From an uncultured bacterium (GTDB lineage: Bacteria > UBP4 > UBA4092), in NCBI GenBank assembly GCA_964644695.1, contig CAZXWN010000001.1:306869-370868 (forward strand): DNA of 64,000 nucleotides, written 5' to 3'. Position numbers and translations under genes: made by a program. Of the stretch, positions 1-64,000 are shown piece after piece. How positions within the stretch are numbered: the first letter of the stretch is position 1; every line of letters begins with the position of its first letter. Under the pieces are notes generated by a model that was given only the letters and a program-made list of their open reading frames with translations, made no database searches and had not been told where the DNA came from.

Positions 1-3000
1 TAATCTCTTATAAATCTCAGCTAATCTGTCTAATTGTACAGATTTTCTATGGATGTTTGTTTCAGTCTTTACCAGATATATGGCGGCATCCAGATAATCT
101 ATATCAATTTTTAAAATATCTTTGCAAATAAGTCGTGCATTTTTTATATCAGAATCTTTATCGAGTTGCAGCACCAATTCCCAAAGAGTGTTTAATTGTT
201 TTGCTTTTGCTTTTGTGTCTCTATACAAACAAGCCAATTGCAAATGTGATTTTATTTGACGAGGGTCAGCTTCGATGATTTTCTTTGCCCATATCTCTGC
301 ATATTGAATATTACCTTGTTTGTTATAGACCTCATATACTTTTTGGTAATTCTCTACAGCCTTATTATTATCTCCAGTTTTTTGGTAAAGACTGCCTAAA
401 ATTTCAAATAAATCAGAGTGAGTGGGTAATGTTTCTCGAAGTTTTTCGATGACCTCAATTGCAGCGGAATAATTCTCATTATTCTCATATAGAGAGGATA
501 TTTTTATCCCTAATTCCTTAAGTGAAATTTCAGAAGTATCCGTAGGATTAATATCTGATAGTTTTTTTAATATCGAGTACTTATATTCTAATAACGATAA
601 ATCATCAGGTTCTATTTGCAACAATCGATCAATTGCTTGTAATGAATACTGGTAACGGCCTTTTTGCTCATTAGCTTCTGCCAGTTCTTTGTAGACCTTT
701 TTTAAAATAAACGGCTGGAAATTGCCTTTATCCATGGCAATCGCTAAGTTGCTTAATAGTGAAAGATTATTAGGCACTTTTTCCAAAGCAGATTGATATT
801 CTGTCGCTGCTCTATCGTACTGCTTGTTCTTAAAGTATAAATTACCTAGTCTGCGTAAATGACATGCAATTCGAGGCTTTGACTTTTCCAGATTGATGAC
901 TTGCCGTAGTGCGTCTATGTCTTCAGGTAATAGTTTTAATAATTGTTTGGAAATACTATATGCTTTAACTGTGTTCTTTTGGCTTAATAAGTACTCCAAA
1001 TAACGTTTTAATATATCCGCAACTTTTTCAATTTTATTTTCAGATAAGTATAATTTAGACAATTCCAAATAGATTAGTTCCTGTGAGTTGTCTAAAACTA
1101 GGATTTCAACACCAATTTTTTCAATTTCATCTTTGCTATTACTTGTTAATGCTTTATTGAATAAAACCAGGTAGTTTTTAATTGCTTCTTTTATTTGATT
1201 AGACTCAACATGAATTTTGGCTAACAACTCATGAATCTCTTTATTGTCTGGCGCCCATCGTAGAGCTTCATCTAGCAATGCTGTTGATTTAGGTGCGTCT
1301 TTTCGACTTAGATATATGTTGGCTAAACCAATTAGCTGTTTTGTGAATAGTGATTGTTCTTCTTTTGATGCTTGCTTTGAAATAAGCGGCCTGGTGATAT
1401 CAATCATATGCTGTCTGGCCTGAATATGATTTGCATCAAGGGCAATTATCTTATTTAACAATAATTGTGCTTTATCAATTTTCTGTTTTTCAAGATATAA
1501 ATCTGAACAATACTGATAAATTGGGATGATTTCTTTTGGGTGAACCTTGTTTTTCTCTAAAACAGTAATAACTCTCTCATATAAAGAAATATTGCTGGGT
1601 AGTATTTTCTGCGCTGATCTATATTGAATTAAGGCTTCTTTTTCGTTCTTGACCGCCGATATATCTCCTAATCTTCTAAGATATACAGCTTGCCGACCCG
1701 GGACATTAGTTAATGCGAGAAGTTTACCTAGAGCGATCACATGCTTGGGATCAATTTTTAAAATCTCGCGATAATGTCCAATGGCATCTGTCAGTTTTCC
1801 TTTATATTGTTCTAATTGTGCGAGATTTAACAAAGCACTGATTTCTGATTGGGGTTCATTTAGAGAACGGCTTAGTTTAACCATCTGAGCCCAGGAATCA
1901 ATATTTGTTTTATCTAAAGACAAGATTGTATTGAGAGTTTTAAAGGCATCCTTTATGGCATCTGCTTGAATTTGGAGGCTAAATAATTTTTGTAAGTGAT
2001 GTAATGTATTTATAATATTTTCAGTTTTGTAATATAAACTCGAAAGTAAAGTATGTGTTTCAATATCATTTGGGATAATTCCACATAGTTTTTCTAAATA
2101 GTTGATGGCTTGTGTGATATGGTTATTTTTTACTAATAAAGAGGAAACTTTTTTCAAGCTATCAGTTTTGGTTTTTATATTAGTTTTTTCATATGAAAGA
2201 ACTATATCTGCTTGCTTTAAAAGAATTTCTAAATCATCAGGGAATAGTGGTAAAAGTTTCTGCAATACATTAAGTGATCTATCGAGCATATTCTTCTGAG
2301 TAAAAATATCACATAAAAGAATTCCTGTTGATTTGGTATTTTCATTATCCTTAATTTCTGAGTATAAGTTAAAGAGCTTGGTGTAGATTGAAACTGACCC
2401 TGCATTTGTATCGGCTAAGGTCTTTAGTATATTTATTGCCTCTTTGTATTTCTTATTTGATGCATAATAATCAGAAATTCGTCTTTGCCATACAACTAAA
2501 CGTGGAGAGTGTTGTTCAAGAATTGATAGTGATGAATAAAGAGCTTTATCAGTTAGGTCTATTTTAGAAAGCCTGTAAGCAACTTTTCTGGCAAGCGTTA
2601 TATTACTTTGTTTGATTAACAAATCTAAGGAGGTAAGAAGTATTGATTTTTCTTTTTCGATGTCTCTGTTTTTGTTATATAAATCGCTGAGCGAAAGCAA
2701 AACCGAAATATTACTATTATCTAATTGAACAATTTGTTTGGATAAGGATTCTGCATCTGAGACCTTATTTTCTGACAAAGCTTTATTAAATAGAATTAGA
2801 TAGTGTTGGATAGCTTCTTTGGCTGAATTTTGCTTTGCTAATAATTCAGCTAGTTTTTGATGAATATCAGGATAATCTGGATTCAGGTCTAAGATGGTTT
2901 TATAAATTCGTATTGCATGATCGAAAATATTATTTGATTGATAATGATTTGCAATAAACAATAACTCATTTAAGGCTGTTTTATTATCCCCACTGATGAT

Positions 3001-4257
3001 TAATGTCTGTGCCAGTTGTTCGCGATAATCAACATTGTTGGGACTAATGGTTATTGCGCTATTCAGATACTTAATTGTCGCTTCATGGTTTGATTGAACA
3101 ACACTCCTATCTATTAAATGCTTGAGTACCTCTAAAGCCTTTTCTGTTTTATTCCCTTTTAGAAGGAACGCAAGCCTAATTTCTTGAAGAATAATTGTCT
3201 CAGAATTATCTGTAACCACCAAGTCAAGGAGGTCTGATAATAAATCAAAGTCTTTATCCGAATAATCTTTTAATATAGCCTGTAACGGTTCGATGATATC
3301 GTTGGTCTTATGCTGATGAGACAGATATTTGATTTCAGCAATTTTCCATTCAGTATTGTGAGGGTCAAGTTTTTTTAAATGTAATAAAGTCTGATGGTAT
3401 GATTCAAAATCTTTTGCTTTTTCTTGAATCAATAGCATAGAACGTAAAGTAATTACCGCATTTGCAATTAAGCCAGAATTAATTTCCAGTTGTGATTTTG
3501 GAGCAAGCCATTCAATGTTATCTGGCTGCAGAGAAGAAAGGACATCAAGTAACACCTTAAGATACTCTGGTTTGTCGGATACCGATGACAGTATTTTCCG
3601 AAGGGCAGTAATTAATAATTCATTTTGATTGTTTTTATGGAAAAGATCTATTAGCTCATGAACAATTGAAAGCTTATATTCAGATTTAAACAATATGTCT
3701 TTGATAGTTGTGTCAATTAGTTTTATATTCTCTGAGCGCAAATATATGTTTAATAAAACAAATTTCTGTTTTATATATATATCTTTGTTTTCTAACTTTT
3801 CTGCAATAAGAATGGATTGTTCAAGTATTTCGCAATCATCCGGGAGAAGCTGCGACAAATTTAAAAAACGGTCTAGAGCTTCTTCATCTTTACCATTATT
3901 GACTAGATTATTACATTCAGAAAGTGCTGCATTTTTATACGACTGTATGTCAAAACCAAGTGATGATGAAAGTTTAAGGAAAGCTGCATCTGATGGGTAC
4001 TGAGTTAGGGCGCAATATAAATCAAAAAATGAACCCCCTTTATGTCCCGTACATAATGGATATGCACACTTAAACTGGTGCTGAGAATCATCAAGATGTA
4101 GACTGTGCAGGATTAGCTCTTTGTGAAAGGGGCAACGCAGGGAATGCTTGCCATTATCCAATCTGACCTGATCTGGGGCTAAATTTAACTCACTTACCAA
4201 AAAATCGGCAGTTAAGCTGGAATTGAGTTGTTTGATGATATTTAAATCTACTTGCAT
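1..4257 (-). CDS. Very large TPR-repeat protein with N-terminal DnaG-type (CHC2-like) zinc finger; partial, runs off the window start (>1419 aa)
   Basis: ATG at 4257 with GAGGGG RBS. Hand translation gives MQVDLNIIKQLNSSLTADFLVSELNL...LRCPFHKE...FKCAYPLCTGHKGGSFFDLY. The same frame is open at 1-420 with TPR-like text (HSDLFEILGSLYQKTGDNNKAVENYQKV). Its absence from the ORF track fits a frame with no stop inside the window. Confidence 0.88.
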   Translation of the reverse strand, partial: MQVDLNIIKQLNSSLTADFLVSELNLAPDQVRLDNGKHSLRCPFHKELILHSLHLDDSQHQFKCAYPLCTGHKGGSFFDLYCALTQYPSDAAFLKLSSSLGFDIQSYKNAALSECNNLVNNGKDEEALDRFLNLSQLLPDDCEILEQSILIAEKLENKDIYIKQKFVLLNIYLRSENIKLIDTTIKDILFKSEYKLSIVHELIDLFHKNNQNELLITALRKILSSVSDKPEYLKVLLDVLSSLQPDNIEWLAPKSQLEINSGLIANAVITLRSMLLIQEKAKDFESYHQTLLHLKKLDPHNTEWKIAEIKYLSHQHKTNDIIEPLQAILKDYSDKDFDLLSDLLDLVVTDNSETIILQEIRLAFLLKGNKTEKALEVLKHLIDRSVVQSNHEATIKYLNSAITISPNNVDYREQLAQTLIISGDNKTALNELLFIANHYQSNNIFDHAIRIYKTILDLNPDYPDIHQKLAELLAKQNSAKEAIQHYLILFNKALSENKVSDAESLSKQIVQLDNSNISVLLSLSDLYNKNRDIEKEKSILLTSLDLLIKQSNITLARKVAYRLSKIDLTDKALYSSLSILEQHSPRLVVWQRRISDYYASNKKYKEAINILKTLADTNAGSVSIYTKLFNLYSEIKDNENTKSTGILLCDIFTQKNMLDRSLNVLQKLLPLFPDDLEILLKQADIVLSYEKTNIKTKTDSLKKVSSLLVKNNHITQAINYLEKLCGIIPNDIETHTLLSSLYYKTENIINTLHHLQKLFSLQIQADAIKDAFKTLNTILSLDKTNIDSWAQMVKLSRSLNEPQSEISALLNLAQLEQYKGKLTDAIGHYREILKIDPKHVIALGKLLALTNVPGRQAVYLRRLGDISAVKNEKEALIQYRSAQKILPSNISLYERVITVLEKNKVHPKEIIPIYQYCSDLYLEKQKIDKAQLLLNKIIALDANHIQARQHMIDITRPLISKQASKEEQSLFTKQLIGLANIYLSRKDAPKSTALLDEALRWAPDNKEIHELLAKIHVESNQIKEAIKNYLVLFNKALTSNSKDEIEKIGVEILVLDNSQELIYLELSKLYLSENKIEKVADILKRYLEYLLSQKNTVKAYSISKQLLKLLPEDIDALRQVINLEKSKPRIACHLRRLGNLYFKNKQYDRAATEYQSALEKVPNNLSLLSNLAIAMDKGNFQPFILKKVYKELAEANEQKGRYQYSLQAIDRLLQIEPDDLSLLEYKYSILKKLSDINPTDTSEISLKELGIKISSLYENNENYSAAIEVIEKLRETLPTHSDLFEILGSLYQKTGDNNKAVENYQKVYEVYNKQGNIQYAEIWAKKIIEADPRQIKSHLQLACLYRDTKAKAKQLNTLWELVLQLDKDSDIKNARLICKDILKIDIDYLDAAIYLVKTETNIHRKSVQLDRLAEIYKRL

Positions 4258-4280
4258 AGCCCCTCATATAACCCAAGATT

Positions 4281-4318
4281 GATAAATAAGGGGAAGAGGA
4301 TTCGCATCCTCTTCCCCT
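4281..4318 (-). terminator. Intrinsic terminator-like hairpin after the SPOR-domain gene
   Basis: 13-bp inverted repeat AGGGGAAGAGGAT (4289-4301) / ATCCTCTTCCCCT (4306-4318) with a 4-nt loop, followed on the minus strand by TATTTATC. Confidence 0.7.
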
Positions 4319-4327
4319 ATACCCAAT

Positions 4328-7300
4328 TTATAGCGAATAAATCTTAATGTTATCAATATACATGATTGCTGTTGTTGCTGGATTATCACGAATTGATAAT
4401 GTATTTAAATGTTCAGGGTTACCTGGAATACGTGCGCTTTGAACTACAGTTTGATTATTAATAAATGCATCTACTGTTGAGTCGTTCAAATTCATAATGT
4501 ACTTAACATGAGCCCAAGAACCCAGTTGATATGGTACCGATTCTCCCTGGAGTCGGAGTGAAGAGTTTGAACCATCTTCTGTTGTATGAATTACCGTATG
4601 AACTGCTTTACGGAAATCTTCATCAGATTCGATATATAAGCCCAAGAAATACTTGTTCTTAGTCTCACAGTTTATATCAAATTCAACAGCAAATTTACCC
4701 TTCATATCTGGAAATTTACAACGATAGTGAGTACTGGCACTTCCGTTTGGTTTTTCAAATGCTAGTGAATATCCCATATTATTAGCCACTACTTTATCGC
4801 TGACCTTTAATGAAGCATGGGAGTACTCGCCCATCCATCCTGATACGGGTTCGCCCAAAGTATCACTGTCATAACTTTGCTCAAATACGGGTGTTATTTC
4901 CGCTGGAGTAACCGGAGGTACAACGACGGGAACAGCCGGGGGAGGAGTAACTTGAGTTCCAGCTATTGTTGCCTCAGGAGACGGTTGAGCCGAAATAGAA
5001 ATTTGAGGTGCAGGTTCAGCTGTTGCTGGTGGTGTTGAGGGTACAGCTGGCCGATTAATTGAAATAGTTGGAATAGCATCCTGCGTGGTAGCTGGTGCTG
5101 GTGTCGGTGGTGTTACTTCCTGTGCCGTTGTTACCTTTTGCTCGGCTTCATTAAGTCTTCCACCCTCTTTTCGTAGCATACGAAGACGTTCAACCTTTCC
5201 ACGAGGTTCTGGATTGTTCGGATCTAAGGCTGCGGCTGTCAGTAATAAGCTTTCTGCTTTGTCCCATTCCTTACGTTCCATGGCTTCAAGCCCCTGCCGA
5301 AGATATTCTTCGCCTTGTTTTTTTTGTTCCATCTGTTCTTCAGTTAATTCACGTTCAGCACTGTGATCAACCGGTGGGGCAATCATGTCGTTAAGCCCTT
5401 TGGCTTTCTTGCCCTTAGGTAACTTAGGTTCTTTGGCTTTCTTGGGTTTAGCTGGGCGAGCCTTAATAGCAGAAATAGCTTTTTGAATACCAATAATAAT
5501 ACCCGCTAAAAGAACTATTCCGATAATTGCATACACAGCATACCAAACATAAGTTTTCCAACCAGACGCATCTGATGATGTTGTAGCATTTTGTGTTTCC
5601 TTCATACCCTGTTCTGCTTCAATTTTTGCAATAGCATCTGAAGCTGTTCTTCCAATTGGAGAATTGGGGTCTTTGGAAAGGATTTCCTGATATTTACTCC
5701 GAGCTAGTTCATAGTTCTTATTGATATAAGCATCTTGAGCTTCTTTTCCAATAGCCTGAAGTTCATCATTCAGTTTCGCTTTCGCTTCCATTTCGGCTTT
5801 TACGGGATCTGGAAGATTTTCTCTAAACTTACGAGCTAATGGTAAAAAGTAATTTGCATTTGCATTACGTGGATCTATTTTGAGGACGCTTTCCCATTTT
5901 GCAATAGCAGAGTCCATATTGCCTTGTTTATAGAGGTTTGCGGCATCATCATTTAATTGACGGACTTGATTTTGCTTATCTTCAGCTTCAGCTTTTTGCA
6001 GTTTTTCTGTTTCAAGTTTTTTCCGTTGTTCGCTGGATAAACTTTCAATCGTACTTTTCAATTGTTTGATGATTTCTTCATTATCTTGTTGTTTCTGAAG
6101 AATGCTTTCGAGTTGTGCAATGGCTTCGAGAGGTTGACCCTGACTGACCATTTTTTCAGCTTCTTGTTTTTTTGTATCAATCGATTTTTTCTCTTCGTCA
6201 GACAATAGTGAGGATACAACTTCACCGGCTTTGACTACCTTTGCATTCGGATAGCCAGAATTGATTAATTCTTTTAGTAATCCCTGAGCTGCTTTTTCAT
6301 TTGGATAATTACCAACGGTGACATCCCATGTTGGAGGAATATTATCGAGGAAAACGGGATATCGCCCCTGAGATTCCAAAATTGCTTTTAATTTGGCACC
6401 GTCCAAAGATTCTCTGTACTGATTGACGAGAACACGGTATGCAATAGTGGGTGTATAAACCTTATCCGTTACCTTTGCAGCAAAGATCCAAAATGATTTT
6501 CCAGCATTCGGGAACACCAAGCTTTTCGTAAGATGTTCACTGATGCGCTTGGCATCATTAATGGATGCGAATGGACCCATGCGGACTTTCTTTAACATTA
6601 CATTGTTTAAAGCGGGTTCTTCAATAACGTGGACATTCGCATAACCCAGTTTTTCAATTGCAGCTTTTAATCCACTGGCATTCTGCCCCGAAGCATATGC
6701 TGCAACTTGTAGCCAATAACCCACTGAGCCTTTTTCAGCTTTTGTTACTGTAGGAGCTGCTTTATTAGTGGCTGTGAGTTGTGCCGGGAAGAATTTAACG
6801 CTTTGATTCTTATCATTTATAATCCAAGCACCGTTGAATCCAGGCCAATCAATTTTACCTTGTAATTCTTTTGCAACATTTTCAGCATCCGCTAATGTTT
6901 TATACTTGCCAATGACCAAACGGTTTAAATTATCTGTTCCACTTGTGAGTATCTCGATATCAGAGTAATTCATTTTTTGAATATACTCTTTCATGGCCCG
7001 GGCATTGTCCGCATTGGAGAAGGCACCGACTTGTATCCTTAAAATTGAACCTGCGGTTACTACCGGTGTGGTTTCCGGTGAGGTTACGGCAACAGCTTTA
7101 ATGTCGGTAGCCCAAACCTGTAATGGTGCAGCTGAGAACTGAGCAACCACCATTTTCCCATTATCTGTAAAAGCAACACCTCTGGGTAATCGAAGCCGTG
7201 GTGTTCCACCGCTGATTTCCTGAATAAATCGACCATTTTGTTCATAAACGAGAATTCTGTTAGAACCGCCTTCACTTACATAGACACGATTATCAGGGCC

Positions 7301-8038
7301 AATATTTACTGCACCTGGATCGTTTAATCCAGTTATGAACGGTTCGAAACGACTAAAAGTGACACTGTTTCCATTTACTCTTCCTGTGGCTCGAAGAACT
7401 GTCCCTGGTTTTTCGGAGACAATGTAGAGTGTATCTGCATTATTAGAGACTGCGAGGCCACGAAAGTTCTCATAACTTCTTGGTATAGCAATGGGGCTTC
7501 CTTCTAAATCTCGGCCATTCGCATCAATAATATGGACAGAATGTCCAGTTTTTTCAGCAATGTAGAGACGTCCTTGTTGATCCGAGTCAATATCTCCTAC
7601 TGAATAGGGAAGTTTGAAACCCTGTAAGGGACTTCCATCAGAAGATTTAAATTTAAATACAAATCGGTCACCGGCGAAAGAGTCGCAAGTAATATAAACA
7701 ATTCCACCTACAACTGCACATCCGGAAGGATTTTCAATTCTGTATCTTCTCCCTGATGCATCTAAACCAGTGGAAATCGGAGAAAAAGTGGATGAACGAC
7801 CATCTTTTTCGACTATTCGGACATTGTTGTCTGAATAGACAGGTATCCAAATACGTCCATCTTGTTCAAATTCAGGGAATTGGGCTCCATTCATAGGGCG
7901 CCCCATGGTGCCAGACTGCTGGAATGCAGCGATTGCAAAGGCTGATATTAAAAGTACAAAACCAATAACAATCAGAGACTTAATGGCATTCCATCGTGTG
8001 CTTGTGTGTTTTTTCTTGGAGACTGGATAAGTCTTCAT
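4328..8038 (-). CDS. Multidomain membrane protein: signal peptide, NHL-like beta-propeller, 3 SPOR domains, TPRs, TM helix, TPR, Pro-rich linker, C-terminal ConA/LamG-like beta-sandwich
   Basis: NHL-like repeats (DIDSDQQGRLYIAE, LNDPGAVNIGPDNRVYVSE, PRGVAFTDNG). SPOR motifs (IQVGAFSNADNA; WLQVAAYAS...VRMGPFAS; WDVTVGNYPNEKAA). TPRs (AIAKWESVLKIDPRNANA). TM YVWYAVYAIIGIVLLAGIIIGI followed by a Lys-rich stretch. AAGGAG RBS. Confidence 0.85.
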   Translation of the reverse strand: MKTYPVSKKKHTSTRWNAIKSLIVIGFVLLISAFAIAAFQQSGTMGRPMNGAQFPEFEQDGRIWIPVYSDNNVRIVEKDGRSSTFSPISTGLDASGRRYRIENPSGCAVVGGIVYITCDSFAGDRFVFKFKSSDGSPLQGFKLPYSVGDIDSDQQGRLYIAEKTGHSVHIIDANGRDLEGSPIAIPRSYENFRGLAVSNNADTLYIVSEKPGTVLRATGRVNGNSVTFSRFEPFITGLNDPGAVNIGPDNRVYVSEGGSNRILVYEQNGRFIQEISGGTPRLRLPRGVAFTDNGKMVVAQFSAAPLQVWATDIKAVAVTSPETTPVVTAGSILRIQVGAFSNADNARAMKEYIQKMNYSDIEILTSGTDNLNRLVIGKYKTLADAENVAKELQGKIDWPGFNGAWIINDKNQSVKFFPAQLTATNKAAPTVTKAEKGSVGYWLQVAAYASGQNASGLKAAIEKLGYANVHVIEEPALNNVMLKKVRMGPFASINDAKRISEHLTKSLVFPNAGKSFWIFAAKVTDKVYTPTIAYRVLVNQYRESLDGAKLKAILESQGRYPVFLDNIPPTWDVTVGNYPNEKAAQGLLKELINSGYPNAKVVKAGEVVSSLLSDEEKKSIDTKKQEAEKMVSQGQPLEAIAQLESILQKQQDNEEIIKQLKSTIESLSSEQRKKLETEKLQKAEAEDKQNQVRQLNDDAANLYKQGNMDSAIAKWESVLKIDPRNANANYFLPLARKFRENLPDPVKAEMEAKAKLNDELQAIGKEAQDAYINKNYELARSKYQEILSKDPNSPIGRTASDAIAKIEAEQGMKETQNATTSSDASGWKTYVWYAVYAIIGIVLLAGIIIGIQKAISAIKARPAKPKKAKEPKLPKGKKAKGLNDMIAPPVDHSAERELTEEQMEQKKQGEEYLRQGLEAMERKEWDKAESLLLTAAALDPNNPEPRGKVERLRMLRKEGGRLNEAEQKVTTAQEVTPPTPAPATTQDAIPTISINRPAVPSTPPATAEPAPQISISAQPSPEATIAGTQVTPPPAVPVVVPPVTPAEITPVFEQSYDSDTLGEPVSGWMGEYSHASLKVSDKVVANNMGYSLAFEKPNGSASTHYRCKFPDMKGKFAVEFDINCETKNKYFLGLYIESDEDFRKAVHTVIHTTEDGSNSSLRLQGESVPYQLGSWAHVKYIMNLNDSTVDAFINNQTVVQSARIPGNPEHLNTLSIRDNPATTAIMYIDNIKIYSL

Positions 8039-8215
8039 AAATAATAAATCTCCTTGCGGGATGTTTTATTCATTCTGCTTCAGGCAAATAATACAGATTC
8101 GATTATATAACTCGAATCTATTGAATACATTATATTTTAATTGAAAATTATTAAATTCAAACCTTTTTTTCACTTCAATGGCAAAAGAATACAAATATTT
8201 GAATGCACAACCGAC

Positions 8216-8243
8216 AATCGAACAAAATCGATCTCGTTCGATT
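8216..8243. repeat. Dispersed palindrome, copy 1 (28 bp, 2 mismatches)
   Basis: AATCGAACAAAATC|GATCTCGTTCGATT in the divergent SPOR gene / kdsA intergenic region. Confidence 0.8.
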
Positions 8244-8397
8244 CATCTTCGTTTGGTCTATTCTTCTAAAAAATTATATACCTAATAGAACTATTATTTA
8301 TATATTTACTTGATAATTATCTGATTATGATTAGATAGACGAATAAGTTAAAATCAGATGATGTAACTTGTATCAATATTTATAGAAGGATTTTAGA

Positions 8398-9228
8398 ATG
8401 ATTAAGTGTGGAGAAAATATACAGGTTGGTGAGGGTAATCCTCTTTTAGTTATCGCTGGGCCCTGTGTCATTGAAAATGAAGACATAGTAATGTCAATAG
8501 CTGAAAAAGCTTTAAATATTACCCAGAAGATAGGGTTGCCCTATATTTTTAAGGCTTCCTTCGATAAAGCTAATCGTAGTTCTGTTGATAGTTTCAGGGG
8601 CCCCGGTATATCAAAGGGCTTGGAGATACTGAACAAAGTCAAGAATACCTTTAAAATCCCAGTTCTTACGGATATCCATGAATGCAGTCAGATTAAACCT
8701 GTCGCTGAAGTTGTAGATATTATCCAAATACCGGCTTTTTTGTGTCGACAAACTGATTTATTAGTTGAGTCAGCCAAAACAGGCTTAGTTGTAAATGTAA
8801 AAAAAGGGCAGTTTATTTCCCCTTATGATATGAAGAATGTTGTCGATAAGTTGGAATCTACTGGAAATAAGAAAATAATGCTGACCGAACGGGGAACATT
8901 TTTTGGTTATAACAATCTGGTTGTTGATTTTCGGGGATTACCTGTTATGAGAAATTTTGGATATCCCGTAATATTTGATGCAACCCATAGTGTGCAAAGA
9001 CCTGGTGGCGCTGGATCATCTTCGACAGGTGACCGCGAGTTTATTGCGCATTTATCAAGAGCGGCTATGGCTGTTGGATGTGATGGCGTGTTTTTGGAGA
9101 CCCATCCAAATCCAGAAAAAGCTCTTTCAGATGGCCCTAATATGGTTGCTTTGGCTGATTTGGAAAGACTTTTGACCCAATTAAAAAGTGTTCACGAATT
9201 AGTTGAAACCAATGGATTTAATAAATAA
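8398..9228 (+). CDS. kdsA: KDO8P synthase (2-dehydro-3-deoxyphosphooctonate aldolase)
   Basis: IAGPCVIE, KASFDKANRSS, QIPAFLCRQTDL, VKKGQF, DATHSVQRPG motifs. Confidence 0.97.
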   Translation: MIKCGENIQVGEGNPLLVIAGPCVIENEDIVMSIAEKALNITQKIGLPYIFKASFDKANRSSVDSFRGPGISKGLEILNKVKNTFKIPVLTDIHECSQIKPVAEVVDIIQIPAFLCRQTDLLVESAKTGLVVNVKKGQFISPYDMKNVVDKLESTGNKKIMLTERGTFFGYNNLVVDFRGLPVMRNFGYPVIFDATHSVQRPGGAGSSSTGDREFIAHLSRAAMAVGCDGVFLETHPNPEKALSDGPNMVALADLERLLTQLKSVHELVETNGFNK

Positions 9229-9262
9229 TTTTTAAAAACTGTCTTAGGATTTTATAACGGAT

Positions 9263-11593
9263 TTATTTATTTTTATTTTTTTCTTTTAAGCAAAGGTAAA
9301 CCAACAGTGTAATACTGCTAAAAAGTCCTGATACAGATAGTAATAATCCCAAAACAAGAGTCGATGGCCAGTAGATTAAGTCCAGATGGTTATTTCCAGC
9401 GGGGACTGAAAAAGTCATAAAAGGATGATTTATCTGTTCAACTGAAATCTTTTTTCCATTGAGTTTGGCTTTCCATCCATTGGCATAATTCTCAGAGATA
9501 TAAACCATTCCTTTGTAGGGCATCTTAATGTCAATACTTATATGGTTCGGATTCAAATAATGGGTGTGAGCCATAATTGATTTCTGCTGAATTTCTTTTA
9601 GTGATGCTTGAGATAAAAACAAGTTATCTGGGTATCCAAAGGAACGAGGCAATGTCTCAGGATTAAAATATTCCAAGACTCCATTTTTTTTCGTGTTTAA
9701 TTTCAGATACTTTGTATTCAATGGCACGGATGAATATATTCTACTAACATTCATCAAGCTGATTGTTTTTACAGGTTCATCTTCATTTACAGCAGGATCC
9801 ATCCAGACTCGTGGGCCTGAATCCTTCCAAAATCCAACCTGTGCTTGCCGGAGATGATTTTCATATTCATTGAGAACGACCGCATCATATCCCCTGATGT
9901 CGGCATCCCCGGTTAAAGTTGCAACATTGGGTGGATATGCAGTCCATTCATCTAGTGATAATAATCTTCCCGAGGATAGCGTATTAACATAGTCCGTTTT
10001 ACATTTAACCTCTAAAGGGTAGGGTAATTTAATAACTGGATTATACCCATATCCAAAGTGAAATAAATTGGTAATAGTAAGTGCTAAAATTCCGAACCCC
10101 ATAATATTTCTTAACTTGAAGTTGGGTTTTGCAGATAACAGGAAAAGTGACAATAAAAAACATATAGAAGGTAAAATCCAGAATACAGTGGTCTGATATA
10201 TTTGAGTTCCCAGGTAGGGGAGGACCGTTTGAATATTATTGTCAATTAGTGGACTTAAAAAGTATTGAAGGAATTGGGGGCTGAATTTGAAAGGAATAAA
10301 GGAAAGAGGTAATAAGAAACAAATCAACAAAGCTGGGGCAGGGATTTTTACTATATTTTTCTTTAAGAAACAACTTAATGTTTCACTAGACAAAATTATC
10401 AATGCTAAAGAGATGATAATGACCATTCTTTTGGGGTGGATTAATGAGATGCCGGGAAGGTGCGCGAGAATCTTTCCTATTATTGGAATGTCATAGGCCA
10501 GAATAAAACTTAGAACGAGTGTGATTATCCAGAACCAATAATAACTTGATCGTGACAACACAAATATTCCAATTATCCCCAATAGTAAGGGGAGAATTCC
10601 AACATACCCACTGACGGCCTCATTGTAATTAAACTGGTAAAAGATATCGGGTTTGATCCACTCATTCATTAATGTGGGATTGCCAAAAAAGTCGGGGAAT
10701 ATCCATGTAACCAGGGAACGAATTGCCTGGCTGTCATTTGCTAATCCCAGGGATCTTTCTTTGAGTGCTGTGGAATTTTTCATGTATTCTAGAAAAGGTA
10801 TCCATTGAATACAGGAAATGAGAAATATAGATAATCCTGCAATTAAAAGAATCCGAGATACATGGTTAAACCGTAAACCATCTTGATACAAACAATACGC
10901 ACCAATGACTAAGAGAGACATGAAAATTGTTTCAGGATGACCACCTAACAAGATACATAACAAACAAAACATCCATCCTGCCAGAATGTATGGAGAAATC
11001 TTGCAATGCAATTTGTCGGTGAAATAAAGAATCAGTGGTATCCAGATAAATGAATTTGTATGTGGGTGCCCCAACCACAATACTTGAAATCCAAATAACA
11101 TGAAAGTAATCCCACCAAACAATGCTGCCAAGAAGTGTAATTTGCGTTCATGCAGGTATAAAAACATTCCCCATCCAGATACTAATAATTTACTGAAAGC
11201 AACGAGAAATAATCCCCATTGTAAGGGTAAAAACCAGGACATTAGATTAGATGGATATAAAAGAGCCGATTGGCTGTTGGCAAGGAATGGCGCTCCACAA
11301 TATTGAGCAGAATTCCATAAAGGCAATGTTCCCTTTTGTATCCAGTGTGAGGTGAAAACTCGCCACGGTATAAACTGTAATGCCTGATCTGATAATAAAT
11401 AATTTTGGGGAGTTGCTGTCAATTGGTTTGTTTGGTAGGGATACCAATGAAATAAAAGATCTACAGGTCCAAGGCAAGTATTCTTAAATAAAGAAGATGG
11501 ATTTAAGAATATCCCTGCAGTGATAAAAATTAACAGCAACCCCCAGAACAAATGATTGTTTACCTTAGCAAGTTTTTTTAGTAATGTTTTCAT
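9263..11593 (-). CDS. YfhO-like polytopic membrane protein (GT-C-fold glycosyltransferase candidate)
   Basis: PLWNSAQYCGAPFLANSQSALLYP motif, many TM helices, C-terminal SENYANGWKAKLNG...VPAGNNHLDLIYWP. Confidence 0.8.
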   Translation of the reverse strand: MKTLLKKLAKVNNHLFWGLLLIFITAGIFLNPSSLFKNTCLGPVDLLFHWYPYQTNQLTATPQNYLLSDQALQFIPWRVFTSHWIQKGTLPLWNSAQYCGAPFLANSQSALLYPSNLMSWFLPLQWGLFLVAFSKLLVSGWGMFLYLHERKLHFLAALFGGITFMLFGFQVLWLGHPHTNSFIWIPLILYFTDKLHCKISPYILAGWMFCLLCILLGGHPETIFMSLLVIGAYCLYQDGLRFNHVSRILLIAGLSIFLISCIQWIPFLEYMKNSTALKERSLGLANDSQAIRSLVTWIFPDFFGNPTLMNEWIKPDIFYQFNYNEAVSGYVGILPLLLGIIGIFVLSRSSYYWFWIITLVLSFILAYDIPIIGKILAHLPGISLIHPKRMVIIISLALIILSSETLSCFLKKNIVKIPAPALLICFLLPLSFIPFKFSPQFLQYFLSPLIDNNIQTVLPYLGTQIYQTTVFWILPSICFLLSLFLLSAKPNFKLRNIMGFGILALTITNLFHFGYGYNPVIKLPYPLEVKCKTDYVNTLSSGRLLSLDEWTAYPPNVATLTGDADIRGYDAVVLNEYENHLRQAQVGFWKDSGPRVWMDPAVNEDEPVKTISLMNVSRIYSSVPLNTKYLKLNTKKNGVLEYFNPETLPRSFGYPDNLFLSQASLKEIQQKSIMAHTHYLNPNHISIDIKMPYKGMVYISENYANGWKAKLNGKKISVEQINHPFMTFSVPAGNNHLDLIYWPSTLVLGLLLSVSGLFSSITLLVYLCLKEKNKNK

Positions 11594-11660
11594 ATGGATT
11601 AACCTAATGGATTGTATAATAAATTAATATTAAATAGTTTGGAAATGAAAGGGGTTTACT

Positions 11661-12698
11661 ATGATTCGGGTTGGTATTATTGGTTCCGCTAGTTTTACCG
11701 GAGGAGAACTGCTCCGATTATTAAGCAGACATCCTGAAGTCAAAGTGACCTGTCTAGAATCTTCTAGTAATGCAGGTAAAAAAGTTTTTCAAGTTCATCG
11801 TCAGTTATTAGGATTATATGATTTGACTCTACAAACATATAATCGTGATCAAATTAAAAGTGAATGTGATGTGGTATTTATTTGTCGTTCATCAGGCGGG
11901 TCGATGAAATTTATTCATGATCTATATGATGAAAATGATAATTTAAAGATAATTGACCTTGGCGGTGATTTTAGACTCCAAGATGTAAGTCTTTATCCAA
12001 AATGGTACAAATTTGACCATATTTGCCCCGATTTGGTTAAAAAGGCTGTTTTTGGTTTATCGGAAATTCATACAGATGCTATAAAAAAAGCAAAATTGTT
12101 ATCGAATCCAGGATGTTATGCGACTTCGATATTATTAGCATTAATTCCACTTATAGCCGAAAAATATGTGGTTTTAGACTCAATTAAGGTCACTTCTTAC
12201 TCAGGAATGTCAGGTGCCGGGAAAACACATAAAGAAGGTTTTAACTTGTTTATGGATGCTTATGGCAATGCTCGCCCCTACAGAGTAGGGACGCATCAAC
12301 ACACACCTGAAATTGAAGGACAGTTAAAGATTTTTAGTGATAATGACATTAAGATTACGTTTGTACCCCATGTTATGCCCATTGATCGAGGAATATTAAC
12401 TGAAATATGGTGTTCTCCACAAAGCCCCTATCAATTTGAAAGTTTGATGGAGGTTTATTTAAAATACTATCAAAATAGGCCCTTTATTCGTCTACGGCAA
12501 CAGGGTGATTATCCTCAAGTGGCAGATGTGAATTATACAAACTTCTGCGATATCAGTTGGGACTATGACGCAAGAACTAATTCACTCATTATTTTTTCGG
12601 CGGAAGATAATGCTATTAAAGGAGCTAGTGGGCAAGCAATTCAAAATATGAACCTCATGTTTGGATTCCCGGAAACCACAGGATTACCAGGTTTTTGA
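11661..12698 (+). CDS. argC: N-acetyl-gamma-glutamyl-phosphate reductase
   Basis: GELLRLLSRHP, IIDLGGDFRL, NPGCYATS, SGMSGAG, HQHTPEI, DNAIKGASGQAIQNMN. Confidence 0.95.
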   Translation: MIRVGIIGSASFTGGELLRLLSRHPEVKVTCLESSSNAGKKVFQVHRQLLGLYDLTLQTYNRDQIKSECDVVFICRSSGGSMKFIHDLYDENDNLKIIDLGGDFRLQDVSLYPKWYKFDHICPDLVKKAVFGLSEIHTDAIKKAKLLSNPGCYATSILLALIPLIAEKYVVLDSIKVTSYSGMSGAGKTHKEGFNLFMDAYGNARPYRVGTHQHTPEIEGQLKIFSDNDIKITFVPHVMPIDRGILTEIWCSPQSPYQFESLMEVYLKYYQNRPFIRLRQQGDYPQVADVNYTNFCDISWDYDARTNSLIIFSAEDNAIKGASGQAIQNMNLMFGFPETTGLPGF

Positions 12699-12719
12699 GC
12701 CTGATTTCGATTACTTTAA

Positions 12720-13823
12720 ATGACAATTAATTGGGTAGTCATTTGTATAATACTCCTTACGATGACAGGTGTGATTTCCTGGCTTATTACTCCTGTGTGT
12801 CGTCTTTTAGCTCTTAAATTGGGAATATTAGACCATCCTGGTCAGAGGAAAATTCACTTTTCTCCTAAACCATATTTAGGAGGTTTGGCCATCTATTTAG
12901 CAATGTATGTCGTAACTATTGCTGGTTTGGTTTTTGCTCTATCATTTCCTCATGTGATTCAGAACTACTTTCCTTCACAGATTGCTATTTACATTCCCAA
13001 TATTGATTCGGTTATGAGTAAATTATCTGTGTTATTTGTGACTGGGACATTCATGTTTATATTGGGATTGCTTGATGATAAGTATGTTTTAAAACCCAGC
13101 ATAAAATTCCTTTGCCAAATTGGGATTATTTCTGTAGCGGCTATCTTGGGAATACGATTAGACTTGTTTTTAAATTCCCCAATATTATCAATTTTTGTGA
13201 CAGTATTATGGATTACGGCAATTACAAATGCTTTAAACTTTATGGACAATATGGATGGATTGTCGGCTGGAGTAACAACAATAGCGTCATTGATATTTTT
13301 GATTCACTCTCTTCAGTTAGGACATGTATATATGGCTGTTATCCTTGCCGTTTTTTCTGGCGCTGTTCTTGGATTCTTGCCACATAATTACCCTGTCTCG
13401 AAAATATTTATGGGTGATGCTGGAGCTCTTTTCATTGGATATAACTTGGGATCACTTACGGTTATGAATTCTTACTATTACGTTGGGAATCCTAATTGGT
13501 TGCCTCTATTGCTTCCTTTATTTGTTCTCAGTATGCCTTTATTTGATTTAATTAGTGTGATGATTATTCGAATTAGAAATCATAAACCTGTTTATATCGG
13601 GGATAAGAACCATTTCTCTCACAGGCTTATGGCTTTGGGCCTATCTCAGAAACAGGCTCTATGGACTATATATTTAGTCACATTTATTACAGGATGTGGT
13701 GCTTTATTACTAAAAGATTTAAGTTTCCTACAAGGGATATTGGTTTTGGTCCAGATGATAGCTATTTTTTCAGTTGTGACTGTTTTAGAAAAGGCTGGAC
13801 GTAATATTACATCATCTAACTAA
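12720..13823 (+). CDS. MraY-family polyprenyl-phosphate N-acetylhexosamine-1-phosphate transferase (WecA/TagO-like)
   Basis: DHPGQRKIH..PKPYLGGLA, LGLLDD, NALNFMDNMDGL, IFMGDAGA, DKNHFSHRL. Confidence 0.9.
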   Translation: MTINWVVICIILLTMTGVISWLITPVCRLLALKLGILDHPGQRKIHFSPKPYLGGLAIYLAMYVVTIAGLVFALSFPHVIQNYFPSQIAIYIPNIDSVMSKLSVLFVTGTFMFILGLLDDKYVLKPSIKFLCQIGIISVAAILGIRLDLFLNSPILSIFVTVLWITAITNALNFMDNMDGLSAGVTTIASLIFLIHSLQLGHVYMAVILAVFSGAVLGFLPHNYPVSKIFMGDAGALFIGYNLGSLTVMNSYYYVGNPNWLPLLLPLFVLSMPLFDLISVMIIRIRNHKPVYIGDKNHFSHRLMALGLSQKQALWTIYLVTFITGCGALLLKDLSFLQGILVLVQMIAIFSVVTVLEKAGRNITSSN

Positions 13824-13861
13824 CTGGTAATAAAATAGATATAAATAAAATAAAATAGGCT

Positions 13862-13890
13862 TTGACAAACTATATCTAGGGTGTTAAACT
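13862..13890 (+). promoter_or_regulatory. Sigma70-type promoter with no downstream + strand gene
   Basis: TTGACA (13862-13867), 17-bp spacer, TGn-extended TAAACT (13885-13890). Confidence 0.6.
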
Positions 13891-13994
13891 GTTTTTTCTA
13901 GGAAAAATAGGGTGATATCAAATAGTTTTGATAGCCATTGAAAACAAAAAAATTAAACCAGCCAAAGCGAATCATCTTCTTTAGGCTATCAAAT

Positions 13995-14025
13995 AAACCA
14001 CATCCATTAGGATGTGGTTTTTCTT
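13995..14025. terminator. Probable bidirectional intrinsic terminator
   Basis: AAACCACATCC-ATTA-GGATGTGGTTT followed by TTCTT; lies between the convergent WecA-like and GT4 genes. Confidence 0.75.
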
Positions 14026-14051
14026 ATAAGTATTATGTAACTTCAATAAAA

Positions 14052-15179
14052 TCATTCTAGTACACTATCGTAAACTTCTTTCACTTTTTCAAACATTAAT
14101 GTGGTAGAAAACTCCTTTTCTAAACGTACTTTAGCGTATTTCCCCATATCTAGCATTTCTTGAGGGTGATTTATGCAGTATTCAAAGGCTTTTGCTAAGT
14201 CTACTGGATCTTTTGGCTTAACTATGAGCCCCGTTTTCATATGTTGATTAACAAATGGGACCCCTGTGTTAAGGTCTGTACTAATGACTGGTTTACCACA
14301 AGCATGTGCTTCCAATTGAACCAAGCCATATGCTTCACTACGTTCTATTGAGGGCAAGCAAAACACGTCACATGCATACAAATATGGTAATAAATCATGG
14401 TCACTAAGTTCACCAAGAAAATGGATCTGTGAATCTAAATTTAAACTCTTTACTAAATTTAAGTATTCTGCTTCCTGTTTTACTTTTGGAGCTTTCCCAA
14501 TTATCCAAAAATGAATGCCTTTGGTTAATTTAGCTGCATTTATTAAAACACCTAATCCTTTGTAGTATCTTAGTTTTCCAATAAAAAGGACATGTAGTTG
14601 ACCTGGATACTTAGTCTTTAATTCATGTGCTTTATTTAAGGTATCGTTATTGGCCTTAAATTGGTCAGAATTTATTGTTAAGGGTACTACAGTACATTTA
14701 GTTTTGTAGTGTTGCAATATTGGTGAAGAAGCAAGATAGTTCTCTGAAGTAGGTAATATTCGGCTTGCATGATTAAAAAATAAATGGAGAAATGGTTTAT
14801 ATAATGGCATGATCAGGGCTTGCCTAATTATGTCGCTGTGATAAGAGATGACCAGCTTCCCCGGTGATCCTGCTAATAAATAAGCAATTTCAGCTGTAGG
14901 ATTTGGATGATGGAAATGGTAAATATCAGCCTTAATTTTTCGAATATAATGATGTAATGAGGGGGTTATTGGAGCAGACATAAATCTGCCCAATTGTGCA
15001 ACTTTTGTTATTTTTATAGTGTCTTCGAAAGATATTTCAGTCTTGTTTTTGCGATTTGCAATCAAGACTTCAACATCTAAGCCATTTTCCTGGGATAAAT
15101 GACATAACAAGTGAATATGTTTTTCTACTCCACCTGTTATGGGGGGATACATATCTTTATATACATGTAGAATTTTCAT
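14052..15179 (-). CDS. Glycosyltransferase, GT4 family (GT-B)
   Basis: MKILHVYKDMYPPITGGVE start; GKLRYYKG; SEAYGLVQLEAHACGKPVIST. Confidence 0.92.
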   Translation of the reverse strand: MKILHVYKDMYPPITGGVEKHIHLLCHLSQENGLDVEVLIANRKNKTEISFEDTIKITKVAQLGRFMSAPITPSLHHYIRKIKADIYHFHHPNPTAEIAYLLAGSPGKLVISYHSDIIRQALIMPLYKPFLHLFFNHASRILPTSENYLASSPILQHYKTKCTVVPLTINSDQFKANNDTLNKAHELKTKYPGQLHVLFIGKLRYYKGLGVLINAAKLTKGIHFWIIGKAPKVKQEAEYLNLVKSLNLDSQIHFLGELSDHDLLPYLYACDVFCLPSIERSEAYGLVQLEAHACGKPVISTDLNTGVPFVNQHMKTGLIVKPKDPVDLAKAFEYCINHPQEMLDMGKYAKVRLEKEFSTTLMFEKVKEVYDSVLE

Positions 15180-16114
15180 GAGTATGCCAAGAATATCTTA
15201 TGGGCTTTTGAAATGTCATTTTGAATTTGTTTTACTAACTGATCAATAGAGGAGAACTTTATTTCATTACGTAGGTGGGCAATAAAAGTTATCTTTAATC
15301 TTTTTCCATAGAGATTACCTTCATAATTTAACAGGTGGATTTCATAGGTTCTTTTACTCCCATTAAATGTAGGTCTATTCCCGATATTCATCACGCCATG
15401 GAATCGCATCCCGTCAAAATCAACTAGGACAGCATATACTCCATTACAGGGTAATAATTCATTTTCGGGTTGTAGATTTGCTGTAGGAAAACCAATTTGG
15501 CGACCAACTTGGTTTCCACTTACCACTTTACCTGAAATAGAATAAAACTTAGTTAACAGTTTTGTTGCAAGCAAAATGTTACCCTGTTGGATTAATTCTC
15601 GGATGAGACTGCTTGATACTACTTGATTTTTATAAACCACAGGTGGAATGGATCGAACTTTGAATCCCTCTTTTTTACCAATCTCTTTTAGTAATTCCAC
15701 ATTTCCAGTTGATTTACTCCCAAAAGTATGGTCATGACCAACAACAATTTCCGCTACATTAAAGTACTTTAATAGATAATTATTGATGAATATATTGGGG
15801 GTTATTTTCGAAAAGCTGTGAGTGAAATTAATATTAACCACTACATCAATACCTTCTGAAATAAGTAAATTTACTTTTTCTTGATTGGATATTAATAAAG
15901 GAGGAGTTTGTTCGGGTGTAAGAATTTTTGCAGGATGGTTTCTAAAAGTTATAATAACACTAATACCTTTTGGATATTTCCCAGAATATTCTTTTACCTT
16001 ACTCAAAAGCTTACGATGGGCCATATGAAGTCCATCGAAAACTCCTACAGTTATTACTGCAGGATATTTTTTAATTGATGTTGGTACATCAGTGAAATCA
16101 TTATATATATTCAA
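15176..16114 (-). CDS. ribF: Bifunctional riboflavin kinase / FAD synthetase
   Basis: VGVFDGLHMAH, GHDHTFG, VSSSLIR, GRQIGFPTAN, NIGNRPTF, LRNEIKF; TTG start. Confidence 0.95.
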   Translation of the reverse strand: MNIYNDFTDVPTSIKKYPAVITVGVFDGLHMAHRKLLSKVKEYSGKYPKGISVIITFRNHPAKILTPEQTPPLLISNQEKVNLLISEGIDVVVNINFTHSFSKITPNIFINNYLLKYFNVAEIVVGHDHTFGSKSTGNVELLKEIGKKEGFKVRSIPPVVYKNQVVSSSLIRELIQQGNILLATKLLTKFYSISGKVVSGNQVGRQIGFPTANLQPENELLPCNGVYAVLVDFDGMRFHGVMNIGNRPTFNGSKRTYEIHLLNYEGNLYGKRLKITFIAHLRNEIKFSSIDQLVKQIQNDISKAHKIFLAYS

Positions 16115-16116
16115 AA

Positions 16117-16404
16117 TTAATACCTAATATTAAAGCTCTCATATAGATTTACAGGAGATTTCTTTTCAATTATTAAAACATCTTTTACTTCGGAGTAATC
16201 GGGACCTTTTCGTAAATAATCAATATATAAATCAAGATCGGATTTATATCCTTGTACTAATAATTCTACACATCCATCATAATTGTTTTTTACCCACCCA
16301 TGTATGCCATATTGTTGGGCTAGTTGGTATGCAAATAATCTATATCCAACACCTTGTACAAAGCCAGTTACAATAATATGATATTCGAATACATCGGTAA
16401 TCAT
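16117..16404 (-). CDS. acyP: Acylphosphatase
   Basis: VTGFVQGVGYR and GWVKN motifs. Start moved to ATG 16404 (MITDVFE) because the longer ORF overlaps the divergent gene. Confidence 0.88.
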   Translation of the reverse strand: MITDVFEYHIIVTGFVQGVGYRLFAYQLAQQYGIHGWVKNNYDGCVELLVQGYKSDLDLYIDYLRKGPDYSEVKDVLIIEKKSPVNLYESFNIRY

Positions 16405-16460
16405 TAGATAATCGTAATAAAACCAAAGTAGATTGTCGAGTCTATATGATAGGGAGAAAT

Positions 16461-17621
16461 ATGTTTTCCAAACGTACAAGATGGAAAGTTAATGAAAATT
16501 CACTCACAAAATTAATTAATGAGTTTAGAGTCGCTAACATTAAATATATTGATTTGTGTCTTTCTAATCCGACAAAATGTGGTTTTACCTTACCTGGTGT
16601 ATTGATTAATGAGTTATCAAAAAATGAAAATTCATTATATGAGCCTATTTCAAAAGGTTTACTGACTGCGCGCGAAGCTATTTGTTCTTATTATTCCAAG
16701 CAAGGCTTTGATATCGAAATTGATAATTTATTTATAACAGCTAGTACAAGTGAAGCATATTCTTTTATTTTTAAATTAATTTGCAACCCCAAAGATGAGG
16801 TGGTTATTTTCGTGCCGGGTTATCCCTTATTGAGTTATCTTTCTGATTTGCATGATATAAAGATAAAAGAAGTTCGTCAGGTATTTGTTGATGGGAAATG
16901 GAAGATTGATAGAGATCAGTTTGATAAAAACATTACAACAAGAACGAAGTTGATTATTGTTGTAAATCCTAATAATCCGACGGGACATTATATCTCTGAC
17001 TCAGATTGGGAATATATATTAAATAAAGCTATAAAAAATGGTATAGCTTTAGCGACAGATGAAGTGTTTAATGATTATCCTGTATGTTGGCAGGGAGCTC
17101 CTATTTCTAAAATTATGGAAGATAGGGCTCTTATATTTAATATTAATGGTATATCTAAGGTCCTTTGTTTACCTCAAATGAAGTTGGGTTGGATATATGT
17201 AAATGGTCCAAAGGAATTGAAAAATAAAGCTTGTGAGAAATTAGATATTATCGCTGACACATACTTATCACCGAATACTCCAGTTCAGAATGCTCTTGGA
17301 AAATGGTTTGATAATATTCAATTGATTCAGGCTCCTGTTCGTCAAAGAATACTTGCGAATTATAAATATCTACAATCAATTCAATCGAAAAAAATTGATG
17401 TTCTTGATGTTGATGCGGGGTGGTATGGAGTTCTTAGGCTCCACAATGTGGAATGGGATGATGAAGACTTTGCCTTTTTAATGTTGGCCCAGAGACAGGT
17501 CTATATTCAACCAGGGTACTTCTTTGATTTTGATGAAAGCAACTGTTTGGTTGTCAGTTTATTAACAGAGGAAGAAATATTTAAAAAAGGGATAGAGAAA
17601 CTTTGTGAAGGTTTGGAATAA
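16461..17621 (+). CDS. PLP-dependent aminotransferase, class I/II
   Basis: VNPNNPTG, DEVF, NGISK (PLP lysine); start placed at MFSKRT after the AGGGAG RBS. Confidence 0.88.
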   Translation: MFSKRTRWKVNENSLTKLINEFRVANIKYIDLCLSNPTKCGFTLPGVLINELSKNENSLYEPISKGLLTAREAICSYYSKQGFDIEIDNLFITASTSEAYSFIFKLICNPKDEVVIFVPGYPLLSYLSDLHDIKIKEVRQVFVDGKWKIDRDQFDKNITTRTKLIIVVNPNNPTGHYISDSDWEYILNKAIKNGIALATDEVFNDYPVCWQGAPISKIMEDRALIFNINGISKVLCLPQMKLGWIYVNGPKELKNKACEKLDIIADTYLSPNTPVQNALGKWFDNIQLIQAPVRQRILANYKYLQSIQSKKIDVLDVDAGWYGVLRLHNVEWDDEDFAFLMLAQRQVYIQPGYFFDFDESNCLVVSLLTEEEIFKKGIEKLCEGLE

Positions 17622-17622
17622 A

Positions 17623-17699
17623 TGGTCGGGGCGACTGGATTTGAACCAGCGGCCTCACGGTCCCGAACCGTGCGCGCTAGCCAGCTGCGCTACGCCCCG
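17623..17699 (-). tRNA. tRNA-Pro (anticodon CGG)
   Basis: Reverse complement CGGGGCG...CACGG-TT-CGG-GA-CCGTG...GGTTCAAATCC...CGCCCCG-A-CCA; cloverleaf with encoded CCA. Confidence 0.96.
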
Positions 17700-17772
17700 A
17701 CAATTACAATTGATAAAATTGTTTATTAATTTTAGTATATCTGTTGTTTGATAACAAGATGATGTTGAACGA

Positions 17773-18534
17773 TTAAGATAATAAGTTATGAGCTTGGTGT
17801 TTTAAGAAATAGTCATTTGTTAGATTTAAGTGTAAGGGAGTTATGGCTATATAACCTTCTTCAATCGCATGAAAATCGGTATTTTCTTCTCTTTCATGTG
17901 AGGGTTCTTCGCCACCAATCCAATAATAGAACCTTCCTCTCGGATCTGTCTTTTTAATTATAGAATCTCTGTATATTCTGCGCCCTTGACGTACAAATCT
18001 AATTCCCTGTATGTTTTTTTCTGGTAACAGTGGAATATTTACATTTAGTAAAGTATCTTTTGGTAATCCCTGTTTTAGTATTGACAGTGTAATTCTTTCG
18101 GAGAAAATAGATGCAGGTTTAAAATCCGCAGAAGCGGTTCTGGTATTTAGAGAGATGGCACACGAGGGTATGCCAAGTAAAGTCCCTTCCATCGCAGCAG
18201 CCACTGTTCCTGAAAAGGTTATGTCATCTCCAAGATTTGGCCCAATATTAATACCGGAAATTACAATATCGGGTCTAATTTTAAGTAACTCCAGAACACC
18301 TAGAAGCACACAGTCGGTAGGTGTCCCATCTAATGCAAAGTGTTGATTATCAATTTGATGAACTCTAAGTGGGTGATGTAAGGTGATTGAGTGACTTACA
18401 GCAGATCTCTCTCTGTCAGGTGCAACAACGAAAATATTACCGATATGAGATAGTTGCTTTTCTAAGGCGATAATACCTGGGGAATTAATGCCATCATCGT
18501 TAGTCAAAAGTATTGTTGGTTTTATATTTTTCAT
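17773..18534 (-). CDS. surE: 5'/3'-nucleotidase SurE
   Basis: ILLTNDDGI, VVAPDRERS, GTPTDCV, SGINIGPNLG, SGTVAAAMEG. Confidence 0.96.
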   Translation of the reverse strand: MKNIKPTILLTNDDGINSPGIIALEKQLSHIGNIFVVAPDRERSAVSHSITLHHPLRVHQIDNQHFALDGTPTDCVLLGVLELLKIRPDIVISGINIGPNLGDDITFSGTVAAAMEGTLLGIPSCAISLNTRTASADFKPASIFSERITLSILKQGLPKDTLLNVNIPLLPEKNIQGIRFVRQGRRIYRDSIIKKTDPRGRFYYWIGGEEPSHEREENTDFHAIEEGYIAITPLHLNLTNDYFLKHQAHNLLS

Positions 18535-18629
18535 GATTCTGTTAATTGAATGATTGACTTATCCACTCATCCTCTTTAATATTTTGAAAGTTACATTCAT
18601 CAAACCTTAGAAGATGGAGGTCTATAAGA

Positions 18630-18857
18630 ATGTATTTTGGTTATTTTATAGCATCTGTAATAATTTTTCTGGCTGGGTTCATTTGTGGGAAATATTGGGT
18701 AACAAAATTAGAAGGTAAAACCGTACCATTGAAAACTGTGTGTATTATCTTTTTTGTAATAGTCCTTCTTGTGTTTAGCATTGTAACTATCATGGTAAAT
18801 CAGTCTTCAGTTTCTTCCAGTAGTAATACAAAAGTGACGAATAATATGTTGCCCTGA
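18630..18857 (+). CDS. Small hypothetical membrane protein (2 TM)
   Basis: Strong GGAGG RBS; two hydrophobic segments; Ser-rich tail. Confidence 0.65.
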   Translation: MYFGYFIASVIIFLAGFICGKYWVTKLEGKTVPLKTVCIIFFVIVLLVFSIVTIMVNQSSVSSSSNTKVTNNMLP

Positions 18858-18925
18858 TTCTATATGATAAAATTGGAGAATTATAACTGTTTCCTATTAC
18901 GAAAAGTAAAGATTAGCAACCATCT

Positions 18926-19741
18926 ATGATAATTCGACAACCGATTGTCGCAGGACATTTTTATCCTGGTACTGCGGAAAAATTGAATACACTTATTCAA
19001 ACTTGGGGGACTGAACCAGAGCCAATTTTGGAACCAGCACTGGGTGTTATAACTCCACATGGTGCCTATGACCAGTGTGGACCCGTGATTTTTGAAACAT
19101 TTAAAAGGGTTTCTCCTGTCAATACGTTTGTTTTACTTGGTCCCAATCATAACGATAGAGAAAAACAAGCCGTTGTTTTTAAAAGGGGGATCTGGGTAAC
19201 TCCGTTTGGTGAGGTTTGTATTGACAACCATTTCACTCAATTACTTTCTACTGAAATGCCCTCACTTAAAGAAGATATATATGCCCATGATAAAGAACAT
19301 TGCTTAGAAGTTCAGTTACCGATAATGCAATACCTCATCAAGACACCCTTTAAAATAGTTCCTATCCTACTTCCTACCGAATTTTATAATGATTTAGCAT
19401 TAGAGTTGTCTTCAGCTATTACTAGAACTATTCAAGGATTGTCCCAGTCCACAGCAATTATCGCAACAACAGATATGTCTAGAGATTTGTCACCTGAGAT
19501 GGCAAAACGAAAGGACCAGATGCTGATAAATGCTCTTCTACATATGGAAATAGAACAAATATTATCAAATATTAAACGATATGGGATAAGATATTGCGGA
19601 TTAACTTCTTTGCTTACCTTGTTATATGTAACACGTGATTTAGGTGCTACAGGTGGAGAATTAATTGATTATATTTGTTGTGGTGAAAATGAAGATGATT
19701 TTGCTAGAGTTAATGGATATGCAGGAATTCTTGTTAAGTAA
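18926..19741 (+). CDS. MEMO1-family protein (AmmeMemoRadiSam protein B-like)
   Basis: IRQPIVAGHFYP, PHGAY, LGPNH, WVTPFG, EHCLEVQLP, CG, and GYAGI at the C-terminus. Confidence 0.88.
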   Translation: MIIRQPIVAGHFYPGTAEKLNTLIQTWGTEPEPILEPALGVITPHGAYDQCGPVIFETFKRVSPVNTFVLLGPNHNDREKQAVVFKRGIWVTPFGEVCIDNHFTQLLSTEMPSLKEDIYAHDKEHCLEVQLPIMQYLIKTPFKIVPILLPTEFYNDLALELSSAITRTIQGLSQSTAIIATTDMSRDLSPEMAKRKDQMLINALLHMEIEQILSNIKRYGIRYCGLTSLLTLLYVTRDLGATGGELIDYICCGENEDDFARVNGYAGILVK

Positions 19742-19820
19742 GGATTAACTAACCGTTAGTTTTATATAAATATGTCAATTTGAATAGTGACTAATAAAAT
19801 AAATCAATAAAGGTGCGTTT

Positions 19821-20762
19821 ATGAAGAGAACAGTAGTTACAGGTGGAGCTGGTTTTATCGGTTCCCATTTATGTGAAAGACTTATTGCAGAAGGTCATGA
19901 AGTCATTGCCATTGATAATTTTCTGACAGGCAATGTAGACAATGTTGCTCATATTAAATCCCCGCAGTTTGAGTTGTTGGAACACAATATTTGTGACAGT
20001 ATTTTCATTTCCGGAAAAGTTGATTATGTATTGCATTTTGCATCTCCAGCCAGTCCTGTAGATTATTTGGAAAAACCTATCCAGACGTTGAAGGTTGGAT
20101 CTTTAGGTACACATACAGCGCTGGGTTTAGCAAAACAGAAAAAAGCGGTATTTTTATTAGCATCAACCTCTGAAATATATGGTGACCCACTTGTCCATCC
20201 TCAGAAAGAAGATTATTGGGGAAATGTGAATACAATTGGGCCTCGTGGAGTATATGATGAGGCCAAGAGATTTGCTGAAGCAATGACGATGGCGTATCAC
20301 CGTTTTCACGGCGTAAATACACGGATAATCCGTATTTTTAACACTTTTGGTCCAAGAATGAGACTAAACGATGGTCGGGTAGTTCCCAACTTTGCGGTTC
20401 AGGCGATAAAAGGAGAACCCATTACTGTCTATGGTGATGGAAACCAGACGCGGAGTTTTTGTTATGTGTCAGATTTAGTTGAGGGAATCGTCAGGTTAAT
20501 AGATACTCCTCACCATCTGCCCGTAAATTTAGGAAATCCGGCTGAAATGACAATTTTGGAATTTGCAAACAAAATCAAAACGTTAACGAACTCTTCCAGT
20601 GAGATAATTTTTAAAGATTTACCCGTGGATGATCCCAAACAAAGAAAACCGGATATCAGCAAAGCATGGGAATTATTGAAATGGAAACCTGTTGTTTCTA
20701 CTGATGATGGTTTAGAAAAAACTGTGAAGTGGTTCAGAAGTGCACTTGAAAAGAATGCCTGA
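19821..20762 (+). CDS. UDP-glucuronate decarboxylase (UDP-xylose synthase-like SDR)
   Basis: [56 protein letters not shown]. Confidence 0.9.
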
Positions 20763-20786
20763 TTATTTCTGTAAGGAGAATTATTA

Positions 20787-22076
20787 ATGAATATTGCAGT
20801 TGTTGGAACTGGCTATGTAGGTTTGGTTACAGGTGCCGTTTTTGCAGACCTTGGTAATGATGTGATTTGTGTTGATAAAATTCCACAAAAAGTTGAAAAC
20901 CTAAATAAAAATATAATGCCCATTTATGAGCCAGGTTTGGAAGAAATGGTACTAAGAAATCGTAATGACGGGCGGTTAACATTTACGACGGATTTGACGG
21001 AAGCAGTTCGCCATTCGGAAGTGATATTTATTTGTGTAGGAACTCCTCCGAAATCAAATGGTGAATCCGATTTAGCTCAAGTGCGTGATGTGGCGGCTGA
21101 AATCGGGCAAGCCATGGATCATTATATCGTCGTCGTGAATAAGAGTACTGTTCCGGTGGGAACCGGTGATTTAGTGAGAACAATTGTAAAGATGAATCAA
21201 AAGCGTGAAATAGATTTTGATGTTGTTTCAAATCCAGAATTTCTCCGTGAAGGCTCTGCCATCAGTGATACCTTATTTCCGGATAGAATCGTTATTGGTG
21301 CACCTACGCGTCAAGTCGCAATGAAATTGTTGGAATTATATGCTCCACTGGAAAGACCGATGATTATAACGGATGTCTATTCGGCTGAGATTATTAAATA
21401 TGCCAGCAATGCTTTCCTTGCAACTAAAATATCCTTTATTAACTCCATTGCGGATATCTGTGAAAATACCGGTGCCAATGTAACGGATGTTATAAAGGGT
21501 ATGGGAATGGACAATCGGATTGGTAAAGGCTTCTTGCAGGCAGGTTTGGGATATGGTGGTTCCTGCTTCCCCAAAGACACTCTGGCCTTGATTTATACCG
21601 CCTCACAGCACGGAGAAGATATGAAGATTCTCAAGGCTGTTGTGGATACGAATGAATCTCGAATCCCCCGGTTTATTGGTCGTATTGAGAAAGTTCTTGG
21701 TGGATTACAAGGTAAAACAATTGGTATTTTAGGGCTAGCATTTAAACCTAATACGGATGATATTCGATTTGCAAAATCATTGGAAATCATTCAATATCTT
21801 TTAGAGAATGGGGCCGTGGTAAAGGCTTATGATCCTATCGCTATGGATAACACGAAAGAAGTGTGCCCTGATGTTGAATATTGTGACAGTTCCATGGCAA
21901 CAGCCAAAGATTGTGATGCGATAGTCATCGTTACTGAATGGAATGAATTTAAGCTGTTAAATTTCCAAAAATTAAAAAGCATTATGAAACGACCCGTAAT
22001 ATTTGATGGTCGTAATATGTATGATCCTGAACGTATGAAATCCGTTGGGTTTGAATATTACTCAATAGGCCGTTAG
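20787..22076 (+). CDS. ugd: UDP-glucose 6-dehydrogenase
   Basis: GTGYVGL, KSTVPVGT, SNPEFLREG, GYGGSCFPKD, LAFKPNTDDIR, DGRN. Confidence 0.95.
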   Translation: MNIAVVGTGYVGLVTGAVFADLGNDVICVDKIPQKVENLNKNIMPIYEPGLEEMVLRNRNDGRLTFTTDLTEAVRHSEVIFICVGTPPKSNGESDLAQVRDVAAEIGQAMDHYIVVVNKSTVPVGTGDLVRTIVKMNQKREIDFDVVSNPEFLREGSAISDTLFPDRIVIGAPTRQVAMKLLELYAPLERPMIITDVYSAEIIKYASNAFLATKISFINSIADICENTGANVTDVIKGMGMDNRIGKGFLQAGLGYGGSCFPKDTLALIYTASQHGEDMKILKAVVDTNESRIPRFIGRIEKVLGGLQGKTIGILGLAFKPNTDDIRFAKSLEIIQYLLENGAVVKAYDPIAMDNTKEVCPDVEYCDSSMATAKDCDAIVIVTEWNEFKLLNFQKLKSIMKRPVIFDGRNMYDPERMKSVGFEYYSIGR

Positions 22077-22092
22077 TTATAAGAATTTAGAG

Positions 22093-22134
22093 AAGAGCTG
22101 GAGAATCATAAAGAATCTCCAGCTCTTTTTGTTT
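22093..22134. terminator. Bidirectional terminator between ugd and gpsA
   Basis: AAGAGCTGGAGA (22093-22104) / TCTCCAGCTCTT (22116-22127) followed by TTTGTTT. Confidence 0.8.
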
Positions 22135-22135
22135 A

Positions 22136-23152
22136 CTATGCATAAATCTCATTTTCAGATTTTGGATTTCGAGTCATCAAATCAAGAACGGCTTTTTCCA
22201 CAGGTTTATTGTTATAAATAACTTGGTAGATTTCATTAATTATTGGCATCTCAACATTAAGTTTATCGGCCAGTCTTTTCCCAGAATCTGTTGTGTTCAA
22301 ACCTTCAACGACCATTCCAATTTCTTTTAATGCTTCTTCGGTGGTATATCCTTTGGCTCTTAATTCACCAAATTTCCTGTTTCTGGAATGCTGGCTCATA
22401 CATGTAACAATTAGATCCCCGAGTCCCGACAATCCTGAAAATGTGGCTGGGTTTCCACCTCTTTTAACTCCCAGTCTGGTAATTTCAGCCAAGCCCCGGG
22501 TAATTAATGCCGCTTTTGTGTTATCGCCAAATCCCATACCGTCACAGGCACCAGCGGCGATGGCAATAACGTTTTTTAATGAGCCACCCATTTCGACACC
22601 AATTATGTCGGGGTTTGTATATACGCGAAATTGTGCAGTAGAGAAGATATCTTGAATTTCCTGAATATGATCAAGTTTATTTCCACTGATAGTTACTGTG
22701 GTAGGGATATCACGGCTCACTTCTTCTGCATGGCTTGGTCCGGATAATACTACAATCCGGTCCAACGAATGATCGGGAAGAACATCATGGATAACCTCTG
22801 ACATTGTTTGCAGAGATTCAATATCCAAACCTTTGGCACAATTGATAAGAGTTAACTCGTTTGATATTAGAGGTTTGAGTTGTTTGCAGAGGCTTCTTAC
22901 AGCATGAGAAGGTACTGTTATTATGGCATAGTGTGCGTTATCAAGTGCTTCTTCGAGGCTGTGAATTGGATGAATATTATTGGGTAACTCTATTCCCGGT
23001 AAGAGGCGGGGATGTCTATGATTTTGTTGGAGAAAAGTGATAGCTTCCTGGTCAATGTCCCACAAATTAACTGAATAATTCTTATTTCCTAATAAGCGAG
23101 ATAGAGCCAAGCCCCAACTGCCAGCACCTAGTACGACTAATCTTGTGTCCAT
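22136..23152 (-). CDS. gpsA: NAD(P)H-dependent glycerol-3-phosphate dehydrogenase
   Basis: GAGSWG, LSGPSHAEEV, GGSLKNVIAIAAG, GLGDLIVTC..SRNR, VVEG. Confidence 0.96.
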   Translation of the reverse strand: MDTRLVVLGAGSWGLALSRLLGNKNYSVNLWDIDQEAITFLQQNHRHPRLLPGIELPNNIHPIHSLEEALDNAHYAIITVPSHAVRSLCKQLKPLISNELTLINCAKGLDIESLQTMSEVIHDVLPDHSLDRIVVLSGPSHAEEVSRDIPTTVTISGNKLDHIQEIQDIFSTAQFRVYTNPDIIGVEMGGSLKNVIAIAAGACDGMGFGDNTKAALITRGLAEITRLGVKRGGNPATFSGLSGLGDLIVTCMSQHSRNRKFGELRAKGYTTEEALKEIGMVVEGLNTTDSGKRLADKLNVEMPIINEIYQVIYNNKPVEKAVLDLMTRNPKSENEIYA

Positions 23153-23254
23153 AAAATACCACTTTCTGGTTGAATAATGCAGATATTGAATCTTTATGTT
23201 AACAAAACAGGGAAATTTTGGATAATATTTCCCTCGTAAACATTTTCAATGGAC

Positions 23255-23288
23255 ATACATCGAACAAGATTGATCTTGTTCGATGTAT
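23255..23288. repeat. Dispersed palindrome, copy 2 (34 bp, 1 central mismatch)
   Basis: ATACATCGAACAAGATT|GATCTTGTTCGATGTAT in the divergent gpsA / 23440 intergenic region. Confidence 0.88.
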
Positions 23289-23392
23289 CTTAGGGTAACA
23301 AAACGAACCGTAAGTATTTGTCTTCTTGAGAGAAAAATATTTTTTGTAAACAAATTTATGTTCATTTTTTGATGTAAAACAAAAATATCCCA

Positions 23393-23401
23393 TGCTATAA
23401 T
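23393..23401 (+). promoter_or_regulatory. Extended -10 promoter element upstream of the 23440 gene
   Basis: TGCTATAAT (TGn-TATAAT) about 40 nt upstream of the ATG; GAGG RBS. Confidence 0.5.
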
Positions 23402-23439
23402 CTGAACAGATACCATACCAGACATGAGGTTATTATTTT

Positions 23440-24282
23440 ATGACAAAAAAACGGTTAATCATCATTGGGACCTTTGCGCTGATTATTGTTGTTGTTTCTG
23501 TTCTTGCGTACGCTCAGACAGCAGGCATGTATTCTGTGCAAAGAGCTAGAGATGTGGCTGGTGGAGCGCCCGGTGGAAGTATGGCTCCTATGGACATTAG
23601 CCCTGAACAATTACAGATGTTTAATCAAGGTAATATGTTGATGATGAACCAACAGGAGGAAGGACCTACACCTGAAGTCAAAATGATAACAGTATTAGAA
23701 GGTGATAGAGTGATTTCTGCTGTATCCGGTGAGGTTTTACAACAACCGGAGCGTAAACAGGTCCCAGATACACAGAAAAATCAATATTACGATGATGGAA
23801 CTCACGGAGATGAAGTTGCGGGTGATGGTATTTATAGCAATGTCGTGGAACGCAAAGATGTTATCAGTAAAGATGAGTACATCCAGAGAATTAGATTAGA
23901 AGCATTAATCAATAAAATAGTAAATGATAAAGCTGTTGATTTTTATCGTGAGTATGTAGCAGCGGAATCACCCAATCCAGTAATGCCAACCGTTAGTTAC
24001 TGGAAGAATAAAAAGACCAGCTTTGTTGAAGAATATCGTGAAAGAGTCCTTCGCCCTTACAAAAATGAAAAGGGTGAGTACTATGAAGTTTATGAAGCAC
24101 CGAAACCGAAGGTGAATCCATTATTATTAATGCAACAACAAAATATGATGATGAATAATATGCAAGGTGGCAATATGATGATGCCTGGCGCAATGGGTGG
24201 TGCTTCAGCTGATCCCACTATGCAGGGTATGAATATGGGTGTTGGTGGAAGCTCATATTTTGGTGAACGAAATCGGATGTAG
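23440..24282 (+). CDS. Exported or membrane-anchored hypothetical protein with Met/Gln/Gly-rich ends and a DDGxxGDxxAGDGIYS (choice-of-anchor X-like) motif
   Basis: N-terminal KKR plus hydrophobic helix ending AYA; YYDDGTHGDEVAGDGIYS; MQQQNMMMNNMQGGNMMMPG. Confidence 0.8.
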   Translation: MTKKRLIIIGTFALIIVVVSVLAYAQTAGMYSVQRARDVAGGAPGGSMAPMDISPEQLQMFNQGNMLMMNQQEEGPTPEVKMITVLEGDRVISAVSGEVLQQPERKQVPDTQKNQYYDDGTHGDEVAGDGIYSNVVERKDVISKDEYIQRIRLEALINKIVNDKAVDFYREYVAAESPNPVMPTVSYWKNKKTSFVEEYRERVLRPYKNEKGEYYEVYEAPKPKVNPLLLMQQQNMMMNNMQGGNMMMPGAMGGASADPTMQGMNMGVGGSSYFGERNRM

Positions 24283-24291
24283 TAAAAATAG

Positions 24292-24933
24292 ATGTCTGAA
24301 AAACTTAACGAAAAAGAACGCGCTCGGATAATATTCCAAACTTTGGAGTCTGTTTATCCGGGCGCGAAATGTTCTCTGAACTATAAAAATCCTCTTCAAT
24401 TACTTGTTGCTACAATATTGTCTGCTCAATGTACAGATGAGAGAGTGAATCTCGTAACAGCCAGCCTTTTTGTAAAATATCCTGATGCTTTAGCCTTTGC
24501 AAAAACACCTATTTCTGAACTTGAGCAAGATATTCGTTCTACTGGTTTTTACCGTAATAAGGCAAAGAATATCCAAGCAGCCTGTTTGCGGATAGTAAAC
24601 GTATATAATGGCGAAGTTCCCGCTAATATGGATGATTTATTAACCTTAGCCGGTGTGGCACGGAAGACTGCAAATGTTGTTTTGGGGAATGCTTTCAATA
24701 TCTCTTCAGGATTTGTTGTGGATACTCATATCGGACGATTAGCTCAACGGATGGGTTTTAGTAAACAAAAGCTCCCTGAAAAAATTGAACAGGATTTAAT
24801 GGCACTGTTTGATCAAAAGATTTGGGTGCAAATGGGACATATTCTAATTAGTCATGGCCGGAAGGTGTGTACTTCACGTAAAGCACATTGTGAGCTTTGT
24901 CCGATTGAAAAACTTTGTCCCAAGATAATTTAG
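24292..24933 (+). CDS. nth: Endonuclease III
   Basis: LLVATILSAQCTDERVN, HhH LAGVARKTANVVL, VDTH, C-x6-C-x2-C-x5-C 4Fe-4S motif. Confidence 0.96.
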   Translation: MSEKLNEKERARIIFQTLESVYPGAKCSLNYKNPLQLLVATILSAQCTDERVNLVTASLFVKYPDALAFAKTPISELEQDIRSTGFYRNKAKNIQAACLRIVNVYNGEVPANMDDLLTLAGVARKTANVVLGNAFNISSGFVVDTHIGRLAQRMGFSKQKLPEKIEQDLMALFDQKIWVQMGHILISHGRKVCTSRKAHCELCPIEKLCPKII

Positions 24934-25014
24934 GCAAATTTTTACCGCATCAAAAACCTTCAAATTAAACCCACGGATGTGCTATTATTTTTATCTACTG
25001 ATTGTTCAATTGGT

Positions 25015-25091
25015 GGGCGCATGGCTCAGGTGGTTAGAGCGCTCCGTTCACATCGGAGAGGTCACAGGTTCGAGTCCTGTTGTGCCCACCA
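25015..25091 (+). tRNA. tRNA-Val (anticodon CAC)
   Basis: GGGCGCA...CTCCG-TT-CAC-AT-CGGAG...ACAGG-TTCGAGT-CCTGT-TGTGCCC-A-CCA. Confidence 0.96.
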
Positions 25092-25095
25092 TTTT

Positions 25096-25833
25096 TTATT
25101 TCTTCTTTTTATCCAACAAAACTAGTTTCTTTAATTCTCGTATTTCAGACGGTACTAATTCTCGATATTCTCCTTTTTTAATCTTTCCGAGTTTGAGATT
25201 TCCAAATTCGATTCTGACTAATCGGAGAACTTCATGGCCAACGGCTTCAAACATCCGTCGAACTTGTCTGTTTTTACCTTCAGAAATCCCAATAATTACT
25301 ACGGATGCATTTGGAGCGCGACTATTTAATTCAACCGAAGCGGGTGAAGTCAGTCCATCTTCCAAGAGAACGCCTTTTTCAAGTTTTTTTAAGGAGGTTT
25401 CCGTAATATTACCTTTTATATGTGCCAAATATGTTTTCTTTACACCATATCGGGGATGTGACAGCCTGTTTGCTAATTCTCCATCGTTTGTCAGCAATAA
25501 TAATCCCTCAGTGTCGATATCTAATCTTCCCACTGGATAAAGACGAATATCTATTCCTGATATAAGGTCCATGACTGTTTTACGTTTCTCTGGATCTTTC
25601 ACAGTCGTTACCGCTCCGACAGGCTTGTGGAGAATAATGTATAATTTTTCTTCTTGCGGCCGAACAACATGATTTTTTACAATAACTTCATCTTTTAACG
25701 GATCAATTGTCACACCCATTTCTCGAATTAACTTTTTATTAACTCTCACCAGTCCATTCTCAATGAGTTCATCAGCAGCTCTTCGAGAACATATCCCACA
25801 GCGTGCAATGTATTTATTTAACCGTTCTTTCAT
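25096..25833 (-). CDS. rluB: rRNA pseudouridine synthase, RsuA/RluB family
   Basis: S4 domain ERLNKYIARCGICSRRAAD; YPVGRLD.DTEGLLLLTNDG; EGKNRQVRRM. Confidence 0.88.
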   Translation of the reverse strand: MKERLNKYIARCGICSRRAADELIENGLVRVNKKLIREMGVTIDPLKDEVIVKNHVVRPQEEKLYIILHKPVGAVTTVKDPEKRKTVMDLISGIDIRLYPVGRLDIDTEGLLLLTNDGELANRLSHPRYGVKKTYLAHIKGNITETSLKKLEKGVLLEDGLTSPASVELNSRAPNASVVIIGISEGKNRQVRRMFEAVGHEVLRLVRIEFGNLKLGKIKKGEYRELVPSEIRELKKLVLLDKKKK

Positions 25834-25885
25834 AATAGCGGTCTCTTTTCTTATTTAGTTATTATTATTTAATTGTAACAAACTG

Positions 25886-27082
25886 CTACGCATGGAACTG
25901 TTGATAAATCTCACCCATCTCGATACCAGCAATGGATTTCCTGGAATAAGTTTCACTGAGAGATTTGATTGCCTTACTAAATTCCTGACTGGGTGATCCA
26001 TTTTCTCTTGCTAACCATGCCTCCAGGAATGCGGCAATATGGTCAGCTGCTCGAACAATCTCACCATCTCTTGGTGAAAAGTGGTCAGAATTATATGATA
26101 AATTAATCTCATCGGAACTGGCAGGTAATTGTTTGTTATCCTTCATAATCAGACTGGCAAATTCATTTTCTGTATATAATTTCAAGTCACTAATCCATTC
26201 GGAGGGGATGAGTCCAGGTTTATAAATCTTTTCTTCCATCTCTTCTATTTCATAGGACTTAATTAAGTCATCCAGCCCTTCAACTGAGACCTTAACGGGA
26301 TTGATAATATCTCGAGTCAATACCTCGGGCAGATCATGGAATAAGCCAGTCATGAAATTATTTATACATCGTTTAGGACATGCATTAACTTGTAAAGAGA
26401 AGAAATAAGAAAGGAGGGCAACAATAAATGAATGTCCAAGAACCGAAGTTCTGGGAATTCTATGGAGATGGCTCCAACGGACTTGAAATCGTAATTGACC
26501 ACATAAATCAATGAACTTTGCATATTCGGGATAAAGCATGATTTTTTGCATCCCGGTAAGATCATAATAACTACGAGTCACCTCAGATAAACCATGGCTT
26601 ATATCATCAATCTCATATCCCTCAGGATCAGATTGCTGGATGATACGAAATTCCCACTTTGTTGCCTGAAAATGTGCTGCATTTAAAATCCTTCGATGAA
26701 TTGTCTCCTTTGGAGAATCAATGTATTCCTTGAAACGGGTACAAAAATCAGAGCCAAGAGGAGATATGGATGGAGATATTTGGGCATAGACCCAGTTATT
26801 TAATTCAAGAAATTTCTCTCGGTTATTTTTAATTTTGTGAAATATCTGGGGTTTTAAATCTGTTAATACCAGACGATGAAGAAACTCAAAAATACCCCCT
26901 TCAATAATTTTGATCCAATCAGCGTGATCTATATTTTCATCAAACTTACCCAACATATAAGCAATAACCATTTTATGGGCCTGTTTATCTAATTCGCGAA
27001 GCTCAACAGGGCATATTTTGTCATTCCAACGGCGCAAGTTGGCAGAATCCATTATTCGTAGTAGAAGAGTTTTAGTAATCAT
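25886..27082 (-). CDS. Tandem HD-domain protein (YfbR-like C-terminal half)
   Basis: Two RW-initiated halves (LRRWND; QVRWSH...SVLGHS...LFHDLPEVLTRDI...ADHIAAFLEA). Confidence 0.8.
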   Translation of the reverse strand: MITKTLLLRIMDSANLRRWNDKICPVELRELDKQAHKMVIAYMLGKFDENIDHADWIKIIEGGIFEFLHRLVLTDLKPQIFHKIKNNREKFLELNNWVYAQISPSISPLGSDFCTRFKEYIDSPKETIHRRILNAAHFQATKWEFRIIQQSDPEGYEIDDISHGLSEVTRSYYDLTGMQKIMLYPEYAKFIDLCGQLRFQVRWSHLHRIPRTSVLGHSFIVALLSYFFSLQVNACPKRCINNFMTGLFHDLPEVLTRDIINPVKVSVEGLDDLIKSYEIEEMEEKIYKPGLIPSEWISDLKLYTENEFASLIMKDNKQLPASSDEINLSYNSDHFSPRDGEIVRAADHIAAFLEAWLARENGSPSQEFSKAIKSLSETYSRKSIAGIEMGEIYQQFHA

Positions 27083-27149
27083 GATATTGCTATTCTCCTT
27101 GAAATATGGACGTTAAATAATCATGTAATAGCATGTTAAAATAAACATT

Positions 27150-27962
27150 ATGAATCGTCCGATTGGTGTTTTTGATTCCGGTATTGGTGGTTTAACTGTT
27201 GTCAAAAGTCTGAAACAGGAACTGCCAAATGAATCTATTGTCTATTTTGGCGATACCGCCCGTGTTCCTTATGGTTCAAAATCTAAAGATATTATAAGAC
27301 GATATGCTATAGAGAGCGCACGTTTTCTCATGCAGTATGATATTAAATTTATGGTTGTCGCTTGTAATACTACTTCAGCTGTTGCTTTAGAAAGTATCCG
27401 AGAGTTTTATCATAATCCAGTCGTAGGAATGATTCACCCTGGTGCAGTTTGTGCCGCAGAAACCAGTAGAAATAAGAATATTGGAATTATTGGAACAAAG
27501 GCTACTATTAGCAGTAATTCATACTCACATGAAATATCCTATATTGACTCCTCAATTAAAGTATATTCCAAAGCCTGTCCCTTATTTGTTCCTCTGGTTG
27601 AGGAGTGTATGATTCAGGGTGATATTGTTGATAGAATCGCTCATTATTATTTGGATTCATTGGTTGAACAGGGTATTGATACTTTAGTGATGGGCTGTAC
27701 TCATTATCCACTTTTATTTGATGCGATACGAAACTGTGTTGGTCCTGAGATTAATTTGATTGATTCCGGATATGCTGCGGCTCGTTCTGTTAAGAGGATT
27801 CTTAATGAAATGAATCTTACAAATAAAACAGGCATTCAACCAATATATAAATTTTATGTAAGTGATGCTGTTCAGGATTTTTCTCGCAATGCCAGTTTCT
27901 TTCTGGGCCATGAAATGAAAAACATAGAAAAAATTGATTTAGAAGACAGGGTTAGAATCTGA
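27150..27962 (+). CDS. murI: Glutamate racemase
   Basis: IGVFDSGIGGLTV, GDTARVPYG, VACNT, GCTHYP. Confidence 0.97.
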   Translation: MNRPIGVFDSGIGGLTVVKSLKQELPNESIVYFGDTARVPYGSKSKDIIRRYAIESARFLMQYDIKFMVVACNTTSAVALESIREFYHNPVVGMIHPGAVCAAETSRNKNIGIIGTKATISSNSYSHEISYIDSSIKVYSKACPLFVPLVEECMIQGDIVDRIAHYYLDSLVEQGIDTLVMGCTHYPLLFDAIRNCVGPEINLIDSGYAAARSVKRILNEMNLTNKTGIQPIYKFYVSDAVQDFSRNASFFLGHEMKNIEKIDLEDRVRI

Positions 27963-27966
27963 AACC

Positions 27967-29109
27967 ATGATAAACAAACAACGTTTACAAAAAATATTTT
28001 TGGATTTAGTCAAAATATCATCGCCACCATTAAATGAAAGGCTTGTTGCTGATTATATTAAGGCGATATTATCAGACTTGAATTTGAATGTTATTGAAGA
28101 TGACGCTGGAAAGAAAATAGGTGGCAATACGGGGAATTTATTATGCAGTATTCCTGGTAATAGTCCTGATGTACCTCCAATTGCCTTGGTCACTCACATG
28201 GACACTGTTATCCCATGTGAAAATATTGAGCCCACTTTCGATGGCGATGTTTTCCGTGTTAAAGGGAAAACTGTTCTTGGTGCCGATGATAAAGCTGCTG
28301 TTGCAGAAGTGCTTGAGTTTGTTTACATAGTATTAGAAAGCAATATACCTCATGGTGATATCGAAATAGTGTTTACTATTTCCGAAGAAACTTATATGCA
28401 TGGTTCCAAGGGTTTTGATATAAAAAATCTGAAATCAAAAATTGCATTAATATTAGATGAGCAGGGGGCGCCTGGATCAATTGTCCATGCAGCTCCACAC
28501 CTATTTACACTAGACATAGCTTGCAGAGGAAAAGCTGCTCATGCGGGAATGTGTCCAGAAAAAGGAATTAGTGCAATTCAGATAGCCTCTGATGCAATTT
28601 CGTCAATGACTATTGGCCGACTTGATGAGGAAACTACTGCTAATATTGGTCTTATTACGGGTGGATATGCCCGGAATATTGTTGCAGAAACCGTAAAACT
28701 TGAAGCGGAGAGCCGTAGCTTATCTTTTGAAAAGGTTAAAAAACAAGTCGAGCATATGATAACCTGTTTTCAAGAATCTGCAAAAAAATGGCAAGGTAGT
28801 GTTGATATTAAGTTGAATCATAGCTTTCAAGGGTATTTTATTCCTGAAACTAATCCTTTAATTCAGCTTGTGAATACTGCGGGTATTTCTGCGGGATTAG
28901 ATACGAACCTTTCTCATTCAGGTGGGGGAACGGATGCAAATATCTTTAACTCCAAGGGGCTCACATCTCTTGTCTTATCATGCGGTTATCGTGATATGCA
29001 TTCAAGCTCAGAAAATGTATCCATTGTTGATATGGAAAATACTGTAATATGGCTGAGTAAAATAAGTGAATTGATGAATCAGAAAGAATGGATCCAACGT
29101 CTGACATAA
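27967..29109 (+). CDS. M20 metallopeptidase (peptidase T-like)
   Basis: HMDTV, LGADDKA, TISEE, GKAAHAG..PEKG, GGGTDAN. Confidence 0.88.
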   Translation: MINKQRLQKIFLDLVKISSPPLNERLVADYIKAILSDLNLNVIEDDAGKKIGGNTGNLLCSIPGNSPDVPPIALVTHMDTVIPCENIEPTFDGDVFRVKGKTVLGADDKAAVAEVLEFVYIVLESNIPHGDIEIVFTISEETYMHGSKGFDIKNLKSKIALILDEQGAPGSIVHAAPHLFTLDIACRGKAAHAGMCPEKGISAIQIASDAISSMTIGRLDEETTANIGLITGGYARNIVAETVKLEAESRSLSFEKVKKQVEHMITCFQESAKKWQGSVDIKLNHSFQGYFIPETNPLIQLVNTAGISAGLDTNLSHSGGGTDANIFNSKGLTSLVLSCGYRDMHSSSENVSIVDMENTVIWLSKISELMNQKEWIQRLT

Positions 29110-31280
29110 ATCTCAATAATGACACTTCAATAAAGGTTCCGACGGAGTTGGAGCCTTTATTGAAGTGTATAAAGAATTACTTGCCTAATGAATCTCTTGA
29201 TGAGGTAGTAAAGGCCTTTTTGTTTGCATCAAGAGCTCATTCAGAAATGAAAAGGCTTTCCGGTGAACCCTATATCCAACATTGCCTTTCGGTCGCCTTA
29301 ATATTAGCTGAATTAGAAGTAGATATTCCTACCATATGTGCAGCATTGCTTCATGATGTAGTTGAAGACACCGGTATGACACATGAGGAACTTGAAAAAA
29401 GGTTTGGCTCTGAAGTGTCCATACTTGTAGAGGGTGTCACAAAAATTGGCAAACAGCAGTTTGATACGCGGGAAGAACGTGAAGTAGAAAATATGAGGAA
29501 AATTATCCTGGCAATGGCACAGGATATTCGTGTAATCATCATTAAATTAGCGGATAGATTACATAATATGCGTACACTTCAATATCATTCACCAGAAAAA
29601 CAAAAAAGAATTGCTACCGATACTCTTGATATTTACGCACCTATAGCTCACAGACTTGGTATTGGCCGGATTAAATGGGAATTAGAGGATTTGTGTTTAC
29701 GTTTTCTCAAACCCGATGTTTATTCTCAGATCCATCAGATGGTTGCAAAGAAGAGAAGAGAACGAGAAGAATATATTGTCCAAGTTATAAAAGTTCTTAG
29801 TGAAAAACTTGCAGAGTCAAAGATTAAGTCGAGGATTGAAGGAAGACCAAAACACTTCTATAGCATTTATCAGAAAATGTTGAATCAGAATAGAGATATC
29901 GATGAGATTTATGATTTAACAGCTATTCGCATTATTACTGATTCTAAGAGAAATTGTTATGAAGCTCTTGGTGTTGTACACACATTATATAAACCAATTT
30001 TAGGTCGATTCAAAGACTATATTGCCATGCCTAAATCAAATATGTATCAATCTTTACATACAACCGTCTGGGGTGTAAATAATGAGCCATTAGAAATCCA
30101 GATTCGTACAGATGAAATGCATTTGATTGCAGAAGAGGGTATAGCCGCTCACTGGTTATACAAAGAAGGTATTCATTTATCCAAGGAACAATACGATAAG
30201 CGTTTTGGTTGGTTGCGACAGCTAATTGAATCACAAGAAGAAACTAATGATCCCAAAGAATTTATGAGAAACCTGAAAATTGAATTATTTTCAGATGAAG
30301 TCTTTGTTTTTACTCCCAAAGGGTCCGTTAAAGAATTGCCTGTTGGAGCTACTCCTGTAGATTTTGCCTTTGCTGTCCACAGTGAAGTAGGACTCAGATG
30401 TACGGGCGCAAAGGTTAATGGGAAATTAGTGCCACTTAGGACGGCACTTAATACTGGGGATATTGTTGAGATTATTACTAATAAAAGTGCCAAGCCAAGC
30501 AGAGACTGGCTAAGTTATATAAAGACTTCACGTGCAAGGAATAAAATAACCCATTTTTTAAAACAAGAGGAAGCCTCTGAACTTATAAAAACTGGGCGTG
30601 AAGAAGTGGCGAGAGAATTGAAACAAATTCATATTGGAATTCAGGAAGTTTCAAAACCAGATGGGCTGGTTAAAATTGCAATTGATTTGGGGTTTCCTGG
30701 AGCTGATGAGCTTTTCATTGCTGTCGCTTCTGGGAAAGTGTCTGCAAAGAATATCGTAAACCGTTTATTTCCCTCAAAAGACAAGATAATCAAAAATGAG
30801 AATTTATTAACATCAAATACTGCCCCCATTTCTCATAGTCAAGAAGGTGTCATAATTCAAGGGGTTTCTGATGCTTTAGTTCGTTTTGGAAGGTGCTGTC
30901 ATCCTGTTCCTGGTGATCCCATTGGTGGATTTATAACTCGTGGAAGGGGCATATCTATACATAAAATTGGATGTCAAAGTATTAAACCATTTTTACAGGA
31001 TAAATCGCGCATCATAAAAGTAACTTGGGATAATACTCAAGAAAAGTATCCAGTTCCAATCCGAATTATTGCTCACGACAGACCCGGTCTCTTACGTGAT
31101 GTATTGGACTTGATTGCCTCATTTGATATTAATGTATATTATGCAAAGGCTGAACAAGCGAATAAAAAGGCAAATATTCATATAACTATCGATATTATAA
31201 ACAATAAACAGCTAGATGATTTAATAAAAAATCTTGGAAATATCACTGGAGTTATAGAAACGGTAAGAATTAACAAATAA
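29088..31280 (+). CDS. rel: Bifunctional (p)ppGpp synthetase/hydrolase (Rel/SpoT)
   Basis: Intact hydrolase LHDVVED, KLADRLHNMRTL, RFKDYIA, EIQIRT, TGS domain, CCHPVPGD, C-terminal ACT. Confidence 0.95.
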   Translation: MDPTSDINLNNDTSIKVPTELEPLLKCIKNYLPNESLDEVVKAFLFASRAHSEMKRLSGEPYIQHCLSVALILAELEVDIPTICAALLHDVVEDTGMTHEELEKRFGSEVSILVEGVTKIGKQQFDTREEREVENMRKIILAMAQDIRVIIIKLADRLHNMRTLQYHSPEKQKRIATDTLDIYAPIAHRLGIGRIKWELEDLCLRFLKPDVYSQIHQMVAKKRREREEYIVQVIKVLSEKLAESKIKSRIEGRPKHFYSIYQKMLNQNRDIDEIYDLTAIRIITDSKRNCYEALGVVHTLYKPILGRFKDYIAMPKSNMYQSLHTTVWGVNNEPLEIQIRTDEMHLIAEEGIAAHWLYKEGIHLSKEQYDKRFGWLRQLIESQEETNDPKEFMRNLKIELFSDEVFVFTPKGSVKELPVGATPVDFAFAVHSEVGLRCTGAKVNGKLVPLRTALNTGDIVEIITNKSAKPSRDWLSYIKTSRARNKITHFLKQEEASELIKTGREEVARELKQIHIGIQEVSKPDGLVKIAIDLGFPGADELFIAVASGKVSAKNIVNRLFPSKDKIIKNENLLTSNTAPISHSQEGVIIQGVSDALVRFGRCCHPVPGDPIGGFITRGRGISIHKIGCQSIKPFLQDKSRIIKVTWDNTQEKYPVPIRIIAHDRPGLLRDVLDLIASFDINVYYAKAEQANKKANIHITIDIINNKQLDDLIKNLGNITGVIETVRINK

Positions 31281-31320
31281 ATAAAAGAGGTAAGTTTGAA
31301 CTTACCTCTTTTATTTATTT
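31275..31320. terminator. Bidirectional terminator between rel and rpmB
   Basis: 22-bp perfect inverted repeat AAATAAATAAAAGAGGTAAGTT-TG-AACTTACCTCTTTTATTTATTT. Confidence 0.85.
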
Positions 31321-31329
31321 CAATACGAA

Positions 31330-31524
31330 TTATGCAGCTTTAGTTACTTTGCCAGAGCGGATACAACGAGTGCAAACACGAATATACTTGTTTACACCAG
31401 GCGCGATTTGAGCATGGACTCTCTGTAAATTAGGGAGCCAACGCCTTTTAGTTTTCTTATTTGAATGGGACACATTATTACCACTATGAGATGTTTTTCC
31501 ACAAACTGAACAACTTACTGACAT
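31330..31524 (-). CDS. rpmB: 50S ribosomal protein L28 (Zn-binding CxxC form)
   Basis: [28 protein letters not shown]...[18 protein letters not shown]. Confidence 0.96.
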
Positions 31525-31654
31525 GACATACTCCTCAATAAATGACTTAACTCTATAAATATATCAGTTTTTACCCAATATATCAATACCCAATCCTTGA
31601 TATATATGGTTATAATGAAGCTACTTATGAATAAATAAATTGTATGGGAAGTGT

Positions 31655-33724
31655 ATGGATTACAATCAATCCGTTCAATATTTAAAAGGTGTTGGACCCC
31701 ATAAGGCAAGATTGTTTGAAAAAATGGGAGTTATAACTATATTAGATTTGCTTTTATTTTTTCCAAGAGAATATCAGAATTGGGGAAATTTAAGAAAAAT
31801 AGCAGATATTCAGATTGGTGAAATTGTGACATTTATCGGATATGTGATGGCATTCAAGGAAATAAGACCATTCAAATCAAAGGGTGTGAAACATATACTG
31901 AAAATGGCCGTTTCTGATGGGACGTCAGTCGTGCATATAGTTTGGTTTAATCAATCGTATAATTTGAAAAAATATTCAGTGGGTGAACAATTATGTATAA
32001 CTGGGAAGGCAAGGAAGGGATTGTCAAAATTACAAATTGAACCCTATGAAATATCTAACGTTGAAGATGGCACTCTTCCTACTGCTAAGAAATATGTCCC
32101 CGTGTATCCACTTACTGAGGGATTAGACCAAAAAATACTACGAAAATTAATTGCTTTTGTGTTGGATGAAATTAATATCAATTTTGAGACATTACCAGAC
32201 CCCATATTAAGGAAGTATAGCTTTATACCACGGAGTGAATCACTTAAACTGATTCATTTTCCAGAGAACGAACGTGATGTTGAGAAGGCTAGAAACAGGC
32301 TTGTATATGAAGAACTATTCTCATATCAGATTGCTTATTTGTTAGTAAAACGTAGACAAGAGATACAGATTAAAAACATTGTCTATACAAGTAATTATGA
32401 ATTAATTCACAAGGTAAAAGGTATTATTCCCTTTGACCTTACTAATTCTCAAAAAAGAGTACTACACGATATATGGAAAGATATGAAATCCTCTTCACCA
32501 ATGAATCGTCTTTTACAAGGCGATGTTGGATCTGGAAAAACTATTATTGTCTTATTTTCATTATTATTGTCATATTGTAGTGGATATCAAAGCGTATTGA
32601 TGGTTCCTACTGAAGTTTTGGCAAACCAGCATTATAAGACGTTTCTGAAATACTTCGAGTCTATAAATATAAATCTCTTTTTGTTGACAAGCCAAACATC
32701 TTCAAATGACAGAAAAAAGATTTATCAATACATTGGTGAAGGAATTCCCTGTATTGTAATAGGTACTCATGCGTTGATTGAAAACAATGTGGTGTTTAAA
32801 AAATTATCATTAATTGTAATTGATGAGCAACACAGGTTTGGTGTAATTCAAAGAGATAGTCTTAGGTTAAAAGGGGGTAATACTGCTGACGTTTTAATAA
32901 TGACAGCTACTCCCATTCCCAGAACACTTAGTATGAGTGTTTATGGAGATTTGGATATATCAGTTATTGATGAAATCCCCCCTGGAAGAAAGCCCACCAA
33001 AACTCAAATATGTGAGAGTAATAGTACTGCACTATATGAGTTTATCCATGAAAATATTACAAAAGGACGTCAAGCTTACTTTGTTTATCCTTTAATTAAT
33101 GAAACCGAAAAGAGTGATATTAAAGCCGCATTATCAATGCATAAGGAACTTGGAAAAATATTTCCTGATTTTGAAATTGGGTTGGTCCATGGAAGACAAA
33201 ACAAAAGGAATCAACAATCAACAATGAATTCTTTTGTGAATGGAGAGATTGATATTTTAGTCAGCACAACAGTGATTGAGGTTGGTGTTGATGTTCCGAA
33301 TGCAAACATAATTGTTATTGAAAATGCAGAAAGATTTGGACTAGCTCAATTGCATCAACTGCGAGGAAGAGTTGGAAGAGGATTTTATGAATCTTTTTGT
33401 TTTCTTGTTTCTGAAAATAATGTGTCTGAAATTGCAAAACAACGATTAAGAATAATGGAAGAAACTACAGATGGATTTGTGATTGCTGAAAAAGACATGA
33501 AACTAAGAGGCCCTGGTGAAATGATTGGTACTGCGCAACATGGTGCCATCAATTATTATATTGCCAATCTCCAAAGAGATGAAGAATGGCTGAAATTAGC
33601 ACGAGATGATGCAAAGAGAATAATCAACGATGATCCAACCTTGTCGAAAGAACAAAATAGCAGAATAAAGTTTTTACTCAAACAATATGTTAGAGAAAAA
33701 ATCAATTATGGTGATGTAGGGTAG
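31655..33724 (+). CDS. recG: ATP-dependent DNA helicase RecG
   Basis: LKGVGP, RLLQGDVGSGKT, IDEQHRFG, MTATPIPRTL, QLHQLRGRVGRG, RGPGE; start placed at ATG 31655. Confidence 0.95.
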   Translation: MDYNQSVQYLKGVGPHKARLFEKMGVITILDLLLFFPREYQNWGNLRKIADIQIGEIVTFIGYVMAFKEIRPFKSKGVKHILKMAVSDGTSVVHIVWFNQSYNLKKYSVGEQLCITGKARKGLSKLQIEPYEISNVEDGTLPTAKKYVPVYPLTEGLDQKILRKLIAFVLDEININFETLPDPILRKYSFIPRSESLKLIHFPENERDVEKARNRLVYEELFSYQIAYLLVKRRQEIQIKNIVYTSNYELIHKVKGIIPFDLTNSQKRVLHDIWKDMKSSSPMNRLLQGDVGSGKTIIVLFSLLLSYCSGYQSVLMVPTEVLANQHYKTFLKYFESININLFLLTSQTSSNDRKKIYQYIGEGIPCIVIGTHALIENNVVFKKLSLIVIDEQHRFGVIQRDSLRLKGGNTADVLIMTATPIPRTLSMSVYGDLDISVIDEIPPGRKPTKTQICESNSTALYEFIHENITKGRQAYFVYPLINETEKSDIKAALSMHKELGKIFPDFEIGLVHGRQNKRNQQSTMNSFVNGEIDILVSTTVIEVGVDVPNANIIVIENAERFGLAQLHQLRGRVGRGFYESFCFLVSENNVSEIAKQRLRIMEETTDGFVIAEKDMKLRGPGEMIGTAQHGAINYYIANLQRDEEWLKLARDDAKRIINDDPTLSKEQNSRIKFLLKQYVREKINYGDVG

Positions 33725-35735
33725 GGTTAATTTTATAAATGGTAATTGAATTGTGAGAGTAAATAATCTTACCAACTGAGCTCCATTTGTTATTATTCGG
33801 GTAATACATATTTTCTAGAAAACCTACATACACATATTCGATTTTATATTTTTGTATTAGAGACTTTAAAATTTCTGTATCATTTGTTCCCCATAAAAGA
33901 GATATGTCTTTATATCGTTTTTCAATGAGTGATGTATTATTTCTCCATATAACCTCATGGTTGCCCCACCCAAGTAATGATGAAAGCCCCGTATACGAAG
34001 ATATTCTTCCTGTATAGTAATAAGCTGATCCTGGTGCCTCCAGAATTACATGATTTCCTGTTAGATAGGTGTTTAGCCATTTTATGGCATCTTTCTCCTG
34101 AGGCATTAATTTATCCATATAACACAAGCCATCTAATGTACATGAACTGTTTGAGTTAACTCTATCTCGAACAACAGCGATAGGATATATAAGACCCAGA
34201 GATATTAAAAGTACTATATGTACACGGATTTTGGGTGTAGATTTTATCCAATATTTCGCAATAAATGGTGACAATCCACATCCTAAAAGAATCCAGGAAA
34301 GGAAATATGTCTTAAATACTGTATTATGTCTATAAAACATGCCCTCATTGTAGGGGTCAATCAGGTATAAAAATTCACATGACCCTATACTAATTAATGC
34401 TATTGAAATCAGTACCCTATATGTACTCGTTTTATCCAGGATATAAATAAGCACTCCCCACCAAATTAATAAGTATCCTGGCCAGTATTTAGTTGATACG
34501 AAGCATAATAAAACTAATGGTGACAAATAAATCAAATCCAATTTATTTTTTACTGGCTTATTGAGTAATAAAAGTGAAAATCCCCCAAATATTCCCCAAA
34601 CAAAAAATACAGCCAGTGGTCCACTTGGAGTTGAAACAATTCCTACTCCTTTTACTGATGATGACAGGTTATGCCAATATGGATGAAAAGTAACGATTAG
34701 CAAGCTTGATATAAATAAAACATGAAAAATGTTCTTAGCACTCATTAGTTTTTTAAGGTTATGACATATAAAAACTATAATTAATAATAATATTATTGGT
34801 ACATCCCATGGATTGATCATACACAAGAGGGAAAAACAAGAAATTGTTACGATGCTTAGGGCATTTGAACGATTTAGTTTGTACTGTAGGAGTAAACAAA
34901 TGAGTGCTAATACAAAAGGTAGGTTTATGTAATGTGCATGAAGATCCCCATGAATGAAACTGAAAAACGGGAATTCATTAATTGTGTAGGGGATTACTCT
35001 TGAACTTGACCAATAATCAATATTATTACCTCTGACGAGTTGTACTACTGGATATAGATTTCCCAATAGACAGACTATGATGCATAGGAAAATGCCAGTC
35101 CATAAACGTTCTTTGTTATTTGGTGACATAGAAACAGTAAAACAGTGGAGGAATGTTAAGTAAAAGACTGTTACAAGCGCAAATTGATAACCATAAGAAA
35201 AATAGATGCCACTCATTTTCAATACATTGGCAAATATCATGTGTCCCCAATAGTAATAGTTCGATGAGTATCCAGCGAGCCAGGGATCTGGAGGCGGAAG
35301 AACATCTGTTCGTATTAGAGAATTAAGAATAGCCGAGTCCATTAATTTCTCAGCTCCAATAATAGAAGGGTTTAATGCCCTTATAGTCAATAAAATGCTG
35401 AAGACCAATAGTCCGAATAATTCATAAGCTAAAATCTTTTTACAATTGTCTTTTAGTGCTAATTGTGTATTTTTTCCAAGGGGATCCAATAGACCCCAAT
35501 TTAAAATAAGTTGTACAATAACAATAGACCAGAGCAAATATTTACAATAAGAGATATGAAACCAAGATACTGCCGTAAATGATAAAAAAGATAAACAACC
35601 TAACCCCAGAGTTCTTGACAGTAACACCCCTTTCTCTGGAGCTTTAGGAAACAATATAATACTCAGAGGAATCATTGATATACCAATGATTATCAACCAG
35701 AAATACCAATAGATGGATAATAAAATCGAATTCAT
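33702..35735 (-). CDS. DUF2298-like polytopic membrane protein (GT-C-like, YYY motif)
   Basis: GAEKLMD, PPPDPWLAG..SNYYYWG, INEFPFFSFIHGDLHAH, NTVFK, LGWGNHEVIWR. Confidence 0.82.
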   Translation of the reverse strand: MNSILLSIYWYFWLIIIGISMIPLSIILFPKAPEKGVLLSRTLGLGCLSFLSFTAVSWFHISYCKYLLWSIVIVQLILNWGLLDPLGKNTQLALKDNCKKILAYELFGLLVFSILLTIRALNPSIIGAEKLMDSAILNSLIRTDVLPPPDPWLAGYSSNYYYWGHMIFANVLKMSGIYFSYGYQFALVTVFYLTFLHCFTVSMSPNNKERLWTGIFLCIIVCLLGNLYPVVQLVRGNNIDYWSSSRVIPYTINEFPFFSFIHGDLHAHYINLPFVLALICLLLQYKLNRSNALSIVTISCFSLLCMINPWDVPIILLLIIVFICHNLKKLMSAKNIFHVLFISSLLIVTFHPYWHNLSSSVKGVGIVSTPSGPLAVFFVWGIFGGFSLLLLNKPVKNKLDLIYLSPLVLLCFVSTKYWPGYLLIWWGVLIYILDKTSTYRVLISIALISIGSCEFLYLIDPYNEGMFYRHNTVFKTYFLSWILLGCGLSPFIAKYWIKSTPKIRVHIVLLISLGLIYPIAVVRDRVNSNSSCTLDGLCYMDKLMPQEKDAIKWLNTYLTGNHVILEAPGSAYYYTGRISSYTGLSSLLGWGNHEVIWRNNTSLIEKRYKDISLLWGTNDTEILKSLIQKYKIEYVYVGFLENMYYPNNNKWSSVGKIIYSHNSITIYKINPTLHHHN

Positions 35736-35811
35736 AGTAAAAGAATAATTGGCAATGTTGTTTTCTTTAGTTATTATTTGATATACAAATTAAAAATAGA
35801 ATTGTAGCCTT

Positions 35812-36438
35812 ATGTCGATAGCAAAAGAAAGTTTACCTTTTATAGCTCCACTTATATTATTAACTATTTTAATAGGATGGTGGGATTGGCGTTTTGCATT
35901 CATTCCTGTCATCTTTATCACGTTAATAGCTTTTTTCTTTAGAGACCCCTCCCGAACTATCCCATCTGAACCAGATATTATAGTCTCTGCAGCAGATGGA
36001 AAGGTAGATATTATTGATGAAATCCCCTCATTAGACGAACATTCAAATGCTAAATTAAAAAGAGTAAGTGTATTTTTATCTGTATTCGATGTTCATATTA
36101 ACCGCTCTCCAGTGGCGGGTAAAATAATAAAAACTCAGTATAAACAAGGGAAATTTCATAATGCGATGGATGGTAAATCTTCGGAATTAAATGAAAATAA
36201 CCTCATCTGTATATTCTATAATGGTAAAAAGGTATGGGTAAGGCAAATAGCAGGAATGATTGCCCGTAGAATTGTATGTTATTTGGAAAAAGGTTCGTCT
36301 GTAGAGCGTGGTGAAAAAATAGGGCTGATACGCTTTGGATCAAGAACCGATATTTACTTACCATTAGAAGCAGAAGTAATTGTGAAAAAAGGAGATCGTG
36401 TACGAGGTGGAGAAACCATTATTGCACGATTGAAATAG
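35812..36438 (+). CDS. psd: Phosphatidylserine decarboxylase (short type)
   Basis: FFFRDPSR, SAADG, FLSVFDVHINRSP, QIAGMIARRI, IRFGSRTD autocleavage motif. Confidence 0.94.
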   Translation: MSIAKESLPFIAPLILLTILIGWWDWRFAFIPVIFITLIAFFFRDPSRTIPSEPDIIVSAADGKVDIIDEIPSLDEHSNAKLKRVSVFLSVFDVHINRSPVAGKIIKTQYKQGKFHNAMDGKSSELNENNLICIFYNGKKVWVRQIAGMIARRIVCYLEKGSSVERGEKIGLIRFGSRTDIYLPLEAEVIVKKGDRVRGGETIIARLK

Positions 36439-36444
36439 AAAAAC

Positions 36445-37230
36445 ATGAAGAAGATTAATTCAATCAAGGGTATTTATCTGTTACCTAACCTGTTTACTAC
36501 TGCAAGCTTATTTTGTGGATTTTTAGCTATTATCTTTGCAAATAACAATCAGATTGAACAAGCAATATGGTCAATTTTTATTGGGGTAATTATGGATGGT
36601 TTAGATGGAAGAATTGCCCGTATGACAGGTACATCAAGTGAGTTTGGTGTCCAATATGATTCACTTTCTGATTTGGTGACTTTTGGAATTGCCCCCGGTT
36701 TTATATCCTATAAGCTGGCTCATGGGTATGGTAGTAAAATTGCTTTAGCCGCCTGTGCAATGTATGTGATATGTGGTGCATTACGTTTAGCCAGATTTAA
36801 TGTACAAAGTAAGGGTGAAGAAAAACAAGGTTTTGTTGGGATTCCGATCCCGGGTGCCGCTGCCATGTTGTTGTCAACAATTATGGTTTTTGAGAAATAT
36901 AACTGGATTTTCATGCCGAAGTGGATTCCAATGTTGGCTTTTATTTTAGGAATGTTGATGGTAAGCAATTTGCCATATATGAGCCTTAAAAAAGCTCGCC
37001 TTGAACAGAAAAAACCGTTTAATTCATTAGTTGCTATGGTCATGGTAGTTGTTATTCTGATAATGATATCTGACTATATGGAATTAATGTTATTTGGATT
37101 ATGTACTATCTATACCCTTTTGGGGATATTGACAGGAATTGGGGTTCCAACATGGAAAATTCCGGGTATTGGTTATTATATTCCTATTCCTACAAATGCA
37201 TTGATACGAGCTGGTAGAATAAGTAAATAA
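36445..37230 (+). CDS. pssA: CDP-diacylglycerol--serine O-phosphatidyltransferase
   Basis: LPNLFT, DGLDGRIAR...SEFGVQYDSLSDLVTFG, LRLARFN; follows psd. Confidence 0.94.
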   Translation: MKKINSIKGIYLLPNLFTTASLFCGFLAIIFANNNQIEQAIWSIFIGVIMDGLDGRIARMTGTSSEFGVQYDSLSDLVTFGIAPGFISYKLAHGYGSKIALAACAMYVICGALRLARFNVQSKGEEKQGFVGIPIPGAAAMLLSTIMVFEKYNWIFMPKWIPMLAFILGMLMVSNLPYMSLKKARLEQKKPFNSLVAMVMVVVILIMISDYMELMLFGLCTIYTLLGILTGIGVPTWKIPGIGYYIPIPTNALIRAGRISK

Positions 37231-37249
37231 TAGATAAGAGGGAAAGCCT

Positions 37250-37474
37250 GTGATACTAAAATCCATAAGTCACCTTGCTTTATTGGCACAATCTAATCTT
37301 GGGAATATTAATAAGTTAAAAGAAAATATAGTCCAAAATGGTGTCCAAGGTCTAATATGTTTGGGATTGGTTTTCGGTGGTTTTATTTGGGCACTTATAT
37401 TTGACAATAAAATTGGATATTTGTTGGTAATTGGTGGTTTTGTTTGGATGGCAAAACTGTGGGGATTATTTTAA
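37250..37474 (+). CDS. Small hypothetical membrane protein
   Basis: GTG start with GAGGG RBS, two C-terminal hydrophobic segments, follows pssA. Confidence 0.5.
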   Translation: MILKSISHLALLAQSNLGNINKLKENIVQNGVQGLICLGLVFGGFIWALIFDNKIGYLLVIGGFVWMAKLWGLF

Positions 37475-39169
37475 TAAAAAATTTTGTTTATATTCTCTGA
37501 GTAAATTTTTTATTTGTTTATTTCCTTTATCGTCTGAAAGTCTTTTTTCCAAAAGTGATATAGCTTTTTCAAGGTTGTTATTTTTGTAATATGCTTGCGC
37601 AAGATGTAAGATCATTTCACTGTTATTGGGATTAATTTTATACGACTTTTCCAAATACTCAACCGCCTTTTCATAGTCACCTCTTTTAAAATAACACCAC
37701 CCCAGACTATCCAGTATGTAGTATTTCTCAGGTGACAAAGACACTGCCTTTATCAGTAATTTTAGCGCCTCTTCAAAGTAAATATTATTTTCCACATAAA
37801 CATACCCTAATGCATTCAAATAATCGGGTTCATCAGGACTTAAGCTAATGGATTCTTTCAAGTAGCCAATGGCTTTTTCATATTGTTTATTTTCAAGATT
37901 TATTAGTCCCATACGATAGGGTATCTCAGGATTGTTTTTATTTTTTTTATAAGCAGTTTGGTACCATGACATGGCAATATCTGGTTTATTTAATGATTCA
38001 TAGGATAAAGCTAAGGAAAAAGCTATGCTCGAATATTGTGGATATTGTTGATAGATCTTTTCGAGATAATCAATTGATTGTGGTATTTGATGGGTCTCTG
38101 AGAAGTAGTTACTGTAAAGTTTCAGAATGTTTTTTTCATCTGAAGCCTGAATTATTGAATCTTTTATGAAGTTGGCTGCCCCTGTTTTATTACCATTATG
38201 ATGGTAGATAAATCCAAGATAAAGTTTAGCTAGTGGTGAGTTATCCTTCTTACTTACGAGTGGTTCAAGATAACTCTGAGCTTCTTCATATTGACCTAAA
38301 TGGACCAGGGCAATTCCATAGCGTAATTTGTGACTGTTATAATCAGGTTGTTTAGTAATGAGATAACTGAGGTAGGTTGTTGCTGAAGAGTAATTCATTT
38401 GGCTTATATAAATTTCAGAAAGCCCAGTATAAGCAGGAATGGATGTGCTATCCAAACTTATGGCTTTTAGATACGCTGTTTCTGCTAAATATGATTGATT
38501 CAACATTTCATAACAATTTGCCAAACTAATATATCCCATTGGAATGTTTGGGTTGAGCTTTGTTACTGTTTTAAAACATTCAACTGCTTTTTCATAATCA
38601 CTGGTGAGCGAATAGAGTGTACCTAATTGAAAAATAGAAATAATATCTGCAGGATTAAGAGATATTGCTTTTTCATAGTGATCGATTGAACTCTTAATAT
38701 TACCCGTTCGCCAGTATTCTTCTGCCAATAAAGATTCCGCAGCATCTTGAGTCGAATCATTCATTAATGACTGTAGGATTTCGTTAATCGCAAGTGTATG
38801 CTTATTTAATCTGGCATAAATTGTTCCCAATAATAATCTTGCGGTTGGATTATCCTTTTGAATGGCTAAGACTTTTTTTGAATATGTCGTGGCCTTATCA
38901 AAATCATCTTGAAGATAATAAAGCTCAGCAACTTCCATTGTTATTTCAACATTTGTTGAATCCCAGGACAATCCTCTCATAAATTCTTGTAGGGCATTAT
39001 CATATTGACCATTAAACTTATAAAAAGAACCAAGGATATAACTTTGATAAACTCTGATTTGTTGATTTTGCGTGTAAATTGATTGAGGCACTAAGTCCGC
39101 TGCCATATTTGGGGATACAATATTGAATAAGGATATAACTAATAATATATAGAATATTTTTATGGGCAT
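37466..39169 (-). CDS. Exported TPR-repeat protein
   Basis: Signal peptide; many TPRs; C-terminal LNALGYVYVE...ILDSLGWCYFKRG typical of periplasmic TPR proteins. Confidence 0.88.
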   Translation of the reverse strand: MPIKIFYILLVISLFNIVSPNMAADLVPQSIYTQNQQIRVYQSYILGSFYKFNGQYDNALQEFMRGLSWDSTNVEITMEVAELYYLQDDFDKATTYSKKVLAIQKDNPTARLLLGTIYARLNKHTLAINEILQSLMNDSTQDAAESLLAEEYWRTGNIKSSIDHYEKAISLNPADIISIFQLGTLYSLTSDYEKAVECFKTVTKLNPNIPMGYISLANCYEMLNQSYLAETAYLKAISLDSTSIPAYTGLSEIYISQMNYSSATTYLSYLITKQPDYNSHKLRYGIALVHLGQYEEAQSYLEPLVSKKDNSPLAKLYLGFIYHHNGNKTGAANFIKDSIIQASDEKNILKLYSNYFSETHQIPQSIDYLEKIYQQYPQYSSIAFSLALSYESLNKPDIAMSWYQTAYKKNKNNPEIPYRMGLINLENKQYEKAIGYLKESISLSPDEPDYLNALGYVYVENNIYFEEALKLLIKAVSLSPEKYYILDSLGWCYFKRGDYEKAVEYLEKSYKINPNNSEMILHLAQAYYKNNNLEKAISLLEKRLSDDKGNKQIKNLLREYKQNFLLK

Positions 39170-39247
39170 CTTATTGTCCTGAATTAAAGTAACTGCTAAT
39201 CTACATACATTCTAGAATTCATATTCACTTGAAGCAAGGAAAAAGGA

Positions 39248-41257
39248 TTGAAATATATTGAAATAGCTGTAGATGTACCGATTCATTCGTTATTTACGTA
39301 TATTTTACCTGATGAATATCAGGATTTTGTTCATATAGGCTCTTTGGTCTCGGTTCCCTTTCGTAAAATGATGAAACGAGGGGTTGTTGTAAGAATACTT
39401 GATACTACAGATGTAAAAAATCCAAAACCAATATTAGGAATTGAGCAACCCAACATATCCTTAAGTAAGAATATTCTTAAATTATTATTGTGGATGTCTG
39501 ATTATTACCAATGCCCTGTTGGTGAAGCTGTTTTCGCAGCCATACCTAAGCTGACAAAAAAATCCGAGAAAAAATCTACTTTAACCGACGAATTCCCTTT
39601 ATTATCCACTATTAAGCATCAAACCCTCACTCCTGAGCAAAACGAAGTAATGATTCAACTTCTTAAGAAGTTAAATCATGGCCATTTCAATGTGAACTTG
39701 ATATACGGAGTAACTGGAAGTGGGAAAACCGAGCTTTATCTTCATGCAATCCACAATATATTGAATCAAGGTAAGGGGATTTTGGTTCTGGTACCAGAAA
39801 TAACTTTGACTTATCAGCTCATCAATAGAATTAAAGAAAGGTTTGGGAATTGGGTTGCCGTTTTACATAGTGGGTTAACAGGAAGTGTTCGGAGTGATGA
39901 GTGGTGGAGAGCCCAAAGGGGCGAGGCACGAATTGTCGTAGGAGTACGATCTGCTGTCTTTGCGCCAGTGAAAAATCTGGGTTTAATAATTATTGATGAA
40001 GAACATGAGAACACTTTCAAGCAGGATAATAATCCTCGCTACCATGCTCGTGACGTCGCTATAATGCGAGCAAAGATTGAATCTGCTTCAATCATACTGG
40101 GTAGTGCTACACCGTCCATGGAATCCTATTATAATGCGCTATTAAAAAGATATACTCTTTATGATTTATCAATACGAATTGATAATCGGCCTATGCCTAA
40201 ATACAAGGTTATCGATATGCGTAAGGAGATTAACAAAGGAACTTCAGCAAGTACAATTATTTCTCCTTCACTGAATTCCATGATGAGAGATAAATTAATC
40301 AATGATGAACAGGTGTTGTTATTTCTAAATAGAAGGGGTTATTCCACAGTATTAATGTGTAGGGCCTGTGGAAAGGCTTACCAATGTAATCATTGCTCAG
40401 TCCCGATGACTTATCACAAATCTACCCATAGGTTGCTTTGCCATTATTGTGGATTAGTTAGTATTCCTCCTGATAGTTGCGAAAACTGTGGTTCCGGAAT
40501 GATTAAATACCTGGGTACAGGAACTCAACAGGTTGAGGAGTGTGTTCAAAAACTTTTGCCAGAATACTTACTCAATAGATTGGATGTTGACGTTAGTAAG
40601 AAGAGGGGCGTAACCCAAAAGATCCTTAAAAATTTTATTCAGGGAGAAACAAAGATACTACTGGGTACTCAGATGATAGCTAAAGGTATTGATATTTCTA
40701 CCGTTACCTTGGTGGGTGTTATTAATGCGGATCAGTTATTAAATCTTATTGATTACCGTTCTGCTGAAAGAGCTTATGCCTTATTAACGCAAGTGGCAGG
40801 TCGAGCAGGGCGTGGAACATCCCCCGGACTTGTGGCTATCCAGACCTTTAATCCCAATCATCATGCTCTGTGCGCGGTTATCAATGGGGAAAGACATGAA
40901 TTCTATCGACGTGAACTAAGGTTGAGACATAAACTGGGGTTCCCTCCATATCAACGATTAGCTCTTTCTGTTTATCATCATCGTAAGGAGGAAACTTGTT
41001 TCAGTCAGGCAGCTGAGTTTGCCCGAACTGTAAGGCAATTGATTCTTGAAGAGCCAGACACTCCCATTGAAGTTTTAGGTCCGTCATTTGCAACAATCCA
41101 AAAAATCAAAGACAAGTATAGATGTCATGTGCTAATGAAAATGCCTAAGGCATTTAATCATGTGGAATTTATCAAAAAAATTAGAACAACGATGACTGAA
41201 AAAGGGGTGGTAATGCCAAACTATATAGATATTGATCCTGTTTCACTTTTGCAATAA
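39248..41257 (+). CDS. priA: Primosomal protein N' (replication restart helicase)
   Basis: GVTGSGKTE, LVPEI, IDEEHE, LNRRGY, four CxxC pairs, GTQMIAKG, QVAGRAGR; TTG start. Confidence 0.95.
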   Translation: MKYIEIAVDVPIHSLFTYILPDEYQDFVHIGSLVSVPFRKMMKRGVVVRILDTTDVKNPKPILGIEQPNISLSKNILKLLLWMSDYYQCPVGEAVFAAIPKLTKKSEKKSTLTDEFPLLSTIKHQTLTPEQNEVMIQLLKKLNHGHFNVNLIYGVTGSGKTELYLHAIHNILNQGKGILVLVPEITLTYQLINRIKERFGNWVAVLHSGLTGSVRSDEWWRAQRGEARIVVGVRSAVFAPVKNLGLIIIDEEHENTFKQDNNPRYHARDVAIMRAKIESASIILGSATPSMESYYNALLKRYTLYDLSIRIDNRPMPKYKVIDMRKEINKGTSASTIISPSLNSMMRDKLINDEQVLLFLNRRGYSTVLMCRACGKAYQCNHCSVPMTYHKSTHRLLCHYCGLVSIPPDSCENCGSGMIKYLGTGTQQVEECVQKLLPEYLLNRLDVDVSKKRGVTQKILKNFIQGETKILLGTQMIAKGIDISTVTLVGVINADQLLNLIDYRSAERAYALLTQVAGRAGRGTSPGLVAIQTFNPNHHALCAVINGERHEFYRRELRLRHKLGFPPYQRLALSVYHHRKEETCFSQAAEFARTVRQLILEEPDTPIEVLGPSFATIQKIKDKYRCHVLMKMPKAFNHVEFIKKIRTTMTEKGVVMPNYIDIDPVSLLQ

Positions 41258-42361
41258 TTATTTCTCTGGTTGAACAACTACAATGGCACCACTATGATTT
41301 AACCATGCTTTTTCCAACTCATTTTTATCGAGTGTAATGTATCCCTTGGATACATCTTCTGCACCCGGGTCATTCACAATAGGGTTACCCTCTTCACTAA
41401 AGCCTCTGACCACGATAATATGCCCGGCAGTACTGTTTACCGGAGCACCTTTTAATTCCCCTTCGTTATAACGTATAGACAATATAACAGGATGTCCTTG
41501 TGATATTTGTTCTTTTACTGGGTCAAAATTTCCACAATACTGCACATAGGATCGATAACCTAAAGAACCCGCAAATGCGGCATTATAAATCCAGTTTCCA
41601 TAAATATTGTTCAAATTGTCCCATACATTTTGTGCGACTTCAGCTGTTGCAAAAGACTTTCCATAATAATCTAAAACCATAGATAAAGATGTCGGATGAC
41701 AGATTCTCCAAGATAAATCTTTGGCTTCAACCATTTGTGACCTATAGGGGACATCAAGATTTCTTATCCAGTCTTTTCTTGATTTCCCTATCACTAACTT
41801 TTCTTTAACAGGTGTGTCTTTTTTATAATTTGCATAACTGAAGGATACTCGGCGTAATGTCGGCGTGTGTTCCGATGAATCAGAGTATAAAGAAAAACGA
41901 TATCTAAAAGCATTGGAGGGTTTGCTTAGTTTAATCTGATCTACATCAACATATCCGTATTCATCCTTTTTCATTCGATGACGGTTTATCTCAGGATTTT
42001 CCTGGTAATCGGAGATTTCGTACCAAGATGACCATTTATTGAATCCAACATGGACCTGTGCTTCTACTCTCAAATGTGTTTGGGAGGGATATTTCCCATT
42101 CCAGGAAAGTAATAATGTATCAAAAGGAAATTTAGATCTGATAACGGGGGAGACTATTTGCCCATTTGAGACGAAACTGCCGTTTTCTTTTGCTAATGTA
42201 AATTCATGGGATATGTCATTGTATTCCAGGTTATAACTAACAGCTTTTTTGAAATCATTTATATTCTCATGAATTTTACATGAAGTTTTCGGTCCAATAT
42301 TTGCAGATACCATCTGAATCATAAACACAACTCCTGTTATTATGAAAAGGTAATATTTCAT
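41258..42361 (-). CDS. Secreted peptidase C39-like protein
   Basis: Signal peptide; LDVPYRSQM...ICHPTSLSMVL (Cys), GHIIVVRG (His), VNDP (Asp). Confidence 0.85.
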   Translation of the reverse strand: MKYYLFIITGVVFMIQMVSANIGPKTSCKIHENINDFKKAVSYNLEYNDISHEFTLAKENGSFVSNGQIVSPVIRSKFPFDTLLLSWNGKYPSQTHLRVEAQVHVGFNKWSSWYEISDYQENPEINRHRMKKDEYGYVDVDQIKLSKPSNAFRYRFSLYSDSSEHTPTLRRVSFSYANYKKDTPVKEKLVIGKSRKDWIRNLDVPYRSQMVEAKDLSWRICHPTSLSMVLDYYGKSFATAEVAQNVWDNLNNIYGNWIYNAAFAGSLGYRSYVQYCGNFDPVKEQISQGHPVILSIRYNEGELKGAPVNSTAGHIIVVRGFSEEGNPIVNDPGAEDVSKGYITLDKNELEKAWLNHSGAIVVVQPEK

Positions 42362-42399
42362 ATCCCCATCCTTGTGTAGATTCTATACATTTAAACACA

Positions 42400-43767
42400 T
42401 TATTGTCTGTATAGCACATATTTTATAACTTGACCAAGATTTTTAGGGATTTTAAATACAGTATTTTTTATAACATCTATCCAACCTATTGATTCTGAAT
42501 GACTTATCATTCCTAACGCAAATTGAAGCATTAAATTGATATTCCATACCGATAACATCGATAAAACGAATAATCCAATTCTTATTCGTATACATGATAA
42601 AAAACCCGCTAAACCCAGACAATATATGGGATACAAGTCTAACAATCTCCGATATCCAAATGAGGATCCAGCCCACCAATTGTCAGGTACGGCGTTAATG
42701 TAGATTTGAAAAAGGATAAAAACATCGAACAAGATCGATCTTGTTCGATGTTCCTTCGTTTGTAATCCGAGACCGATAAATACTAAAAAATACACGGGAT
42801 TCCATGTTAAAAAACCATGCCGTGATGAAAAAAGAACATCCCATATTCTGGGGCTGGCCCAGTTCATTGTTTCATTTCCCATCGGAATGAGAAACCAAAA
42901 CCCATAAACAATTTTCCATACAATCAATTGTGGAAGGAATCCTATAAATAACCCTAAAGACAATGCTGTTGAATTGGAAAGATAGTGTTTACTCCTATTT
43001 TTTAACCAAAACCATATATAGGGAATTAATACAATAGGTAAGTTCTGCCAACGAACAAGACCCACCAATCCCGCCAAAAGGCCTATAAGGAGATATTCGA
43101 GAGATCCTTTATCTTTTAATTTCCACCATACCCAAAGAAATAATGAGATAGAAAAACAGGATAAAACATGCGCCATACTCGGAACGAGCGATTGGTAATA
43201 TATGAAAGGCGTGGTAAATAAGAGCCCGATTATTGACAGTAACGAAATGGTGCATGAATACCAGTTCCTGACAAATTTATATGACAAAATCAGGGTCATC
43301 AATCCATAAATTGCAGTTCCAAAACTGATACTTCCCACATAGAAAAGAGAATATCCATTCATCAGGTTTGTATCGGTGAACAAATAGTACAAATAGGTTA
43401 GAAGGTGACCAATTAAAAAGAAAGGTAACCATAACAGGGCTGGTCCACAGGATGTTCTGTTGGGTGTGTGATTAGTAATTGTTCGTGGTTCATCTGGAGA
43501 AAACAATCCACTTTTATCATGGGCAGGTTTGTAAGAAGTAATCTTCGGAGCGGAGCTGTCTCCGGTGAAAATTTTGTAATAGTAATCAAATTCATTAGAA
43601 TATTGTAAATCCCCATCTATGACTATTGAACGAAGTTGGGCATAGTAAGCTATTCCATCGCTGTTTATCCATGGGTGTAATAATGGGAGCAGTAAAACCC
43701 AGAAGACAACAATGATCCAAAGAGAGCGTTGATCTGTTAATGTAATTTTTTTATTCATGGTACACAC
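42400..43767 (-). CDS. Polytopic membrane glycosyltransferase candidate (GT-C / PMT-like)
   Basis: SDGIAYYAQLRSIVIDGDL, GPALLWLPF, LFSSRHGFLTWNP, WWAGSSFGYRR; many TMs; true start may be at MNKK. Confidence 0.78.
   Translation of the reverse strand: MCTMNKKITLTDQRSLWIIVVFWVLLLPLLHPWINSDGIAYYAQLRSIVIDGDLQYSNEFDYYYKIFTGDSSAPKITSYKPAHDKSGLFSPDEPRTITNHTPNRTSCGPALLWLPFFLIGHLLTYLYYLFTDTNLMNGYSLFYVGSISFGTAIYGLMTLILSYKFVRNWYSCTISLLSIIGLLFTTPFIYYQSLVPSMAHVLSCFSISLFLWVWWKLKDKGSLEYLLIGLLAGLVGLVRWQNLPIVLIPYIWFWLKNRSKHYLSNSTALSLGLFIGFLPQLIVWKIVYGFWFLIPMGNETMNWASPRIWDVLFSSRHGFLTWNPVYFLVFIGLGLQTKEHRTRSILFDVFILFQIYINAVPDNWWAGSSFGYRRLLDLYPIYCLGLAGFLSCIRIRIGLFVLSMLSVWNINLMLQFALGMISHSESIGWIDVIKNTVFKIPKNLGQVIKYVLYRQ
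42721..42752. repeat. Dispersed palindrome, copy 3 (perfect 32 bp, intragenic)
   Basis: AACATCGAACAAGATC|GATCTTGTTCGATGTT; read on the minus strand as (E)HRTRSILFDV. Confidence 0.9.
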
Positions 43768-43813
43768 AATAAGATAAGCACGATTTGTTTTATGAATATG
43801 TTAGACTTTTTTC

Positions 43814-44263
43814 ATGGATAATGATACTGAAAATAATACTCAAACGATTACCTGTACGATTCATCCTGATGTCCAGGCCACAGGTGAGTGTTTTTCTTGC
43901 CAGAAACCGCTTTGTGAGGAGTGTTGTGACTGGATTGACGGTAAAGTTTTTTGTCCTGAGTGCCAGTTTGAGGCTCATCAAAAAGCTGACCTGATTAAAT
44001 CTCATCACTCGGGTATAAGCGTCCTTCCTGTTTATCATACGGGATTGATGTCCATCGCCTTTGTTTTAACATTGGTGGGTACTTTTTTCTTTAGAAGAAA
44101 TATGTCGATAATAAATGGGTTATTGTTTTCTACGGGACTTTTCTTATTTCTGGTGAGTTTTGTATTGTCTTCGATTAATCGTTCATATGAATATGTTGTT
44201 AAATGGTTTTTCTGGATTATAAACATTTTCTTTATCTTATTTGCGCTTTTAATTGCCTGGTAA
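43814..44263 (+). CDS. B-box-like zinc-finger membrane protein
   Basis: CTIHP...CFSCQKPLCEEC...FCPEC followed by three hydrophobic helices. Confidence 0.78.
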   Translation: MDNDTENNTQTITCTIHPDVQATGECFSCQKPLCEECCDWIDGKVFCPECQFEAHQKADLIKSHHSGISVLPVYHTGLMSIAFVLTLVGTFFFRRNMSIINGLLFSTGLFLFLVSFVLSSINRSYEYVVKWFFWIINIFFILFALLIAW

Positions 44264-44269
44264 GGCTTC

Positions 44270-45340
44270 ATGAAAATAGATTCTCTTGAGTTGCTGGATT
44301 TCAGAAATTATTCTTCCATCAAAATCCCAATAAATGATTCTCATGTTTTAATCCGAGGTGATAATGCTCAGGGAAAAACTAATTTAATTGAGGCCATTTA
44401 TATTGGTGCATTGGGAAAATCCTTTAGAACGTCTATTACTCGTGAAACAATCCGATTTGGCCAGGAACAGGCTTTTGTTTCCATTCACTTTACTCGAAAC
44501 CGGGTTCGTCATAAGATTCGCTATCGAATTGCCTCTCAGGGGAATTCATTTTCGGTCAATGATACTCCTGTTACGAAACGATCTGAACTGGTTGGCAAGT
44601 TGCCCGTTGTTCTTTTTACTCCTGATTATTTATCCTTGATAAAAGGAGAACCTCAGGGACGACGGGCATTTATTGACAGCTGTTTATGCCAGATTGATGT
44701 TGAGTATTTAAAACATCTCCAGCGTTACCATCATGTTGTTAAACAAAGAAATCAGGCTCTCAAGGATGTTCGTGCTAATCGGTCCCCTTTTGATTGCGTA
44801 GAGGCCTGGAATAGCCAATTAGTAGAAACGGGACTCTTCATAACACAGAAGAGAGTCGATAGTTTGGCTATAATCAATCAGTTATTGGAAACGTTTAACA
44901 AGATAAATAGAACTCATATCAATCTTGAATATGAGCCCTCTATGAAAAAACTAAATATTAATGAGATTTATCAGGACCTCAACGACAATCGTGAATCGGA
45001 AATATTCAAGGGTTCAACCAGTATGGGGCCTCATCGGGATAATATATCTTTTTATGATGGAGAAAAATTATTAAAAAATTATGGCTCACAGGGAGAACAA
45101 AGGACAGCTATTCTCTTGTTAATGGTGGCACAAGTTAATTTTCTCTATCGTTTTTCGGGAGAATATCCAGTAATATTATGGGATGACTTTGCATCAGAAC
45201 TGGATGTTAAGCATATGACGATGATGTTGGATTTAATTCCCAATACGTGTCAATTGATAGCTACGTCAGTCGATGTCCCATCCGCAGGTCATAAATCGTT
45301 TAATAACATAATGAGAATACAAAACGGAAAATTAGTTTAA
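44270..45340 (+). CDS. recF: DNA replication/repair protein RecF
   Basis: LDFRNY, GDNAQGKTNLIEAI, KSFR, GPHRD, GSQGEQR, ILWDDFASELD. Confidence 0.94.
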   Translation: MKIDSLELLDFRNYSSIKIPINDSHVLIRGDNAQGKTNLIEAIYIGALGKSFRTSITRETIRFGQEQAFVSIHFTRNRVRHKIRYRIASQGNSFSVNDTPVTKRSELVGKLPVVLFTPDYLSLIKGEPQGRRAFIDSCLCQIDVEYLKHLQRYHHVVKQRNQALKDVRANRSPFDCVEAWNSQLVETGLFITQKRVDSLAIINQLLETFNKINRTHINLEYEPSMKKLNINEIYQDLNDNRESEIFKGSTSMGPHRDNISFYDGEKLLKNYGSQGEQRTAILLLMVAQVNFLYRFSGEYPVILWDDFASELDVKHMTMMLDLIPNTCQLIATSVDVPSAGHKSFNNIMRIQNGKLV

Positions 45341-45347
45341 GGTTTTT

Positions 45348-46232
45348 ATGATTCAATTGGAATATTTCATCATACTCATTCAAGTAATTCGGATATCTAT
45401 TCCGTACCTTCTGGCGGCCATGGGCGGAATGGTTAGTGAGCGTGCTGGCATTGTAAACATTGCTCTTGAGGGGATGATGTTAAATGGCGCTCTTGGTTGT
45501 GTTTTAACCATCTATTACACAGGAAATCCCTGGTTGGGAGTCGTTGGTGGTATTACCGCAGGCTTTTTGACAGCAATTATTCATGCTGTAACGACTGTGA
45601 AATTCTGTGCTAATCAAATTATCAGTGGTGTGGCAATCAATCTTTTTTCTGTCGGAATCACCAAATATCTTCTTAAGTTGATTTTTGGGAGTACAAGTAA
45701 TTCAGCACGCGTAGAAGGATTGCCAATGCTTGGAGGAGCCCAGGGTATATCACCTGTGATGATTCTGGCCTTATTATTAGTTCCAATCACATTCATATTG
45801 CTCCAGTATACAAAGTATGGACTTCGACTAAAATCTGTGGGTGAAAAACCTGAGGCATCGGAAAGCGTAGGAATTAATGTTCTGATGTATCGGTATTGGG
45901 GAGTATTAATATCAGGGATGTTGGCTGGATTGGCGGGGGCTTATCTTGCTCTCGAACAACATCAATTTACCGACAATATGACAGGGGGACGGGGATATAT
46001 AGCCTTGGCTGCAATGATATTAGGAAAATGGAATCCATGGGGCTGTTTGGCAGCCAGCCTTTTGTTTGGTGCCGCCGAAACATTGAACATTCATCTGCAA
46101 AGTTCAGGCTCAGGAATTCCTAATCAGTTTATACAAATTATTCCATACTTATTAACAGTTATCGTTCTAGTTAGTGCAATTGGAAAGTCCATATCACCCG
46201 CATCTACAGGAAAACCCTATGAAAAAAGCTAA
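45348..46232 (+). CDS. ABC transporter permease, nucleoside (NupQ/YufQ-like) family
   Basis: SERAGIVNIALEG, ANQIISGVAIN, GLRLKSVGEKP, GRGYIALAAMILGKWNP. Confidence 0.9.
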   Translation: MIQLEYFIILIQVIRISIPYLLAAMGGMVSERAGIVNIALEGMMLNGALGCVLTIYYTGNPWLGVVGGITAGFLTAIIHAVTTVKFCANQIISGVAINLFSVGITKYLLKLIFGSTSNSARVEGLPMLGGAQGISPVMILALLLVPITFILLQYTKYGLRLKSVGEKPEASESVGINVLMYRYWGVLISGMLAGLAGAYLALEQHQFTDNMTGGRGYIALAAMILGKWNPWGCLAASLLFGAAETLNIHLQSSGSGIPNQFIQIIPYLLTVIVLVSAIGKSISPASTGKPYEKS

Positions 46233-47547
46233 ACCGGCAAATCTTCTTGATTTAATCGCAAAGAAAAAGAATGGGATTCCATTAACTTTAGATGAGATCA
46301 ATTCTCTGGTATCAGATTATACTTTAGGAATAATTCCGGATTATCAGATGGCCTCATTTCTAATGGCTGTTTATTTCCGTGGAATGGATGATATTGAAAT
46401 TCTTAACTATACTAAAGCGTTAATGAATTCAGGTGATGTCATAAAATTCCCAAAGATGAAATATCGCCCAGTTGATAAACATTCTACTGGAGGAGTAGGG
46501 GATAAGGTAAGTATTCCCCTGGCGGCATTAGTAGCGGCCTGTGGCGCACCCGTTCCGATGATATCTGGCAGGGGACTAGGCCATACAGGTGGAACCCTGG
46601 ATAAGTTGGAATCTATTCCCGGATTCAATGTAAATCTTTCCATGGAAGAATTTAAATCATTGGTAGTTAAATATGGTTTAGCTTTGGGAGGTCAAACATC
46701 AACATTAGTTCCGGCGGATAAGAAAATATACGCTTTGCGAGATGTAACCGAAACAGTTGATAGTATTCCCCTAATTGTTGGGAGTATTTTAAGTAAAAAG
46801 TTGGCGGAAGGAGCTCAATCCTTTGTCTTTGATGTGAAAGCGGGTAGTGGTGCTTTTATGAAGGATGAATATCAGGCCACTGTATTAGCAAAAGCTCTTG
46901 TTTCAATGACAAAACAGTTTAAAAAGAAATCTGTCGCTTTAGTTACCGATATGTCGCAACCTCTTGGTAATACGATTGGAAATAGCTTGGAAATCATTGA
47001 ATCCATTGAGTTGCTAAAGGGTAATGGACCTGATGATACCCTTGAATTAGTTATTATTATGGGTGCTTATATGCTTCTGATGAGTGGAGTCGTTAAAAAT
47101 AGAATTGAGGGAGAAAGAAAAATAATCAAGTCCATTCAAGACAAAACAGGTTTAATGAAATTTGGAGAAATTATTAAAGCTCAGAAGGGTAATCCTGTGG
47201 TTATTGATGATTATGATTTGTTGCCTCAAGCCAAATATAAAAAGGTTTTGAAAGCTTCCCAATCAGGTTATATTGAGAAGATTGATGCCTTGGATATAGG
47301 TCTGGCTTCAGTCTATTTAGGAGCGGGAAGGGAATCTTTGGAATCAATTATTGATCCCGCCGTAGGTTTTTGGGTACATAAAAAAGTGGGAGATAGGGTT
47401 ACAGCCAATACCCCGATAATTACTATTTGCTATAACGATAAGTCCAAAATGGAAAAGGCACTTATTGATCTTAAAAAAGCGATTACCTTTAGTGACAAGA
47501 TTATTGATAGCCCTCAACTCATAAAATCTGTCATTGAGGATGCTTAA
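46219..47547 (+). CDS. pdp: Pyrimidine-nucleoside / thymidine phosphorylase
   Basis: PDYQMASFLMA, DKHSTGGVGDK, SGRGLGHTGGTLDKLESIPG, ILSKKLAEG; start placed at MKKAK. Confidence 0.94.
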   Translation: MKKAKPANLLDLIAKKKNGIPLTLDEINSLVSDYTLGIIPDYQMASFLMAVYFRGMDDIEILNYTKALMNSGDVIKFPKMKYRPVDKHSTGGVGDKVSIPLAALVAACGAPVPMISGRGLGHTGGTLDKLESIPGFNVNLSMEEFKSLVVKYGLALGGQTSTLVPADKKIYALRDVTETVDSIPLIVGSILSKKLAEGAQSFVFDVKAGSGAFMKDEYQATVLAKALVSMTKQFKKKSVALVTDMSQPLGNTIGNSLEIIESIELLKGNGPDDTLELVIIMGAYMLLMSGVVKNRIEGERKIIKSIQDKTGLMKFGEIIKAQKGNPVVIDDYDLLPQAKYKKVLKASQSGYIEKIDALDIGLASVYLGAGRESLESIIDPAVGFWVHKKVGDRVTANTPIITICYNDKSKMEKALIDLKKAITFSDKIIDSPQLIKSVIEDA

Positions 47548-47548
47548 T

Positions 47549-48463
47549 ATGAAAACACGACTTTTGGTAATTGGAAGTACAAACATGGATTTAGTTGGTT
47601 TGGTTGATAGATTGCCTAAACCAGGAGAAACGATACTTGGTCGATTGTTTTCTCAAAATCCGGGCGGAAAAGGTGCAAATCAGGCTGTTGCTGCAGCAAA
47701 ATTGGGTGCACATGTCTCCTTTGTGAGCTCATTAGGGAATGATCTTTTCGGGGACCAATTATGTCGCATATTAAAAACCAATAAGGTATCAACCAAATAT
47801 ATCAAGAGAGTTGAAAAGCCAAGTGGAGTAGCTCTTATTGGTATTGATAATGAAGCTGAAAATTCAATTATTGTGATACCAGGTGCTAATCATGACCTAC
47901 GACCCTCAGATTTGTTGGAGATGAACGATGCTTTTGATAATGTTAATGCCTTATTGATTCAGTTGGAAATACCTCTGAAAACTGTAGAAAAAGCAATCGT
48001 ATTGGCACATAAAAAGAATATTCCTGTAATTTTGAACCCCGCGCCTGCACATCATCTTACACCGTCAGTCTTCCCCTTAATTGATGTGTTAATCCCTAAT
48101 GAAACAGAAGCAACTCTCTTAGCTGGGAAATCATTAAACACTAAAACTTCGATAGAAGACATTGGAAATATTCTTCTCAAAAAGGGAATAAAAAACCTTA
48201 TCATCACTCTTGGTTCAAAGGGTGCTTTTGTGATGTCATCTAATACTTGTGAATTAGTTAAGGCTCCCAAGGTTAAGGCAATAAATACCGTTGCAGCAGG
48301 GGATGCGTTTTGTGGTGGATTTGCCTTAGCTTATGCTGGAGGAATGGGTTTGCTTGATTCTACAAAGTTTGCTGTGTGTGTAGGTGCAACAAAAGTAACC
48401 CGTTCAGGAGCATTGGAAGGTATGCCCACATTGAAAGATGTTATGAAGTTATATAAATATTAG
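47549..48463 (+). CDS. rbsK: Ribokinase
   Basis: GSTNMDL, PGGKGANQAVAAA, LNPAPA, PNETE, TVAAGDAF; GAGGA RBS before MKTRL. Confidence 0.92.
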   Translation: MKTRLLVIGSTNMDLVGLVDRLPKPGETILGRLFSQNPGGKGANQAVAAAKLGAHVSFVSSLGNDLFGDQLCRILKTNKVSTKYIKRVEKPSGVALIGIDNEAENSIIVIPGANHDLRPSDLLEMNDAFDNVNALLIQLEIPLKTVEKAIVLAHKKNIPVILNPAPAHHLTPSVFPLIDVLIPNETEATLLAGKSLNTKTSIEDIGNILLKKGIKNLIITLGSKGAFVMSSNTCELVKAPKVKAINTVAAGDAFCGGFALAYAGGMGLLDSTKFAVCVGATKVTRSGALEGMPTLKDVMKLYKY

Positions 48464-48468
48464 TTCTG

Positions 48469-48948
48469 CTAATTTTCACTATTTAAGATATCAATGGTTT
48501 GATCATCTGCAGTTCCCTTAACTTTATCTGGACCTGCGGAAATGATATAAAACTTTCCGTTTGAATTAAGTGAATCATATTGATTTCCCCACGGGTCTTT
48601 TGGAATTGAATTATTACCTAAAGCCCCTGACTTTGCTAAATCATCAAGATTCTGTGGTAAAGCACCATTATGATCCACTCGATATAGTTCGACCCCATTT
48701 TTTATAGTCGATAAATCTGCTGCAGTTATTTTTGTTTTTGCCTTCTGTAGAGCTCCAATTTGGGTCTGTCCAGTTATACCGGCTAATCCTTGGTCAGTGT
48801 TTACTCCTAATTGGGCAGCTATTGTCTCTGGAGCCTTGTCATGTCGATAGCCACTCATGAATTCTGAAATGGAATCCTTGAAATAAAACCCTAATACAGC
48901 TAAACAAGCAAGAAAGATTAATATCTTTATTAGTTTTCCTAATGACAT
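48469..48948 (-). CDS. Protein with GspG-like pseudopilin C-terminal domain
   Basis: DLSTIKNGVELYR...LPQNLDDL...PKDPWGNQY...ISAGPD...GTADD; N-terminal TM; AAGGAG RBS. Confidence 0.75.
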   Translation of the reverse strand: MSLGKLIKILIFLACLAVLGFYFKDSISEFMSGYRHDKAPETIAAQLGVNTDQGLAGITGQTQIGALQKAKTKITAADLSTIKNGVELYRVDHNGALPQNLDDLAKSGALGNNSIPKDPWGNQYDSLNSNGKFYIISAGPDKVKGTADDQTIDILNSEN

Positions 48949-49032
48949 TTCATACTCCTTAAATATATCTTTGATTTATAAGGATTTCTTGTTCAGAGTA
49001 TATTAGCAGATAAAATTTAGTATTCCTATTTT

Positions 49033-51126
49033 TTATTCCTCAATTACTAGACAACTAAAGTCTGCAATTTTATTGAATGAGTTTTCCATCATTTCCAGTA
49101 ATGCTAAACGATTGTTGCGGATAGTATCATCTTTATCCATAACCATTACTTTCTCAAAGAATAAATCAATCGGCGTTCGTAACTTTGCTATTTCTTGTAA
49201 AGCCATCATATAGTTTTTTTCAGAACAGAACCTGTTAATTTCCCCTGTAATAACATTAATTGTTTTAAACAAATTGATTTCCGAAGAATCAATAAAATAT
49301 GATTCATTGGGTTGTCCAAAAGTTTGTGCATTATATTTTTCACGTGCTTGCTTCAAAATATTCATAGTTCGTTTGAATGCAACTGTTAAAGGATTGAAAT
49401 CATCTGAATGTCTAATTGAGTGTAGAGCATCGCAACGAAGCAATGCATCACTGACATTTTTGAAATCTACTGATAAGGTGGCATCAATCGTATCATATGA
49501 ATACTCTTTTTCCGCCATGAATGCTTTTAATCTATTAAGGAAAAAATCAAATACCGCATCATGTCCGGATGAAGCATCAATACCATCTGATACATATAAT
49601 TCAATAGCTTTATCAATGATTTTCTCTAATGAAAGATTCCATTCAGGGTGATTTGCAATAATTCGAATAATACCATTTGCTGATCTTCTTAATGCAAAAG
49701 GATCTTCCGATCCAGTGGGTATCATTCCAATACCAAAACATCCAATGATGGAATCCAATTTATCAGCTATTGATACAATAGAACCAATGAGATTGGATGG
49801 AAGTGGTGATTCAGGACCTTTCGGCAAGTAGTGTTCTTCAATCGCTAAGGCTACTTCTGAATCTTCACCATCGAAGTTTGCATAATGTTTGCCCATTACA
49901 CCTTGTAGCTCAGTGAATTCTTTAACCATTTCAGTGATTAAATCAATTTTTGATAAATGAGCCGCCTTTTGTACATGACCAGTTTCAATAGAGGTTAATC
50001 CAACAAGTTCACCAACAAATTGACTAAGCTGTTCGATTCTCTTGGTTTTTTTGTCATAATTGCCTAGCTTTGCCTGGAATAAAAGACCAGATAGTTTGGG
50101 GAATTTATCTTCCAGCTTATTTTTGGTATCTTCTTTCCAAAAGAAATGTGCATCCGATAGTCTTGCTTCCAAAACCCTTTCATTTCCTTCTTTAATGAAT
50201 CTCTCAGCATTCTTATCAGAATTATGAATTGATATAAAACCAGAGTCTAAGTTTCCATTGTCATTTATTAATGGAAAATACTTTTGATGATGTTTCATTG
50301 ATGTAATTAAAACATCTTGGGGAAGCTTTAAATACTCCGGAGAAAAAGAACCCTGGATAATTGCCGGACATTCAACAAGATTGGTAACTATATCTAAAAG
50401 ATTCTCATCATAATTCCTGGTTTCAGATTTATTAAGCAATTGCCGGATTGAGTCTTTACGTTTGTTATGGTCTGCAATAACAAAGGCCTTTTCCAAAACA
50501 GACAAATATTCCAGTAGGTTTGCGGTTTGCAAAACTATTTGTTCATTTGCCCGGATTTTATGTCCATATGTAATATTAGAAGAGTCCACACCAGCTTTTG
50601 AATAAGTGATTACCTGATCGCCAAATAGTGCCACAATCCAACGGAGAGGCCGAGCATATCTATATTGGGTTGCTTCCCAATACATAGACTTGGGAAAATT
50701 GATTTTAGTTAGTATTTCTTCACATAGATCAGGTAAAAGATCATATGTATTTAATCCCCCGACCATCTTTTTTACAGCAAGATATTCTCCTTTATCTGTC
50801 TGAATCTTAAAGGTATCTTCAATAGCGCAATCTTGATTCCGAGTGAAACCAGTGCCTGCCTTAGACAAAGTTCCATCAGGATTGAATGCTACTTTTGCTG
50901 GGGGACCAATAATTACCTTTTCAGATAAAGCCTGTTTATCCGAAACACTAGATACATGCAGAGTTAATCGACGTGGAGTCGAAAACCCTTTTATATCTTT
51001 AGCTTCCAGTTCATTATTTACGAACCACTTGGAGGCAATATCAACTATTTGTTCTCTTGCAGATGCAATATAGCCGGCAGGAATTTCTTCAGAGCCTAAT
51101 TCGAGTAAAAAATCATGGCTAGACAC
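49033..51126 (-). CDS. glyS: Glycine--tRNA ligase beta subunit
   Basis: FLLELGSEEIP, TPRRL, GNERVLEARLSDA, EFTELQG.MG, TGSEDPFALRR, NRLALL; GTG start with GGAG RBS. Confidence 0.95.
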   Translation of the reverse strand: MSSHDFLLELGSEEIPAGYIASAREQIVDIASKWFVNNELEAKDIKGFSTPRRLTLHVSSVSDKQALSEKVIIGPPAKVAFNPDGTLSKAGTGFTRNQDCAIEDTFKIQTDKGEYLAVKKMVGGLNTYDLLPDLCEEILTKINFPKSMYWEATQYRYARPLRWIVALFGDQVITYSKAGVDSSNITYGHKIRANEQIVLQTANLLEYLSVLEKAFVIADHNKRKDSIRQLLNKSETRNYDENLLDIVTNLVECPAIIQGSFSPEYLKLPQDVLITSMKHHQKYFPLINDNGNLDSGFISIHNSDKNAERFIKEGNERVLEARLSDAHFFWKEDTKNKLEDKFPKLSGLLFQAKLGNYDKKTKRIEQLSQFVGELVGLTSIETGHVQKAAHLSKIDLITEMVKEFTELQGVMGKHYANFDGEDSEVALAIEEHYLPKGPESPLPSNLIGSIVSIADKLDSIIGCFGIGMIPTGSEDPFALRRSANGIIRIIANHPEWNLSLEKIIDKAIELYVSDGIDASSGHDAVFDFFLNRLKAFMAEKEYSYDTIDATLSVDFKNVSDALLRCDALHSIRHSDDFNPLTVAFKRTMNILKQAREKYNAQTFGQPNESYFIDSSEINLFKTINVITGEINRFCSEKNYMMALQEIAKLRTPIDLFFEKVMVMDKDDTIRNNRLALLEMMENSFNKIADFSCLVIEE

Positions 51127-51137
51127 GGGTTTAACTC

Positions 51138-52103
51138 CTATAAATTTTCGTCATAATAAATAACTTGGTATTTTTGTTTTAGATCATTTATCCAATTGTT
51201 GTAAAAAAGTTTTCCTTTTTCAGAAGCTAATTTATCCAGTACATCAACCTTTACTTGATCAAAACTTTTGATTTGACCAAGATGTTTGCTTTCAAGCTTT
51301 AATATGAATAATCCCTGATTAGTTGTAATGATGTTGGAATAGGAACCTTCATTCAAGGTAAAAGCAGTGTCTTCTATCTCGGGAAGTGACTTTAACTGCC
51401 CCCGCAGAACAGGCGGACCAATTTCAATACCGTACTCGCTTTCACTAAACATTTTTGCTATTGATTCAAAATCATTTGTCTTCAAAAGATCATAAGCATC
51501 TTTAGCTTTTTTGTATTTTGCACTTTTTATTTCAGACGTAGTATTGGGGTCGTATTGAATATAAATATAACGAAAGCGTACAGAATCCCCAGTAGAATAG
51601 TCTTTCAGATGATTATTATAATAGCTTTGGGCTTCTTCGAGAGATATGGCAGTAACCTTCGAGTACACATATATATGAAGTAGTTGTAGGACTTGCCATT
51701 GCTCACTCAGCTTTTGTCGATATTCTTTTTCACTTATATTTAGTTCTTTAAGTAATCTTTGAAATTTTTCTTCTCCACCATAAAGTTCTTTTTCTTTTGA
51801 TAACTGAAGTTCAATTTGGTTGGCTTTGGGAACAATCCTTTTTTGAGCGGTTTCATTCATGATCAGTCTGTTTTCAACAATAGTATCTAATACACGCCGC
51901 TTAGCTTCACGGGATGAGAGGCCGACTGTTACTACAGACAATGAAGGCTTCATCATTTCAAGAGATAAATCAGATTGTGTAATAGTAAGATTCCCAACCT
52001 TCGCTAAAATGGTGGAATTATTCTGAGCAGATACTTGGATTGATAAAGATATTGCCAACAAAAAAACAGCTATGAAAATAAACACAGTATGTTTTTTGTA
52101 CAT
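51138..52103 (-). CDS. SurA/PrsA-like parvulin PPIase chaperone
   Basis: Signal peptide, ILAKVGNLTIT, FESIAKMFSE, AFTLNEGSYSNIITTNQGLFILK. Confidence 0.85.
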   Translation of the reverse strand: MYKKHTVFIFIAVFLLAISLSIQVSAQNNSTILAKVGNLTITQSDLSLEMMKPSLSVVTVGLSSREAKRRVLDTIVENRLIMNETAQKRIVPKANQIELQLSKEKELYGGEEKFQRLLKELNISEKEYRQKLSEQWQVLQLLHIYVYSKVTAISLEEAQSYYNNHLKDYSTGDSVRFRYIYIQYDPNTTSEIKSAKYKKAKDAYDLLKTNDFESIAKMFSESEYGIEIGPPVLRGQLKSLPEIEDTAFTLNEGSYSNIITTNQGLFILKLESKHLGQIKSFDQVKVDVLDKLASEKGKLFYNNWINDLKQKYQVIYYDENL

Positions 52104-52109
52104 TCGTAA

Positions 52110-53504
52110 TTACTCCGTTTGAATAAAATCATGAGGATCAATATTGTAACTCTGCAGTTTATCTTTGAAGTTATTTCTGTCCATGTCTGCCATCTGTGCT
52201 GCCTGGGATATATTTCCATGCGTAGTGCTTAATAAATCACTAAAATACTGTTTTTCAAAGCTTTCCAATAATAACTTTTTTGCATCACGGTAAGGAATAT
52301 TGTAAAAATGATCCTTATCAGAACTGGAATTATTATTACCCGGCATGGTGTAGTTGAAATCATTCAATCCCAACTCATTATTCAAACATAATACCACAGC
52401 ACGCTCTATAAGATTTTCCAGTTCACGAACATTTCCTGGATAATCATATTGTTGCAGAAATGTTATGGCATCGGGTTTGATTCTATTAATTGCTTTACCG
52501 CACTCTTGAGAATACTTGTTTATGAAGTGTTGTATTAAATCAGGGATATCTTCAGGGCGTTCTCTCAAAGGAGGAATATTAATCGGAACAACATTCAACC
52601 GAAAATAGAGGTCTGATCGAAATGTTCCTTCTTTAACCAGTTTTTTTAGCGGTCGATTTGTCGCTGCAATAATACGGACATCGGCTTTTTTAACATGAGT
52701 ACCCCCAACGGGTTCAAATTCCTTTTCCTGTAAAACCCGAAGTATTTTACCCTGCAAAGATAAACTCATATCCCCAATCTCATCAAGGAAAAGAGTTCCA
52801 CCTTCAGCTAATTCAAATTTTCCCGGTTTAGTATAAGTGGCATCAGTAAAAGCACCTTTGACATGTCCAAATAATTCGCTTTCAAGAAGTGTGTCAGGAA
52901 TTGCCACACAATTGACTTTTATCATTGGTTTATCACGACGAGGACTGTTGTCATGAATGGCTCTGGCAACTAATTCCTTACCTGTACCGCTTTCACCCGT
53001 GATGAGAACTGTACTAAATGTTGGTGCTACTCTTCTAATCAATTCAAAAACACTTTTTATTGCTGGACTGTGTCCAATAAAATTCTTAAATGGATGTGTT
53101 TGATCTATTTCATCTCGAAGATATGCAATTTGTCTTTGCAGCCGGTTCATTTCCAGTGCTTTTTTTACTAATAAGACAACCTCATCATTTTCATATGGTT
53201 TCTTTAAGTAATTAAAAGCACCTTCTCTCATGGCTTCAATGACATCGTCCACCGTCGCATGTGCTGTAATCATCATCACAGGAAGAAGTGGATTCATTTT
53301 TTTTATGTGATGCAGCAAGTCCAAGCCTGTCATCTTAGGCATTCGGACATCGGATATGACCAAATCAAAATCTTCCTGCTGGAGTAGGTCCAGAGCTTCC
53401 TGTCCGTTAGATGCTGTCAGAATTTGATAGCCTTCAAACTCTAAGAGCATTTTTATCGAGCCGCGGACATGTTCTTCATCATCAACGATAAGGATCTTCG
53501 CCAT
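52110..53504 (-). CDS. Sigma54-dependent response regulator (NtrC/AtoC family)
   Basis: Receiver (ILIVDDE, SDVRMP), GESGTGKE, ESELFGHVKGAFTDA, FLDEIGD, PGNVRELEN, C-terminal HTH. Confidence 0.94.
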   Translation of the reverse strand: MAKILIVDDEEHVRGSIKMLLEFEGYQILTASNGQEALDLLQQEDFDLVISDVRMPKMTGLDLLHHIKKMNPLLPVMMITAHATVDDVIEAMREGAFNYLKKPYENDEVVLLVKKALEMNRLQRQIAYLRDEIDQTHPFKNFIGHSPAIKSVFELIRRVAPTFSTVLITGESGTGKELVARAIHDNSPRRDKPMIKVNCVAIPDTLLESELFGHVKGAFTDATYTKPGKFELAEGGTLFLDEIGDMSLSLQGKILRVLQEKEFEPVGGTHVKKADVRIIAATNRPLKKLVKEGTFRSDLYFRLNVVPINIPPLRERPEDIPDLIQHFINKYSQECGKAINRIKPDAITFLQQYDYPGNVRELENLIERAVVLCLNNELGLNDFNYTMPGNNNSSSDKDHFYNIPYRDAKKLLLESFEKQYFSDLLSTTHGNISQAAQMADMDRNNFKDKLQSYNIDPHDFIQTE

Positions 53505-55234
53505 TATGAAATACTCCTGAATTTATCTACTAAAGGGAGGTAAAGAGTAAAAGTTGTCCCTTCACCAGGTACACTGTCAACCTTAATTCTTCCATGGTGA
53601 TTTTCAATGATCTGATTGGCTACGGATAATCCAAGCCCCGTTCCTTCATCTCTGGTTGTAAAAAACGGGTCAAATATTTTTTTAAGAACATCTTCAGATA
53701 TTCCGGGCCCCTGATCTTTTACAGCAATTCCAATCATATGGTTGTTTACATTATCAGCAAAACTGATTTTCAATGTGCCACCTTCACTCATTGCCTGGCA
53801 TCCATTTAACACCAGGTTTAAGAGTACTTGTTGCAGTTGATTCGGATCTGCAGCAATCATCCCCTTAGGATTTGAGTCAGGAACTTCAAAATGGTAATTT
53901 TCTGAAGAAAACTGTGTTTGTGCCAATTGAATAGTCCTATGAATTACATCAAGAGGATCTACTTCTTTAATCTGAGGTTCTCTCGGTCGTGCGAAATCAA
54001 GAAATTCCTGGATAAAATCATTAAGACGATTTACTTCATCAATAATGATTTTAATGATGGATAATTCCTTTTCACCCTTCAAAAAACGATCTCTCAGAAT
54101 GGCTGCATAACTTTTGATTGACCCCAAGGGGTTTCTGATTTCATGCGCAACACCTGCTGAGAGTTTTCCTAAAGAAGCCAGTTTTTCTTGACGATTCAAT
54201 TGCTGTTCAAGTTCTCGCATTTCTTTGAGCTTAAAAGCCATTTGATTGTATGAATGGGCCAGGTTTTGTATTTCATCGCCAGATTTTATTTTTATCTGAT
54301 AGTCAAGATTTCCTTTAGATACTTCATCCACGCCTTTGGACAATTCCTGAACTGGCTTAGATATTGAGCGAGCAATAATAAGTCCTAAAATGATAGCTAC
54401 AATTGCGCTGACACCCACCATGAGACCATAAAATGAATATTTGTATTTACTCCACACTTCCCCCACAGTAGAGCGGGGTATCCCTAAAAAGATAGCGCCA
54501 ATGACATTATCTTTTTTGTCTTTAAGTGGTTTCACTATAACTTGAAAGGGGACATTACTGACCAGTAATCTTTCTGTACGGAAAGTTGTCTTCTGATCAA
54601 GAACTACAGTATTCATTCTTTGACTGGCTGGGTCTTTAGGATTTACCTTAAAGGGAGGTTCAAGCAGAGATGCCTGAACATTAGGTATAAAGCCTGGGAT
54701 AGCATCAACCATACCGTCTTTTACCCAAGCACCTACTTTAACTCCACCAAGAATTTTACCCTGTTGTCTAATGACACCAATTGATGAAACCATGACTCCA
54801 ACGGTTTGGGTTTGAGTCGTTGTAATTGTATATCCTTGCCAAACAGGATTTGCTTTTTCAATTAATACCTTTTTGTCAGGCACATAATCTTTAAGTTGTT
54901 GCGGTGATAATAATTCAATATCATTCACACGCTTATCAGTTTTTTTGAGAGTTTCTCCATACTCCTGCATTCGCTTAATTAATGCAGCGCTGTTCCATTG
55001 GGCGACATTCTTGATAATGATTTTATCTTCAGCCAGGATGGTTGATGGAATAGCCGTTCTTGATGTTAATGAAGAATATTGTTTATCAACAAGATTTATT
55101 GCATTATCTAGCTGGTTGTGAGCTTCAAGATTCAACCATTTTTCATTCAAATTTATAGTCAAATATACCGAAGCCAACATTGGAAGCGTTCCAACCACAA
55201 GAAAGGCCAATATCAATTTTGTTTGAATTTTCAT
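53504..55234 (-). CDS. Sensor histidine kinase (periplasmic sensor, HAMP, HisKA, HATPase)
   Basis: Two TMs, HAMP, AHEIRNPL, QQVLLNL..N, DQGPGI, FFTT..GTGLGL; start placed at MKIQTK. Confidence 0.92.
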   Translation of the reverse strand: MKIQTKLILAFLVVGTLPMLASVYLTINLNEKWLNLEAHNQLDNAINLVDKQYSSLTSRTAIPSTILAEDKIIIKNVAQWNSAALIKRMQEYGETLKKTDKRVNDIELLSPQQLKDYVPDKKVLIEKANPVWQGYTITTTQTQTVGVMVSSIGVIRQQGKILGGVKVGAWVKDGMVDAIPGFIPNVQASLLEPPFKVNPKDPASQRMNTVVLDQKTTFRTERLLVSNVPFQVIVKPLKDKKDNVIGAIFLGIPRSTVGEVWSKYKYSFYGLMVGVSAIVAIILGLIIARSISKPVQELSKGVDEVSKGNLDYQIKIKSGDEIQNLAHSYNQMAFKLKEMRELEQQLNRQEKLASLGKLSAGVAHEIRNPLGSIKSYAAILRDRFLKGEKELSIIKIIIDEVNRLNDFIQEFLDFARPREPQIKEVDPLDVIHRTIQLAQTQFSSENYHFEVPDSNPKGMIAADPNQLQQVLLNLVLNGCQAMSEGGTLKISFADNVNNHMIGIAVKDQGPGISEDVLKKIFDPFFTTRDEGTGLGLSVANQIIENHHGRIKVDSVPGEGTTFTLYLPLVDKFRSIS

Positions 55235-55245
55235 AATTAGTCTTG

Positions 55246-56127
55246 TTAGACTCCCCAATTTAACTTAGTCTGGAGAATTTGAAAATAAGTCCTATTGGTA
55301 GATATTAGTTTAATACTCTGTGAGGATTTCTGTACGATGACACGATCGTGTGGCTGAAGATGTAAACCTTCTTGTCCATCCAGTGTTAAATAAGTTTCAT
55401 TCTGAGGAGTGGCTATCTCAATTTCAACAACATCAGAGCCATTAATAATCAATGGCCGGTTACTTAAGGTGTGGGGGCATAATGGGGAAATGATGAGTGC
55501 GTCCATTGTGGGATAGACAATAGGACCCCCTGCAGATAATGAATGTCCAGTGGATCCTGTTGGCGTGGAAATAATGAGTCCGTCGGCACGATATTCATTA
55601 ACTAACTGTTGATTGATGTGGATCCGAAGTTTAATGATACGAGAAAGAGTATCCCTGGAAATGACTACATCATTTAATGCCTGTTGCTTCCAAACTGTGT
55701 GTAAATCATCATTATCTGAAGCTTTTCTCAGAATCGAAGCCTCCATCATAATGCGATTATCACATTCATATTCGTTGGCCAGGATGCTCTCCAGCTTATG
55801 ATAGAGTTCTCCCACAGAAGTGTTTACTAAAAAGCCCAAAGTGCCAAAATTAACTCCCAAAACAGGACAAGAGCCATAGGCTTTTTTTCTGGCACCCCAT
55901 AACAATGTGCCATCACCACCCAGAACAATAATCAAATCGGAGTCCTGATGTAACTTTTCAATTTCTGTTAATTGATAAGGCTGGGGGACAAATCCCTTTA
56001 ACTCATCCGTGACAATAACCTGACATTGTTTATCTGTAAGCCATTGACAAAGCCGCTGAATTTCCAAAAGAGCATTTGGCTTTTTCAGATTAGCGATAAT
56101 ACCGATGCGTTTGGCAGAGTTACTCAT
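55246..56127 (-). CDS. nadK: NAD kinase
   Basis: LGGDGTLL, GVNFGTLGFL, ALNDVV, DGLIISTPTGSTGHSLSAGGP. Confidence 0.96.
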   Translation of the reverse strand: MSNSAKRIGIIANLKKPNALLEIQRLCQWLTDKQCQVIVTDELKGFVPQPYQLTEIEKLHQDSDLIIVLGGDGTLLWGARKKAYGSCPVLGVNFGTLGFLVNTSVGELYHKLESILANEYECDNRIMMEASILRKASDNDDLHTVWKQQALNDVVISRDTLSRIIKLRIHINQQLVNEYRADGLIISTPTGSTGHSLSAGGPIVYPTMDALIISPLCPHTLSNRPLIINGSDVVEIEIATPQNETYLTLDGQEGLHLQPHDRVIVQKSSQSIKLISTNRTYFQILQTKLNWGV

Positions 56128-56155
56128 TTAACAAGCATCCTTTTGGATAAAAACA

Positions 56156-56908
56156 TTAAGGTTTTTGAGCCCAAACTAAAAATTCGATATTCCCAGCCGG
56201 TCCATGGATCGGGGATTCCATGTTCCCATGGACAATAAAACCCGTCTTATTCAAAAAATCCAGAATATCATCTAAAACAGCTTGCCTTACATCAGGGTCA
56301 CGAACAACCCCAGAACCTTTACTGATTTCTTTTCGTCCCGCTTCAAATTGGGGCTTTACTAATGTTATTAATGTACCACCAGATTTTAAAATTGAGTATA
56401 TATTGGGAAGGATCAGTTTAATAGAAATAAATGATACATCCATAACAACCATGTCCAATGGTTCAGGGATGTGTTCATCGGATAAGAACCGGGCGTTGAG
56501 TTTTTCCAGGACAACCACTCGTTCATCTTGTCTTAGATTGATATCCAGTTGACCGTATCCCACATCTACGGAATAGACCCGTTTTGCGCCAGTCTGTAAC
56601 AGACAATCGGTAAAGCCACCCGTGGAAGCGCCAATGTCTCCGCAAATCAAGTCCTTAGGGGAAACTGGAAATCTCTCAAGAGCCGCTTGTAATTTAAGAC
56701 CACCCCGACTGACAAAAGGTAATGTGTTTCCTTTGATTTCGATTACTGCATCTTGAGCAACCGGTTCACCCGATTTATCTATCTTGTTTCCATTGACATA
56801 GACAATCCCAGATAGAATTAACGCTTGGGCTTTTGTTCTGGAATCACAAAGTCCCAATTCGCACATTCTTTTATCGAGTCTATCTTTTCGGTTGGATTGA
56901 GGTTTCAC
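56156..56908 (-). CDS. tlyA: TlyA-family rRNA 2'-O-methyltransferase
   Basis: S4 domain, FVSRGGLKL, DIGASTGGFTDCLLQ, DVSFIS, LVKPQFE, GNIEFL. Confidence 0.94.
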   Translation of the reverse strand: MKPQSNRKDRLDKRMCELGLCDSRTKAQALILSGIVYVNGNKIDKSGEPVAQDAVIEIKGNTLPFVSRGGLKLQAALERFPVSPKDLICGDIGASTGGFTDCLLQTGAKRVYSVDVGYGQLDINLRQDERVVVLEKLNARFLSDEHIPEPLDMVVMDVSFISIKLILPNIYSILKSGGTLITLVKPQFEAGRKEISKGSGVVRDPDVRQAVLDDILDFLNKTGFIVHGNMESPIHGPAGNIEFLVWAQKP

Positions 56909-56977
56909 TGTTGTATCTCATTTTATCACAAGGTATCACGCGTTATTGAAAGACAAATTGATATGAAATTATGGGGA

Positions 56978-57017
56978 AATGGACATCGAACAAGATCGAT
57001 CTCGTTCGATGTCCATT
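56978..57017. repeat. Dispersed palindrome, copy 4 (40 bp, 1 mismatch)
   Basis: AATGGACATCGAACAAGATC|GATCTCGTTCGATGTCCATT in the divergent tlyA / leu leader region, 23 bp upstream of the -35 box. Confidence 0.9.
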
Positions 57018-57040
57018 CGATGGATGTGAAGGATAAGGTG

Positions 57041-57069
57041 TTGACAAGTAAATCCTTTTCATGGAGAAT
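57041..57069 (+). promoter_or_regulatory. Sigma70-type promoter of the leu leader
   Basis: TTGACA (57041-57046), 17-bp spacer, GAGAAT (57064-57069), directly upstream of the T-box stem I. Confidence 0.7.
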
Positions 57070-57075
57070 GAATTT

Positions 57076-57363
57076 AAGACAATGAAGAGGAGTAGTAAGT
57101 CTTTATTCAGACTCATGAGAGAACCGGGTTAGGTGAGAGCCGGTAGCTGAAAAGACTGAACTCGCCTTGGAGTCGCGTGAACGAACAACACATGTTGATA
57201 GACATGAAAGTAGTTTACGACGGGTTCGACCGTAATATCGTTTAACAAGTCTTTTCCAGAGAGTGTGGAAGAGAAAAGCAGGGTGGTACCACGGGCTACT
57301 GTTAAAACCGCAGTATTTCGTCCCTGGCCGACTCAATAATGTTGGCCAGGGACTTTTTGTTTT
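57076..57363 (+). ncRNA. T-box riboswitch, leucine-specific (specifier CTC), with terminator
   Basis: AGTA and GGTGAGAG stem I elements; GAA-CTC specifier at 57161-57163; T-box AAAGCAGGGTGGTACCACGG (57275-57294); terminator GTCCCTGGCCGAC / GTTGGCCAGGGAC plus T-run (57320-57363); upstream of leuA. Confidence 0.92.
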
Positions 57364-57409
57364 AACACCCCGGCTCTGACCGGGTAAAACCATATAGGAG
57401 GTACCAACC

Positions 57410-58969
57410 ATGTCCGAACGAGTTTTTATTTTCGATACTACATTACGCGATGGGGAACAATCCCCGGGTGCATCACTAAACATGTCTGAAAAGGTAGAGA
57501 TAGCACTTCGACTGGCTCGTCTGGGTGTGGATGTTATCGAAGCCGGTTTTCCTATCAGTTCACCGGGTGATTTTGATGCTGTAAAACTCATATCTGAACG
57601 CGTAAAAGGGCCTATCATTTGCGGATTGGCACGGGCCAAGGATGTTGATATTGACCGTGCTGGTGAAGCATTGAAGCCTGCAGCAAAGAAACGGATCCAT
57701 ACTTTCATCGCAACCAGTGATATTCATATGGAAAAAAAGCTCCGTATGAGTAAAGAACAGGTTATTGAGATGGCCGTAAAGGCTGTTAAACGTGCGCGTC
57801 AATGGACTGATGATGTTGAGTTTTCGCCGGAAGATGCTTCCAGAACAGATATCAATTATATGTGTGATGTTATTGAAGCCGCGATTGATGCCGGTGCTAC
57901 GACCGTTAATGTTCCTGATACCGTAGGTTATAGTAATCCCTGGGAATATGGTGATCGTATTGAATACATCCGCAAAAAAGTACCCAATATCAATAAGGCC
58001 ATCATCAGCGTTCATTGCCATAATGATTTAGGGTTGGCCGTTGCCAATTCTTTGTCAGGAATAATCCATGGTGCACGTCAGGTGGAATGTACGGTCAATG
58101 GAATCGGTGAGCGTGCAGGAAATGCTTCTTTGGAAGAAATCGTTATGGCTTTGAAGTGTCGTAAGGACTTCTTCCAATATGAAACAGGGATTAAGACGGA
58201 AGAACTTTATCGCATAAGCCGTATGGTTAGCACCATGACAGGTTTACCGGTTCAACCCAACAAGGCAATTGTAGGGGGTAATGCATTTGCTCATGAAGCC
58301 GGGATACATCAGGATGGTGTATTAAAAGAACGGACTACCTATGAGATTATGCGTGCAGAAGATGTGGGTTGGGTTGGTACTTCAATGGTTATGGGGAAAC
58401 ACTCCGGCCGTCATGCTTTCAAGGAACGCTTGGAACAATTGGGCTACAACGATTTATCTGAAGAACAGATAAACAAGAGTTTTGAAGGCTTTAAAGTTCT
58501 CTGCGACAAGAAAAAAGTCGTTTATGATGAAGATTTAGTCTCTCTTGTTGAAGAAGAAAAACTCCATATCCCAGAAGTGTTTGCTTTGAAATCAGTCTAT
58601 GCGGTCAGCAGTACCAATGAAGCCCCGCATGCGATTGTCGTTCTGACAAAAGATGGTCAGGAATTCCACGGTGAGGGGAATGGTGATGGTCCCGTTGATG
58701 CAATCTATGACATCATTCAGAAACTCACGGATGACCGCAGCCAGTTGGTCAATTACGCAATTCAAGCAACAACCCAGGGTACTGACTCTCTCGGTGCTGC
58801 TACTGTCACACTTCAGGAAAATGGCCTGACAGTCACTGGACGTGGATCTAACACTGACATTGTTGTTGCCTCAGCATTGGCTTATATAAATGCGATTAAT
58901 CGATTGCTGTTTTTTAAGAATTTGAATGTAACTAAGAACAAACCTTCAAGAACAGAACAAATAGTTTAG
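57410..58969 (+). CDS. leuA: 2-isopropylmalate synthase
   Basis: IFDTTLRDGEQSPG, HCHNDLGLAVAN, NGIGERAGNA, FAHEAGIHQDG, GKHSGRHA, regulatory domain; AGGAGG RBS. Confidence 0.96.
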   Translation: MSERVFIFDTTLRDGEQSPGASLNMSEKVEIALRLARLGVDVIEAGFPISSPGDFDAVKLISERVKGPIICGLARAKDVDIDRAGEALKPAAKKRIHTFIATSDIHMEKKLRMSKEQVIEMAVKAVKRARQWTDDVEFSPEDASRTDINYMCDVIEAAIDAGATTVNVPDTVGYSNPWEYGDRIEYIRKKVPNINKAIISVHCHNDLGLAVANSLSGIIHGARQVECTVNGIGERAGNASLEEIVMALKCRKDFFQYETGIKTEELYRISRMVSTMTGLPVQPNKAIVGGNAFAHEAGIHQDGVLKERTTYEIMRAEDVGWVGTSMVMGKHSGRHAFKERLEQLGYNDLSEEQINKSFEGFKVLCDKKKVVYDEDLVSLVEEEKLHIPEVFALKSVYAVSSTNEAPHAIVVLTKDGQEFHGEGNGDGPVDAIYDIIQKLTDDRSQLVNYAIQATTQGTDSLGAATVTLQENGLTVTGRGSNTDIVVASALAYINAINRLLFFKNLNVTKNKPSRTEQIV

Positions 58970-59066
58970 TCGGGAACTGGTGTAAAATAAATAGATTACT
59001 TTTCCAATTGTTATTACTGGAAAGAGTGTTTATGCCTGCAAATCCCAGATAAAGGAGTATGTCACT

Positions 59067-60332
59067 ATGGGTATGACCATAACAGAAAAAATTCTAGCTG
59101 CTCATGCTGGAAAAGAATCTGTTGTTCCCGGTGAACTTGTTGAATGCAAAATCGATTTTTGCATGGGAAACGATGTGACCGCCCCCATTGCGGTTAAACG
59201 GTTACGGGACAATGGAATTGATAAAGTCTTTGATGAAGAACGGGTGGCCCTTGTTCCCAGTCACTTTGTTCCAGCAAAAGATATTAATTCTGCTCAGCAA
59301 GTACAGGAAGTAAAGGATTTTGCCAAGGAATATGGTATTAAGTACTTCTTCGAAGTTGGGCAGGGTGGAATTGAACATGCACTATTGCCGGAACAGGGTT
59401 TGGTTTTACCGGGTGATATTGTCATTGGAGCTGATTCTCATACCTGTACTTATGGTGCATTAGGCGCCTTCTCAACCGGAGTAGGTTCAACAGACTTAGC
59501 TTATTGTATGGCAACTGGAATGACTTGGTTAAAAGTTCCAGAAACAATGAAATTTGTTTTCAATGGTGAAATGCCAAAGTGGGTCAGTTCCAAAGATATT
59601 ATTTTGCAGGTTATTGGTGATGTAACGGTAGATGGTGCTTTGTATCGTGCCATGGAGTTCGATGGTAGTACTATTCATAATTTAAGCGCTGAAGCCAGAA
59701 TGACTATTTGTAATATGGCAATCGAAGCGGGTGGTAAATCAGGAATTATTACCCCTGACGCTACGATTGAAGAATATGTTAAACCTAGAGCTAAACGACC
59801 CTATAAGTTTTATACCAGTGATTCAGATGCAAAGTATTGCTTAGTGAAAGAATACGATGCCACTAAACTGGAACCCGTCGTAGCATGGCCATTTGCACCT
59901 GATAATATCCACACAGTCAGCGAATCCAGTCATATCTCTGTCGATCAGGTAATAATCGGTTCTTGTACTAATGGCCGAATGGAAGACTTAAGGATTGCCG
60001 CAAGCATATTAAAGGGACGTAAGGTTAATAAAAACCTGAAAGTTATCGTTTTCCCTGCGACTCAAACTATATGGACACAGGCACTCAAAGAAGGATTGAT
60101 TGAAATATTCAATGACTCTGGATGTATTATTAGCCCTGCAACCTGTGGCCCCTGTTTAGGTGGACATATGGGAATTCTGGCATCTAAAGAAACGGCTATA
60201 ACCACCACTAACCGAAACTTTGTGGGTCGTGTTGGTCATCCGGAATCTAAAGCTTATTTGGCGAGTCCAGCGGTGGCTGCTGCTTCTGCACTGACGGGGC
60301 ATATCACGCATCCCGCTGAAGTGATGGATTAA
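59067..60332 (+). CDS. leuC: 3-isopropylmalate dehydratase large subunit (short type)
   Basis: MGMTITEKILA, GADSHTCTYG, IGSCTNGR, TCGPCLG, TTNRNF; in the leu operon. Confidence 0.93.
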   Translation: MGMTITEKILAAHAGKESVVPGELVECKIDFCMGNDVTAPIAVKRLRDNGIDKVFDEERVALVPSHFVPAKDINSAQQVQEVKDFAKEYGIKYFFEVGQGGIEHALLPEQGLVLPGDIVIGADSHTCTYGALGAFSTGVGSTDLAYCMATGMTWLKVPETMKFVFNGEMPKWVSSKDIILQVIGDVTVDGALYRAMEFDGSTIHNLSAEARMTICNMAIEAGGKSGIITPDATIEEYVKPRAKRPYKFYTSDSDAKYCLVKEYDATKLEPVVAWPFAPDNIHTVSESSHISVDQVIIGSCTNGRMEDLRIAASILKGRKVNKNLKVIVFPATQTIWTQALKEGLIEIFNDSGCIISPATCGPCLGGHMGILASKETAITTTNRNFVGRVGHPESKAYLASPAVAAASALTGHITHPAEVMD

Positions 60333-60371
60333 CACTGATTATTCGCTAAAGATGAAAGGAAGCATCGAATC

Positions 60372-60884
60372 ATGGAATTACAAAAAATAAACGGTAAAGT
60401 CTGGAAATATGGTGATGATATTAACACTGATTTGATTATTCCAGCTCGTTATATGAATACACATGATCCAAAACATCTGGCAGCACATTGCATGGAAGAT
60501 GAAGATAAAGACTTCGTAAAAAACATGTCTCCTGGCGATATTATTGTAGCTGGTAAGAATTTTGGTTGTGGATCATCTCGTGAACATGCACCAATCTCAA
60601 TCAAATACGCAGGGGTTGGATGTGTTATCGCCAAAACATTTGCGCGTATTTTTTACCGAAATTGCATCAATATGGGAATGCCCATTTTGGAATGTCCAGA
60701 AGCGGTAGAAGATATTCAGCAGGGTGATGTTTTAGATATTGATTTAAATACGGGTGTGATTGTAAATAAAACACAGAATAAAACATATACGGCCCATGCG
60801 TTTCCTCCTTTCATGCGTAATTTAATGGAAGCCGGCGGACTCATGAACTATGCAAAAGCCAAATTGGCAGAGATGAATAAATAA
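60372..60884 (+). CDS. leuD: 3-isopropylmalate dehydratase small subunit
   Basis: [34 protein letters not shown]. Confidence 0.94.
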
Positions 60885-60916
60885 TTCAGCGTAAAGCGTT
60901 TTATCTGACATAAAAT

Positions 60917-60948
60917 AAACGGGCCGATATTGGCCCGTTTTTTGTTTT
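60917..60948 (+). terminator. Intrinsic terminator of leuACD
   Basis: AAACGGGCCG-ATAT-TGGCCCGTTT followed by TTTGTTTT. Confidence 0.85.
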
Positions 60949-60966
60949 ATATATTAAGGTACCCGA

Positions 60967-62286
60967 TTGAAAAAAACACCCGAAATAGTAATTATTGGAG
61001 CAGGAATTACTGGCTTAGTAACTGCATTACGGTTATCTAAAGCCGGTTTTAATGTCATTATCCTTGAAAGCTCATCTGAAGTGGGGGGGCTATTAGGAAC
61101 TTATAAAACGCCTAATTATGAAATTGAACGGTTTTACCACCATATCCTTCCCTATGATAATGAACTAATAGACCTGATAAAAGAATTAGGTCTTTCTGAT
61201 GATCTTATTCAGATGCCAGCTTCTGTTGGTAATTTGGTCAGAGGGAGGATATACCCACTAAATAATCCACTGCAAGTGATGAGATATCCTTATTTGTCTT
61301 TTCAAGATAAATGTCGATTGTTTTTTCTGACCCAAAAGGTAAAATCCATCTCAGATACTAAAATTCTAGATAAATTAACAGCGCAGGAATGGCTGATTGA
61401 AATGGTTGGACATTCAGCTTATCAGAGTTTTTTTTACCCTTTATTACTCAGTAAGTTTGGTGGGAATTTTGAAGATATATCTGCTGCATGGATAGCTGAA
61501 CGAGTAAAAATAAGATCTGACAGGTCGTTTTTTACTGGAGAAAAGTTAAGCTATTTAAAAAGAGGCTTTGGGATATTTCTGGAGAGAATACTTCAGAAAT
61601 TGGAAGAGAATAAAGTTCAAATCTTCAGGAATTCACCTGTAATTGAGATATGTTCTGAAAATGGCCGTGTAGTGGGAGTGAAGACAGACCAGTTATATCT
61701 GGCTGACCATGTTGTCAGCACTTTGCCATCAAAGATATTAATAAAAATTGGTAAAAACATCTTACCAACTAATGTTGTCAATAAGTTAGCCTTGATTGAT
61801 TATCAACATTCTATGTGCTTATTACTGTCTTTGAAAAAATCTATCAATAAAAACTATTGGGTTAATATCACAGACAAGAATATTCCATTTAGAGTCCTCA
61901 TTGAGCACACAAACTTTTACCGTAGACCTTATGGGGATGAACACTTGGTATATTTGGCAACATATTTTAAAGATAATGAAACTCAGTATTTTGAATATAA
62001 TGATAGTGGGATATTTAATTTATGGTTTTCTGAACTTAAGTCCCTTTTTAACGTGTCAGAGAATGATTTGAATGGATGGAAATTGTCTTGTGGGATGAAT
62101 TCCTCTCCAATCTACAAGACCGGTTACTTGGATAATATTAGTTTTGACCCCCATATGGTTTCAGGATTAAGCATGACTGGAATGATGTTTAATTATCCAG
62201 AGCGTTCATTAAATGAAGCAGTGAAACAAGCTAACAAATTGTCCTGTCACATTGTAAATAATGGCCAATTTTTTACTGTAGATTAA
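60967..62286 (+). CDS. FAD-dependent oxidoreductase (amine oxidase / protoporphyrinogen oxidase-like fold)
   Basis: IIGAGITGL...E...GGL, IERFYHHI, ISAAW, YPERSLN; substrate not assignable. Confidence 0.8.
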   Translation: MKKTPEIVIIGAGITGLVTALRLSKAGFNVIILESSSEVGGLLGTYKTPNYEIERFYHHILPYDNELIDLIKELGLSDDLIQMPASVGNLVRGRIYPLNNPLQVMRYPYLSFQDKCRLFFLTQKVKSISDTKILDKLTAQEWLIEMVGHSAYQSFFYPLLLSKFGGNFEDISAAWIAERVKIRSDRSFFTGEKLSYLKRGFGIFLERILQKLEENKVQIFRNSPVIEICSENGRVVGVKTDQLYLADHVVSTLPSKILIKIGKNILPTNVVNKLALIDYQHSMCLLLSLKKSINKNYWVNITDKNIPFRVLIEHTNFYRRPYGDEHLVYLATYFKDNETQYFEYNDSGIFNLWFSELKSLFNVSENDLNGWKLSCGMNSSPIYKTGYLDNISFDPHMVSGLSMTGMMFNYPERSLNEAVKQANKLSCHIVNNGQFFTVD

Positions 62287-62376
62287 ATTATAGTTGCATT
62301 TAGTACAAGATGAACTAAAATGAAGTTAAACAGGTGAATAAATGTATATGCCAATCGTTAGAATTGAGGGTATAAA

Positions 62377-63747
62377 ATGTTGACACTTAATGAGCGCACG
62401 AATCATCCCTCACCCAAGGGTGTTATTTTACTTGTAGTAATGATTGTTACTTTAATTTTAGCCATAGTAGCAACCACTTTGTTAGGAATGGGATTGTTCT
62501 CATTACAGCAAGCCACCTTTTATCAGGATTATAATCAAGCCTTGTACACCGCCGAATCTGGTCTAAACTATGCAATAGCGCATGGACTGTCTTCTGGATT
62601 AACCAGCTCCACAACTGGAACAATCAATAATGCATCTTTTTATGTGATTTCCAGCACAATAAGTGGGGATACTATTAGATTAATGTCTACAGCCACGGTG
62701 TACAGGCTAACCAGCAGGGTTAGAGCTGTTTCTGTAGATGTTTCCACCAGAGATCCATGGAAACATATGATTTGGCAAGCAAATAGTGATCAACCTGCAG
62801 GGAAAGATCCTACCAAATATCCCAATGGTTATAATTCAACATCAAATGGTCCTGAATTTGGTGAAGGTAAAATAGGGATTATTTCTTATTCGACTCCAGG
62901 ATGGCCCTACGGGGGAAAGAAATTTGAACCCTATTGGGAGCGGATATTGGATGAAACGATTCCAAATGCTGTTTACATTGGACGAGATACGACCATAATC
63001 AACTGGAGACACTCTTCTTCAGGAAGTGTTCATCAATGGAAAGGTCCAGGAAATACTTTACCGACTTGGTTCTCGAGTTCCGTAAGAGGATTATCGGTCA
63101 CTGTTACTAATCCAAGTACATACAATGTGTATGGGGCGTATACTGGATTGCTTTATATTCAAGGCACAATGAATATTACAAGTGGTAGCGGTTTATTTGT
63201 ATATGGACAAGTTTATGTTGTTAATGGAAATATAAATATAGATAAAACATTGATGACTGTATTCAAGATTACCACCCAAAGCCCTGCTAGTTCAGTCGTG
63301 TCTCCTACCGATACCGAAGGGGTTCCTTATACTAAATATTTAACGATTGCATGTCTTGACCCTTATGCCCCAACCACTATTGACCCCAACTTAAATACCA
63401 GTAGTTTAAATCAGAATGCAGGCGTGATTAATGTTCCAGCGGGAAACAGTGGGATAAAAATGGGACAGATTGGATCTACCGGCATACCTGACTATCCCGG
63501 AGGAGCGATGTATATCTCCAATATCAGTAAGAAAAATGGTAATGGCGTTATGATATACGGTTCCGTCATGCAATTGGCTAATGACATTAATGGTTGGCCT
63601 GCTGGAAATAAAACTAATTGTGGTTGGAAATATGATCCATCTGTTTCGGCCAACTCTCCAATTTTCGGTGTGGATGTGTCATTCCTGACAGATAAAAATG
63701 TTTTACCCAAGACTTGGAGAGAATTACCTGTGAGCTGGTCATTATGA
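62377..63747 (+). CDS. PilX-like type IV minor pilin
   Basis: Prepilin-like KG|VILLVVMIV without Glu+5, then QALYTAESGLNYA; C-terminal TWREL; GAGGG RBS. Confidence 0.8.
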   Translation: MLTLNERTNHPSPKGVILLVVMIVTLILAIVATTLLGMGLFSLQQATFYQDYNQALYTAESGLNYAIAHGLSSGLTSSTTGTINNASFYVISSTISGDTIRLMSTATVYRLTSRVRAVSVDVSTRDPWKHMIWQANSDQPAGKDPTKYPNGYNSTSNGPEFGEGKIGIISYSTPGWPYGGKKFEPYWERILDETIPNAVYIGRDTTIINWRHSSSGSVHQWKGPGNTLPTWFSSSVRGLSVTVTNPSTYNVYGAYTGLLYIQGTMNITSGSGLFVYGQVYVVNGNINIDKTLMTVFKITTQSPASSVVSPTDTEGVPYTKYLTIACLDPYAPTTIDPNLNTSSLNQNAGVINVPAGNSGIKMGQIGSTGIPDYPGGAMYISNISKKNGNGVMIYGSVMQLANDINGWPAGNKTNCGWKYDPSVSANSPIFGVDVSFLTDKNVLPKTWRELPVSWSL

Positions 63748-64000
63748 TGAAGAAAACATTAAAAAATATCCATGGCTTCACACTGCCTGAAATAGTCATT
63801 GGTGCCTTTATTCTTAGTATTGCGGTATTGGCGATATTTGGTTCAATTCTATGGGGGAAGTATAACGCGACCCGCGCTCAATACCTTGTTGCCGCGTCTG
63901 CTGTAGGAAGAAACCAGGTGGAGATTATAAAGTCTCTGGGTTACTTCAATGCCACAGATTCTACATACAATTTACTGGGTATCAGTAGTACGATGTTTAA
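63744..64000 (+). CDS. Type IV minor pilin (PilV-like), partial
   Basis: ATGA overlap with the PilX-like stop; MMKKTLKNIHG|FTLPEIVIGAFILSIAVLAIFG class III signal with Glu+5; frame open to the window end. Confidence 0.85.
   Translation, partial: MMKKTLKNIHGFTLPEIVIGAFILSIAVLAIFGSILWGKYNATRAQYLVAASAVGRNQVEIIKSLGYFNATDSTYNLLGISSTMF

Follow-up and report, generated by a model that had tools for sequence, protein, structure and literature searches.

Why should one long palindrome recur at four places within 64,000 nucleotides of the genome of an uncultured bacterium (the whole stretch of DNA analysed, hereafter the window)? All four copies reported in a preliminary description are present, and the 26-bp core that matches at each of them has no match in any of 100 shuffled sequences (Table 1). 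Over the spans originally assigned to copies 1–4, self-complementarity extends to 24/28, 32/34, 32/32 and 38/40 positions, and the finer features of that description also hold, namely the TCG units at 10-bp steps, the altered centre of copy 2, the further TCG 11 bp outward in copies 1, 3 and 4 (at 8249, 42756 and 57017) and the location of the three intergenic copies between divergent genes. An assembly artefact is excluded: copy 1 is bridged by contigs of runs X4 and X8 (two other studies), copy 2 is bridged by contigs from X4 and from X2 (a run of the same study as the possible source), and 30 of 38 metagenome loci represent 25 distinct orthologous sites at 93–100% identity. A search of the whole window with Rfam at gathering thresholds recovered two tRNAs and one T-box and nothing else. 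Copy 3 substitutes for coding sequence of a protein without an NCBIfam name (PMT_2 is found in some homologues) while leaving its length unchanged, and 41 bp of it are identical to another copy at C1:268232.

Table 1. Palindromic sites of the window, neighbouring features and the gene linked to family A (window positions unless a contig is named)
Feature	Position	Strand	Details	Context
Family A site, copy 1	8217..8252		core 8217-8242, 2 mismatches; outer box at right	intergenic, divergent genes
Family A site, copy 2	23255..23288		core 23259-23284, 1 mismatch	intergenic, divergent genes
Family A site, copy 3	42721..42760		core 42724-42749, 0 mismatches	in frame in membrane-protein gene
Family A site, copy 4	56978..57020		core 56985-57010, 1 mismatch	intergenic, upstream of T-box leader
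ORF, 455-aa multi-pass membrane protein	42400..43767	-		coding stretch replaced by copy 3
T-box leader	57073-57328			downstream of family A copy 4
P0289, family A paralogue	C1:394460-394939		small basic protein, pI 10.2	outside the window

A scan of the genome for further copies, a check proposed in the preliminary description, identified 36 copies of this palindrome (family A), 33 of them on C1, the contig with the terminus, together with a second palindrome family (family B) of 125 copies on the arms. Family A lacks decayed copies, its profile score falling straight from 35.6 to 15.4, and family B is likewise without a decayed tail. The two families share a plan of CG-containing boxes at 0, about ±11 and ±22 bp, on one helical face, with A sites spanning 26–46 bp and five phased boxes and B sites about 51 bp; conservation along the sites is periodic, without outward decay. 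The outer box of A sites is one-sided (13 right, 2 left). The exact A pattern gave a single unrelated match in GTDB genomes, two single matches in 396 out-of-class genomes and none in viral contigs, and a search of the site-free contigs for a third site family found none. Strain-level conservation of the core (0/550) was set aside, as the search pattern itself fixed most of those positions.

Taken together, the 161 sites of both families tile the chromosome at intervals of roughly 15 kb, and the spacing has a sharp lower limit of about 8 kb. The 139 gaps between them have a coefficient of variation (CV) of 0.44 and the smallest is 7.9 kb, whereas a null model placing sites in intergenic regions gives a CV of 0.94 (lowest 0.69 among 20000) and expects about 53 gaps below 7.9 kb, never fewer than 33; none was observed. 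The gaps between A sites are more even still (CV 0.19), and those between A and B sites are never below 7.9 kb. This genome-wide test supersedes an early one on 27 A sites, for which the CV of 0.27 came from a region picked after seeing the data, the value for all 33 being 0.79.

The two families also occupy distinct territories, A the terminus region, B the arms and the origin contig neither. Between 230 and 590 kb of C1 there are 23 A sites and one B site, as against 10 A and 21 B sites outside it, and B flanks A on both replichores. No site of either family lies on C13, C19 or C10 (198 kb; P about 3e-5), and the origin contig is free of both; C13 carries parAB, two parS-like sites and DnaA-box clusters. 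The centre of C1 is assigned to the terminus because it combines the GC-skew maximum at 380 kb, the flip of a polarised octamer (46:3 before 480 kb, 2:29 after) and an 11-6-11, dif-like palindrome at 480 kb just before a Xer gene. The last was found by inspecting the DNA upstream of xer and has no other match in the genome within 6 mismatches; dif sequences of E. coli and B. subtilis used as queries returned nothing convincing. The 33 A sites of C1 fall in 715 kb, or 23% of the genome, with the dif-like site included. They are balanced about their linked gene (16 left, 17 right) no less than about the skew maximum (14/19), and lie unevenly about dif (21/12). Overlaps between contig ends gave no placement of C2, C8 or C14 relative to C1.

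Families A and B each adjoin a separate member of one set of paralogous small basic proteins. An A-type palindrome lies 16–243 bp after the stop codon in 8/8 close homologues of P0289 (4/5 class genomes), against 31/2511 genes at large, the eight gene-site pairs being related by descent and hence not independent; G001 has neither A sites nor close homologues of P0289. The paralogue on C15 has a B site whose end lies about 30 bp upstream of its start, and the same arrangement recurs in G001. There are several such pairs per genome, with lineage-specific site variants. The linked protein is 159–181 aa long, falls in no catalytic family that we could detect and is predicted with confidence to have three helices, the C-terminal helices carrying a W..L...EK..W...A pattern. 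This pattern and the best PDB matches of the family profile recall HMG-box proteins such as TFAM (E 0.0016), SSRP1 and Nhp6A, but the likeness is weak: Pfam HMG_box is found in 5/37 members at E<=0.1 (best E 0.0023–0.0097 in a few), the helix order appears permuted with the helix-1-like motif last, and there are an extra beta-hairpin and an N-terminal helical domain. Fold searches gave no significant match (best Z 4.9), although permutation may defeat such searches; ribbon-helix-helix entries at Z 4.1–4.5 among their results carry no weight. The family also resembles DUF6266-like phage proteins, with DUF6266 in 2/37 members, and its look-alikes are phage hypothetical proteins, weak matches by the tool's own recognition value. 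Searches of viral contigs recovered relatives neither of P0289 nor of the membrane-protein gene that copy 3 overwrites.

From these sequence features we put at about even the chance that the palindromes are protein-bound, double-stranded sites that organise the chromosome, with a terminus variant, having a matS-like role but unrelated to matS. Each paralogue would bind its own site family as an oligomer along one face of the DNA and would bend or bridge it, making the sites fixed anchors of loops or domains, and the A paralogue would mark the terminus in a MatP-like job, e.g., keeping SMC out or linking the terminus to division. Of the interpretations considered in the preliminary description, a putative binding site for a multimeric chromosome-organising protein draws good support from the positions, the spacing, the conservation pattern and the linked candidate protein. 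A tiny mobile element is a possible origin and mode of spread, though no Y1/RAYT transposase was found in this genome.

As with matS/MatP of gammaproteobacteria, palindromes cover a terminus domain with dif, and their number and density (33 sites, 4.6 per 100 kb) lie within the 6–77 sites and about 2–19 per 100 kb given for matS (PMC10945525), the share of the chromosome covered (23%) being similar as well. This concentration holds for this genome, not for its relative G002. MatP (PF06303, E<=0.1) is found in 0/5 genomes, with a positive E. coli control, and the 13-bp matS consensus has no match in this genome, the same pattern finding 20 in E. coli. The A sites further differ from matS in their length and five phased boxes, in the evenness of their gaps (the CV for the 20 exact E. 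coli sites is 0.72), in having a sister family that tiles the arms and in a host with SMC-ScpAB, not MukBEF. Family B for its part resembles the nucleoid-occlusion sites of Noc (NBS) and SlmA (SBS) in being scattered across the arms and sparse near the terminus. Unlike those sites, it avoids the origin contig, has a minimum spacing and a length of about 51 bp, and is linked to a protein that is neither ParB nor TetR; ParB itself was the sole protein found in a search for ParB motifs.

The main alternative, to which we give a lesser, tentative weight, is that of a selfish gene-plus-site element. Its protein would bind the palindrome while host repair or recombination enzymes copy the site over other DNA, and once bound would bar new copies within about 8 kb, much as in transposon target immunity. 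A would have spread from its gene, displacing B; the gene would lie near the terminus by chance, and the lattice would be a by-product with little host function. The copy number of A across the class genomes is patchy (0, 8, 29, 36 and about 70), and in G002 the roughly 70 copies are spread over many contigs, one of them no more than about 2 kb from the parB region, which speaks against a terminus marker; their spacing is mildly even (CV 0.63–0.79, p 0.04–0.21 per contig). In G003 and G004 the neighbours of A sites map mostly outside the terminus region of this genome, and in G002 and G004 the copies often lie within longer shared repeats, as mobile DNA does. Only 3–4 of the 23 G002 sites first examined share a position with this genome, and 0/10 examined later; these numbers are too low to support ancient fixed positions, and one apparent shared position involves two different tRNA-Pro genes. 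A selfish origin would also fit the adjoining site of every close homologue, the several paralogue-site pairs with lineage-specific variants, an A array centred on its gene and thinning outward and, weakly, the phage look-alikes. Mid-gene copies overwrite coding sequence while protein length is kept, and this equal-length overwriting, with the 41-bp identity of copy 3 to another copy, suggests templated copying. Against selfish spread stand the lack of decayed copies in both families, the absence of isolation by distance among A arms (rho -0.016), a protein with no detected catalytic family and the persistence of damaging-looking coding overwrites in a 96%-identical relative (P0121). The range of B, moreover, is not simply gene-centred, as B borders A in either replichore but is missing from the origin contig. 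Under the chromosome-organising reading, new sites might likewise be written over host DNA with an existing copy as template and persist only where the lattice has a gap to fill, both weaker suggestions.

An improbable reading, largely refuted, is that a RAYT-type Y1 transposase spreads the sites as REP/REPIN-like hairpins, which would function as stem-loops in RNA or single-stranded DNA. REPtrons combine dispersed palindromes that differ between lineages with a gene bordered by its cognate repeat (PMC3733652), all of which are matched here, and BIMEs have been proposed as supercoil barriers (PMC6907758). The palindromes are long and mostly intergenic, and the A arms covary at positions 14–20 (144 vs 117±6, a result equally expected of a hairpin); between strains these arms mutate at about three times the rate of their flanks (17/250 vs 274/12464). 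The B arms, however, pair less than shuffled arms (282 vs 340±9), no GTAG/CGTC terminal tag appeared in flank logos or alignments, the sites never form dimers or clusters, and mid-gene copies replace rather than insert. The linked 159–181-aa product has no detected catalytic family, and Y1_Tnp has 0 matches in this genome, in which a true REP-like family is clustered and absent from C1. G002 and G004 carry six Y1 genes. One of these has an A site at a distance of about 2 kb and another a B-type site at about 1.3 kb, but they are bordered by other repeats, with no A palindrome in the fetched flanks.

Still less probable are extra Xer recombinase sites that unload SMC in the manner of XDS, or a replication fork trap. 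At the terminus of Bacillus subtilis, SMC is unloaded by XerD/XDS (PMC11894783), and the present sites are similarly candidates for dedicated terminus sites where SMC is present (PMC11894783, PMC10945525), SMC being found in 5/5 genomes; the core allows a reading as arms flanking a 6-bp centre, and an A site lies 10–17 bp after the xer gene here and in G002. Yet A sites do not resemble the separate 11-6-11 site before xer, they number in the dozens and have a gene of their own, G001 has Xer without A sites, and family B covers the arms. The outer box keeps its side across replichores, with no polarity flip of the Tus/RTP type (9R:0L before and 4R:2L after 380 kb).

Finally, three of the four window copies, and the paralogue with a site just upstream of its own start, would suit an operator that a globally acting transcription regulator uses at divergent promoters. 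This is refuted as the main role and hardly credible, since the 36 genome copies comprise 11 divergent, 10 convergent, 13 tandem and 2 mid-gene ones (323/1431 intergenic regions being divergent at large), their neighbours are unrelated housekeeping genes, none lies upstream of lexA or recA, and site position tracks chromosome geography and not gene function. The concentration in divergent promoters seen in the window therefore does not extend to the genome, although autoregulation of the B paralogue is possible.

In the literature searched, mostly open-access papers, we found no description of such a lattice or such a protein. The identity of topological-domain barriers is listed as an open question and the barriers are usually described as randomly placed (PMC6907758), and few groups have a named system dedicated to the terminus, such as MatP/matS and XerD/XDS (PMC11894783). 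In the present genome an evenly spaced lattice, a terminus variant and, for each family, a candidate protein can be read from the sequence itself, so that two small proteins and two oligonucleotides would suffice to put the question of domain barriers to a direct test. The lattice with its linked putative DNA-binding proteins suggests an undescribed mode of bacterial chromosome folding. More speculatively, on sequence grounds, the class may possess a self-maintaining, sequence-encoded scaffold in which small paralogous HMG-like proteins of phage-related origin each recognise their own palindrome, sites are written over host DNA, coding DNA included, at an enforced spacing of about 8–20 kb, and the paralogues divide the chromosome among terminus, arm and site-free origin territories. 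Were the sites selfish, they would still constitute an undescribed dispersed element with no recognisable transposase, an exclusion distance and equal-length overwriting. If the scaffold reading is true, they would be the first anchors of topological-domain scale to be both fixed and defined by sequence.

The four palindromes that the preliminary description had placed in the window are present at those positions, in a number far above chance expectation, and in a check for assembly artefacts copies 1 and 2 were found to be spanned by contigs from other studies. They belong to a family, A, with the consensus ATCGAACRAGAT-NN-ATCTYGTTCGAT and, 11 bp outside the inner box, an outer TTCG box that is less strongly conserved. 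The genome under study, G000 (3.07 Mb in 28 contigs, 98.7% complete; nearest named Xer relatives the Sumerlaeota, at ~46–49% identity), carries 36 copies, 33 on contig C1 and one each on C2, C8 and C14. The window corresponds to C1:306869-370868. A tolerant profile recovered no decayed A copies across this genome, scores dropping from 35.6 to 15.4 against a reversed-genome maximum of 14.0. On the plus strand, the perfect outer box of the C1 sites lies to the right in 13 and to the left in 2, with no flip at the terminus. GATC is under-represented in the whole genome (rho 0.40), though one or two GATCs are present in most A sites. A lone long palindrome with an A-like core, on a short contig labelled Anaerolinea (L005), is probably an unrelated REP-like repeat.

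A second palindrome family, B, has the core CGGA-N5-TCNGA-N5-TCCG inside ~51 bp and numbers 125 copies in the genome (122 from a profile, 121 of them scoring 40 or more against a null maximum of 7.6, and three at contig edges), none of them within the window. The two families have the same box plan: one box lies at the centre (0), and others at about ±11 and ±22 bp. Along C1, B sites occupy both flanks of A and its larger gaps (e.g., 373 kb and 595 kb), with 23 A and one B site at 230–590 kb and 10 A and 21 B in the rest. Together, the 161 sites define 139 same-contig gaps with a mean of 16.8 kb, a CV of 0.44 and a minimum of 7.9 kb; when the same numbers of sites were drawn from intergenic regions 20,000 times, the CV was 0.94 (lowest 0.69) and ~53 gaps under 7.9 kb were expected, never fewer than 33. 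For comparison, 20 exact matS sites in E. coli have a CV of 0.72 (p 0.08). As A–A gaps are even (CV 0.19) and no A–B gap is under 7.9 kb, both families share one exclusion rule. Neither family has a site on C13, C19 or the unplaced contig C10 (P ~3e-5); C19 joins C13 via a 55-bp overlap. Across the whole assembly, a few sites may be concealed by ten short N gaps.

The A-rich region of C1 is the replication terminus. It contains the cumulative GC-skew maximum, and in most contigs most genes lie on the G-rich strand. The octamer most polarised about a switch at 482 kb, found de novo, is GGGCAGGG (31:1), which we take to be KOPS; its degenerate form is distributed 46:3 before 480 kb and 2:29 after. 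A dif-like 11-6-11 palindrome upstream of the Xer gene has counterparts in G003 and G002, two other genomes of the class. C13 carries parA, parB, two parS-like sites and DnaA-box clusters, with dnaA itself on C2. By the definition in PMC10945525, the A domain spans 715 kb with 33 sites (23% of the genome), includes the dif-like site, and falls inside the matS range given there. Among the five genomes of the class compared (G000–G004), MatP was found in none and SMC in all.

Coordinates of sites, genes and landmarks (C, contig of G000; w, window)
Feature	Location	Detail
P0289 gene	C1:394460-394939	159 aa, no family name
Short P0289 paralogue (L221)	C13:46.2-46.7 kb	lacks N-terminal domain; on site-free origin contig; kept in G001
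Copy 3 gene	w 42400-43767 (-)	membrane protein, 455 aa
A copy	C1:268232	
GC-skew maximum	C1:380 kb	
dif-like palindrome	C1:481,857	
Single Xer-like recombinase (L129)	C1:481857-482830	symmetric 11-6-11 dif-like site directly upstream; coincides with octamer polarity switch; ~100 kb from GC-skew maximum
dnaA	C2:369-371 kb	
parABS, DnaA-box clusters	C13:69-72 kb	
recF-like gene	w 44270-45340	
Second DnaA-domain protein	C1:707.5 kb	in 5/5 genomes of class
T-box leader	w 57073-57328	before leu genes; lineage outside Firmicutes
Exported protein	w 4328-8038	1236 aa; by eye, seems to contain multiple SPOR repeats as well as TPRs

Both families are linked to genes for small paralogous proteins. An A site lies 16–19 bp past the stop codon of P0289, an arrangement first seen in G000, G002 and G003; a subsequent class-wide search found an A-type palindrome 16–243 bp past the stop in all eight close homologues (E<=1.3e-15; one in G000, two each in G002 and G003, three in G004) and a diverged one at a ninth, against a background of 31 of 2511 G000 genes with an A site <=250 bp from the stop. 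G001 has only distant homologues (E>=6e-5) and no A sites above control (21 loose matches vs 20). Two further paralogues occur in G000. The one on C15 has a B site ~30 bp before its start, as in G001 (orthology by eye), whereas no comparable adjoining site was seen at that on C13, which might speculatively be a regulator or antagonist. The strict B pattern occurs 70 times in G004, 54 in G001, five in G003 and once in G002 (controls 0–1). Distant paralogues in G002 and G004 (L222, L225, L227, L224) have different long palindromes just past their stop codons, which suggests additional site families. P0289 is basic (pI 10.2), and a confident prediction (pLDDT 90.8) gives its C-terminal 90 residues a beta-hairpin plus three helices; sequence searches gave weak pointers to HMG boxes and unnamed phage proteins, and structure searches nothing significant.

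Conservation is high at the boxes and low between them in both families, and the sequence patterns favour duplex sites over hairpins. Pairing of B arms is lower than in shuffled arms at positions 3–7 (282 vs 340±9) and without excess at 13–18 (404 vs 398±11). Counting against the duplex reading, A arms covary at 14–20 (144 vs 117±6) and change faster between strains than their flanks (17/250 vs 274/12464); template switching at long palindromes could yield both features without selection. The sites also overwrite coding sequence: copy 3 swaps out ~14 codons, a stretch that aligns gap-free with 24 of 25 database homologues (the remaining one having its own 5-residue insertion there) and with 9/9 class homologues, as does the C2 copy, in a GH20 gene, with 24/24. 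A mid-gene copy in G002 leaves its gene equal in length to the G001 orthologue and two residues above that of G000, in a variable loop. Outside the core, 11 bases are common to copy 3 and its counterpart at C1:268232; copying from a template would account for this better than mutation in steps.

What the sequences show directly is the siting, spacing and conservation of the palindromes, their overwriting of coding DNA and their linkage to genes. We give about even chances to a model in which each paralogue would oligomerise on the phased boxes of its palindrome and bend the DNA, so that bound sites ~15 kb apart would serve as fixed anchors of loops or domains, and the A protein with its sites would mark the terminus, perhaps excluding SMC. 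A sites would then act like matS in G000, yet they do not belong to the matS family. Searches of the openly accessible literature turned up no description of such a system, and no known system was found to match the two-family lattice and its linked proteins.

The main rival, a selfish element that pairs a gene with its site and enforces an exclusion distance, is a possible if doubtful explanation. Relatives provide evidence against a terminus organiser: G002 has ~70 A-type copies over many contigs, missing only from one examined 333-kb stretch, and one adjoins the parB region. GC skew is weak in G002, so its chromosome may be rearranged, and its spacing is only mildly even with A counted alone. 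Many G002 and G004 copies lie inside longer shared repeats alongside other palindromes. A 30-bp AT-rich partner palindrome, often a tandem pair, lies 70–360 bp from many A-type sites in G004 (L065–L082) and G002 (L046–L063) and is absent from G000. As the G000 array centres equally well on the P0289 gene and on the skew maximum, terminus-specific and gene-centred arrangements are inseparable there. REP/RAYT repeats are unlikely: the genome's own REP-like family, our internal control, is clustered and off C1, its ~20 copies (hairpins with a 4-base loop) lying in pairs and clusters on C2, C6, C7, C11 and other contigs. Xer or fork-trap sites are highly improbable. A transcription operator of a regulon can practically be dismissed, since the suggested concentration in divergent promoters fails with only 11 of 36 A copies divergent (13 tandem, 10 convergent, two mid-gene) and mutually unrelated adjoining genes. 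The anchor lattice and the selfish element may, moreover, be successive stages of a single history.
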